From assembly GCF_964194025.1 (NCBI RefSeq), contig NC_134480.1:44268001-44332000 (forward strand): a stretch of 64,000 bases of DNA. The letters are read 5' to 3'. This document shows, piece by piece, positions 1 through 64,000 of the stretch. The position numbers and the translations under genes are program-made. Under the pieces are notes generated by a model that had not been told where the DNA came from, did not search any database, and worked only from the letters and a program-made list of their open reading frames with translations. Numbering within the stretch: the stretch's first letter is position 1; each line of letters begins with the position of its first letter. The stretch comes from Convolutriloba macropyga. Its lineage: Eukaryota.

Positions 1-1029
1 ACAAGTTTGAACTCTTACAGAAAATACTTGTCTAAAGCTCACTTTGAACGTTTTAAGAAACGAGATCAAGCAGCAATGACTACGAACAATGACTACGGAA
101 ACTCTTTACACTAACCGCTCCAAAGCGAGATCAAGTCCCTTTAATTGACAATATTTGATGTCCACTAACAGAGTGTTGTGCTAAAACACTGTTTCTAATA
201 TCTTGAAGTTGATTTTTTGATTACTGCGTTTTTAGATTTACATAACCTTTTCATAGGGCCGCTTGCAACTGATATTATCCAGCCCGTTGTTTTAAATTTT
301 AAAAATTTTAAATTTTAATGATGGTTACAATAATGGCACCACATGAAAGTTCCAGACGCAAAAAAAGTGGCCAAAGTCACCAAAAAATAGCAATGCTGCT
401 CATAAAAAGAACAGTCTGAGATGTGGTGAATAATAAGAAAAAGGGCAGCTGAGAACAGGCCGCAGTAGCCTAATGCTGTTCTGCAGCGATTACGCAGAAA
501 CCAAAATTATTAATAATAGAAATCAGTTTCTGATTTTGTCTTCAAACGACCTGATGGAATTGACTTAAGAGTGCGCGACTGCGAGCTTGAAAATTCTAAC
601 TTTGTCGATGCTTGTTATATGACATGTTGAACTTTTTCATAAAATGAGTTAATACAATGTACCAAATGCGTGGAATTGTATGTCACTGAAGTTGTTGAAA
701 TTATAACTGAGCATTCGGTTAAATTTTGCACCAAAAAAAAACAAGCATCGAGTGCAAATAAAAATACGTGCAGCATATAGCACTTTATATAGTGCCCATT
801 CAGCACCTCTGACTTGTTTTTTTTAAATTTATGACCTATTTTCAAAAACTCAAATATCTTTTGAATAAAAATTCTTGCTCATTCTGTTCACACCCCTGAC
901 CATTCTTCATACTTATAGATATATTAGTTGATCGCCGATACTTGTAATCACAATACAAATAGCACTCTTCATTTCGAGTGTGTGAAATCGGTGGTATCAA
1001 AGTCCTCCGTTTCAATCTAAACTGATAAG

Positions 1030-1186
1030 AGAAAGTCGCGTATTTAATAACCAATCAGCTGATCAGATAGTAATTTGAAGTGAACAAATATGTCTCGCGT
1101 TGTAAGTCGCGTTGCGTAATAAGCGAGGCGCGAACTGTTTTTGTTTGATCAGATCTTATATCATTATTTCCAAACACCTGGTAAAG
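1030..1186 (+). promoter_or_regulatory. CpG-enriched putative promoter and possible non-coding first exon of methyltransferase A
   Basis: Cluster of TCGCG/CGCGA motifs in an otherwise CpG-poor background, followed by a candidate donor CTG|GTAAAG at 1181. Inference only. Confidence 0.3.
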
Positions 1187-2739
1187 TTCGACAAAGGTGA
1201 AATAATTTCTTAGTTTGAGATCAGCTGTAGTGATTGGCCGATAAGGACTTAAGCCGAAAGAACTTCTCGTTTTCAGTTTGTTCTAGTTGTCTTTTAATAT
1301 CACCAAAGATAAATTCACTTTTCTTAAAAAAACTTTTGTAAGATTTCCGCGGCGTTTGAGTGTATTTGTCATTAAGCTGCCAATTTGTTCTTATACTTCA
1401 GTTGACCGGACGCGTTATGATTTCTGGTTGGGCGTTATGATTCGTCTAATCGTAAAATCTGAACTATAAAAAAGTTAAATTTTGCTGAACACCGAAATGT
1501 TTTTATAGTTCATTTTTGAATTTGTTTTTGTTAAGTGAACTTGGAATACATTCAAAAAGTTGTCCACGCATTTCGGAAAATTGCAAAGGTCAATGCAATA
1601 AATTTTCCAACTTTTATTTCAGTTAGTTTTATAGTGTTGAAAATAATCTCCTCAAATTTAATTCGTGAATCAATGATAAATTTAGGTCAAGCCTTTTTCC
1701 CGGAAAGTACAAATAGTCAATAAAGCTTTGGTTAAACTCAAGTGAAAGTGATATTTCGGCTATTTGCACTCCATGCGGCTTTAATAATTTCAGGTCTTGC
1801 ATAAGCAGGTGACCGTAACGTAAAACTTGGTCTTATCATCAAGTTAAACTTTACAATATCCCGTCATTTTCTTCCAATCTTTCAATAATCTTAATGTCAA
1901 CATGGATAGTAAGACAATTCTTTATCAATCAATAATAACTACTATTAACTAATAAGTACTTATAACTAGGATGACTGATTAAAGATAACACTTCGAAGAT
2001 ACCTGCAGATACTTTGCAAAAACTTGTCTTCAGAATCAAATCGAACCGCTCGGTTGAAAGCTGCGTCAATTTTGTTCTTCAAAATATCAAAAATATTTGC
2101 CTCCAAAATCAACTTCGAGCTTCAATTGACTCTTGAAGTAAGTAGTTTGAAAACGCGCTCATCTGTGTTAGATTGCGGCTGTCTTTCTGGAAAACATTTG
2201 CTAAATTTTGGGACAATTTAACCTGCTTATTTTCACAAATGAAATTGTGCAGTCCTGTGTTGTTGCTTTTTCAATTCTGTTCCGCTGTTTTCCATAAATG
2301 AAAAATTTTTCTCGAAATTTGATAAATTAATTGTTAATTTTGAACAAGGTGTCTCTACTATTAAAAGTATCTTTTAACTCCTTTAAGTTTAATCACGTGA
2401 CTGGGTTACATTAAAGCCTGTTGATGACCTCAGATATTACTAAGTGATTGATTTAAACATAAGTCATACTCTGAAAACCAATTCAATCTTATTCTTATGT
2501 TATCACATGAGTTGCTGAAAGTCTGAACGAAGTCTGCAATTTTGCTAAAAAATGCCACAAGTGTCTGCAACGCATCACAGGGGTGAAAGTAACAAAATTA
2601 AATTTGAAAATCAGTTCACATAAAAGTCATTTACAGGTAACTACTGTCAGAAATATAGTCTATAATTAATAGTGAAATAAAGAGGATAAATGTTTTTATT
2701 TTATTCTTTTTTAGATCTGAACATCAAAAACAGCCAACA

Positions 2740-5700
2740 ATGCCATCGAATGAAATAAACCAAGAATCGGCCAATAAATGGCTGACTGATTTGTGGTGGC
2801 AAGTTAAGGGGGCTGAAGACGAGAGAGAGTATTACAGTAACACTGCAGTGAACTATGAAGAGATTTCAGCCAATTTGGGCTGGAGGGCTCCTCAACTTTG
2901 TATGCAGGGAATCACAAATTATGAGCGCAGATCAGGTACAGCTTGCTGATTTAAGTCTGTACTTTCTCTGATCAGCAAACTGTGCGCTGAAATTTCTGTG
3001 ATCATTGAAAAATGATACTGAGTTTTCCTGATCAGAAAAACTAGTTTGAAACTATGAACCTTCTTTGACCAGAAAAAAAGCCATGATCATGATCAGTAGA
3101 ACATGCACACAGCAACAATTAGTTGTAATTTGAAAGGTACTTTTGAACCAATTGGCATTTGACAGAAAGTGGATCTTTTCAACATTTGCACCCCCCCCCC
3201 CCCTTTGGTACACAGTAGAGAATCGCCACCCCTTTTGTGCTATACTTTACCACAATATTATTTGGCCTACAGCTTCGTATAATCGTCTCTGATTGGTTAA
3301 TAAATCGCTCGCTGAAATTCTGTTCAATAATAGTCCCCCTTTTGCAAAAGGGGGGCAATTGTTGAAAAGATCCCAGAAAGTACTTATAAAGTAAGTAGAA
3401 ATTGCTTCTCGATTCTACAGAATTAACTAAAATTGAATTAATTTAGAAGAAACTTTGCACTGATCGGTGAAATTGCAATCAATATTTCTTAGCCACTGTA
3501 ATTTTTGGTCACGAATAAGATACATGAAGTGACATTCCCAGTCCCTAAATTAAGCTAGACAAGGCGCTCTTTTCAGTCGACGTAGTAAAAAAATTACCTT
3601 AATTCCTTGTCAGTTATTGAATATCTTTTGATGGCATTCAATCAAATAATCATAGAAAAACTTAAGTGACGTAGGGTTTAATTTCAAGGTATCACAATCC
3701 CACGAGATGGTAGAGCAATTGACATTGGAGCTGGAACTGGTCTGAGTGGTCAAGCTCTTAGAGACATTGGATTCACTGGACAGATTGATGCTCTGGAACC
3801 AACTGAGAACATGTTTGTGCAAGCACAACCCAAAAACATCTTCACACTCTGGTATCACGAACTCTTGTTGGAGGACAAGGTGAAAAAGTGATGATTTTTA
3901 AGTACAAAATGACACAATTTTGAACCATTTTCAGCTCGTGACCTTCGGAGCAAACATTTTGCGTGACCTGCTTTGAACCCAACGACCATGGTAAAACTTA
4001 CGGGTAAACTCACGGCAGAAGAGGCTACCAAATTGCAGGAGAACAAAACGCCCTTGTTTGGACTGTTAATTTACTTATATTTTCATCAAAATATTGTGTT
4101 AGGGTACAAAAAGGTATCCTTGTTCATAACTTACTTTATAAACAGGTTCGGAGAAACATTACCTCCATTAATCAAAAAAGAAGTATTTGATATGATAGAT
4201 GGCGTAACTGATCTTGTCAATTTGTTAGTATCTCTGCCGTGAAATTTTACTTTAGCTACATAAAAAATAAACTTTAACTGCAGTTGGACCTTTGGGAAGG
4301 ATAATTTTGAATTTCAGGAAACCAGTGTGCCTAGTAACACTTATGATTTGGCATATTCCGTGGGAGTCTTCAGCGACAGATCAGCAAAGTAAGCAAAAAT
4401 TTTCAACTATTTTTGTTTTTTTTTTCTCGAAACAATTTAGTTCAATCATTTCTTAACACAAAATAATTTGTAATTTGTTCAGACTAATTACGAGGACTCA
4501 TTCAATTTTCGCAATTCAACATCAAAGGTTCATCTTTTTTGTGACTTTGAGAAACAGGGAATCTCTTTGCTATACCAAGTATGATTAAGTATAACTCTGC
4601 TTGATTGAGTTATTGAACTGCCAAGCTAGCAATTTTAGTAAAACTATTGCTTCAAAGTTACTTATAAAAATCTTTTTCCTGTTAAATTTTCATAATCAAC
4701 GATTGTCATCGTCTTCAAAGCTTTGCGATCTCTTGTTTGTTCTAATGTTCCTCTACTTTTATCTGATTGTGGCAAAAAAAATAAATGAAGATTTTTACTT
4801 TTTGTTTTTGATATTTATCTTACTACAACCAATTGTAGACAGGCATCTTTTCTTTGTTTCCAATTTCCCATTGAGTTCATGTGAAATTTTTTAAAGCAAA
4901 TTGCACTCTTTTTGAAGATTTTATGCAGAACGTGTACTTCTTTGAAGTGTTTGTAGAAAATCATATTTGTTTAAATTTGACAAAATTTGAGCCGCCTCTC
5001 AACATTATCGATTTCAATGTTTCTGTTTGTTTTCAGAGGTTCTTAATTTGTCTTTTTTATTGTAACAAATGTCTGAAAATTTCAGTAAATTTTTCTCAAA
5101 AATTGAAGAAAACGTCGGAATGCTGGGCTCCAAACCTCCAATGATCTCTTAGGGCTTTATTCCTGTGTCTCCCTCGAAATGAAGTCGATTTAATACTGAG
5201 AACTTTTTTTAGTCATTCATGCTGAAACAGAAATAACGACAAAAAGAGAAAACAACTGAAAACTGAAAATCTTAGTAACTTTACGTTTATCTTCTTCAAA
5301 TACAATATCTTCAAGGCTACCTTTCGTTGGTNNNNNNNNNNNNNNNNNNNNNNNNNNNNNNNNNNNNNNNNNNNNNNNNNNNNNNNNNNNNNNNNNNNNN
5401 NNNNNNNNNNNNNNNNNNNNNNNNNNNNNNNNNNNNNNNNNNNNNNNNNNNNNNNNNNNNNNNNNNNNNNNNNNNNNNNNNNNNNNNNNNNAAAAAGAGA
5501 TAGAAACAGGAGATGAATGTAGTTTTGAATTCATGTTTTTGTATTTCATGTCTACAATAGTTTTCTTTCCAGTGGTACCACTCTTATTTTTCCAGAAAGT
5601 GAAAGAAACTTCAATTTTGGTTCGATAAGAAAATGTGGGCCTGCAATATAATTGCCAAAAATTTTCGTCGAAAATGTGGGATGAAAAATATCAATTATAG

Positions 5701-6207
5701 CATTGATACAAGGCAGCCGCGATATTGGCAATTTTTCGAGATTTTTGATTGAGTGTATAGAATATCTAGTAGAAAAAATATAATTGGTTTCAATATTAAA
5801 TGCACGCCATTTTATAGTTGAAAGCAACGGTGATGATTATTCCCTCCTCATAAGATATAAAAATCAATAAATTTAAATTCTTTTTATTAATTTTTGCTTA
5901 CCCAAAATTAACGAAACAAATTATTACCGAATAAAGACAGATCTAAATTTGTGCATACTTTTTATTAGGACATTACTCGCTATTTCTTTTTTGTTACAGG
6001 AGCGGAGGGTTGAGAGATTCGGTTCGTATGGTCAAACCAGGCGGTCATGTTGCAGTAATTTGCGTGAAACGACACTGGGATGGAGATTTGGACATCATGG
6101 CCCAGAAATTGCAAGAAGAGGGAAAAGTTGAAATAAAACACGTTGAAGTGTTTGAAAAATATTTTTATCATACCAATTCGGTTTCGTTCATTCTTCAGAA
6201 GCAGTGA
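2740..6207 (+). CDS. Class I SAM-dependent methyltransferase, METTL27/WBSCR27-like, paralogue A; join(2740..2935,3689..3879,4318..4388,6000..6207), 221 aa
   Basis: GT-AG introns of phase 1/0/2 give a continuous 666-nt ORF: ...YYSNTAVNYEEISANLGWRAPQLC...|RAIDIGAGTGLSGQALRDIGFTGQIDALEPTENM (motif I plus acidic residue after beta2)...|SNTYDLAYSVGVFS (motif II)|LRDSVRMVKPGGHVAV (motif III). Same exon structure as the paralogue at 34495. Acceptor TTTTTAG ending at 2714 implies an upstream non-coding exon. AATAAA at 6275-6280. METTL27 similarity is from recall of the family, not a search. Confidence 0.88.
3171..3373. mobile_element. 203-bp MITE, Merlin-like, in intron 1 of methyltransferase A
   Basis: TIR GGATCTTTTCAACA(T/A)TTGC...CCCCC at both ends. 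Perfect 8-bp TSD CAGAAAGT (3163-3170 and 3374-3381). GG termini with an 8-bp TSD fit Merlin/IS1016. A related end occurs near 35747. Confidence 0.8.
5332..5491. other. Assembly gap (160 N) in intron 3 of methyltransferase A
   Basis: Run of N. Confidence 0.99.
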
Positions 6208-7283
6208 AAGAGAGCATCAAGTGTGAAGAGATTCTGAAGTAATCAGAGAACTAACTTCCGAGACTTTCAAACACAATAAAACCTAGTGACTTGTCTAGTT
6301 ACTTGATAACGCGATCATATCTATTGCATTTCTTGTAAATATTAATTTAATATAATATAATTAGTTGCAGTAAAATTTTAACCTCAGTTTCGGTTTTACT
6401 TTATGTGGTCAATCTAACGGTCCACTCTTCATTACTTGGCCGAAGTCCAAAAAAGCAAATCAATAATTTTACGCGTTTTGTGGAAACGAGTGATAGAATT
6501 TGGTCAGAAGTTTGCTTTTTTGGTTATCATTTTCCATGATGGAGTATAGTTACTCAAAACGTAAATATAAGTTACTTAAATCTTATTAAAGAAAGCTTGT
6601 ATTTTGTAACCAGTATTCAGGTATAAGTTCAACCCATTTCCACAATTTTGCGCGTATAATTAGACAGAGTCATTGTCCAAACTTATTAATGGTTTTTGGA
6701 TCCCAGTTGAAAGACTTTTTTATTCTCGCAAAGAAAGATATTGGTAATTGCAAAATTGCTAATTTCCTTTTGAACTGCAATTAAATCCGTAAGCTAAATT
6801 TCTGAAAAATCGGTTTTCTTTCATATTGGTTCAGTTGCAAAGAGTTATAGCTGGGTACGTTGCGATTTATGGCGAGGTAATTGGTCATAAAGATTGACCC
6901 AAGTTTTAACCTTCGCCCCCAAAACGGGCAACGTGAAATATAGTAACCAATTTTGAAGCAAAATTGATCTAAATTAGGCTACTGGAACTGATTTTCGAAA
7001 ACGCTTGAAGCTCTGATCATAAAACTTGGGTGATGAGAAAAGGATCAAAATCTTTCATTTACGCGAGAAAGCTGATATTGGTCACGTAATGTTTCTGTTG
7101 TAATCCAATTCTAAACTCTACACGACTATCGGGGAACATCTATTTGAAGAGTGTAGTAGCAGGGAATAAAATGAAAAAGTTACAATACTAAATGGTAATC
7201 TGTTCCAGTATAATTTTAAGAATTTTCAAGAGAATGATTTAAGATGCAATATTTCTATTAATAACCAGACAAAAGGCCAACGA

Positions 7284-9668
7284 ACACTAAGCAAGAACGT
7301 AGAAGTTACGTAGAACAAGGTCAACTGCAGTTTTATAAAGCGAGCATAAAATTTAGATATATTATCCGATGGACTAAAACGCAATCAAAAATACCTGGAA
7401 ACGCGGTTATCAAATACAACGTATTTGAGATGAGGTGCTTATACCATAGCTTCTGGACAAATCAAGCCCTGAAAAAAGTGAATCGAATCAAAAGTAATAA
7501 ATAATAAGCCGCTGTCAAGAGTTTTGGTTTAAAATTGTAATACGTCTTGCCTATTTCAAATCTTGAAAAAGAAGAATAACTTGATGATTGCAGAATGCTA
7601 TTTAACCTTAACTTATAAACTGTTTTTGGAATTTCAACATCATAGAGCCGTTTGTAGATAAGAAAGCATTTTTATCGTTATCTGTTACTACTTTTCACGG
7701 CTAACCAGCTAAGAAATGAGTTTATGTAGGTACAAGTTTACGACGCATATACAATCTAAGGAAAAAGGTATCTGCATTGAACATCGTTCTAACAAAAATA
7801 TGGAAACCGAAACATGAACAAAAAATGGCTCTTTTCTTTTTCTTGAAGTCGAACTTCAGATGAAGTTAGCTGCAATAGATATTCATCGTAACACTAAGAA
7901 TGTTTACTTTGAATACATATATTGAGATCAATGGATAATCAATATAAAAAAGGAGATTACGATTATTTTCAAAAAAATTTTACGAAAAAATGAATTTTAA
8001 ATTTACGTCTCAATGAGTTTAATAATTTTCTCTTTCCGTAAAATTTCTTGATTTACCCAGTTTAATGAAATTACTGTTTAAAGTGAGACCTCTATCAATC
8101 TCGTAATTTTTTTATTGGATGTATATACATAAAACCAAATTATTAATATTTGTTCCATTATGTAAGGATGCCTGTTGGGGGGGGGCTAGAGTAAACAAAT
8201 AAGAATATACTTCGTAACTACACTCCGCGCTTTAACTCACTAGTTTCTACACTATAGGTAGCTCATTTTCTCCGCACCATTATTTCTCGGCTACATCATT
8301 TAAAGTCTTTAACTCCCAAGACCTCGCCGTTGCCCAAGTTCTCACTTTAAATATTATTGTTTTATTCAATTTTTTTGGGCAAATTTTCCACGAGATAAGT
8401 TTTTTTTATCTAAATACTGGTACTTAATTTCTGATACCTTTTAATTTCTAATTTTTTGCCATATCTAGCTGGAATACATGAGATTGTTGCGGACTCCAAA
8501 GGAAACTCCAAAAACTATCTGAAAAAGCAGGAGGATTTCGATACAATGAAACAGATTTTAAAGCTTGATGACCGATTGACTTTAATTTTAAATGTACTTT
8601 ATGTAATTTATACTCGAATATATACAAACGGGTTTACTTTTTCTTCAATTTGAAATCTCCAATTTAAGAAGGACTTATTTTAAACTTGACGTAGCTGGCC
8701 ACTTTCGATGGAAAGAAACATTTGAAAAAAATGGGAATGAATTGAAGTTAACAGCAACCTCATGTAACTACACATCTTTTTTTAATGGTAAAATTGATTA
8801 ATTTATTGAAGACATAATTTTAACAAAGTTTTTGTTTCGAGATATTTCCATCTATTGAAGAATTTAGGTGATTTACAGAGGTCTCAATTTAAACAAGAAT
8901 TTGCTTTTGAATTAGATAAATACAGATATTTTATTGAAAGAGAAACTTATGAAACTAATAAAGACGTAATTTAATTTTTTTTTTCGTTAATTTTTTTTGA
9001 AAATAATCGTAATCTCCTTTTAAATACTGATTTTCCATAATCTCAATATATGTAGTCAAAGTAAACATTCTTAGTGTTGCGATGAATAACTATTGCAGCT
9101 AACTTCATACGGTGTTCAGCTTCAAGAAGAAGAAAAGTGCCCTTTTTTTGTTCATGTTTCGGTTTCCATATTTTTGTTAGAACAATGTTCAATGCAGATA
9201 CCTTTTTCCTTAGATTGAATATGCGCCGTAGACTTGTACCTACATAAACTCTTTTCCTAGCTGGTTAGCCTTGAAAAATAGTAACAGATAACGATAAAAA
9301 TGCCTTCTTACCTACAAACGGCTCTATGATATTGAAACTCCAAAAACAGGTTATAAGTTGAGGTTAAATAGCATTCTGCAATCATCAAGTTATTCTTCTT
9401 TTTCAAGATTTGAAATAGGCAAGATGTATTACAATTTTAATCCAAAACTCTTGACAGCGGCTTATTATTTATTACTTTTCATTCGATTCACTTTATTTCA
9501 GGGCTTGATTTTTCCAGAAACTGTGGTATACGCACCTCATCTCAAATGCGTTTCCAGGTATTTTTGATTGCGTTTTAGTCCATCGGATAACATATCTAAA
9601 TTTTATGCTCACTTTATAAAACTGCAGTTGACCTTGTGCTACGTTACTTCGACGTACTTGCTTAATGT
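7284..9668. repeat. Long inverted repeat (foldback): arms ~7284-8098 and ~8870-9668, spacer ~770 bp
   Basis: For example 7441-7620 is the reverse complement of ~9350-9530 with about 9 differences in 180 nt. Inner parts are more diverged. No TSD found. Confidence 0.85.
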
Positions 9669-10876
9669 ACTTGCAAAGAATGTATGTTTCCAGCAAAAAT
9701 ATTATTATGATCATTATATTTTCATAATAATAATTCAATATTATCAAAAGAATGGCTATATGAAGAATATAGCTTCACATATAAATCGTATATATAAACT
9801 GCCTGAGCTGTGTACTGGTAATTAATCAAAACTTCATATTTGTTTTTCCTATGTTCGAAATCGATCAAGTCAAATAAAGGATTTTATCAGAAAATAATAG
9901 AAAATTTTTTGCGCCCGTTTTAATAAAGCAGAACTATGAAAAGATCCAGTGTTTATTTTTTACTTGTTTCGTTATGGAAGAGTTAATTCGGGTAAATTTT
10001 GATTATAGTGCTCCATGTTAGGCCTCAATTGGTTTAAAAAACAACCCTGAAACAAATTTTAGAAAAAGGCCAACAAGTACGTTTATTAGGCTTAATCTAC
10101 TTGGTATTAAAAAATAATGATAATGTAACGGCATTGAATCTCAAATATAGCCAACTAATTTAACGATATTAGGAAATAGGGAGCGTGATACATGATTAAA
10201 TTTTTGATTAAATTTTGTTTATACTTTAATTTCCATTCATACCCTCCCCGTTGCTATGAGCCAGACGTTGTTCATACATGATAATCTCGATAAACTTTGT
10301 ATCTCATGTTTGGTTCATATTGAGAGGTTGTGAACATTTCCTTACTTTTTTATCCATACATTTTGAATTGGTTTCTAAATTACTATTCATTCGGTAATTG
10401 TAATCTCTGATTTTAGGTTGTTAATTTATTCTTTCGAAACCTCATTAGCAAACGGAAATCGAAATTAACGAAATTTATTCTACTTATGCTTTCGCGTCGC
10501 AAAATCACATTAATTTTGTTATTTCAAATTAAGACGCTCGTAAAGCAATTCAACTCAAAAAAGATTACGCTATTCGCGTAATACAGGGAGTTTTTGGGAA
10601 CAGATGTTCAGTTCCTTTATGAAGAACTTTTCCTCAGAGAACACCAGGTTTGTTTGTGGAAAGGGAAGTTGGCTTTTTTATGCAGAACTAAGGGTGCAAA
10701 ATGCACCCTGGCTTTTGCCGCAGTCTAAAAGTAAACGTACCGGATTTGATTGAACCATCTAGTTGATAATAGCTGCCCAGCTCGGGGATTTTTTCCAAAA
10801 TTATGAACAAAATTGTGAATATACCTTTCTTGACCCATGGTAACGGAAAACACATTTAAAATTTTTGCTTTGTTCC

Positions 10877-11093
10877 TATTAATGAATTATGTTGGGATGG
10901 GGAATGTGCTTAGGACAATTTTGATTGTGTACTATTAAAGTAAAATTACATTTGATTCGTTTTGTTTTGCTTGTTTTGTTGCTATAAAAGGTTTTGAGAA
11001 GTCGACTACTTCCATCAGGTTTTGAAATTGAATGTGTTTTCGTTTTGCCGGCTTTTTCCTCTAAATCGATCAAAAGTCAACTTGTCCTTGACA
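10877..11093 (-). repeat. 3' LTR of BEL/Pao element
   Basis: Starts TGTCAAGG on the - strand directly after the PPT-like AAATGGGGCCGGCGA (11094-11108). Abuts the TSD GTTCC. Confidence 0.9.
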
Positions 11094-11699
11094 TCGCCGG
11101 CCCCATTTGCAGGATTGCAAAATGAATAAAACTGTTGGAGTAAGTGCTGAATCATGCATCCAGATGAATAATGAAATAATTTCAAAATAAGGGTAAAGGA
11201 AACACAAGGGTTCAAATCTAATCGGGAGGTTCGTAAGAACGAGTCGCTTAAATTAATAACGGAATTACCAAACGAAATAACCAAAAATGTCAAATGAGAG
11301 CCAGTGGGTTTGGGACGAACCTCTAAAAAATAATATCAAAACAAGGTTAAGACGAGCGCTATCGATAAGAATTTGCCATATAGCACAATCGTTGGCAATT
11401 GGAAAGCGTTATTTTTAATATCAGCAAAGTAATCGCGAATGTAGTCCAAAATAGAGGGGAATAAAACAAGGTAACACTTATGAAAGCGTATGAGACCAAA
11501 TGTATGCAAGCAATTGCTAAAATGACGGTTTCACAATGAAATTAATTAAATTGGTGCAAAAGGTAAAAAAAATTATGCTGTCGATGTATTGCTAAATTTG
11601 GGGTACAATAAACACAATCCGTTAAGCGCATTTCCGATCGTAGAACCTCTGGATTAAAAATTTAGTCAGGAAACAGTTTGTTCAACTTTACGACGGAAC

Positions 11700-14600
11700 T
11701 AAAGCGCACCCGCTCAAGGTTTTCAGAATGATCCCATCATCTCCGGGAAAAACTTGCGTTACTCGGGCAACAGGCCAAAGGCCTCGGGGGTGAAGTCCTC
11801 AAGGATCCATACTAAGTCGTCCAATTTCAGATTCTTTGAACTTTTGTTCCATTTGGGACGAATTTGTTGGCCTGGAAGATACTCTCGCAGAAATTGATTC
11901 CAGAATGGAGCAGCTATTTGTTGCGATGTACGCCAAGCTTTCGAAATGTTCTTTTTGTCTCCAATAAAAACGTCAGGAGGCAAATTGACCGAAGACCTAC
12001 CTAGAAGAAAGTAATTTGGAGTTAAAGGTAAATGATCATTTATATCACAAGGAACAATTATTAGGGGCCTATTGTTCATATTTGCTTCTATCTCACACGT
12101 AACTCTGCATAATATTTCATCGGTAAGCGTTCGTGACCCGATGACCTTATAGATAGAGAGTATAAAAATCAGCACTAATCGCTCCCAAATTCTACCGAAA
12201 TGCAGGCCGCTGGAGGGTTACTTACGATTTCGAATTTCATAAGGTGCAATTTTGCCGCAAAAGATTGTGACGCTTTTAAGTCGGCGATGCTGGACTGGAG
12301 GCGAACCAACAAATGATTTTGCGCAGTCTGAAATGAATTAATTGGGTTTTCCTCTCCGGCTGACAAAACGTCTCATGCAATCATTTGTTGAGTCGGTGCT
12401 AAGTTCATTTGAAACCTCGAGATGGACTGCTCTGACAACTAGACATGTAAATAGTAGTAGGTAACGACTAAAGCCTGCCATCGTTCTTAACAGGAAACGG
12501 TCCAAAAAATAAGTCCAGTTGTTTCGAAGACAAATTGATTGTTTTTAGGCAACATTTCCTGAGGAAAAGCTGCCCTTTTAGGAATGCTAAAGTCTTGGAT
12601 CATTCGGCGACATGGAAGATAGTGTGTTATGGTTTGTTTTGCCACGCTCGACACCGAAGTATCCAGTAATACTCAAGTAGAATATTCCTAGTTTGTTCGG
12701 GACCACAGTGACAGTATAGTTCGTGTGTATGCTGTATCAATAATCTAGTGGCAGTGTTATTGGCGTCGAGTATCAAGGGGTAACAAAAAGTCATCAAAAG
12801 GCTTGCTTTTGACAAACGGCCTCTTGATCAAAGTTGATTGTTTTTGTGTATGAACGGGGATAGAAGTTTTAGTCTGCTAGAGCTGGATATGTCATCACTT
12901 TTCTTCAAAGCAAAGATTTCTACCTTGAAATCTTGTTTCGGGGTTGTTTGAATGATATGCAGATACGCTTTAGTGTAGAGACTTAACTGAATGTTTTTAG
13001 CAAGAATCTTTATTACGCTTCTTGAACTTATCGGCAAAGAAGAAACAAAAGGCGATTACCTGTATTAGTCTGTTCCAACTGCTGAATCTCTTCAAATTGA
13101 CAACAGTTTCTGTTACAGGTACTGAGCAAGGGTAAGATATTATCCTCACATACTGAGATTAGAGAATCTCTTGTTTGGGCTAGTCTGATATATGTTTACA
13201 AAAAACGACAGTCCTGAAATCCAGCGGGATTCCGATGTCATTTCAAAAACACTATAACCTCTAGTTCCGTCATCTGCTGGGTCAGCTGCCGATGGAATGT
13301 ACCTCCAATCAAAAGCAGAAGAGACATCTAAAATTTTGGCCAAGCAATTAGCAATGAAAATTCTGTGTCGCATTTCAGGTGTTCGCAACCAGTAGAGAGC
13401 AGTTGTGCTGTCAGACCAAATTATGCTTCCGGCGCAATCTATATCTTGTTCTTCCTTAACAATTTGTGCAAGATGAGCACCGTACTCAGCTGCTTGCAAT
13501 TCTGAATTAGGAATAGTCATCTTTTTCAGCGGAGCTACACGAGATTTTCCTATAACGAATCTAACGGCAATTGACTGATCGGAGTACTTGACTCTGATAT
13601 AACTGACGGCTGACAGAGCAAACTCGGAAGCATCAGTAAACGTATGAAGTTGAACTGATTGGATAGGTTTGTCTAGAAAGTGCTCTCTGGGGATTTGTAG
13701 GTCCTTGAAATTGGCGATTGCATCCCTTGAAATGATAAAATCAGGAATATTTTGAACCAGAAGTGGCTTATCTCATTTCGGTCCTTGATTCCAGGCAGCC
13801 TGTAAAACTTTCCGCCGTCGAATAGTTAGAGGAACAATAAATCCTGCCGGGTCAAATAGGGACGCTACAAATCTCAGTAACTTTCTCTGGGTTATGTCCT
13901 CATTTATTTTAATTTTTCGGAAAAGCTTAGTTTCGATCATGTAGCAATCAGTTATAGGGTTCTATGGTAACCCAAGTACCTTTTGAATTTGAGGCTGAAC
14001 TTTTGATGTGTCCAATCTTATGCCAGGCTCTACAGTTTCAAGGAACTCAGAACTGTTAGAGTTCCATTTGGTGGGGTTGAAACCTCCTCTTGATAGGTCC
14101 GCTCTCATTTCACGTAGTATTCTTTGTGCGTTTTCGATTTAGTCAGTAGCAACATAGAGATGGCCCATGTAGACGTTGCGTTCAATGTATTTGATGACAT
14201 CTGGAAACTGTTCTTAATTGTCGCGAGCTGTTTTTCTCAGTGCATTTGGTGCAATGCAACGCGAGTCCGAAGCGCCGAAAATATGGCTGTTGTATTCATA
14301 TGTTTCAACGCGACCATCGTTTTTCCAGAAAAAACGCAGTAATTTTTGCTCTTCAGGCTTTACTTTGACCTGCATGAACCTCTGTTCAATGTCTGCGGAT
14401 AATGCAAGCTTATTCTCTCTGAATCGCAGAATAACACCTGTGAGGTTACGGAGCAGATCTGGTCCTTTCAGTAAGTTCAAGCTCAAGGACTGACCCTGAA
14501 AAACACTTGACGCTTTGGCTACACGCCGCACTTTACCGGGTTTGTTCTCGTTGGTTACTGGATGGTGAGGTAGTATAGAAGCAATTGAAACAGAGTCACC

Positions 14601-17255
14601 TGTGCCAGGATCAACTTTAGTGTCAAATCCATTTCCTTCTCAAGCTTTTCTTCGTACATTTGTTTGAGCTGTGCATTATTGATAGTTTGTCGATCAATTG
14701 GTAAAGATGCTTCTCAGCAAGCCATCTGTTGTTGGGAAGTTTTGTATTTTCCTCCCGAGGAGACCAACTTGATAGTGTCCGTCAATGAGTTGTGTTGTGT
14801 TGTCCAGTATTTCGAGGGCTCTTTTATCATTTTTGGACATTGCCTTTTTGGGTGAAGCTATGCCCAAATTTTCTATTTTCATCCAATCTGATACTATTTT
14901 GAACATTGGTTCATCCATATTAGGGTGGCTATTGAATTGAGTGAACTGTACGGGGTAAGTTTCGTCTTGTGTCAGCTCTTTTTTTCCTGCACATGTCCAG
15001 CCTAGCTGGGTCTCTACTCCACAAGGAGTGTTCTTGTGTCCTTTCACTATTTGCTTGTAGTGAATCAGATCAAGATTATCTATTCCAAGAATTATTGAGA
15101 CAGAGTTATTACCAATCTCAGGAAAATTGATATGACTGAGGTGTTTGAACGATTCAGAGAGTTGGTTCAATTTTTTTTGTATCGGAAGGTGACATATTCA
15201 GATTCGGGACAGCAATTACGTCAGTTAGAAAGAAATTTTGCTGTTCAGACTGCAGTGGCTTAATATAAACACTTACAGGAATGCAGTCAATTTCTTTTGT
15301 CATGTGGTATCCACTGATTGCCATTTTGCCAATGACTTTCATGTCAATGTTTAGCTCTGAGGCTGCTGACTTAAGCAATAAGCTCAGACAACTACCATTG
15401 TCTAAATAAGAATATGTACTTAAGGTCTTCTCGCCGTTTTTCAATTGCACAGAACTATGACGACTTGACCTGTTCCTTATAAATGGACTGCTTTATCGTT
15501 AGTTTTCTTAGAGCCAAGAGTTATATCGAAACTATCATGAAGCAGAGTGTGCTGTTTTTTCTACAATAGTTATTACGGCAGACGTATTTTGAGGCGCACT
15601 TGTCGACGTGGTGACTTCCAAAACAGTTAAAACTCAACTCAGGTTTTCTTGTGTGGTCTCATCGAATGCTCGCTGAAACAGACTGGAAACGCGTGCATTT
15701 ATACAAGAATTGACAATTTTCATTGCTGGGCATGGCTTGATTTCTGTCTGCTTGTTCTCAGACTTGCGCTGTTTCGGAATTGCTCCTGGTAACTATTATT
15801 CTTGTTATTGGTAGCCTTATTATATCTGCTCAAAAAATTGTTTTCTCAGTTGTTTTGAAGTTGTTTTGCGTAACGTGATTTATAGAGCTCAAATCATTAC
15901 ATGCTTTAGAGAAAGTGAGAGGCCGCTCAGATAGTGTTTGGAGAGACGGTTGCTGATATTTTTTCTCAAAAACAAATTTGTTTACCTCGAGCCGTACAGG
16001 GTTGGAAGTTTTGCGAGTGCAACATTCAGATTAGTTGTTGAATGTAGATCGTGAATGAAACCTAATTGGGATAAGGTGTCCACCATTGTTGAAAGGAAAG
16101 AAGAGAACTGTGTATAGCTTTCTGGATGAGCTAGATTTGGGGCTTTGAAACTTGAGTGTCTTTCGAGAAATGCGTTTACAATAAGTTTTGGGTTACCAAA
16201 ATGCTCTGGGAGGCGATTTATTGCTGTAACGTATAGGTCACCGTTGAAACCATAACCGTCCACAAGGGCCTTGGCTTCGTCGGTTAATAGCGACTTTAAA
16301 TGAATTTTTTTTCGGGTGATGTCATTGGGGCTCGGTCAATAGTAGCTTGAAATGTGCTGAACCATTTCATCCAACTCAACGGATCGTCATTGAAATGATC
16401 TGCGTTTAATTCTGGTACAGGTTTCTGGAAACAAAAGGAAATCGATACTGATTGTCCCAAAAATTTTAGCATTTGTGAAACAATAGTTTGCGAGAAACTA
16501 CTGAAAGTTGGTGGATTGGATGGGTTAAGGTAGTTTTGAGTGGGAGTTTTGACTTTTGTTGACGAATATCTAACTGGAACACTCACGGAAGGTGGTTGAG
16601 ATGTGCTGCAGGGTGCAGTTGACGATCGCGAAAAAGATGAAGACGTTGTGTGGCCATTATAAGTTCAACCACCGGGGGCAGTGAAACTTGAACCAACGGC
16701 AAAAAAGCTTCCAGCGAGCGGTGAAGCGGAATCAAATAATTGAGTTTGTTCAGTAACGGATTCGTCGGAAAAAACTAAGGCGAGGCTTTTGTTGTTGATG
16801 CAGGATTATAATGTCATAATGGATGATGTTTTTCTTGGAATCAGGTTCTGAAGCAGTCGTTTCTTGCTGGTTCCTTGGCTTTACCTCTTTAATTCGTTTT
16901 CTTAACAACGTGAAAGTCCTTTTTATGTCTATTTTTAGCCGACTGAAGTCTCTGGACATCCGATCTTTTCATCAAGTTCAACGAAACTTAGCAATTCAAG
17001 AACTATGGGCTCAAGTCTCTGTTGCATCGCTCCTATGTCTTCTGTTGTTTCGTTCAAACTTTCCAAATCGTCTGAAGCTTCAATTTCGGAAAGCAAGTAG
17101 TCAATATGACGCTTTATGTCATTTTCAATCATTAGTTTTGACGTTTCTAATCGCTTCTGTTCATTTGATTTGATTGCTGTTGAGGTGCCTATGGATTGTT
17201 GAGTTAAAATTGTTTCATCCGGAGAATCGGATGAATTAGTACTCATTTTTGACAC
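11700..17255 (-). pseudogene. Frameshifted BEL/Pao gag-pol
   Basis: Gag (FNDDPLSWMKW, HFGNP, knuckle FNCFGSHHVDKCASKYVC..HTLLH at ~15540-15640), protease YLDNGS, RT (SLNLLKGPDLL, LSADIEQRFMQV, FGASDS), RNase H (HTFTDAS, TIPNSELQAA, WSDSTTALYW, PADDGTRG), integrase (HELYCHCG..LLEYYWI, EIEANMNNRPL, LTPNYFLLGR, FWNQFLREYLP). Many stops and frameshifts. Confidence 0.9.
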
Positions 17256-17369
17256 TGTATTGAGGTTGACCTCATCTCAACCATTAATGAGAAGTCAGAG
17301 TTGTGCAGACAAACCGAGTGGAATCAGAAATCTTTTGATGGTTACAGTAGTTTTTTTACCGCAAGAAGC

Positions 17370-17995
17370 TAACAATACCTATCAAAATCAATGCCTAACA
17401 TGTGTTAGAGCCAACCAATACCTACAAAATAGCAATGCTTAACAAAAACCTACCAAAAGCCGGAATCTGCCAATACCTACAAAAACAATACCATAACCTA
17501 CCAATACCTAACAAAACCAAAACCTATCAGATACCGGAACCTACCAATACCTACCAAAAGCCGGAACCTACCAATAGCTACCAAACTAATACCTACCAAA
17601 CACCTGAACCTACCAATACCTACCAAAGGACAGAAACTATCAATAGGGCCCACCAGAAAGAGACCTCAGGTCGGGTAAGACCCCAGAAGAACCGGAAAGA
17701 AGTCGTTGAGTCAGGGAAATGACCAATCAGAAGGGCGTCCTTGGAGCGGGTAAAACCGCAGAAGAACCCAAAAGCAGATGGGGGATGGGGAAACGACCAA
17801 CCAGAAGGGGGTCCTCGGGGTGGGTAAAAACCCAGAAGAACCGAAATGCGATTGGAAGTTTGAGGAAACCAAAATCCAGAATGTGTCCTCAGGGTGGGTA
17901 AAACCCCAGAAGAACCGAAAAACAAGTGGGGGTTGGGGAAACGACCAAACAGAAGGGGGTCCTCGGGGAGGGTAAAACCCCAGAAGAACCGAAAA
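17370..17995. repeat. Two degenerate tandem-repeat blocks in the BEL 5' UTR
   Basis: ACCTACCAA(T/A)-type units at 17370-17640, and GGGTAAAACCCCAGAAGAACCGAAA/GGGAAACGACCAA units at 17650-17995. Confidence 0.75.
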
Positions 17996-18232
17996 GCAGT
18001 GAGCGAAATTAATTATCGACAAAATGTTCAACGTTGCAAACTTTATCTTTGTCTTTTTGCGTATTTACCCCACCATAGTCCGATTGTTGTTAAACAGGTC
18101 TTATTTCTGATCTTTGGATATTCTGAAACATTGAAAAAAAATCATGGTGCAAACCGGGTTAGCTCATTGGAGAATGGGCTTTTTTTAAAATAATACTTAG
18201 ATTTAGGTGTGGTTTCGAAGCTGTTGGGTTGG

Positions 18233-18243
18233 GTTGGGTGCCA
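18233..18243 (-). promoter_or_regulatory. Primer binding site, tRNA-Lys-like
   Basis: TGGCACCCAAC 4 nt inside the 5' LTR, one mismatch from the tRNA-Lys(CUU) PBS TGGCGCCCAAC. Confidence 0.65.
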
Positions 18244-18247
18244 AAAA

Positions 18248-18464
18248 TATTATTGAATTATGTTGGGATGGGGAATGTGCTTAGGACAATTTTGATTGTG
18301 TACTAATAAAGTGAAATTAAAATTGATTTGTTTTGTTTCGCTTACTTTTTTGCTATAAAAGGTTTTGAGAAGTTGACTACCTCCGTTAGGTTTTGAAATT
18401 GATTGTGTTTTCGTTTTGCCGGCTTTTTCCTCGAAAACGATCAAAAGTCAACTTGTCCTTAACA
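18248..18464 (-). repeat. 5' LTR of BEL/Pao element
   Basis: Starts TGTTAAGG on the - strand. About 18 differences from the 10877-11093 copy. Followed by TTTT and the PBS. Confidence 0.9.
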
Positions 18465-18679
18465 GTTCCAGAAAACTTTTCCTAATAATGGTTTACTTAC
18501 TAGATTAGTTAAGAGTTCAAGCACGTGATATTGGTCCTTTAGCTCTGAATAAATACCCCATCCTAATTATTAAACTTGCATGTACACATTTGTGTACGTC
18601 CAGTGGAAAACGTAAACACTTTTTACAAAATTCAATTGTGAGAAACACTTGTAAAATATTGCAGCTACAGTTCAGAAAA

Positions 18680-20500
18680 CGCCATAAAAAGTCGAAAATA
18701 GCCAAAAAAACGTCTAAAATAGCTGGGAAACGTCTAAAATAGCTGAAAAAATCTCCAAAAATAGCCGGATTAACGTAAAAACAATCCAATAGAAAAAAAA
18801 ACATAGAAACTCAGAGTCTGAAAGAAAATCATACCTATTAGGTTAGTTATTACACATAATGTGCGCAATCATATTGAAATTTGAGCCCAAAACGTTTACT
18901 CAACAAAAAGTTATTAACAAACGAGCACTCGACCTCGCCTATTTCACCTTTCTAAGCGCCCTTCTTAAAAATATTTTTTCTCTCTTGCGCTTCACATTTT
19001 TGATTCTTTTTCCCTACCACCGTCAAATCAATTCCTAGTTTTGTTAATCTGAAAGACGAGTTTATATTTTGATAGGTTTCAGGTAAAAAGCAAAGTACTC
19101 ATTGCACATCAACTGTATGCAACAAAAAAGCAAAAATTGATCGGCCGGATTGATAAAACAAAATTACAAGTAGAATTGTGAAAAGCAGAATTTGACTAGA
19201 AAAGAGATCCAACAGACCAGATTGAAGGCCAAGTCTGAATAAGCATCCTATACCTAACTCCAAGTGCTGGGCCAGTAGAAATGCAATTTCTCATCTTCAT
19301 TGAATCATAGACTGATGTATCTCACTTGTCAGACGTGCGTTCATCTTGATTTTACAATGGCCAGATTTGCGACAATTCTGATCTTCCACTTGCCACACTG
19401 CGGCCACTTCTGATTTTTTACAATGGCCAGACTTGCGCCAATTCTCATCTTTCATTTGCCAGACTGCGGCCAATTATGATTTTGCAATGGCCAGACTTCC
19501 GCCAACTCAGATGTTTTACTTGCCAGACTGGCACCAATTCTGATTTTTTATTGCGAGACTGACGCCAATCTTGATTTTTTACTCAAAAATTTTTACTCGT
19601 CGAAAATAGCCAAAAAAGTTAAAATCATCCGAAAAAAAACGTCAAAAAAAGCAGGGGAAATGTCAAAAATAGCCGAGAAAATACGTGAAATGTCTAAAAT
19701 AGCTAAAAAAAATCATCAAAAATAGCCGGGGAAACATGAAAAACAGTCCAAAAAAGGCTCAACTTAGTGTAAATTCTCATAGAAATTCAGGGTCTGATAG
19801 AAAATCAGACCTATTTTTTTTAGTTATTACACATAATGGGCGCATTCATATCAAAATTTGAGCCAGAAACATTTATTCGACAGAAAGTTATTAACGAACG
19901 AGCGCTCGGCATGACACAGATTTTCGGGGTACAGAGCCTGAAATCTTAAATAATTACGGAAATACTGAACAAATCGGAACCACACCTGGTTCATTAGAAT
20001 TTCCGTGAACTAAATTTTAAAATCATATATATGAATCTGTTTTTTAACCCAGTGGTTCGGGAACTATTGGCCTCCGGGCATAGCGCAAGTAGACCCTTTT
20101 TGATACCAGTAACCCTTTGCTCAATCGGAAAATAATGACCATAGACAATAGATTAACTAACTGATGACAAGATTAAGCTACTAGCTGGTACCCAGGGATA
20201 GAACTGATTTCACCGTAAAAATGTCAAAAACAGCCAAAAAATGTCAAAAATAGCCGGAAAAAACGTCAAAACTATTCAAAAAAGAAATAAAAAACAGCCG
20301 AAAAAACGAGGGAGCACTGTATTTTGTCAAGAAATTAGGGAAATGTTGGTCTCCGACCATAACTCAAGTTGACCCGTTTTGATATCAGTCACCCTGAGCT
20401 CGTTCGCAAAATTATGACCATAGACAATAGAATAACTAGCTGAGGGCAAGATTAACTTAGTAGCTGGTACCCAGGGATAGAACACATTTCACCAAGAATT
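18680..20500. repeat. Composite repeat region of probable non-autonomous TE origin
   Basis: AAAATAGCC-rich blocks (18680-18930 similar to 19600-19910), a degenerate TGGCCAGACTTGCGCCAATTCTGAT tandem at 19355-19575, and a direct pair at 20135-20213 / 20413-20493. Confidence 0.6.
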
Positions 20501-21229
20501 TCACCCTAACTGTCTTCGGGTTGATACATTACAACTATCTGAAATGTTAATTTTGTGAATTTCCGGCCAAAAGCGGGCTGAAACGGCTACAAAACGGCCA
20601 GAACAACTGAAATGCCCGCAAGTGGTCCAGATTTTGGCAACAAGACTCCCCGGTGTGCTAACGTGCTGTTTGGTATAACCCTGGCATCATTTCATAGCAC
20701 TCTGCAAAAGTAATCAAAAATAAACGCGAAAATGGTGGCTCGTTTAAAATTTTTCTAGAATTCGAAAAATTCTTTTTTTGAAAAGATAATTTACACTTGG
20801 GAATCACTTGCCAAGTGTAATTCAAGTCTGATATGAGTAATACACTTGACATTGTTATGATTCAGTACTATTTTTTGTAGAAAAACTGGCATTTATACTG
20901 GTCCAGTCCTAAAACTCACTTGGAGTTAGGTACGGAATTGATATACTGAATTTTTATGTCCTGATCCAGCAGTGACAGGTTTTTTGAACGTGTCTTTGCG
21001 TTGTGACTTTATGGAGCTAACGATATCTGAATGCGAGTTTTTAAGTTTGAATTATGATCATTGAAACGTTCGACAGCCTTACAACTTTTTCCGACTAAAT
21101 AAATGCCGCTATTAATTGTTTCTGTAAGTGCATGGCATTTTGAGTTTCTGCAAAAATATAGTGCTTGTTTTAAAAATGGCAGATTTGTTTTCACTTAAAC
21201 TTTTACAAGATAAATCTCCATTGTATAAA

Positions 21230-21680
21230 ATTTGATGAGATTGAACTCGCATAGTGAGAAAATCAAAATCCGAGAAAAACATTTATCCTGCTAGAAATAA
21301 TAGGAGGTCCATCAAATTCTCTCTCTGCATAATCAGATAAAACATCACAAGGAAGCCTTTTAAGAAACTTTTAAAACTTCATGAGATAAAAAAAATTAAA
21401 TCACTGTGGTACCAACTGCGCGAAAACCGCTGGATACCAAAAAAGCTGCTGACAGCAGTCTTTTCATGTTTATCAGCTACTTTCTTTCTAGCTTTGTTTC
21501 TTTTGGTGTTCGTATTGTTCTCGATACAAATGGTATAACACAAACCAAGATTGTGGCAAAAAGTTTTAATTAAACAAAAGAAGAATTTAAATCATCATTC
21601 TAATGAATCAGACAGCTCAAGGTTTTATCAAGAGTCGGATTGCCCTAATTGTAAGTTATGTTCGAATTTGCTTTTAAGTA
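21230..21680. repeat. Dispersed repeat copy related to 23740-24160
   Basis: Shared AATAGGAGGT..TCAAATTCTCT, AAGATTGTGGCAAAAA and AAGGTTTTATCAAGAGT blocks. Confidence 0.7.
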
Positions 21681-23012
21681 CTATGTCAGATCAAAATCCG
21701 AACCCCACCAACCCCACTCCCCCCCCCCCACACACACACACTAATTTTGACAGGAACACATTTCTTCGGTAATGGTACAAAGATAATATGGATTTATTCT
21801 CATGCGTATCAGCAAGAATAAGAAATGATTACTTTGCTTAAAAGATTATAATATTTGTTTTTAGGGACCTTGACTTTTCATACTTCTTGTAGCGTGATTG
21901 CTTAATGATAAAACCAAATTCAAGTTCACCGGCTGATAAAATTACCTTGAATAAACAATTCACGAAGAAACTATTCTATTCTCATCTCAGTTAAATGTGA
22001 GTAATTTTCTCATAAAGGTGAATTTTATAAACGAACTTTGATGGTTTTCTAACGAATCTGCGTCTTTTAGAAGGTAAGCTCCTGTCATCAAATTTGCTAT
22101 ACTCATTTCCAACCAAAGCACACATCAGCCGCAGTTTTTTTTCTGCTAAGTCTAACTAAACCAAACAGAATTCGGCAACAAAATCTGTCCTAGTGGAACG
22201 ACATTTTTCAAGATTTTTGTAACTGAAACCCCCTTGTTTGTTGTTATTGATGAAAATTATCAATCTAAGATCTAACATAAACCAATAGGAAACATGAAAA
22301 TTTGTTCGCCAAGTTCACCCGAAAAAAAATATAGCGACAAAATTGCGTATCAGACAAATCTGCTACAGTAAAATTTTTTATTTAAAATATCCCTCTGCAA
22401 ATTTGTGGATAGTTTTGACTATTTCAACTGCAACAAATTACTTTGTGATCATGATCAAGACATTCTAGCGTCCGGCAAGAAACTTTACTTCTTAATAAGG
22501 GAAAAGATCGTTGTAAGCCAGATTCTAATGATTTTTCTATTTTGTAAATTTAGATACAAAACTTTTTTTTCCAATTTGAAATCTGAACGATTCAACAGTC
22601 TACATATCTGAACTTGAATTTCAGTTAAAATCAGTTAAAGCAGCCATTGAAGCTGTTAACCATGTACCTGTAAATTGAGTTTCTTTCTTTCCTTTTGCTA
22701 GAATTCTTTTTGTTAAAATTCCTATAAGTAAGGATTTCCTTATAGCAATCATGCAGAAGAATAGAAATATAAACCAATAAAGAAGCTCGATAATATGCGA
22801 TTGCACATAAAGTTCCAACACCGCTCATCCACAATTTTGACATAATTGTCTACCAAATGAAGAACAGATAGAAAACCCTAAAAATTCAAGTTTTTTTCAT
22901 TAGTGTTTGAACAAAAAGATAGCCTCCAATGCAAATAACTCAAGAGTGTGAAGGAGGATTAGATTGCTGAGATCTGCCAATTTTAAGAAAGCGAGCCAAG
23001 AAGAACAGCAGA

Positions 23013-23073
23013 AACAAACAAACAACAACAACAACAACAACAACAACAATAACAAGAACAACAACAACAACAA
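23013..23073. repeat. (CAA)n microsatellite
   Basis: Direct inspection. Confidence 0.9.
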
Positions 23074-23514
23074 ACGTTAAAACATCCAAAAATTTATGAC
23101 CATTTTAATATCAAAGCTTAATAAAGAAGTCAAAATAAAGTAAGATAAAACTGAAAAAAAAATAAAATAACTTGTACTTCTCTAGAAACGATATGGCACC
23201 AGTCCATAACAAGGCCCGGTAACAATTAGACAAAAAAAGAACAAAAGCAACAAATTTAAGAATTCTAGTAAAATTTTTCAAATCAATTAATTCCAAAGTA
23301 ATGAAAAGCATTAGAAATCAAATGAAATTATCCCGCAGCTTTACAATTTCGTATGTTTCTCTAGAGGGACATTAATACATGTTTCATGAAGGACATTATT
23401 ACAAGTAACTCAATTTTATATGCCGTTACCAAGAGAACAACAAATAGACAACAAACAAAAAGTCGATTCAAATTTGGCAGAAAACGCTGTTAAATGCGTA
23501 CAGCCATACTTTGC

Positions 23515-23517
<3 letters not shown>

Positions 23518-23562
<45 letters not shown>
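23518..23562. repeat. (TA)n microsatellite
   Basis: Direct inspection. Confidence 0.95.
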
Positions 23563-23565
<3 letters not shown>

Positions 23566-24013
23566 CGATTGCGCCTTCTTTGAACTCCAATAATGTAGCA
23601 TGTGACTTTGGGACTAACTAGAAATGCTGCTATTAATAATTTATATAAGTGGCTATTTGAGTTTTTTCAAAAATTTAGTAGTTAGCTTAAAAATAGCTCC
23701 TTTGTTTGCATGGATTATTTTACACGAAAAATCTTTTATTGAATAAAATCTGATGAGCAAAATTCTAGAAAAACAATTGTGCTTCAAGAAGTAATAGGAG
23801 GTTCTTCAAATTCTCTGCGCATAATGTGATAATACCTCATAAGGAAATTCTTTAAGAAACATTTAAAAATTTAGATATAAAAGTTCATTTGATTGTTGTA
23901 GAAACCGCTCAAAAACCAGCTGGAACCCAAAAGTAGCTGCCGGCAGCGGTCTTTGCATGCGTTTGCTTTCTTTCTAGTTTTTCTTAATTATTGTTCGTAT
24001 TGATATTGATACA

Positions 24014-27000
24014 AAATGTCTAACCTAAACTAAGATTGTGGCAAAAAGTTTGAGTAAACAAAAGAAGAAATTAAATCCTCTTTCTATTGAATCAGAAAAC
24101 ACAAGGTTTTATCAAGAGTTGGATTAATTGAATTGTAAGTTTTGTTCGAATTTGCTTATAGGAACAAAATTGCGAATTGAAAAAGTGTTTTTTTTTAATT
24201 TTCAAAAAACAATCGTTTTCAAAGTCAAGAAAGTTATCAGCTATCTCCTAATACCAGAATATTGGCTAACGTATTCTTCCGTAAGAACCAAGGAAACTTG
24301 TAGTTCGAAACGAAAATTCATAAAACATAAAAGAAAAATTGAAAATGACAGTAAAATAGAATATAAAAAAAAATTTAAAATAAAATTTAACAAAATATTA
24401 AAAATAAATTTTTCGAGAAAGTGATGCCGAAGCCTAAAAAACATATCTATAGAAAATTTAATATGATCAATTGTGTTTTTGCGAAAACCAATAATGTGAT
24501 ATGTTAACTGTCAAAACGTGGTAATGCGACAGAACGAGAAAACGTGAAAAAATGCAAATGCCTAAAAAAAACTAAAATCTATTAGTATCAAACCCAGAAA
24601 CCAGAATTTAAGGCGTGAAACCACCATATAGGTTAAATTCTTTTTTCTGTACAAAGAACCATTCTTTCTTTGCCGACTCTAAGCAAAAAGATCACCAAAT
24701 TAAGGAAAAAATGAAGGCAATATTCAGTAAGCCGTTATTTATTTAAAAATCAAAAATCTTTAAATATCAAGGCAGCCATAAGCTTTCTAGCAAAAAATCT
24801 AGATAACTTAATTTACAGTTTAAAGGAGCCAATTGGACCTATCACTAGTGAGTTTTGATTTGAGTTTTTATGTTCTTTAATTATTATAAAAAAAAGCCGA
24901 ATTTAAAAAGAGAAAGACTGACTGATTGCGATTTTAACTTTTTATTGGATTGTAACAGTCCAAGATTGATTCAAACTAGCCATGCTAATGCTGTTTGGCC
25001 ATTAGAAACAATTATTTATTCATATATGATATATATAATCAATTTTTTAATTGAAAAATCAAAAATAGATGCTGCGTTTTTGATAATCAACGAGTAAAAA
25101 ATGGCAAAACACTAATTTCAGAGCACTCTCAATGGGAGTTGAGGTAGTAATAGCCTCTCTGTTAGTCTACAAAGACTTTGTGCGTTCTTTTTGGGTTGTT
25201 TACTTCCAGAAAATTTCATCAAAGTGGAAAAAAATGCTTATTTTGCACTATTTTTGATTAAAAAGGCTGAATTTCTAGCCAAAGTTTTGTTAAAAAATTA
25301 AATAAAACTAGTCAACAAAACTTTTCTGTCTTTGAAAATGAAATCAACAACCATATCTTAAAAAATTTTAACAATTTTTAGCAAAATTTAGGCATTAGGC
25401 AAAAACTACGGAAAATCTGAATAAAAGTAACGCAAATCGGTCTAAAATTCACAAAAATTGAAACATCAATACCCGCTCTGCAAAAAGTGATACCACTCAC
25501 AACTCTCTACAATCTATGTATCGATCGGTCATAATTGACGGAACAAAAAAAATTTTAAGTATATGGTTCCTACCCCCTCTAGAGGGGTCGGAACAAATAC
25601 ATATAGATATAGTAGCAAAAAAGAAGTTTCAAAGTTAAGTCAATATTTATGTTTATCAAATGTGTAATTTGTCTATTCTTAAATCTCCAAGCTATCATAG
25701 ATCTTGATGAATTGTCAAAAATCAATTATCTATTAAAAACTATTCGACATTTTTGAGATTTTATCGTCCGAAAATGTCGGATTTTCAACGAATCGTATCG
25801 AAATCAGAATTGTGATCGCAGCGTATCAGTATTCAGATAAAAATTTAGGGTGAAACGGTTCGCTATCTCTCAAAATTTTTAATGAAAAACATGTTAGCTT
25901 GTTTTCTATCAAAACATGTCTACCAACGTTTCCCGTATCAATTTTGTTCAGTATTTGATTTTTTTCCATACATTTTGTCAAGTTCCACAAGAAAAATAAA
26001 CTATTTTTACTAGCTAATTGAAAAAGAAAGAAAACGCTGAAAAGTTGACAATTTGTCGCGCATATTGAGCGATTTTGCTTCACTAAAAACAAAATTTCGC
26101 TAATACAAATAGTTGCTTAATTATCAAACTAATTTTTCAAGTTATATTGTTCCTGTGTTAACAACTATGAAAATGTCATCGATATCCCCACAATAACAAG
26201 ATCCTTCAAAAGGAATCATCAGTTTTGGATGGCAAGTTCCATTTTCATGTTAAAATTAGCTAGTTTTGTGCCAGTGGGTATTGACGATGGGATAGTGGTG
26301 ATGGATAAATGCACTGTCTGAGTAAAAAAAAAACAAAACTAAAATGTAGCAGTGAAAACTAACTATGAAAATCTTTACTAATGTAGATAAAAATATCATA
26401 GATGAAAATTTTAATATTCAGGAAATTTATAAATTGTATAGTGCTTGAATGCAAGTATTAATATTATAGACATGATGAGGCCATTGATGACATTTACAAA
26501 AAGTTGTGGAGATGATTATAATATAAGAACTCTTTCTGACCATCATTAATTGTAGTAGTTCAGTTATTTCGCTTGGCAGAACAATTTTGTCTTCATTAAT
26601 TTCTAAAAACGTTTCCGACTTGAAGTTTTTCTCAAGTAATCTGTCAAATAATTCCCGAATTCATCATTATTTTATTTTATTTTTTTATTCATCTCTTCTG
26701 TTCATTAAAAACTCGTCTCTGATAGATAGTTTTTAATGTTTGAGTACAAAATATTGATGAATTACTTTTTGCAACAAATAGTACGCTTCAATTGAAAACG
26801 TTGTTTAACCTAAATGTCTAACCTAAACTAAGATTGTGGCAAAAAGTTTGAGTAAACAAAAGAAGAAATTAAATCCTCTTTCTATTGAATCAGAAAACAC
26901 AAGGTTTTATCAAGAGTTGGATTAATTGAATTGTAAGTTTTGTTCGAGCTTGCTTATAGGAACAAAATTGCGAATTGAAAAAGTGTTTTTTTTTAATTTT

Positions 27001-29585
27001 CAAAAAACAATCGTTTTCAAAGTCAAGAAAGTTATCAGCTATCTCCTAATACCAGAATATTGGCTAACGTATTCTTCCGTAAGAACCAAGGAAACTTGTA
27101 GTTCGAAACGAAAATTCATAAAACATAAAAGAAAAATTGAAAATGACAGTAAAATAGAATATAAAAAAAAATTTAAAATAAAATTTAACAAAATATTAAA
27201 AATAAATTTTTCGAGAAAGTGATGCCGAAGCCTAAAAAACATATCTATAGAAAATTTAATATGATCAATTGTGTTTTTGCGAAAACCAATAATGTGATAT
27301 GTTAACTGTCAAAACGTGGTAATGCGACAGAACGAGAAAACGTGAAAAAATGCAAATGCCTAAAAAAAACTAAAGTCTATTAGTATCAAACCCAGAAACC
27401 AGAATTTAAGGCGTGAAACCACCATATAGGTTAAATTCTTTTTTCTGTACAAAGAACCATTCTTTCTTTGCCGACTCTAAGCAAAAAGATCACCAAATTA
27501 AGGAAAAAATGAAGGCAATATTCAGTAAGCCGTTATTTATCTAAAAATCAAAAATCTTTAAATATCAAGGCAGCCATAAGCTTTCTAGCAAAAAATCTAG
27601 ATAACTTAATTTACAGTTTAAAGGAGCCAATTGGACCTATCACTAGTGAGTTTTGACTTGAATTTTTATGTTCTTTAATTATTATAAAAAAAAGCCGAAT
27701 TTAAAAAGAGAAAGACTGACTGATTGCGATTTTAACTTTTTATTGGATTGTAACAGTCCACGATTGATTCAAACTAGCCATGCTAATGCTGTTTGGCCAT
27801 TAGAAACAATTATTTATTCATATATGATATATATAATCAATTTTTTAATTGAAAAATCAAAAATAGATGCTGCGTTTTTGATAATCAACGAGTAAAAATC
27901 GGCAAAACACTAATTTCAGAGCACTCTCAATGGGAGTTGAAGTAGTAATAGCCTCTCTGTTAGTCTACAAAGATTTTTTGTGCGTTCTTTTTGGGTTGTT
28001 TACTTCCGGAAAATTTCATCAAAGTGGAAAAAAATGCTTATTTTGCACTATTTTTGATTAAAAAGGCTGAATTTCTAGCCAAAGTTTTGTTAAAAAATTA
28101 AATAAAACTAGTCAACAATACTTTTCTGTCTTTGAAAATGAAATCAACAACCATATCTTAAAAAATGTTAACAATTTTTAGCAAAATTTAGGCATTAGGC
28201 AAAAACTCCGGAAAATCTGAATAAAAGTAACGCAAATCGGTCTAAAATTCACAAAAATTGAAACATCAATACCCGCTCTGCAAAAAGTGATACCACTCAC
28301 AACTCTACAATCTATGTATCGATCGGTCATAATTGACGGAACAAAAAAAATTTAAGTATATAGTTCCTACTCCCTCTAGAGGGGTCGGAACAACTTAAGC
28401 AAAAAAGAAGTTTCAAAGTTAAGTCAATATTTATGTTTATCAAATGTGTAATTTGTCTATTCTTAAATCTCCAAGCTATCATAGAACTTGATGAATTGTC
28501 GAAACTCAATTATCTATTAAAAACTATTCGACATTTTTGAGATTTTATCGTCCGAAAATGTCGGATTTTCAACGAATCGTATCGAAATCAGAATTGTGAT
28601 CGCAGCGTATCAGTATTGATAAAAATTTAGGGTGAAACGGTTCGCTATCTCTCAAATTTTTTTATGAAAAACATGTTAGCTTGTTTTCTATCAAAACATG
28701 TCTACCAACGGTTCCCGTATCAATTTTGTTCAGTATTTGATTTTTTTCCATACATTTTGTCAAGTTCCACAAGAAAAATAAACTATTTTTACTAGCTAAT
28801 TGAAAAAGAAAGAAAACGCTGAAAAGTTGACAATTTGTCGCGCATATTGAGCGATTTTGCTTCACTAAAAACAAAATTTCGCTAATACAACTAGTTGCTT
28901 AATTATCAAACTAATTTTTCAAGTTATATTGTTCCTGTGTTAACAACTATGAAAATGTCATCGATATCCCCACAATAACAAGATCCTTCAAAAGAAATCA
29001 TCAGTGTTGGATGGCAAGTTCCATTTTCATGTTAAAAGTAGCTAGTTTTGTGCCAGTGGGTATTGACGATGGGATAGTGGTGATGGATAAATGCACTGTC
29101 TGAGTAAAAAAACACAACTAAAATGTTGCAGTGAAAACTAACTATGAAAATCTTTACTTATGTAGATAAAAATATCATAGACGAAAATTATAATATTCAG
29201 GAAAAATATAAATTGTATAGTGCTTGAATGCAAGTATTAATATTATAGACATGATGAGGTCATTGATGACATTTACAAAAAGTTATGGAGATGATTATAA
29301 TATAAGAACTCTTTCTGACCATCCTTAATTGTAGTAGTTCAGTTATTTCGCTCGGCAGAACAATTTTGTCTTCATTAATTCCTAAAAACGTTTCCGACTT
29401 GAAGTTTTTCTCAAGTAATCTGTCAAATAATTCCCGATTTCATCATTATTTTATTTTATTTTTTTATTCATCTCTTCTGTTCATTAAAAACCCGTCTCTG
29501 ATAGATAGTTTTTAATGTTTGAGTACGAAATATTGATGAATTACTTTTTGCAACAAATAGTCCGCTTCAATTGAAAACGTTGTTT
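24014..29585 (+). repeat. Recent 2.8-kb head-to-tail duplication (24014-26806 and 26812-29585)
   Basis: Offset of 2798 nt, near-identical sequence (duplicated spurious ORFs at 24128/26926 and 24870/27668), 5-nt junction insert AACCT. Confidence 0.92.
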
Positions 29586-31914
29586 CACTGGCAGCCAATG
29601 CATATCTTTCCTTAGTTTCGTTGTCCTTTTTAACAAAATGTTTTCCGAAATAAAACTACAAGCCACATTTTGAAAGTTCTGGAGTTCTGATTTTGATCAA
29701 GGCGAGCCAAAACAAAAAGTGTTGCAGACAGATGGTAACATCTAACAATATAACGACACTGCACTTGATCTCGAGACTCTACATGCAAAAATTGCCTAAT
29801 GCTAATAAAAGCAGATTTTTTTTAACGAAGCTGATTTGGTTTAACTTGAAATCTAGCCATATTCCAACTACTTATCGAGATTGTTCTTCTCAACGATAGG
29901 TTAACCAAACGTTGCAAATGACAATACAATAGTGTTATGGGTAAAAACTCAATGAAAATTTTTCAACGCAATGTTTTTGTTCTACTTTAGTTTTTTGCAC
30001 TAAAACAATCTTCAGCTCACAGCAACTAATGCTTCACAGATATGTAGCCATTTACCATGATTTATCTCACAGAAAAATGATCGTCAAAAAGCTAGTCGTC
30101 CAGCTGCTCATAAAGAGGACTCCGTTATAAAGAGAACTGTATTAGAGCTAAGATTCATCACTGAGGAATTCCAATTGTTTCAAAAAAAATTGTTGCAGAG
30201 CCACTTATTTGTAATAAAATTTTTAAAATGTCTAGGCGTAACTGATGTTCCACAGTGTAAAAAACTATATGATCAAGAGTTAACATTAGAAGTGTCTCGT
30301 TTTGTTGTTAAGTATGTGTTTAAGGCAGTTTAGGATTTTGCTGAATGATAAACACGCCGGAACGCTTTACACCCTTATTCTCGCTTAATAACGGTGGAAT
30401 ACGGGTGTACGCCTCGGTCCGGGGAGGGAAAATCCCGAAACTATTAATGCAATAGAATAGGGTTAGTGAGTTGGTATCCAGACCGAGACAAATCGAAAGA
30501 AGAAAACTGCATTAGGACAACGGCCATATTTTGCGGGAAAGAAGGTGCAATGAGAAGTATGTCTTAATTTTAACGCAATTGAGAAATTTTTGGTGTGTAA
30601 CAGATTCCCTTTGACAACAATGGCATTTGTGCTGATCTATATCAATTTAAAAAATTTTGTGGAAAAATGAAGTTTTTTGTTAAATTAAAACTAGAAAAAC
30701 ATAGCTGACAAAATGTTAGTAATAACACTCTTTGAGAGTTATAATTAGGGTTTTAATCAAAGCAACGCAAATTTACTTCAATTTTTATTTCGTTAGATTT
30801 TTCTTAGTTAGTTGACTAATAATGGTTTAGGAGCACCTTTCGACAAGGCTTTTAACGAGACTGATTACGAAATTTGCAAAAAGCATTGCGGGCAACTTTT
30901 TCCTAAAAGGAATTCTGAGGCCTAAAAACATCAAAAATGTACTTTCTTTTCTATCATATATTGTTTAAATGGCAACTAAAATTTTGATAAAAATGAGGTT
31001 AGTTGATCTATTGACGTCTCCATTAATTGTCAATATGTATTGTTGGATGAATATACTAATGACTAAACTGTAGATTGGATGTTGCAAAGATCAAATGTTA
31101 TTTTAAAACATAGAATTCATTATTGTACTGTAATTTAAGACTTTGACCATGAGTTCGACTATAAATTCCATCACGCATTTGAAGCTTATGTTAAAATAAT
31201 ATTTTGATATAAAGGTTGTTATTTAGGACAGTTTGTGAAATTAAGTGTAACTTATACCCCAAAATCAGAACCCTCATTCAAAATTGAACTAAAGCGTCTT
31301 TCACATTTTTGATGCATAGACTACAGCTCAAAGCCACTTTTCATGCTTATGATCGCAAAAATTGGTTGCACTATCTGACATGACAAGTGATCATTTAATT
31401 CATCTTCTTTCAATTTCATCCCCAGTTTACCTAAAGCTTTTCCCTGCGTCGAAACACTTAGCCAGATTTTTTCCGCGTTCCTCACAAAAGACTAAAGGCA
31501 AAAATCTACGTTCTCCTGCATATAAAATATCTTATCAAATCTTTCATTACAAAAATTATTGGCTGCGGCTGAATTTAGTTTCTGTGGCACAACCTAGATA
31601 CTCTCCCGGACTTGAGTCCCAGAGCACATTTGAAGCAGCACATTTGAAGCGTGAAAAACTTAATTCAGGTCTGAAACATTGCATCTCACGAATATTTTAA
31701 GTTCTTTTATGTGCAGTTTTTATTTATTCTGATTCCGTTGAAGTCAAAGAGTTCACCCAGACTAAACTTATCCTGTACAGTCCGAAAATTACTCATGCTC
31801 CAAAAATACGTCTGAGTAGAATAGTGTCATAAAATTGCCGCTTATAACTGGTAATAACTATAGTAGTGTACACACTATTTATACATAAGCTACTGTGTAA
31901 GCAATTACCAGAAA

Positions 31915-31990
31915 GCCAATTTAGCTTAGTGGTTAAGTCTTAATGCGCAAATAAAATGTAACAAGTACCCACGCGCGAGTTCGAGTCGAA
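31915..31990 (+). pseudogene. tRNA-derived sequence (SINE head or tRNA pseudogene)
   Basis: A box TAGCTTAGTGG starting at position 8 (31922) and B box GAGTTCGAGTC (31977-31987). No intact acceptor or anticodon stems. Confidence 0.5.
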
Positions 31991-32194
31991 TATAAAGCAA
32001 ACCGAGTTAAGCGGGAGTTAAGCTGAACATATTATTTTTCGTGCGGCAAATTTCACGCAAAAATCAAGACTGGCCAGTGTAATCTGGGACATGAGCAGAG
32101 TACTAGCCATCCTAAAAAACAGAATGTCTCTAGTCAGTGCTGATTTGCTCTGCCACTGACCTCCGGGGTGGCATTATTCCCAGCCCATGACGAA

Positions 32195-34025
32195 CTTTTA
32201 CCCTAAAAAAGAAAAAAGATGCAAGATAAACGGGGTAATCGGGGGATTAATTAGCACTTTCCCCTCAAATTTCTTGCGTGTTTTTTGCGGGTAATGCGGA
32301 ATAACTCGATACGAAACTGAGGAGTAGTCGGACAATTTGGAGGCAGGAAAAACGGTGCATTGCATGGGTAGAAGGACGCAAGAGTAGGGGTTAATGGGAT
32401 ACAAGGATGGACGACTAGGGTGTAGTGGGTTTAAAACGACGCAAGATTAGTGCGTTATGGGGTAAAACGATGAAAGAGTAGGGATTAATGGCTGTGAAAC
32501 GCCGCAAGAGTATTGGTTAATGTTAGTTAAAACGATTGAAGAGTATTTGGGTTATAGGGTTATAACGATGCAAGAGTAGGGGGTGATGGGGGATGAAACG
32601 TTGCAAGATTGGGGGAGAAATGGGGTGCAACGATAAAATATTAGATTTCATTGAGAGTTTAAACGATGCTAATTTTAGAGCGCAATTGGGGGTAAAACGA
32701 TACAAGAGTAGTACTGTCTAAGGGGGGGGGGGGGGGTAAAACGTTGCAAGAGTAGTAGGTTATGGGGGTTAAATGATGCAGGATTAGGGGGGGGTGTATA
32801 TGGGGGATCGAGGTAAAGCGACGCACGCATAATTGCCCTGTCGTTTCCAAATATAAGAAGCGTCCGTTTTCGTTGGATCCTAAGCAAAATCAAAGACTCC
32901 TGATTTTTGATAATACAAAATATTAAAAGAGGATGAAAATAGCAAAAAAAGCACCAGAATGATCAATCTAAGGCAACAAGAAAGCTGTTCTTTATGTTTT
33001 CTGGTTTCGTTTGGCAGATCAAGTTCGTATGTTTTCTCTACTTGTCTTGGGTTATCGTCAGACCCTGAAAAAAAAACAAAAAAAACTGAATACAACAGAA
33101 CCACAACAAAGCGATCATGCCGAGAAAAGAGCCTGGTTAACACCACACCAAAGCAGAGCATACAAAGGCAGAAAAAAAGTCAAGAAAAACAGAACTTAAT
33201 GCCCGTGCTGAGCATATAAGTAGCAGGGAACAAAAACGGGCACGAAAAACCGGCACAGGCAAAAAGAGCCCTCCTAACCAAAACCTAAGCACCCAAAGGA
33301 GAGAGCAAAGCCAAGCAAAACAACACCTAGGGACTCAGCTAAAAGCCTATTGGAGAGAAGATAACGCAGAAAGCTATCATAAACCTAGTCCTAAGAAAGC
33401 GCCGGCAAACACATGGGCCAGCAATTTCCATTCAAAGCATTGAAAAGATCAACCTGGAGTTAGAAGAAGCCAAGAGACCCTCCACCCAACCTCCGCGCAA
33501 TCCAGATCCAGGCAACAAGATGGTCCTTCCAACCCAAACCTAATCACTCAAAGGCAAGACCAAAGCCAAGCAAAGCATCACCTAGATCTAAGTTCAGTTG
33601 CACGTGTTTCCAGACTATTTGGCTTATATTTATTAGAATGATTTTTTAAATTAGAGAGCGTTCACTAAACACACTATACCATTTTTTGCAGTCTTCCTAA
33701 TAGAGGTCTTTTTGGATAAGAAGACCCCCATATCCCCATTATCCTCTAATCTTACATCTTTTCACCCTTAAAATTATCCCCCAATCCTACATCTCTTTGT
33801 CTGGTAATTTGGGGGGATCTAACAACTCCCTTACTCACCATCATCCCCTTGTTTTAAAACGTTTTAACCCCCTAAAATTACCCCCTAATTTTTACATCTT
33901 TTTGTGGGGTAATTTTGTTGGGGGTACAATCAAAGAGTTCACTCCATTACCCTTACTACTCCCATTTCTCTGATAACCTTACCTGGTTGTGCACCCAAAA
34001 AGACAATTACCCCCTACTCTTCTTT
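32195..34025. repeat. Foldback-like region: purine-rich degenerate tandem repeats (32200-32830) and complementary C-rich blocks (33720-34025)
   Basis: GGGGTAAAACGATGCAAGAGTA-type units on the left, ATTACCCC..ATCTTACATCTTT units on the right. The ATCTTACAT motif is shared with the 34838 and 53281 elements. Confidence 0.5.
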
Positions 34026-34300
34026 TTAACTTAAAATTTATATATTTTTTTATTTAATTGACTTCTAAAATGCGGACGTTATTGTGAATTTATGGCAAAA
34101 AAGTTGCATCTTGTAAGTCGCAATATTTTATGTACGATGCTAATTTATGATAAACCGAAAAACATATATGATCTTTGAATGGTTACTGGGGAAATGATAC
34201 AAAACATATATGACCTATTGTGGATCATGTAGGTCCTTTTGTGGTAACGACGAATTTTGTATCATATTCAACCCAGGTTCTAGAATATTATCAGGTACCA

Positions 34301-34422
34301 CCCAGGTTTAGGTGCGCAACCCTAGACCTATCTGATCAGACCATTTCCCAGACGTCCACGCCACCGGTGTGCGACCCAAATGGTCTGATCAGAGCTGTAT
34401 AGGGTCGCGCACCAAACCTGGG
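34301..34422. mobile_element. 122-bp MITE with CCC termini and 2-bp TSD (CMC/EnSpm-like)
   Basis: ~45-bp imperfect TIR CCCAGGTTT..GGTGCGC.ACCCTA...TCTGATCAGACCATTT, flanked CA|CCC...GGG|CA. A related degenerate end lies at ~52390-52490. Confidence 0.75.
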
Positions 34423-34494
34423 CAGAGTAACGATTTTATACAATTGTTAAGAGACATATTTTAAAACGTTTCCAGCTCTCAACTATCCATAACA

Positions 34495-37400
34495 ATGTCA
34501 TCGGCTGAAACAAATCAAGAAGAAGCCAACAAATGGCTCACTGATCTCTGGTGGGGAGTGAAATGCGCAGATGAGGAGAGAGATTACTACAACAACAGTG
34601 CTGCAAACTACGAAAACTTTTCAGCCATTTTGGGATGGATAGCACCACAATTGTGTATGGAGGGAATCACTAAATATGAAACAATATCAGGTATCAGTTA
34701 GCTTACGTTTTCTAAGTTTTTACTCTTTTGGTGAAACCTAATTTGCTTATTCAGACTCAAGTGCTCTCATACGCTCGAAATGGTCTGGACTAGGACGATT
34801 TCGAGCGCACACCTCACCTGGGAGGTGCAGCAAAATACCCGGTTTGAGGTTTGGTCTGAAAAAAATGTATGATCAGCGGTGAAAAGTGGTGAAAAAAACT
34901 TTTTTCACCGCAAAGCGCCCGCATCTTTTAGCGTTGAATGCGGTGAAAGCGGTGAATTTTTATAAGATTTTATGTTTTTAGCATTGAAAAAAATTTTTTT
35001 GCACCGCTTTCACTGGATTTCTTACAAAAAGGAAACACCCGTACACGGGTTCGAACCTCTCACCTCCTGAATGTCACCAACTTCTTGTTCCACAGCGTCA
35101 TCTGCCAGTTACTTCAATGTTATTTCCTGTGAATTTAAGATAAGAGTTGAAATTAGCGGTGAATATTTGTAAGATTTGCAATTTTAGCGGTGAAAACATT
35201 TTTTCACTGCAACCTGGTAGCGCTGAAATTTTTTTTCACCGCATTCTGCCGGTAGCGGTGAAAAACTTTCTTTCACCGCTTAAGCGGTAAAAGTAAATTT
35301 TTCATAGCTGAAAAGTATTTTTTTCAACGCCTTCATTGCATGGAGCGCAAATCTTTTTACTCAAATTCACCGCAAATCTTACATCTTTTAGCAATCTTTA
35401 GCGCTGACACCTCAACCTGGGTAAAATAGAAAAAAATGTTTTTAAATCATTGGTAGCGCTTCTCTGGTCAGAACTAAAGTTGTCCGAGATTTAGTGCAGA
35501 GTGTCTAATATGAAGAAAGCGCTACACCATCAAAGTTTTAAAAGGCTTTTAGAAACTTTTAGCTAGCAAAAATGACAAAATGTAAAATGGCTATATTTCG
35601 TAATGGCTAAAAAATTTGAATCACGATTCAATTCAGATCATTTTTTGCCATTCTGCCCCGCCAGAGAGCAACAAGATCGAATTGTATTATGTTTTAAGTA
35701 CGTTATATCAATTTGTGCTTCTTATCATTGTTGCTAAACGATGCTAGGATCTTTTCCGTTTGTGCCCCCCCCCCCCAGCTTATTGGGTACATATTATTTG
35801 CACCCCCAGACGCACGTGTCACATTTTTCATAATGGTTTGCTGTCGGTTTGACGCACGTCTGTAGAAGTCTGTTCAGTTTGCATTAGACATGGTGGGCAA
35901 TGACCGAAATGGCAACTTTCGATAAATTTTGCTGTTTGTGGGAAAGAGTAACACAAAATTGTCACCATTTTTCATTTTTTGGTAATCATTTCCATGATGG
36001 GTTATAGGTACTCAAAATGGGGAGCTAATTTACTTATATTTCAATAATAGGCTCATATTTTTAAAAAGAGTGCTCGCGATTTAACGTAACCAATTTCTAT
36101 ATTTCTGAGCATATATTTAGACCAGAACTTTTTTGCCCAAGGGTATTTGTAATTATTTGAGAACCAGTTCAAAGAATGAATTTTAATTGCTAACAATGAT
36201 TCTACAAATAGCAAAACTAAAAATTTTCCTTTTAATCTGCGAATAGTATTGACAGGGGAATTTCTGAAACTGATCACCAATTGAGCTTTCTTTCATCTCG
36301 GTCAATATGACACTATCTTAGTTATTTAAAAAAGAGCTAATTATGGCGTGGAAATTGTTGATTAACGGCATGGAAATTAGTTACAAAGTCTGCAAAGTTT
36401 TCAAACTAACCCCAGAAATACTCATCCTGAATAATGCCTGCGAACTTTATCAGTCGGCCTATAACTGCCCTCGGTCGCGTACTTGATCGTATCAATTCCT
36501 TGTTAATGTTCTTATTGCTTCCTTGAAACCATATATGGTCCTTTATTGATTAGCAAGAAGATTAGCAAGGAGATTAGCATTAAAAATTATTTTTCTTGCG
36601 TTTTAAAATTGAAAACAAATAATGTTAAACATCAGACAATAAAATATCTCTGCGTTGCACCAAATTTGTTTCCGAGTAAATGAAATGAGCCACAAATGAA
36701 GTTATGTAAGTCTATCTAGCAAGCAATGTCATTGCGTCATTTTCATAACCATGTAAGCTTTTTAAAAAAGGTTAGCCAATCAAATTCGAGTACTTGAAAT
36801 GTGCATAAAGTACTTTCTATTTTATGTAAAGAGCTTGGAAAAAGTGCAAATAACACAATCATTGAGCCTAATAAGAAACTAGAGCAATTGCGCTCGTTTT
36901 AGACAAAATAAATTTAGATTTTGAAAATGTATCGGTGACCGATCTGAGCCGAAGATTGGCTCAGATATAAGACCTGCAAACAAATGCAGCTAGATTTGCC
37001 GATGAAGTTTAATATTGATTTTTGCTTTTAACTTCGTTGAGTTATCACGTTCCGCCTTGATAATCTGGATTTACGAGTTACCCCGTCATCATCCTGTTAA
37101 TGCGAAATAAGCATTCGAAAGTCTGTTTCATCAGCTTTAAGTACGTATAATCATGAAGGTTGATTATAGCAACAATTAGTATTTGGAATTAGCTTGTAAA
37201 CAAAATTTCGTAAAAAACCTCAATGTAACTTCAATTTACTCCACGAAATCATCATTTTTTTGAGCAAAATTAATTTATCGGAAAAAAACATGAGTGTGAA
37301 ATTAAATAATTATATTGGCCATATCCAAGATTGATCAAAGGTAATGATTTTTTCTTCAAAATAATTGATTCTGAATGGTTGCAAGAAATCATAGCATTGA

Positions 37401-40400
37401 ATCTGGACTTGATATGCCTTTTTAAGACATGCATGAAATTGACTTCTCTTGTAAAAATTCAAACACCTGTGTAATAGATTCCAAGATTTCCTGAAAATTC
37501 TTGCCGAGACTTCCTTTCTTGGTACCCATGAAAAGATTTATTTTTTTTGGCAGGTTTGGGTTACGTTTCCCTGTAAGATAGCAGCCGTTTTGCTAGGATA
37601 GCGGATATTTAGATTTTAAAAATGTATCGGTGACCTATCTGAGCCGAAGATTGGCTCAGATATAAGACCTGCAAACAAATGCAGCTAGATTTGCCGATGA
37701 AATTTAATATTGATTTTTGCTTTTAACTTCGTTGAGTTATCACGTTCCGCCTTGTTAATCTGGATTTAAGAGTTACCCCGTCATCTTCCTGTTAATGCGA
37801 AATAAGCATTCGAAAGTCTGTTTCATCAGCATTAAGTACATATAATCATGAAGGTTGATTATAGCAACAGTTAGTATTTGGAATTAGCTTGTAAACAAAA
37901 TTTCGTAAAAAATTTCAATGTAACTTCAATTTACTCAATGAAATCATCATTTTGTTGAGCAAAATTAATTTATCGGAAAAAAACATGAGTGTGAAATTAA
38001 ATAATTATATTGGCCATATCCAAGATTGATCAAAGGTAATGATTTTTTCTTCAAAATAATTGATTCTGAATGGTTGCAAGAAATCATAGCATTGAATCTG
38101 GACTTGATATGCCTTTTTAAGACATGCATGAAATTGACTTCTCTTGTAAAAATTCAAACACCTGTGTAATAGATTCCAAGATTTCCTGAAAATTCTTGCC
38201 GAGACTTCCTTTCTTGGTACCCATGAAAAGATTTATTTTTTTTGGCAGGTTTGGGTTACGTTTCCCTGTAAGATAGCAGCCGTTTTGCTAGGGGATATTT
38301 CGATTAAGGTTATGATCAGAAGTTTTATTGAGTCTTACAGGGTTCGAGCTCGTTTGTTTCCAATTTTTGTGCAAATACCATTTGGTAAATAGGGAATATC
38401 TAAAAACCGTGTTGGAATCTTTTCTAGGTACTCAAATCCCACGAGATGGGAGAGCAATTGACATTGGAGCTGGAACTGGTCTGAGTGGTCAAGCTCTTAG
38501 AGACATTGGATTCACTGGACAGATTGATGCTCTGGAACCAACTGAGAACATGTTTGTGCAAGCACAACCCAAAAACATCTTCACACTCTGGTATCACGAA
38601 CTCTTGTTGGAGAATAAAGTGAGATGATATTGGTTAATTTATAGGCAAATTTGATATTTTTGTCTTCTGTCTACACCGAGATTATTGGGATATAAAATTG
38701 ATGAATGAACTGAGGAAGATTAAATCCTGGATCGTGGAAAATTTTAAAACTTTTACTATGCTCAAAATAAAATTTTGATTTCAACAACTTGAATGAATAT
38801 TTGTACTTTGTTTGCAATGATTGTTTGTTTTAGGAAACAAGTGTCCCGAGCAATACGTACGACCTTGTCTACTCAGTGGGCGTCTTTAGCGACAGATCAG
38901 CAAAGTAAAAATCTTTTAATCAGTTCCTCTTTAGAATGTGGCAAGCAATAATACTGCTTATTTAAAAAGCTGAATTGAAAAATTTAGCTACAAAGATGAA
39001 TAGTTTTTCGTTCTCTACCATATTGCGACTACAATTTGGATAGTTTATAAATGCGGCCAACAGTTTAATTGTTCCCCTCAGAGGGTATTTATCAATCAAA
39101 CACGGTTTTTCTCAGCCAAATTTGAACAATTGCTATAGTTCAGAAAAAAAGATAACTACGAGTTCATAGAAGGCCTGACCAGCGTAGTGTATTTCAATCG
39201 TGGGACTTTTGTTTCAGACGAGTTTTCTTTCAACTTCTGTTCATTTGTCTGAGCTGTAACATATAAAAAAGATATATCATACACTTAAGTCGTTTTCAAT
39301 TTCAACTGCTGTTTTTAGCTTTTAAAATTTTTAGCACATCCAGGCAAGTGATTTTTTGTCAGCGAAAGCATACCAAAATCCAACAAAAATTTGTCGCACA
39401 ATTATCAAATAGCTGTTGCTAAATTTCTTCAGTTGTGTTTCAAAACTAACATCTGGAAACCACTGACAATATTATGTTATACAGCTGGTAGTTTAGTCAA
39501 TTTTTCTAAACTTCTAATTTTTAAAGAATCATTTGTTCCAAACCTTAAGCAATCATTTCAAAAACTAAAAACAATTGGACTTTTTTATTGACTTTTTTTC
39601 TTATCAAATTGTGTAGATGTTTTGCTCTCTCCTATCAATTGCGCTCCAAAAAAACTGTTCTCAATTAGCCAAGCTCTTACTTCCTGGGTATACTGTGTTG
39701 CTGTTCGGCATCAAAAACATAACCAAATTTTTTCAGAAAAAATTTCCTTTTTCGTTTTTTGGTGAATTTTAGAAGTTATTCTGCTGCTTGCACCGCATAT
39801 CAATAAAAAATTCGATAAATATGAGCCCAGTAATACAAGTAATCTCTGGTATGTAGACATTATGTTTTTATCCATTTTTTTCAGAATTATGTCCTTGTAT
39901 TTTCATCTCTAGAGTACATTATTCTCATCTTCCTTCTAAACACAATTTCTGATGTTTGTTTCCAAAGTTTGTGGTAATTATTTTTCGCCTGACCAATTGT
40001 TCTTGTGACCTTGTTGACTTTTAGTCTTCAAAAAATATTGAACCGGTAAAGCCCGGAGGGCAATAGCAGCTCTCTCAGGCTCTCAAAGCCTTATTCTTTA
40101 GTATTCTCTAAGTATGTGACTCACCAAAACTGTTTTAAGGAGACGATTTCTTAGTGTGAAGGGCGGTTCTTAATCTTAAAAGTTTGACCCCCGCAGTCAA
40201 CTATTTACTTTGGCTTATCTTATGTTTAATATTTTTGGATTTGCGTTTTCGAGCTTAATATAAATCAATACTGAAAACTCAGAAAGATACAAATTGGTGA
40301 CACAACCGTAAGATCATATAATCACACAACGGTCATATTGCTACAATATTTCAATTTTTTATTATCACAAAAATATGTCACAAATTTTCAGTATTAATAG

Positions 40401-41150
40401 ATTTTTATAAATGAATTTGAAGGTGTAAAAATACTGAAAATTTGAAACTCTGTCGTTTTGTGGAAGTGGACATCATGGCCCATCAAAATTTTATTCTGTG
40501 CAGACCAAAACCAGTCTGTTTTTCAGTCTGAGAAAAAAAAATCAGAGACAGTTTCTGAAATTTAAAATTATCAGGTTATAAAATTCCCTGTCCAGAAATC
40601 TTGAAATACAAAAAATCATATTAAGAATTTACCGATTCAGTGCTGAATTGTACTTCGGGTGAACTCCGAGGATATATTGACTCAACGTTAGTCTGTTTAA
40701 TTGCTCTCAAAGGAAGTTGCTCTCACAGCTATTATATCGGTCCTGTGGTCTTTCTATGCGATTTTTCGCTGTGCAATTTTTCCTAACCCTTCTTAAATTC
40801 TGGACATAATATCATCCGCCTGGGACTGTCTGAATATATACTCTTTTCCTCTGGGGCAGTCTGGTCATACCGTTTTGCGTCTGGGACCTCAGCCTGGGTT
40901 TGGCCGAGCCTCGACTTGGGTACACTTTAATTTTAGGAGCGGATGCTTGAAGGAACTAGTTCGACTAGTTAAGCCAGGCGGACACATAGCAGTGAACTGT
41001 CTCAAGAGATTCTGGCATGGATACCTGGAAGTAGCAGCCCACAATCTCCAAGGAGAGGGAAAAATTGAAATCAAACACGTGGAGTTATTTGAAAAGTTTC
41101 ACCACCATACTAAATCTGTTACAGTAATTCTTCAGAAAAATTGTAAATAA
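34495..41150 (+). CDS. Class I SAM-dependent methyltransferase, METTL27/WBSCR27-like, paralogue B; join(34495..34690,38428..38618,38834..38904,40937..41150), 223 aa
   Basis: Exons of 196/191/71/214 nt with canonical GT-AG sites and the same phases as paralogue A. Motifs DIGAGTG, TYDLVYSVGVFS, LVRLVKPGGHIAV. Acceptor TTTCCAG ending at 34475 precedes the ATG. ATTAAA at 41184-41189. Confidence 0.88.
34838..35421. mobile_element. Non-autonomous CMC/EnSpm-like element with GCGGTGAA internal motifs (intron 1 of paralogue B)
   Basis: TA|CCCGGTTTGAGGT ... ACCTCAACCTGGG|TA, with many GCGGTGAA/TTCACCGC motifs. Confidence 0.7.
36912..38300 (+). repeat. 695-bp tandem duplication in intron 1 of paralogue B
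   Basis: Copies start at 36912 and 37607, are near-identical, and overlap by an ATTT microhomology at the junction. Confidence 0.92.
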
Positions 41151-41334
41151 TGATCACAATTATGAAAACTCAGAAGAAGTTCAATTAAACAGTTGTAATT
41201 TCAGCTCATCAATTTGTCAACTTTGATTGGTTTTCTATCTAAATTAATCCTTTTCAAAGTTTACTATTGACAGTCAGTATAATTAACTGTCCATATTAAC
41301 GCTCCACCCACCCCCCCCCCCCGTCAAAATCAGT

Positions 41335-43308
41335 CGGTTATCTTGCAAGATCTTACAATATTATTGCAAGCTAACCGTTTAACTTGTAAGATTCTTGCAA
41401 GTTAAGCGTCTTGCAAGAAGCGCCGGAAACCTGCCTTTAGCTGCTGCATAGGTCTCTTTAGCTTCTCTGAAGATTAGATTATAGGATTCGACCTACTCTC
41501 TATCCTCCAAAAAAGAGAAACCCTAAAATTTCTTGGGACGGACAGGACCGAGTTAATGAAAACGAATTGATCCCGAGCAGGCATAAAGCTTCAAAGTTAA
41601 GTCTAAATTGGGCAACCTGGGTACTGGTCAAGTCTAACTGCAAGTCTAAGTATATCACCAGTACTGGTTCAGAAATATGAACATTTTACATTTGCCAGTC
41701 TGCACAGGTTGTCAGAATTGTCGGACTTGAATTTAGGCTTGCCCATAGTACTGATAAAGAATTGGAGTTCGGTACGAGAATAAACGGACGGATAGGGATA
41801 GAGATGAGTGTACCTGATCCTAGGTTGACATTTAGAATCAATCGCCAGCTATCAAAGTCGAGATGGACTGTTGTTGTACCTTTGAACGACTGCCGATCAA
41901 TATGGTTTGCCAAAATGATCAGTTTGTCCAAAAAATTGATTTGTCGCAATCTTACTCAACTTCTCTTGAGTTATTCGCTTCATAAGGTACAAAGCTTCAA
42001 TTAAATTTTTAAAGTAAACCTCATTTTGGTCTGCAAAAGGGACATGATTCAAAACCATTAATAGCCATTTTCACGTTACTGATATGATCTTGTTAATCGT
42101 CAAGTTAATGGTCAAGTTTTACGCGCACAATTTTAACTACTCTAGTGATTAGTGAATTTATAACTTGCAAGAATCTTACAGGCTGATTCAAAACTTTTAA
42201 GGTTCTTGCAAGAACGCCACAAGACATCAATCAAGGCAAAAAACAATCAGGTTACAAATGTTTCAGGAAACATCTTTGAAGCAAATGATTGTTTATTAAA
42301 CAAAGTACAAAACCAAATTCATTGAAATAATTTTAAGCCCGTACTCAAAATCTTGCAAGACTCTTGCAAGTTTTTGAATTCTGGAAAGCTTATTTGTGTA
42401 TTTTTGGTAGCTAAAACTAACTGAAAACTAAATTAAATGACTGATACCAGACTTCTTGATCAGCAGAAATGAAACTAAACGACTTTTTTCGTAAACGCTT
42501 TTTGATTGTGAAATATTGCAAGAATCTTGAGAGTTTCTTGCAAGATTTTGAGTTAGTATCTAATTTTTTGACAAATAACTTGAGACGGCCAAATCCTTCT
42601 CTTTAATGTTCAATTTTTCTAAAAAACGACGAAAACAAACACTTCACTTTCAATCTTTCTCTCATTTTTTGTCAGTGATCATATTGGTATTTGAGCATTT
42701 TTTTGTAGTCGTTAAATTTATTCTGATTGATTTTTGGTCTAATTATTGTCCTATTGAGATTTAAGTGAACCTATTTGATGACTTCAGTTGATAGCTATTG
42801 GTGTTAATGTTCGCTATATTGTTTTCATATTGATTTCTTTCGTCTGGTTTAACGTTTTGTTTGTTTCGTAGAACTGGGTAATTGCGGTTTTTTATTGTAC
42901 TGAATCAGTACTCCTATATTTTAGTTTAGTAACGCCGCCACTGCCGGTCCGCAGCGCGGAGTGAAAAAGGAGGGGGATGAATCACAAAAATCATACTTGA
43001 AAATCTCGAAAAATTCGGTTTTTTAACTAGAGGTAATTAGATTTTCCGACAGTTCCTTAACTATTTCAACTCGATCAACCAACAAGTGCAGCCATGTAAT
43101 CAAGTAAAAAATCGAAGAGTTCAAAATCTTGAAAGAAACTTGCAATATGGATTCATAATCTTGCAATATACTTGCAAGTTGGATTCATGATCTTAAAAGA
43201 TTCTTGCAAGATGATTCAAATCTTGTAAGAATCTTGCAAGCAGCTTGCAAGTAGATTGTATTCCCTTGCAAGTTTCTTGCAAGATTTTGAATTCTTTGAT
43301 CACTAGGG
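41335..43308. repeat. Cluster of CTTGCAAG-motif MITE-like elements
   Basis: Palindromic TCTTGCAAGA motifs at ~41340-41420, 42160-42215, 42350-42370, 42515-42545 and 43110-43308. The last has inverted ends and terminates in CACTAGGG. Confidence 0.55.
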
Positions 43309-44160
43309 CAGCTAGCTCATCCAAAACCTATGCCACGAACCTCTTCGTGTTTAACTGTCTGGGCATTAACGCGCACCTCGACATTGGTTGTTGGTTTATT
43401 TCCAGTATATTGTATACAACAGAAAACAAACACGTGTAAACAAGTTTCAGCTAAGACTGTTATTTGTTTCCATTTAAACCACAGTAAAAACTGGACTGAG
43501 ATTATGCTTTGAGGTTTTGAAAAATATGTACTGAATGTCAAAAGTGAGTTAGCAACCCCAGTTTTCATGAAGAAAGAATTCATTTTTTGAAATCTTACTC
43601 CAATATAAAATAAAATTTCAAAAAAACTGTACATCACGGAACCCATGAACTAGTCTTCTTGTCTACCTAACAAATTCAGACAAAACGCAAGGTCAACATA
43701 CCAGACATCCCGTTAAAAATTTGATGAACTCCGTCCAAATTTCACAGTAGAAACAAAATTACCTTGAATATCCCGGAATTGAACGTTGTGTTATAATCAA
43801 ATCTAATGGCTAAGCACGAGGACTAGAATAGGGAATCAATTGCGTAATAATTTTTTTCGAAGTTTGCTATTATGTTTGAGTAATTTTTCTAGAAAACAGA
43901 AATTTTGTGGCAGGAGGCAGGGGATTGAACTTGATCGATCATTGACGTGTCAGTTATAAATCTTCCCCATCGACTATCTTATTGACCACATCTGATTTTT
44001 AGGTTAAAAAGATGATGATAACGCCAACACAAAATTAGCCTTAGAATCAAATTCAATTTTGTTGCAATTATTTGTTTAAAAAATCAATGGAGTTAATGAG
44101 GTAAGTTTATTTTGGTTTGTGCAATTTTCAAGTTTTTCGATATTCTTACTAAAACATCAC

Positions 44161-47100
44161 ATCCTCCTTCAGATTTTAATTACGTTTGTGGGAAATTTAT
44201 CTCCAAATCTTTTTGGTTTTTTTCTATTTTTGCTGAAGTACGTTAAAATGTTGATGGCTGAGGACATGGTTGCTAATAAGTCATTGTTGTTATAAAAGTC
44301 ATACCTCTGTATTCTGAATTTGTGACCCTGAGTAAGATTTGGTCTCCTCATTTTGTGGTTCAGTTTTCCCAATATCCTAATCTAGTTTCCAAAACAGCTG
44401 TCGCCCACGAATTTAATCTGATCTAGTTTTCAGTTTGAATCAAAGAAGGATTCAAGCCAGTCCTGATAACAGAGGTCACGGGAACCGTCTTCGTTTCTGC
44501 TTTTCCACTGAAGACAACATGCTGGCACAGACCGGAATCAAAATTTGCTGGAAGTCTGATTCTGCATCCCAGCATTAGCGTTACAACTGGAGTTTGATGA
44601 GTCGCCTTTGGAGTTTTCAGATGAGTCATAACCCTATTGCAGGATTGCCCCAAATAATAAGTTGAGATTGGAAAGACCTCTTCCTCCTCGCCTTCTGAAC
44701 TTCTAATTCAGCTTTTGAATTTGCCGTTGATTAACAGAGAGGTTAATCGATCTTCTATTTTAATAATAATTAATAATAATTCCTTTGAGAGTTTCCTTAG
44801 AATAATAACGACCTCCACTTGCAAATCCAAAAGATTTATCTGACAATGAGTTCTTTTTTGCGCTGCGAGAGCTTCCATGCATTTTTAATCCTCATCAACA
44901 ATTACCAATACATTATCTAAGCCCTTTATACAACCCAATTCATGTTGAGCCGTTCCTATCCGCCGTCCCATCCGCCCGCCGGCCGCGTGGAAAACGTTTT
45001 TCCCTACGGTAGGCCTGTTCAATTGACAACACTTACGACTACTAACGGAATGTTGAAAGTCGTTTGTAATACCAGCCGTGTTAATATTCTGACTGAATCT
45101 GCAGTTTCATTCTTCCAGGATGTGTCGCATTTGAATAAGAATTTTTTACCATATTGTTACCAATTTCTATTAAACCTTGTTTACAAATGCCAGTTTTGAT
45201 TGGTGTCTTATAATAGCATAGTTGGTTTGTTCCAATTTCCGTTATGATTTCTGTTTGATAAACCATAATGAGCAAAACAAACGTTGCTGATCGAGAAGCT
45301 CACTCAATTGCTGACGTTCGTCGAAGTCTGTCCTGGGCAAAAAACCAACGTGTGCTACCTTGCCGCCATTTATGTCCTTACACTGAAAGTCGAAGCACAC
45401 TAGTGCATTGGCAATTTTTTTATTTTAGCTGATGCTGTCTTTGAGATCTCCTCGACGGTTAAAGAAATCTAAACTCTCCAAAGTTTAATTTGCGTTAAAT
45501 TTAAATTTATGACCAGAAAGAAAAAGTCAGTGCTTCTCCTCTATATTTGAGTAGTTCTCTCCGATTATAGACAATATTTGTACTTATACAACTAAACATC
45601 TTTCTTCTGAAAGAAAATCTAACTCTGCCAATTGTCATTTCAGAACCATCAATAGTAACAATACCCTTCTTTTTAAAACCGTAAAGCTGTAACTGTGAGT
45701 TACCAAAATTGTTGTTTGAAAGCTTATTGTTTCAGTTTTCCTATGATTAATCGCTAATTCTCATGTCACTGAGGAGTAATAGTTTTGTTGAAGAAATGTG
45801 AGAGACTAATACAGGGAATTTTATTAGCCAGCCAAAGATTTGAGTTCTTTTGTGTTTGTTGGTTCAAAATTTTTTTATCCGGTGCTATTCCTCATTCATT
45901 AATTGAATGCACTATATATTTATCTTTTTAAATTTGACTTTTTCGTATTTATGTTGAATCTTCTGCTCACAAAATTAATTCTTGGTTGTCTATCTATTTC
46001 AAAATCCTCCTTTTTTAGTTCCGTTGGCCAATTAGTCGACTTGGATTGTCAAAACTCCATAAAACCATTTGAGTTTTATTCTAGACGTTTTTGAAAAACT
46101 GAAAATGAGTATTCCAGTTTCCTGAGATAGTCGGCGCATCTTGAACTCATGCTAATAGGTACTATTTAATCAAAAGTCCATTACCTCCTCGTTGAGTTCA
46201 CTTTTGATAAATGGCGTCCGAGAATACAATAATGCCAAAATATTAGACCCCAGGAAGATTATGGAAGATTGTCTCCATGTCTGGAATACGATAACCCTCA
46301 ATTAAAGCCTTGCCTTTGATATGCATTCTCAAGTCGACTAAAGGTCTCAGTTTTCCGCTCTCCTTCGTTTTTCACTCGAATGGTGATGCATTATAGACTC
46401 CTAAATACTGCAAATGCTTAATGGTGTTCTTTCGGACATCCCAATCTAGTTTTTTTGTGAAATTTTCTATAAAAAAATGAGATATATTCATGGCTTTGCA
46501 AAACAGCAATTGAGTTGCTCGCATCATTTTCACATGAGCTTTGCTGTGCTTGGCTGCAGACAAGTGTTCGATTCTGAAGTTGTTCACGCATGCAATCGAC
46601 CTTCTTTACCTGGTTGCGCAAATGCTAGTTGTTTTGTGTGTGTCGTTACTTACAAATCCCAAAGCTTTATCTTGAACCCTCGTCAACAAATACTAATAAA
46701 TTCTCTTAGTCCTTTATTCAACCCAATTCATGTTGAGCTGTTCCCATCCGCCGTCCCATCCGCCCGCCGGCCGCGTAGAAAAGGTTTTTCCCTATGTTAG
46801 GCCTGTTCAATTGACAATTCTTACGATTACTAACGGAATGTTGAAAGTCGTGGGTAATGCCCGCCTAGCGTGCTAATATTCTGACTGACTCTGCAGTTTC
46901 ATTCTTCCAGGATGTGTCGCATTTGAATAAGAAATTTTACCCTATTGTTTCCAATCTCTGTTAAACCTTGTTTACAAATGCCAGTTTTGATTGGTGTCTT
47001 ATAATAGCATAGTCGGTTTGTTCCAAATTCCGTTATGATTTCTTTTTGATAAACCAGAAAGTCGAAATCTTTTCTGGGCAAAGAACCAGCGTGTGTTATC

Positions 47101-49215
47101 TTGCCACAATATGTGTCCTTACACTGAAAGTCAATGCAGACTAGGGCATGGGCATTTTTTTATTTTAGCTGATGCTGTCTTCGAGATCTCCTCGACGGTT
47201 AAAGAAATATAACCTCTTCAAAGGTGAATTTGCGTCAAGTTTATGACCACAAAGAAAAAAGTCTGTGCTTCTCTTCTATAATTGAGTAGTTCTCTCCGAT
47301 TATAGACAATATTTGTACTTATACAACTAAACATCTTTCTTCTGAAAAAAAATCTAACTCTGCCAATTGTCATTTCAGAACCATCAATAGTAACAATACC
47401 CTTCTTTTTAAAACCATAAAGCTGTAACTGTGAGTTACCAAAACTGGTGTTTGAAAGCATATTGTTTCAGTTTTTCCTATGCTGAATCGCTATTTCTCAT
47501 GTCACTGAGGAGTAGTAGTTTTGAAAATTGTGAGAGACTAACCCGTAGAAATTCATTAGCCAGCCAAAGATTCGAGTTTTTTTTTGTTTGTTGGTTGGTA
47601 CTTTGACATTTTTCTTCAATTTTTTTTATCTGGTGCTATTCCTTCTTCATTAATTGAATGCACTAAACATTTATCTTTTTAAATTTGACTTTTTCGTATT
47701 TATGTTGAATCGTCTGCTCACAAAATTAATTCTTGGTTGTCTATCTATTTCAAAATCCTCCTTTTCTAGTTCCGTTGGCCAATTAGTCGGCTTGGATTGT
47801 CAAAACGCCATAAAATCATTTGAGTTTTTTTAGACTTTTCTGAAAAACTGAAGAAGAGTATTCCAGTTTCCTGAGGTAGTCAGCGCATTTTGAATTCATG
47901 CTAATAAGTACTAATAAAGCATAAGTCCATTACCTCCTCGTTGAGTTCACTTTCGATACTTGGCGTCCGAGAAGACAGTAATGCCAAAAGAATAGACACC
48001 AGGAAGATTATGAAAGGTTGTCTCCATGTCTGAAATACAATAGTCCTCACGCATACCTTGCCATTGATATGCACTCTCGACTAAAGGTCTCAGTTCTCCG
48101 CTCTCCTTCAATCGTCAACCATATGGTGATGCATTGGAGACTCCTAAGTGCTCCTAAGTGCGCAACTGCTAATTATTTTTTGTGCCTATTTCCGTTACGC
48201 TCAACCCTACTATCACTTCATCCCAAATGATGACCATCGTTATCTTTGAAGTGTCTTGTTGAAGTGTCTTGTTGAAGTATCATCTAACTGCAGTTTACCA
48301 AGCTCAGACTATCTTTTAGGTTTCAGTGCTATTCGGTCTTTAAAAAATATTGCCACCGCTCATCTCAAGGACGTTTGTATTGTCAAGTTAGTTTCCTTTT
48401 CACCAAAGTAACAACATTTTCTATATTTGCCTGAGTTTTGTTGGAATTTGCCTCTATACATTTTTAAGAAGTTTCCCGCCCTTTCAAAGCCGAAGCTTTT
48501 GATGTTTAGAGCAAGACAAGGATTACTATGTGTAGCTTACCTCCATACCTAGTGCAAAGATTGTTGCTTTTGTTTGTTAACTGTAATTTTCTGTTTGGCT
48601 TGCGAAAGGCCTGCGGAAATGTACGCACCCTCTTATTCTATAATATAATATTTATTAACCGTTGAAAATCTTGCAAAAACTTCTGCCTGCCTCCTGTTGT
48701 GAAAATTAATGGCCAATTCAGCAGCATATATTGCTTGTTTTGATTTGAAACTGTCTGGTAGCTTACGTTTTATTTCAGGGTCTCTCAAACCTGAGACAAA
48801 TTTTGTTGTGATTTTAATGAAGTCACAATGACCTGCTTTTTCTGAAAACGTGCTAGGGTATCTTTGTATATTTCCACTACACCCTATATGACGGACAAAA
48901 ATTCAACCCCTTCTGTCGTAAGTATTCTGTCCTGAGGATAAGTATGATTTGAAATCGCTCATCTGATTTGATTAAACGGAGGGCCTAATAGCTTCTTAGG
49001 ACTCGTATTGCTCTAAAGTTTAAAAAGGTGCATCCTGCCATCACATACTAAGCAAAAGAGTTGTTACCTGTTGATCTACTATGACACAATTGGTGTTTTG
49101 AACTTGTCTTCTATCTTCTCTGGGCGACATTTCGTCACAAAAAGCGTCATCCGAGCAGTAGTTGACTCTGCATTCTGTAGATCCAGAACGTGTCGGTTGT
49201 TGGTCTAGACACCAT
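44161..49215 (-). mobile_element. Heavily decayed Ty3/Gypsy retrotransposon internal region with duplicated RT-RNase H
   Basis: Manual - strand translation gives gag FVSGLRDPEIKRKL (~48800), a degenerate knuckle (~48450-48560), RT NASP..KESGKLRPLVDLRMHI..YRIPDMETIFHNLPG..YFG (46200-46400 and again ~47900-48140), RNase H TIDGSEMTIG..REAQ, and integrase tail PVVTLMLGCRIRLP. PPT-like AAGGAGGA followed by TGTGATG at 44161. Paired LTRs not confirmed. Confidence 0.75.
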
Positions 49216-49866
49216 TATCGTGGTCTCTAACACTGGCAAATCTTTAAATATATTGAATTTTAACAAAAATTTTGAACAAAAAATGTACAAAAAGTGCTCA
49301 TATATGTAGTAATTATCTATGCAAAACAATACAGATAGATTAAACGATTTAGATTAGCTAAAGATAGCTTGCATGGTTGACATACGAAAAGACTCTAGTT
49401 CGGAATGATCGTCGGTTGAAGCGCCTGTTGAAGCATTGTCTGACAGGAAAATTGTGATAGGACAATTGAACAACTTCCAGTCCAGGGTAAGTTGGACTGT
49501 GGCAGTTCGTTCACTGCTCTAAGAAGAGATAGTGCCAAAATAAACTCAAAAAAGATTTGATAAGTAAAAATGAAAATTGCTATTAATGGCGATTAAAACA
49601 GAGAACCAATAATAATGAGGCTGACGAAAAATTTTTCATTCATCATATTTAAAGTGCCAATCAAAACCATTATAATCATAAATCGTTAATTAGATGCAGT
49701 AGTATTGAAAATAAAATATATTAAATCTGCACATAACATTTAATTTTATCCGATTGAATCTAAAAACAGTCCATGATAGTTAATTACAAACAGCTTGTTT
49801 TACGTACCAATTATGTTAATGTATACTGCAGTTTTACTAAGGTTAATATTTGAACATATTTTTTTC

Positions 49867-51078
49867 TTAATAGACCAGTTTTCGATTCCTGTAAAACAAA
49901 TAAGTTGCGTACATTTGAGCGGGGCTTTTATTATTATGAACTGCAATGTGCTTCGCAGCGGGCGTTTTGAAAATATCCGCAATCAACTCGACATAAATTC
50001 CAGCTTTTGTTGAAAAATCAAACTTGACAGTTTTATTTCGTTGGGTAATTGTAACACATGACCCTATGTGGGTATCGTCGAATTTAATGAAGCATTCCCC
50101 CTCTTTGTTTATTTCGTAATCTTCTTCATACTGACCTATACAGTGATGAGGACAATCAACAGCTAATTCATGAACAGAACTCATCGAGAAAATATTTAGA
50201 GGCCCCACACAGTAAAATGGGAAATACTGGAACGGGTACTCGGCATACGTAACCGCCCATTGACTCGTTCTGTTTCTAATCACGCCGTGTTCGCTACTAC
50301 AAAAAGCGCCTCCATACATTCTCGCGTGTTTTTCGTGTTCAAATACCTGCCGAGTAACTTTATTGTCAGACTTCGCGAGAACTTGGTCGAAATATATCTG
50401 GTGATCAACCAACACTTGATCAATTTTTTTCAGTCGCAAAAATGTATCGTCGTCAATTTTGATAAGATACCCAGCATTTTGGCAATAACAGGATGCGACT
50501 TTTAACCCGATTAAGAATTTGTAAGTTGTCATGAAGTAATATTCATCGCTTATGTTTGAGACCACAATATCTCCAAATTTTGCTGCCTCCTTTTTGATAG
50601 TTTCGGCTTGGCTATCGTTTGCAGGCTTCCCAACTAGGAAAAATACGGACCAATTTCCCTTCAGACTTCCGGGTGAATAGAGGCGAAGATTTATATAAGT
50701 TCTTCTAATTGCCATTCGTAACATTGGGCTATCAATTCGACTCTGAATATACAAAACTCTAGTATCATTTGTTACGCTTTTACAAGTTGTTAAATTCGTC
50801 AGATTGTGAATGACTAATTCGTCGCCTTTAGAGGGCATTTTGGTAATGGGGGCGTTTGGGTGGGTTGTGGGTCTCATTTTCCATTTGTAGTTCAGACATT
50901 CCAGTATGTCATTTCCGGCGTAGTTTATCTTCAGTTCGCTTGTTTTCCGCGTATCAAATGTTAAATCTTCGGATCCGTTCGGTTCTTTTAACTGGACAAA
51001 AACATTTTGAAATAGATTGAAAACAAAATAAACAATAAATGCAGCTGCGAATGCACGTATTATACGCTGTTTGGACAT
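49867..51078 (-). CDS. GT31 family beta-1,3-galactosyltransferase/GlcNAc-transferase-like type II Golgi membrane protein, 403 aa, single coding exon
   Basis: First ATG at 51078 (the ORF track starts upstream at a GTG). Basic N-tail plus TM helix (RIIRAFAAAFIVYFVFNLF), a stem, then Galactosyl_T motifs RMAIRRTY, FFLVG, EAAKFGDIV, D-EYYFMTYK, YLIKIDDDTF (DxD), EYPFQYFPFYCVG, FDDTHIG and C-terminal AVH. Confidence 0.9.
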   Translation of the reverse strand: MSKQRIIRAFAAAFIVYFVFNLFQNVFVQLKEPNGSEDLTFDTRKTSELKINYAGNDILECLNYKWKMRPTTHPNAPITKMPSKGDELVIHNLTNLTTCKSVTNDTRVLYIQSRIDSPMLRMAIRRTYINLRLYSPGSLKGNWSVFFLVGKPANDSQAETIKKEAAKFGDIVVSNISDEYYFMTTYKFLIGLKVASCYCQNAGYLIKIDDDTFLRLKKIDQVLVDHQIYFDQVLAKSDNKVTRQVFEHEKHARMYGGAFCSSEHGVIRNRTSQWAVTYAEYPFQYFPFYCVGPLNIFSMSSVHELAVDCPHHCIGQYEEDYEINKEGECFIKFDDTHIGSCVTITQRNKTVKFDFSTKAGIYVELIADIFKTPAAKHIAVHNNKSPAQMYATYLFYRNRKLVY

Positions 51079-53280
51079 TCTACTATTTATGCTTTTTTCT
51101 TCATATGAAGAATAAAAAGCGAATAGAAAATCAGAGTAAGCCACGTTTACTGTATTAAAGTGTTAACTTTTAAAGTGGTTTTAAGAGTATTAATTAACTA
51201 AAGTTTGCTTCTTTCGTTTTCGCGGTCTGTTAGATTGTTAGAACATGTTTTTACAAAAAATAAACCATCGTAAAACAGCAAAGGCTGTGAACACTGTGGA
51301 AAATTTTGAATTCAGTTTCAAATCAGTACTGTGTCATACACTGAATTTTGACCTGTTATGTTAGATCAAATTTACTTTTTTTCATTGCTGAATCTTAGTT
51401 TTGAAAAAATATCGCATGAGGAAAACTAATCACTTATTAGAGAAAAGTGTTCTAAGGCCGAGAACTCGAAATGTGACACATTACGACCCAGCACACATGT
51501 CAATAGATTTTGATTAATTTTGCGCTAATTGGCGGAACTTTGAGCCAAACCCTAGTCGAGAATTGATGGTTATCTTATAGGAGTCTGACAGATTCCTGCA
51601 AGACTATGCATCTTCTGGTAGAAATTTCTGGCAGATTACTACAAGAAAGCCACTTTTCTTCTGCCCGATTCTTACAAATAAACATTTTTTTCTTCCTCCT
51701 CTAAACAAGTTCTTCATAGAGCAAAAAAGCATGCAAAAACCATCCTAAGGTCCAAATGAGCTCGAAAAAATTTCAAAATGTCGCAATATTTGAATGCACA
51801 CATATTTTCTAATTAGTAGAAAACGGCAAATCATGCATTTAAATTGAATTATTTGTTTATATTTCCACAAAAAGCCTTTAGTAAAATGATTTTACTTAGT
51901 TAAAAGGCGAGAAAAAAATGTTTTCTAAAACATCCCCAGATTCTGGAGAACTTGATCATAACCTGGCTAAAAGTATGGGTATTTTCTTTGTATGATCTGC
52001 CTAGTCCCAACAGAGCCCTCTCCAGGGTCTCTCTGGTCTAATTAGAACTTCATAATATTAATATTAAATCAATATTAATGTAAACATCAAAGAGACCACG
52101 AAACACTAAATTTCGGTAATTGTTAGTTCATTAAAGATTTCTCTTCGTTCTGAACAACTTTTTTTACTAAAAAATTTAAAAAAAAAAGGTTTATAAAATT
52201 AAATCTTTTTCCATAAACAATACATTAATCTGATGATTACTACTAATTAAACGGTTTAAAAGGTCAGTCTGGGTTTCCAGGGGGTAATACAAATTATAAT
52301 GGCGTGCGCAGTGCACGACACAATTTCATCTGGTAACGAAGTGCGCTAGCCAATTGGGTCTGATACTCTTTTGTGCAACTCAAGTTGGCTTGATCAGAGC
52401 CAAATTGGTTCTGAACAGTCTGGTACCAGTTTGCGATGTGCAAGTCAATCTGATCAGAGCTCTTATAGTGGCACAATTCATCTCAGGATATCACAAGAAA
52501 TGTAAAATCTTTCAATAGGACTACTTTATCATACAAAATTTAAGTTCAAAATCTTTGGGTTGAACCAGAACCAGGTTAGGAAATGCTTGTCTTAGCATAA
52601 TCATTTCTAATTTGCTGACGTTGTTGAAATGACCCGTTAAAATTGGTTCAACCACAGCCTTAATTGTTCTAATGAAATACTTCGTATTTTCCATAACTTT
52701 GATAATTCAACAAATTTTAAAATAAAAAAAACGATCACTTAGTTTTAATTAGTGTTTAATAGAAAAGAATTGCCACAATCGCTCCGGTTCCACATTTACA
52801 AATATTTGAGACATAGGAGTTCTTGAGGTCTTTTTTTCTCATTGGATGAATTTGTCGATGCTTTGCGACAACCACTCAATATTCAACAGAATTCTAAATT
52901 ATTGAAGTTGTTTAATTTTAGTTGGTCTTCAAAGTAATGTAATTAACGAGCTTTCGATAACTTTGACCAGAATTGTGAAAAAAAGTGAAAAACGCTGAGC
53001 GGTTCGTGTTGAAAATTCACACTTATCGACAATCGTAAAAAAATGTTTTTTAAGGGTGTCGTATTAATTGATTTTTTTGTTCTGTAAATCCACTCGTGTA
53101 GTAGGGAAGAAGCCGCTCTGGTGCAGAGAGCAAATAGTTTCTAATAATTAGCCTGCGCGAATTCTCTATCTTTCTATTTTACCTATTAGATTGCCTTTTT
53201 TGCTGCTCGGCTGACTTAGTAATTCTTTACACAAAAGATTAATGTCAATTCGAAAAATGAGCAAATTAATTATTAGACCT

Positions 53281-54041
53281 CCCGGGTCGAGGTGTCACCG
53301 CCATTCAACGCAAAATTTTGTAAGATCAGCGGTGAATGCGGAAAATGTCATAAGATAAGCGGTGAATGCGGTGAAATTACATAAATCAGGCGGTGAATGC
53401 GGTGAAAAAACCTTTATCGCCTGGTAGCGGTGAAATTACATAAATTCACCGCTTCGAAAAAAGTTTCCAAATTATGTAAGATAAGCGGTGAATGCGGTGA
53501 AATTACTTAAAATCACCGCTCAACATAGTAGTGAACTTACATAAATTCACCGCTCAGAAAAAATGTTAAAATTGTGTGAGATCAACAAATAATCTGGTGA
53601 AATTAATGGGGAGTAGGGGAGGAATTGTTAGATTTAACCTCCCACGAAAACCACCCCTCAATCTTACATTTTTTTCACATTTTTTATAAACAGTGAATAT
53701 ATTTAATTTCGCCACTAGAGTAAGCTTTGAACTTACAAAAACTCACCACATTTCACCGCTAAAATATGTAATTTCACCGCAAAAAATCGCAAATCTTACA
53801 AAAAATTACCGCGCATCTTTTACAAATGCAGGTTCGAACCCTTGTAAGGGTGGTGAAAATACATATTTTAGCGGCAAATGTGGTGATATGTGTAAGATCA
53901 CAATCTTACTCTAGCGGTGAATTTACATAATTTCACCGCATTAACCGCATTTCACCGAAAAATTATTTACGAAATTTGCTGTGAAAAAACTAACCTTTCA
54001 GCGATTATCTTACATTTTTTGCAAATTTTTCTCGACCCAGG
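53281..54041. mobile_element. Non-autonomous CMC/EnSpm-like element, same family as 34838-35421
   Basis: CT|CCCGGGTCGAG ... CTCGACCCAGG|CT (2-bp TSD CT), with GCGGTGAA arrays in opposite orientations in the two halves. Confidence 0.75.
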
Positions 54042-55483
54042 CTCATACAAAAGTTACGGAAGAAACACACATAGCTAGAACTAACCACTCTAAAACTTAC
54101 TTTATCGTTGTTTTTTTTTTGCTGATAAACTATACACATTTTTAAACATCTATTAACAAATCGGTTTAATAACTCATGCGGAACTGTTCAAAAATGTGCA
54201 AATTCAGACAGAGAAAAAATCACAATGTGTACGCAAGATAAAAGAGATATGTGGAGAAGAATTATCCAGACAGTAAGCTCTAAACAGCGTCCAAACAAAC
54301 TATATGGAGTGATCAATGACCTGAAGTCATACCAGTCCTTTACAGAAACCTATTTTTGAGTTCTGAAATGACCATCTCTGTAAGCAGCAACTGATGTTTA
54401 ACAACTTACATTTAAATAAAAATTCAATTATTTTTCGACTGAATACTGCGCTGTTCTTGTATTCTTGTTTAAAGTACAAACAAAATTGTTTCAGCTGATA
54501 TTCGTGCTCAACATTTGAAGCGCGTAATTTTCATTCTGCTAATGTGACTCTATTTGTTTAAGTCGGTCTGGTCCAGACTCTTGACTGGGATTGCTTGGTC
54601 TAGCCAAGGCTTGGGTTATGTCTGTTTGGTCTGTTGCAGGGTGCCCAAAGTCGATTCGGTCATGCCCATATCTAATGTTGGGTTTCCTCCGTCTGAACCC
54701 CTTGTCTACGACCCAAGATCGTCTGCCCATGCTCGGTCATATATGGTTCTTAGTAATCATACTAGGTCAAACTCTTGGTAGTCATACGGGGATCATATAG
54801 GATTTCCAATAAACCATGCAGGAAGTATACGAAAAATGTCGAAGCCTGAAAACTGAATAATTTTCATTTTCCACTGAAGTTGAGGAAATTACTTGGAAAT
54901 TTTACAAAGTCATTTATGGCACATAAAGTGTAAATTGCTGCCACAAATTCGTGTATAATGTAGTCAGAGGACATATTAAAATATTATATTGTATTTTCAA
55001 TCCTTATTTGCTTCTTTGTGTGCGCTAAGAGCACATTTTTGCAAATTGAACATGTTCACAAAGCGAAATTGGGTATATGTGCAAACACAATTGAGTATTT
55101 CTGATAAGTGAGGTAACTTATAGGTAACTGGCTTCAGAGAATATCAAATCTTTAGTTGTATTATTGGACTTACTCGTTTATTTATTGTTCAATTTGCAAA
55201 TAATATTGTACGTTAGGGTCTTTTGGCGGATCACATACTGATGCCGGAGAATCACATAGGTGATGACTTACGGAAAAAAAAAATTAAGAAAAAAATAATG
55301 GGTACACAGATTTATTTGAAAAAATGTAGGAGTCTTGTTAATCCTACTAGGCTGATATATGATTTCATGGTAAATCATACAAGGATCATGTATTAATTCT
55401 GAGTAGTTACACATGGATCGTATTTAGAAATACGTTATGATTTAAATGACATTATGTATAATCCTTTTATGGCTTCTAAGAAG

Positions 55484-57619
55484 TGACAGCGCGGGTCAGC
55501 ACCTGTGTTGCACGTTCTTCTTGCTTTGATGCGCACAATTCCATCAGATCCATGTATAATTCACAAAATTGCAATCGACCTATTAATTACTTTTATTCGC
55601 AAAAATTTCAAATTTGACCGAACCGTGGACAAAGGTCACAATATTTTGTCGCATTTTCCGCAAATTATACCACTACTTTCCACGGTCCGCTTAAGGTCAA
55701 TTAGACTTAACAGCCAGAGTTATTGATCTAAGACATAGTTCAAAAACTAGTTTTTTTGAAAAACTTGATAACGCCTATATTGATTGTTTGATTTTTGTCC
55801 AATTGGCTCTAATGTTCAACGACGATAGTTCAAAAAACTTGACAGCGCGGGTCAGCACCTGTGTTGCACGTTCTTTTTGCTTTGATGCGCACAATTCCAT
55901 CAGATCCATGTATAATTCACAAAATTGCATCAGACCTATTAATTCCTTTTATTCGCAAAAACTTCAAATTTGACCGAACCGTGGACAAAGGTCACAATAT
56001 TTTGTCGCATTTTCCGCAAATTATATCACTACTTTCCACGGTCCGTTTAAGGTCAATTAGCCTTAACAGCCAGAGTTATTGATCTAAGACATAGTTCAAA
56101 AACTAGTTTTTTTGAAAAACTTGATAACGCCTATATTGATTGTTTGATTTTTGTCCAATTGGCTCTATTGTTCAACGACGATAGTTCAAAAAACTTGACA
56201 GCGCGGGTCAGCACCTGTGTTGCACTTTCTTCTTGCTTTGATGCGCACAATTCCATCAGATCCATGTATAATTCACAAAATTGCATCAGACCTATTAATT
56301 ACTTTTATTCGCAAAAATTTCAAATTTGACCGGACCGTGGACAAAGGTCACAATATTTTGTCGCATTTTCCACAAATTATACCACTACTTTCCGCGGTCC
56401 GTTTAAGGTCAATTAGCCTTAACAGCCAGAGTTATTGATCTAAGACATAGTTCAAAAACTAGTTTTTTTGAAAAACTTGATAACGCCTATACTGATTGTT
56501 TGATTTTTGTCCAATTGGCTCTATTGTTCAACGACGATAGTTCAAAAAACTTGACAGCGCGGGTCAGCATCTGTGTTGCACGTTCTTCTTGCTTTGATCC
56601 GCACAATTCCATCAGATCCATGTATAATTCACAAAATTGCATCAGACCTATTAATTACTTTTATTCGCAAAAATTTCAAATTTGACCGAACCGTGGACAA
56701 AAGTCACAATATTTTGTCGCATTTTCCGCATATTATACCACTACTTTCCACGGTCCGTTTAAAGTCAATTAGCCTGAACAGCCAGAGTTATTGATCTAAG
56801 ACATAGTTCAAAAACTAGTTTTTTTTGAAAAACTTGATAACGCCTATATTGATTGTTTGATTTTTGTCCAATTGGCTCTATTGTTCAACGACGATAGTTC
56901 AAAAAACTTGACAGCGCGGGTCAGCACCTGTGTTGCACGTTCTTCTTGCTTTGAAGCGCACAATTTCATCAGATCCATGTATAATTCACAAAATTGCATC
57001 AGACCTATTAATTACTTTTATTCGCAAAAATTTCAAATTTGACCGAACCGTGGACAAAGGTCACAATATTTTGTCGCATTTTCCGCAAATTATACCACTA
57101 CTTTCCACGGTCCGTTTGAGGTCAATTAGCCTTAACAGCCAGAGTTATTGATCTCAGACATAGTTCAAAAACTAGTTTTTTTGAAAAACTTGATAACGCC
57201 TATATTGATTGTTTGATTTTTGTCCAATTGGCTCTATTGTTCAACGACGATAGTTCAAAAAACTTGACAGCGCGGGTCAGCACCTGTGTTGCACGTTCTT
57301 TTTGCTTTGATGCGCACAATTCCATCAGATCCATGTATAATTCACAAAATTGCATCAGACCTATTAATTCCTTTTATTCGCAAAAACTTCAAATTTGACC
57401 GATCCGTGGACAAAGGTCACAATATTTTGTCGCATTTTCCGCAAATTATATCACTACTTTCCACGGTCCGTTTAAGGTCAATTAGCCTTAACAGCCAGAG
57501 TTATTGATCTAAGACATAGTTCAAAAACTAGTTTTTTTAAAAAAAACTTGATAACGCCTATATCTATTGTTTGATTTTTGTCCAATTGGCTCTATTGTTC
57601 AACGACGATAGTTCAAAAA
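55484..57619. repeat. Satellite array, 6 units of ~356 bp
   Basis: Units start TGACAGCGCGGGTCAGCA at 55484, 55840, 56196, 56552, 56909 and 57265, with few substitutions between units. Confidence 0.95.
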
Positions 57620-58793
57620 CCGAAATTGTGATAAAATGTATTTCCATTTGGATGTTTTCAAACTTTCACAGATATGATTTAGAATCGTTTTACTGTCACT
57701 GTTTTCTTCAATTGTTTATAAATCTAATCTTAAAACGTGGGCTTCAGAAAACCGTGAAAAGTTGCTTGTTTTTTAGTACGTTTTGTGTACATTATAATTC
57801 CCACACTTTCATTTGTCTACTTATTTAACAACTAAATCTTTACATACTCCATATTTTGTATCTTCATCTCCAAATGCGGATGTGATGAATCTCTCAGTGA
57901 TTTGAACTGTCACTCCAAGACAACTTCAATCAAATTTTTATATTTTAGTGGCATAAAACATTTTCTGATTCTTCACTTTTATTTATAAATTTTCTTTCAT
58001 TCTTAATTTCTGATAAACCAAAAACTTTTGACATTGTGAATATTATTCTGGCTAATCTTGAGTCCGTATTCAGGTATTTATTAGGATTGAGGTATTTCTT
58101 AGCGCGTGGATGACATTCAGAAATTGTTTATTATTCAGAGCTCAAATATTTTTTTCATTTGTTGTCCAAATATCAATTATCTATCAATAACTTCTTTAAA
58201 GTTACTAATTCCATTTTCTTGATTTCTATCAAACATTTTAAAAAATTGAAATGGCGGGTTCTATGATTATTTAAAATAACCGTTCATTTAAAATTGGGCT
58301 CGAATTTGTTCCATTGTAGGCAACAAATTAGATAGAGTCTTCAAGTCTGATATTCCGCTTTTAGACATGTACCCAGACATGTATAAATCAGCTGCTTAAA
58401 TTTGATTGCTGATTAAGTCAGCTGCTTCAGTTTTGATTTGTTCGAAGCAATGAATTTAAAAAAATTAACTTGCTTTACTCTTAGTTCAAAGAATGTGAAA
58501 TGAATTAAGGCGCTGTGTATACACTTTTCCACACTTTTAATTACTTAGAGTTTTCAATTATCAGTCATATCTGAGTAGCAATATCAAAAACGCTGGAAAC
58601 CTTAAAGGAGCGAAAAACAAGTACCTTGAAATCCTAATTTCTTCCAGGGCGCTGGTAAAATTTTTGTCGGACATAAAGCGTTTGATCAATTTTGTGGTTT
58701 TCTAAAAGTTTTGTTTAAGCGATTGTGTTTGTTTGACTTGTGTTTCGAAAGCATTCTTTTGATTTTTGTAATTTTTTTTTAAAATTGATATAC

Positions 58794-58799
<6 letters not shown>

Positions 58800-58849
<50 letters not shown>
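58800..58849. repeat. (TA)n microsatellite
   Basis: Direct inspection. Confidence 0.95.
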
Positions 58850-58851
<2 letters not shown>

Positions 58852-59100
58852 TAATGTCAAAGCAAAAAAATTATATTTTAAGTCTTATGTCTTGAACTTT
58901 ACGTGTTTTAAGCGGTATCTAATTCTTAGAGGATCTTACATTTTTTCTCTTTTTTAATCTATTTGTGAAGTTTTTTTGCTTGGTTTAATAGTCCTTTTGC
59001 TGATCCGGTTGGACCAATGACAGGTCTTCATGATTCTCCATTAAACCGTCTAACTGCATGTTTTTTATTAACTTTAGGGAGTTTTTGGATATTTACTATT

Positions 59101-59193
59101 CTCGAAGACCGTTTGTTCTCTCATCTTAACTGTTCTCGAAGACCGTTTGTTCTCTCATCTTAACTGTTTTCGAAGACCGTTTGTTCTCTCATC
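59101..59193. repeat. 34-bp minisatellite (~2.7 copies) next to a gap
   Basis: CTCGAAGACCGTTTGTTCTCTCATCTTAACTGTT repeated. Confidence 0.85.
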
Positions 59194-59236
59194 GTTTGTT
59201 CTCTTTAAAAATAAGTCTCACAGATTTTCTAATAAA

Positions 59237-59585
59237 NNNNNNNNNNNNNNNNNNNNNNNNNNNNNNNNNNNNNNNNNNNNNNNNNNNNNNNNNNNNNNNN
59301 NNNNNNNNNNNNNNNNNNNNNNNNNNNNNNNNNNNNNNNNNNNNNNNNNNNNNNNNNNNNNNNNNNNNNNNNNNNNNNNNNNNNNNNNNNNNNNNNNNNN
59401 NNNNNNNNNNNNNNNNNNNNNNNNNNNNNNNNNNNNNNNNNNNNNNNNNNNNNNNNNNNNNNNNNNNNNNNNNNNNNNNNNNNNNNNNNNNNNNNNNNNN
59501 NNNNNNNNNNNNNNNNNNNNNNNNNNNNNNNNNNNNNNNNNNNNNNNNNNNNNNNNNNNNNNNNNNNNNNNNNNNNNNNNNNNNN
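59237..59585. other. Assembly gap (349 N)
   Basis: Run of N. Confidence 0.99.
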
Positions 59586-62500
59586 GTATTCACAAGAAAT
59601 AAAATTGATTTTTGAGTGCTAACCGTGCTAGTGGTTTTTTTGTCGCTGTCCTGTCACTCAGCCTGATTAATGACGGGTCAGGCTAGCTCTCTTATCAAGA
59701 TTAAACTAAAAGATTTGACGGCTTCGTTACATATGTAACTACTTAAACGACGTAGAGAGCTTTCGGTTTCATGAAACTATTGTAATTGGTTTTTGTTTGT
59801 TGTTCATTTGTTGTCTAAGTACTTAGGCTCTCAAAAGTAGATTGCGACGGCTTGTCGGAAAGGATGAAGAGGTTTAGTTGTTACATGTTACCTCAATTTC
59901 GCCTGTTTCTCTAATTCCGGGTTTTTTCTTCAAAAAAATATATTTTTTTTCTTTGCATCCTCTCTCCACATCACAACAATGCTCAATTATTGCTGACTGC
60001 TTGGTTGTCTTGATTTTTCAGCTTTTTGTTCGGTATTCCTTCTCTCAAATAATTTTTAGATGTTTCTCTGTACATTTTCCAAATAGTCGCAAAATGATAA
60101 AGAAATTCTATTCAAGCTTAAGAGTGTGATCATTTGTGCATCAAAATTTTTAATGATAGTTTTTTTCAGTTGTCACATTTTTTTTCCAAAACTGAGTTAA
60201 TTTATGTAAAACTCTAGGCATCTGTTGCTAAGAGTAAACTCAAATCAACAAGGTGCCTTGTGATTCATTGAGTGAATATTCTGAAATTAGTTTTTGCAGA
60301 TCGAAATATCAGTATACTCTTTTGTCACTTAATTTCTGCCTCATATAACCGATCTTTATCAAGGACAATTTCTGTGTTGTAGTTTTCTGTGACACGCACA
60401 GTTTTGCACGAGTCTTGTCTTGTGAGCTATGTCGCACCATTTTTGTCGAGCTACTCTTTTTTCATTGTAGAAAGGTCAGTTTCTACCTACAGTGGTCAGT
60501 GTCTCTTTACTTTCCGTTGACGGTCTAGTAGGCTAAATCCATAAATATTTGTAAATTTATCATGACGAATCAGGAGATTTCCATGGAAATCAAATACAAA
60601 ATCCCAAGGATGAATCACTGTATATTCTATGGAGTCAAATTCAATATATGAGTCACTTAATAATAATGATTTTATTTCCAACTAGTTGGACATAATCTTT
60701 ATAAAAGTTTGCGCAATTCACCGATGAAGCATAATGTTACGAAGATGAATATCTACCAAGACCCATGACCGACCAAATTTTAGACTTAAAAGATATGTTT
60801 AGCAAACAATATCGTCGAAATCTATTTACAGGTGTGTAATGACATGTAATATAATTTACACAAAGTCACGCGGGGAGTACCTTCTTGGAATCGCATTCAA
60901 TCAATGACATAGGGCGTTTCTTAATTTGACCTAGTCGGACACAGGTAGAGCCAAAGGTGGCGCATAGCAGAATCTCACAAAATGAGAATTAAAGCCGAAT
61001 ATTTCCCGTGCTTCAATTGGTTAATATTTAACACAATATTTCGAATTTTTTTACTTCTAAAACAACGTAACAAAGGTTTTTCCGAGGCTGTTGGGCCAAT
61101 CAAATTTATGCATTCGTCTCTGATTCTCTTTTTTCCAAATCGGCTTTGCCACCGTTCGGGGGCTTTAACTCCAATCTCTTTTAACCCAAATAAGGGTTTT
61201 CTCATAGCTTGTGACTTCTGCTATTCCTAAAGTCATATGTCCATTTACGTTGGTGGCAACGAACTCGGAATAATATTTTATTGTTTGATTTGAGCACGCC
61301 TCTGAATAAGATATCTTGCGAAACATCAGAACAAAAGCTACTATTGAACTTTGTAAGACTTTTGTAGTATTTGGATTAGAGTGACTGACCAGTCCTAAAT
61401 TGTTTGCTGTAAGAATTACGCTTTAATTTACAAAATCATTATTTTCACACTGTACTTTGAGTAGCTAAGCTGTTAACTTGTGTTCTTGAGATTTATTATT
61501 CCAATTCCCCGAATTGTTGAAATACTTTCAAAAAACGGTTTAAAATTTTGTGGTCTCTGTCTTCAACTTTTCATGATTGTTCCCGCAAAACCATTGGGCA
61601 AAAATTGTTTCGGTTAAATAAGTAAAAATTTTAGCCGTTGAGTGATAGTGCAGCTTATCTCTGTTGAGAAAAGTTTGCTTTTTAATATTTAATCGTTATT
61701 CAAAAAAAAAAATTTATAACCTGTGCATGAAATTTTGTTTTATTTCTGATAGGTACTAAATCTAATTATGAAGTATAGATCAATTCCATTTTAAATCGCC
61801 TTTCAGATTGCTTTCCAGTGGGGACTTTTTTATTTTGTATTTGATTTGATCATTTTTTCTTAAACAACTTTTGTTACAAATGTTTTTTCTCTAAATGCTT
61901 TCTTTGTTTCAATTTAAATCTCTATGTACGCTTTTTGCTCATAAATATTTTATACCCTTTAACTAAAATCACACAACCAAAATCGAAACTAAATTTTTGG
62001 TTCTCTATTGCCAGCTCAGTACTTTTCTGTACAAAACTATTGATTAGAGTTTTGATGCACAAAAAAACCTCATCAATCAGTGCTTTCAGTTTGCACATAG
62101 CGCTTCAACCAGTCTCATATGTAAACTTTTCTCAGTTTTGATCGAATTAGATTTTTGAAAGTGTATTACTGAGATAAGACACAGACCCTTTGGCATTTTG
62201 GAATTTTCATTTTGTGCTACTCCTTTTTAACGGAATACAATGATAACTAAACCGAAGTTGAAAAATTGTTTTTTCCGTAATTAGAATTGACATCTAATTT
62301 GTGAAAAAAGAAAGATACCTATATAGCACCGAAACCAATAAATTTTGTTTTTAATCGATATATCTTAATAAGTTCTTGTTCCGCAAGTTTAAAAGCTCGA
62401 AAGCATTTAGAAATCAACAGGGAAAAAGGCATGATAATCTAATCAACTGGGAAAATGTAATATCAAGTTCTTTATGCCAATTCAAAATAAACTTTAAAAT

Positions 62501-64000
62501 TTTACAGAATTTTAATCTCCAATCTTAAATTCAAATTTCAAAGTTTCAATTTTAGCTCTGATATTCAAGGAACACTACGGAAATTCAAAAGTATGCAATT
62601 GAACCAAAAAAAATATGGAAAACCAAATTGTGAACTTCAGTTTGAAAAAAGGACAAAAATATGAAGCTTTAAACGCGTAAAATTGAAAAACAAAAACGAG
62701 ATAAAAAGCTTTGCCCAGTTTTGTTAAGCAAATAGAGCACTATTAAGCAAAAAGACCAAGTTTTTTTAAGCAAATAGAGATTTATTAAACAAATAGACAA
62801 AAAACGGCTCAATTGATGACTAGGAAATGTTTAATTGATTTATAAAATAATGGACTAGATTGTAAAGAAATTGAGTTTGATTTTTTTTTATGCTTGTTAA
62901 AAATTTCTCCTCTGAATCAAGGACTCTCGACATAATTAAAATTAGTTTTTGGTCTCGGAGTTTTCACGGATTTTCATATTGGATGTGACATCGAATATAC
63001 CAGAAAACCAAAAACGAAATAAACGAGTAAAAAATAAAACTAAGGAAGGATAGAATACTAAAAAATTAAGAAGCAGATCAAGTCAAAATACTTAAAATGT
63101 AGTTGCTTGAAATAAAAAAATTAATTTCTTCATTAAAATTTGTCGGTGATTGATTTTATTGAAAAAAATTTAAAATAATTGCTTTTAAAACAAAAATACA
63201 TAGATAGTTTAGTACTGTCAATTTCCTATTAGTTTTATTTCATTTATGTATCTTTTTTTGTTTTTGTTTTTCTGGACCTCAGAAACAAAAACGAAAAGCT
63301 GACAAAAATACAAATTACAATATTATTCACAACAGCTAGATAGTCATTGTAACAAAAGCTGAAAAACATTTCGGAATGATAATGGGACGTTTTGGTGGCA
63401 AAATAAATTTTCTAAAATCTTCAAAACAAGATGATAATAATGGTATCGTATTCATCGTCAAAAAAGACAATAACAATGAGAAAAGGAATTAAAAATAATA
63501 TTAGGAAGAGAAATTTGCAGCATAAATTATTCGTTTACTTTCGAGAGACAACAGAGAAGAAATTTTCATCAATTAGAAAAACTGATCCATTTTCAAATGA
63601 GGTTTTATTAAAAACAAACTAGCACTGAAAGTAAAATTTTTGCCAACTAATGAATGTTCCCATTCACAGTCCGAAAACAAAAATGATAAATTTTGAAGTT
63701 TTTCTTTACTGCAACTTTTCTGAATAATGAAAAATTTTGCCGTAGCTTCTAGCCTCCTTTTTTTATTTTATTTAAACATTTGGATGAACTTCGCATTAAA
63801 AGTGATAAAAATTAACTAAATTTTTGAGAATTTGAAATTTAGCGAGAACTGCCCATTCAAACGTCCAAACAAACTGTAGATCAAAATAAGATAAGTAATA
63901 CTAACATGATTTTTGTGAAACTAAGCAGCAGTTGATGAAGCATAGGCTCTCTGTTATATTAATCTCCTTATTTTTCTGCATCAAAGTTTACTGATAATCA

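Follow-up and report, generated by a model that had tools for sequence, protein, structure and literature searches.

How can two genes that have diverged almost everywhere share one exon that is nearly identical at the nucleotide level? This question is raised by a locus on the chromosome-scale scaffold C13 of the acoel worm Convolutriloba macropyga. The window analysed here is the whole stretch of 64,000 nt from positions 44,268,001 to 44,332,000 of NC_134480.1, and it carries two predicted METTL27/WBSCR27-like class I methyltransferase genes of four exons each, gene A (2740-6207) and gene B (34495-41150). They are arranged in tandem, in the same orientation and 34.7 kb apart. An earlier note on this DNA had proposed that the exon with the SAM-binding motif was recently copied from one gene to the other by ectopic gene conversion.

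Gene structure and the shared tract in exon 2

Gene models were built for A and B, and their exon limits match those of the earlier note. All exons lie on the forward strand. In gene A, tblastn and the gene model place exon 1, which begins with the ATG at 2740 and encodes the N-terminal helices, at 2740-2935. It is followed by exon 2 (3689-3879; 191 nt, phase 1), exon 3 (4318-4388; 71 nt) and exon 4 with the stop codon (6000-6207). The model of gene B places exons 1 to 3 at 34495-34690, 38428-38618 and 38834-38904, and exon 4 with the stop codon at 40937-41150. Both genes are transcribed and spliced as modelled. The splice joints 2935/3689 (GT..AG) and 3879/4318 of gene A are present in cDNA contigs of a 2016 data set (X5), and a loose contig end behind 4389 reads into the start of exon 4 of A. 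A run of 160 N (5332-5491, no strand) lies inside intron 3 of gene A, between exons 3 and 4, so that it is crossed by no reading frame. The pair is not isolated, as A and B belong to a tandem trio inside an 11-member family, the third copy (paralogue C) lying ~6 kb upstream of the window. A metaMDBG contig assembled from the same reads (ENA; ERZ25071359:ctg37527_49x_l) contains the exon-2 ORFs of C and B, and comparison of coordinates puts their spacing 3 nt below that in the scaffold. The two sides of the N run are therefore continuous, and the length of the run is approximately that of the sequence it replaces.

Exon 2 encodes DIGAGTG, which is motif I (D/E-x-G-x-G-x-G), and IDALEP with the acidic residue after strand beta-2. 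Residues 2-32 of the exon align with motif I of solved SAM methyltransferases. Compared exon by exon, A and B gave weak matches to Pfam Methyltransf_25/23 (15.6 bits, below the cut-off of 27). A full-length family member, P0007, which is 57% identical to A over exon 2, matched Methyltransf_11 with E = 9e-10 (39.5 bits against a cut-off of 21.2) and METTL27 (7qcb_A) with E = 2e-11 over residues 24-173. Judged by these similarities, A and B are predicted METTL27/WBSCR27-like class I SAM-dependent methyltransferases.

Aligned directly with a 34,739-nt offset, 3712-3873 and 38451-38612 are identical at 162/162 nt. The near-identity extends back to 3696 and 38435, giving a tract of 178 nt (3696-3873 in A, 38435-38612 in B) that fills 93% of exon 2. 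Its one mismatch, at 3711, is T in A and G in B, and is synonymous (GGT and GGG both encode Gly). At about 40 synonymous sites the tract carries no difference between A and B. What else differs in exon 2 is confined to its first 7 nt (3692-3695) and its last 6 nt (3874, 3876 and 3879). In total, 8/192 nt differ in exon 2 compared to 49/195 in exon 1, 16/72 in exon 3 and 65/204 in exon 4, with protein identities of 23/24 aa for exon 3 and 61-63% for exon 4. The proportion of synonymous differences (pS) was 0.09 in exon 2 versus 0.57, 0.87 and 0.74 in exons 1, 3 and 4, which are thus at or near synonymous saturation. A blastn comparison of A with B (word size 7) matched only the four exons and one dispersed repeat (6465-6778 versus 35925-36240, 68% identity); the introns therefore do not align. 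Together, these results reproduce what the earlier note had described, namely the 162-nt identity and its extension with a single mismatch, the confinement of the remaining differences to the exon edges, the divergence of exons 1, 3 and 4 and the lack of alignable introns, and the per-exon synonymous comparison that it had proposed came out in its favour.

An identical run of this length did not arise by chance. In column permutations of the A/B/C codon alignment the longest run was 64 nt (mean 23), and 162 nt was reached in 0/20,000; at the identity of 0.724 seen outside exon 2, the probability of a 162-nt run is ~2e-23 per start. Where both genes encode the same degenerate amino acid, the codons were identical at 57/59 positions in exon 2 compared to 56/103 in the other exons (Fisher p = 1.2e-9). 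Chance as the origin of the run is excluded.

Presence of both copies in reads and assemblies

A collapsed assembly, a chimeric contig or PCR jumping could place one exon 2 at both loci. The HiFi library was indeed PCR-amplified from ultra-low input, and at 1,176 Mb the assembly exceeds the 867 Mb estimated from k-mers, so that it is not without flaws (PMC13650328). A second assembly (L015) shows 100% agreement over 6.3 kb and was built from the same reads. Against such an artefact, the genome was assembled with hifiasm from HiFi reads only (BioProject PRJEB75559), without short-read polishing (PMC13650328), and the 2016 cDNA comes from a separate study. In this cDNA, one unbranched 162-nt contig lies exactly at 3712-3873 and contains no other letters. 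A-specific and B-specific contigs both run into and out of it, the B-type contigs joining at 3715 and departing at 3873 (A coordinates). The shared contig has a depth of 270, which is approximately the sum of the A-type (115-135) and B-type (99-161) flanks. A shared contig with the summed depth of its locus-specific flanks is seen in cDNA and DNA contigs of several runs, which come from two studies. Words of the exon also occur in the specimens used for Hi-C (X4) and for RNA (X7). The organism carries both copies, and their identity is not an assembly product; a collapse or polishing artefact, which the earlier note had named as a way for its reading to fail, was rejected on the HiFi-only assembly and the independent cDNA, and we regard any artefact of this kind as extremely improbable.

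In the DNA contigs of X1 the tract had a depth of 90, with the flanks at 24 (A) and 61 (B); since the library was PCR-amplified and there is one figure per contig, these depths do not bear on the copy number of B. An X1 contig ends at 3873. Contigs of both X1 and X4 start at 3703, and one X4 contig passes 3873 into the intron of gene A. Across the contigs, 3711 was the sole variant position within the tract. All reads derive from a single laboratory culture kept in Bergen, so that the tract is documented for this culture.

Relatives in the genome and in other organisms

Only two copies of exon 2 at >=99% identity are found in the genome. Identity to A/B falls to 58-69% for the remaining nine exon-2 homologues, and the runs that they share with A/B are <=17 nt. 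When all pairs of the 11 family members were compared, none besides A/B had such a run between unrelated flanks. In a second cluster ~1 Mb away (genes D-H, C13:45.05-45.33 Mb), exon-2 pS was 0.27-0.52 with identical runs of <=47 nt, and exon-1 pS reached 0.83. GC3 of the tract was 0.37-0.40 versus 0.49-0.50 in C; with no rise in GC3, the tract bears no sign of GC-biased conversion. A cluster of SNPs in exon 1, on the alternative haplotype of gene A (2760-2787), was considered as a second conversion and rejected because B matched only 2/5 of the coding changes and C matched 0.

When 1.84 billion representatives were scanned with exon 2, the only matches were distant relatives and ORFs of exon size from this genome (P0001, which is B; P0003, which is C; and P0009, which is J/K). 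A search for homologous proteins with P0001 as query returned P0001 and P0003 only, and with P0007 it returned two D-H-type proteins of this genome. In the SRA word index, exon-2 words were detected only in C. macropyga runs, with no 31-mer in the runs of another organism. Thus, the protein scan, the homologue search and the word index yielded no sister-species orthologue of A or B. One candidate relative, X6 ('organism B', share 0.12), holds only a high-copy repeat (3165-3375) and one joining contig. The latter connects 3465 to 4210 via GATC/GATC and is otherwise identical, so that it is a Hi-C ligation product of DNA from this species. Two sequences that carry four-exon family members, L027 and L028 (ENA ERZ25071366), belong to another organism, having no match in this genome. 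Both were rejected as too distant to provide orthologues of A or B (38-57% protein identity for L027). L027 is the sole A/B/C-type gene found from another organism; its protein identity over exon 2 is 57%, and it appears to be an outgroup to A, B and C.

Origin of the identity and its consequences

One explanation for an exon without synonymous differences is purifying selection at the nucleotide level, in which a second function would have frozen the 162-178 nt in both genes since the duplication; the tract could be a structured or antisense RNA, be targeted by small RNAs, or act as an element in splicing or regulation. The ~40 unchanged synonymous sites would fit such a constraint, as would the finding that 3711 alone varies in the contigs despite a genome heterozygosity of 3.65% (PMC13650328). 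However, when exon 2 of A/B is compared with that of C and of eight more family members, the synonymous sites are at or close to saturation (pS 0.64-0.84). Paralogue C, from the same tandem cluster, has a pS of 0.71 relative to the tract, so that exon 2 is not intrinsically frozen; an element preserved since a duplication with dS > 1 would have to be missing from this same-cluster copy. Moreover, Rfam gave no match at E <= 1, the folding energy was no better than that of shuffled sequences (z +1.09 and +0.04 for the two strands), and the sampled exon words were absent from the runs of other organisms. Nucleotide-level constraint, the other reading that the earlier note had set against its own, is therefore improbable. 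We consider it very improbable, and slightly more so than constraint, that a spliced transcript or its cDNA served as the repair template. Both genes are transcribed, and the tract ends 6-7 nt from the splice sites, as it would if the template were bounded by exon limits. Yet exons 1 and 3 show no conversion, and an RNA or cDNA template is not required, since the same limits are expected when chromosomal DNA is the template and the introns of the two genes cannot be aligned.

Collectively, these results suggest that the exon-2 identity is due to non-allelic (ectopic) gene conversion between the tandem METTL27-like genes, to which we assign a probability of about 0.85. The run exceeds anything in the permutations, an assembly artefact was rejected and nucleotide constraint is unlikely, so that the reading of the earlier note is supported. 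A break in one gene would have been repaired with exon 2 of the other gene as template, and about 178 nt would have been copied in the repair. The length of the tract is within the range usual for non-allelic conversion, a few hundred bp. Its ends, 7 nt and 6 nt short of the exon limits, can be explained by the introns, where homology is lacking and strand pairing would stop. As the tract fills so much of the exon, more than one round is suggested; a perfect stretch, once present, would ease further exchange and could spread to the edge of homology. Conversion may therefore be recurrent, and we infer its mechanism, recency and recurrence from this pattern. The type of event is already well known, and no new mechanism is revealed. 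If exon 2 of A and B was previously ~70% identical, as it is between A and C (longest run 17 nt), homologous repair would have been hard to start, and this counts against conversion. With such low prior identity, the event must have been rare, or exchange must have gone on continuously since the genes were duplicated.

Continuous exchange would make exon 2 a self-sustaining, long-lived 'conversion island', exchanged repeatedly since the ancient duplication while its surroundings escaped. We think this unlikely, although not as improbable as constraint or an RNA template. Such a process may be family-wide (compare the D-H cluster), and mitotic repair may drive it in this animal, whose propagation is mostly by budding. 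If true, it would offer a natural model of concerted evolution in one protein module alongside divergence of the modules that face the substrate.

Whichever course the exchange took, the locus is a very clean case of mosaic evolution in a small enzyme gene, with an identical cofactor-binding exon between otherwise anciently diverged neighbours. The exons for the N-terminal helices and the C-terminal part are free to differ. A cofactor core shared by two enzymes with diverging flanks is a reasonable reading of this arrangement rather than a result, and a benefit of sharing the SAM-binding module is likewise conjectural. Trees or dS dates based on whole coding sequences of this methyltransferase family will be wrong, and A cannot be told from B by short reads or probes placed in exon 2. 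The pair also adds a data point on ectopic recombination in an acoel, from a lineage with 3.65% heterozygosity that often reproduces asexually and in which little of this kind has been described.

METTL27 is a single gene in mammals, whereas the acoel has at least 11 copies. The acoel proteins resemble METTL27/WBSCR27 in their length of ~220 aa, in the N-terminal helices before the Rossmann core and in motif I (DxGxGxG). METTL27/WBSCR27 is a class I SAM-dependent methyltransferase of solved structure (PDB 7QCB/7QCC), and the substrate of mouse WBSCR27 is not known (PMC9240639). In WBSCR27, the cofactor and the presumed site of the substrate lie beneath the N-terminal helices. Single-exon non-allelic conversion within a tandem family has been described for the N-domain exon of the CEACAM1 paralogues of ruminants, where the tracts are likewise short and were detected by GENECONV-type tests (PMC7042247). 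The contrast in the acoel is more extreme, with pS of 0.57-0.87 in the other exons and wholly unalignable introns, and what the exon concerned encodes is a core that binds the cofactor, not a surface for ligand binding. In human duplicates, non-allelic conversion tracts have a mean length of about 250 bp, and conversion slows with divergence until the copies 'escape' (Harpak et al., 10.1101/135152). The acoel tract is on the same scale, and exons 1, 3 and 4 resemble escaped sequence. The human tracts are GC-rich (48.9% vs 39.6%) and indicate a GC bias, in contrast to the acoel tract with its unraised GC3.

Methyltransferase genes A and B

The window spans 44268001-44332000 of scaffold C13 in assembly G000. 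Gene models were built from a six-frame comparison of the A and B regions combined with splice-site inspection. Both genes lie on the plus strand and have four exons: those of A are at 2740-2935, 3689-3879, 4318-4388 and 6000-6207 (221 aa) and those of B at 34495-34690, 38428-38618, 38834-38904 and 40937-41150 (223 aa). A third copy of the same structure, C, is located directly upstream of the window (exons 647-848, 4849-5042, 7834-7904 and 8241-8448 of locus L011). Logan contigs of four runs were aligned to 2500-5330; those of X5 (2016, from a separate study) cover exons only and contain splice joints, so this run is cDNA. The GT..AG joints 2935/3689 and 3879/4318 are both present. Beyond 4389, two X5 contigs carry a per-position mix of A and B letters from the opening 30 nt of exon 4, with an agreement of 0.82, as expected for one A contig and one B contig. 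These splice joints and exon-4 letters show that both A and B are transcribed, with the splicing predicted by the models. X5 contigs also join an alternative donor, at 3990/3991, to 4318 (depth 69 compared to 116 at the main joint); this isoform gains 111 bases (3880-3990) that start GTG AAA AAG TGA, so that it stops early.

The protein segment encoded by exon 2 contains motif I (DIGAGTG) and IDALEP. The A and B exons alone score under the Pfam cut-offs. The full-length family relative P0007, with 57% identity to A across exon 2, matches Methyltransf_11 (E = 9e-10) and the solved METTL27 structure 7qcb_A (E = 2e-11). In mouse WBSCR27, the substrate of which is unknown, the tips of strands beta-1 to beta-3 bind the adenosine part of the cofactor, and the N-terminal helices lie over the cofactor and make up the presumed substrate site (PMC9240639). 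By inference from this structure, the homogenised exon 2 described below would supply the strands that bind the cofactor, and the lid helices would come from the diverged exon 1.

A shared tract within exon 2

Positions 3712-3873 of A and 38451-38612 of B are identical over 162 nt at an offset of 34,739 nt, and the identity runs back to 3696 (38435 in B) with a single difference at 3711 (T/G; GGT/GGG, both Gly). The remaining exon-2 differences are at 3692-3695, 3874, 3876 and 3879. By Nei-Gojobori counts, A and B differ at 8 of 192 sites in exon 2 (pS 0.09), at 49 of 195 in exon 1 (pS 0.57, pN 0.18), at 16 of 72 in exon 3 (pS 0.87, pN 0.04) and at 65 of 204 in exon 4 (pS 0.74, pN 0.21). The introns gave no blastn match at word size 7. 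The sole similarity between the two loci outside the exons is a dispersed repeat, 68% identical, at 6465-6778 (downstream of A) and 35925-36240 (intron 1 of B). All the figures on identity and divergence in the earlier note were thus borne out by direct comparison, Nei-Gojobori counts and blastn. When the columns of the A/B/C codon alignment were permuted 20,000 times, the longest identical run between A and B was 64 (mean 23), compared to the 162 observed. Neither A-C nor B-C stands out: the longest run, 17 in each pair, was attained in 4,337 permutations for A-C and in 2,554 for B-C. Among codons for the same degenerate amino acid, 57 of 59 were identical in exon 2 compared to 56 of 103 in the other exons (p = 1.2e-9).

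Origin of the tract

Contigs of a de Bruijn graph contain no internal branches. In X5, one contig covers 3712-3873 exactly (162 nt) with 0 differences and a depth of 270, and the A and B transcripts must therefore share all 162 nt. A-type contigs lead into and out of it at depths of 135 and 116, B-type contigs join it at 3715 and exit at 3873 at depths of 161 and 99, and the graph branches at the T/G at 3711 and at the differences from 3874 on. The tract contig of the DNA run X1 likewise stops at 3873, with a depth of 90 compared to 24 for the A flank and 61 for the B-type flank. The exon words are also present in the Hi-C specimen (X4) and in X7, another specimen from the study of X4 and presumably the one used for RNA-seq. 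The assembly combined hifiasm and purge_dups, run on PacBio HiFi reads (amplified ultra-low-input library), with Hi-C scaffolding, and had no short-read polishing (PMC13650328). Together, these observations rule out the collapse or polishing artefact against which the earlier note had asked that the tract be checked. All specimens came from a single laboratory culture in Bergen (PMC13650328); the presence of the tract is established for one culture line and says nothing on the species at large.

Constraint at the nucleotide level, the other explanation named beforehand, would have frozen exon 2 at its synonymous sites, but this is unlikely. The assembly contains eleven exon-2 homologues, and the other nine, including C from the same tandem cluster as A and B, are 58-69% identical to A or B, with runs of at most 17 nt and pS of 0.64-0.84. 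No Rfam match was found in 3100-4500 at E <= 1, the tract folded no better than shuffled sequences on either strand (z +1.09 and +0.04), and sampled exon-2 words were absent from the runs of other organisms. A four-exon gene of the A/B/C type from another organism (L027, in ENA ERZ25071366; absent from G000) is 57% identical in its exon-2 protein. Sequence searches found no true orthologue of A or B.

With the identity beyond chance, the artefact rejected and constraint unlikely, non-allelic gene conversion between A and B is the best reading of the tract, and the ectopic conversion proposed in the earlier note is supported. The exchange would have taken place between genes in the same orientation 34.7 kb apart, and on this reading the tract ends 7 and 6 nt inside exon 2 because the sequence beyond offers no homology for pairing. 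Its length matches the few hundred bp usual for non-allelic conversion, the tract mean of which is 250 bp in humans (10.1101/135152), and homogenisation limited to one exon, like that of exon 2 here, is documented, for example in the N-domain exon of CEACAM1 paralogues (PMC7042247). The tract fills 93% of exon 2, and without exchange A and B would be expected to be about as identical there as A and C (~70%), which suggests repeated exchange rather than a single event. The single difference in 178 nt (0.56%) is well under the genome heterozygosity of 3.65% (PMC13650328), so the last exchange would be recent on that scale. GC3 is not raised in the tract, giving no sign of biased conversion. The tract clearly exemplifies an established process, in an animal that has received little study.

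Elsewhere in the family, J and K (G000:C8:47307297-47307455 and G000:C2:43777748-43777906; loci L025 and L026) are 99% identical in exon 2. Conversion is ruled out for this pair, as the adjacent intron bases are just as alike (59/60); J and K are either a recent inter-chromosomal duplicate of the whole locus or a retained haplotig. The latter is plausible since the assembly (1,175,981,408 bp in total, of which scaffold C13 is 49,130,780 bp) exceeds, at 1,176 Mb, the k-mer estimate (867 Mb) by 36% (PMC13650328). A second cluster (L019-L023) comprises D, E, G and H (C13:45.05-45.33 Mb) plus F (L021; C3831). Its members show 77-91% identity in exon 2, with identical runs reaching 47 nt and a pS of 0.27-0.52, and are far closer there than in exon 1, where D and F give a pS of 0.83. 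Older exchange within exon 2 may lie behind this, judged from few sites and partial gene models.

Haplotypes, gaps and repeats

The two haplotypes are very divergent over 2723-3556, with 7 changes in 2723-2787 and, over 2918-3556, several indels as well as ~39 changes; 3844-4767 is homozygous in X1. Transfer from B or C was ruled out for the haplotype changes in exon 1 of A, which are derived from neither. A very high-copy short interspersed repeat at 3165-3375 in intron 1 of A (contig depth 10,000-119,000 compared to ~30 for single-copy DNA), without an Rfam match, is missing from the alternative haplotype (joint 3164/3376 in X1 and X4), and its insertion is therefore polymorphic.

The run of 160 N at 5332-5491 lies within intron 3 of A, so no reading frame crosses it. 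An ENA contig from a different assembler, ERZ25071359:ctg37527_49x_l, is 100% identical to the window across the 6.3 kb compared, and was thus presumably built from the same reads. It carries the exon-2 ORFs of C and B at a spacing 3 nt shorter than on the scaffold, over 41.8 kb including the N run. The sequence is thus continuous on both sides of the run, which is about as long as the stretch it replaces and resembles masked or unresolved sequence more than it does a scaffold join of unknown length. A second N run is at 59237-59585.

An inverted repeat at 7284-9668, with arms of ~700 nt (several blocks, 88-95% complementary) on either side of a ~1-kb centre, may be a foldback or terminal-inverted-repeat element. 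Tandem duplications are present at 24014-29405 (unit ~2.8 kb, 96-99% identical; an older and incomplete third copy is at 21559-21681) and at 36912-37906 in intron 1 of B (695 bp, 97-98% identical), and a satellite of six 356-357-bp units, 90-99% identical, occupies 55395-57619. In run X6, filed under 'organism B' and aligned to 3369-3465 and 4210-4300, a 188-nt contig joins 3465 to 4210 through GATC|GATC with otherwise 0 differences. Such a joint is typical of Hi-C ligation, here of C. macropyga DNA filed under another organism, and so looks like carry-over between libraries. On the minus strand, an unbroken 425-aa ORF at 49867-51144 with a Galactosyl_T domain (PF01762, E = 2.2e-26) is probably a single-exon galactosyltransferase gene.
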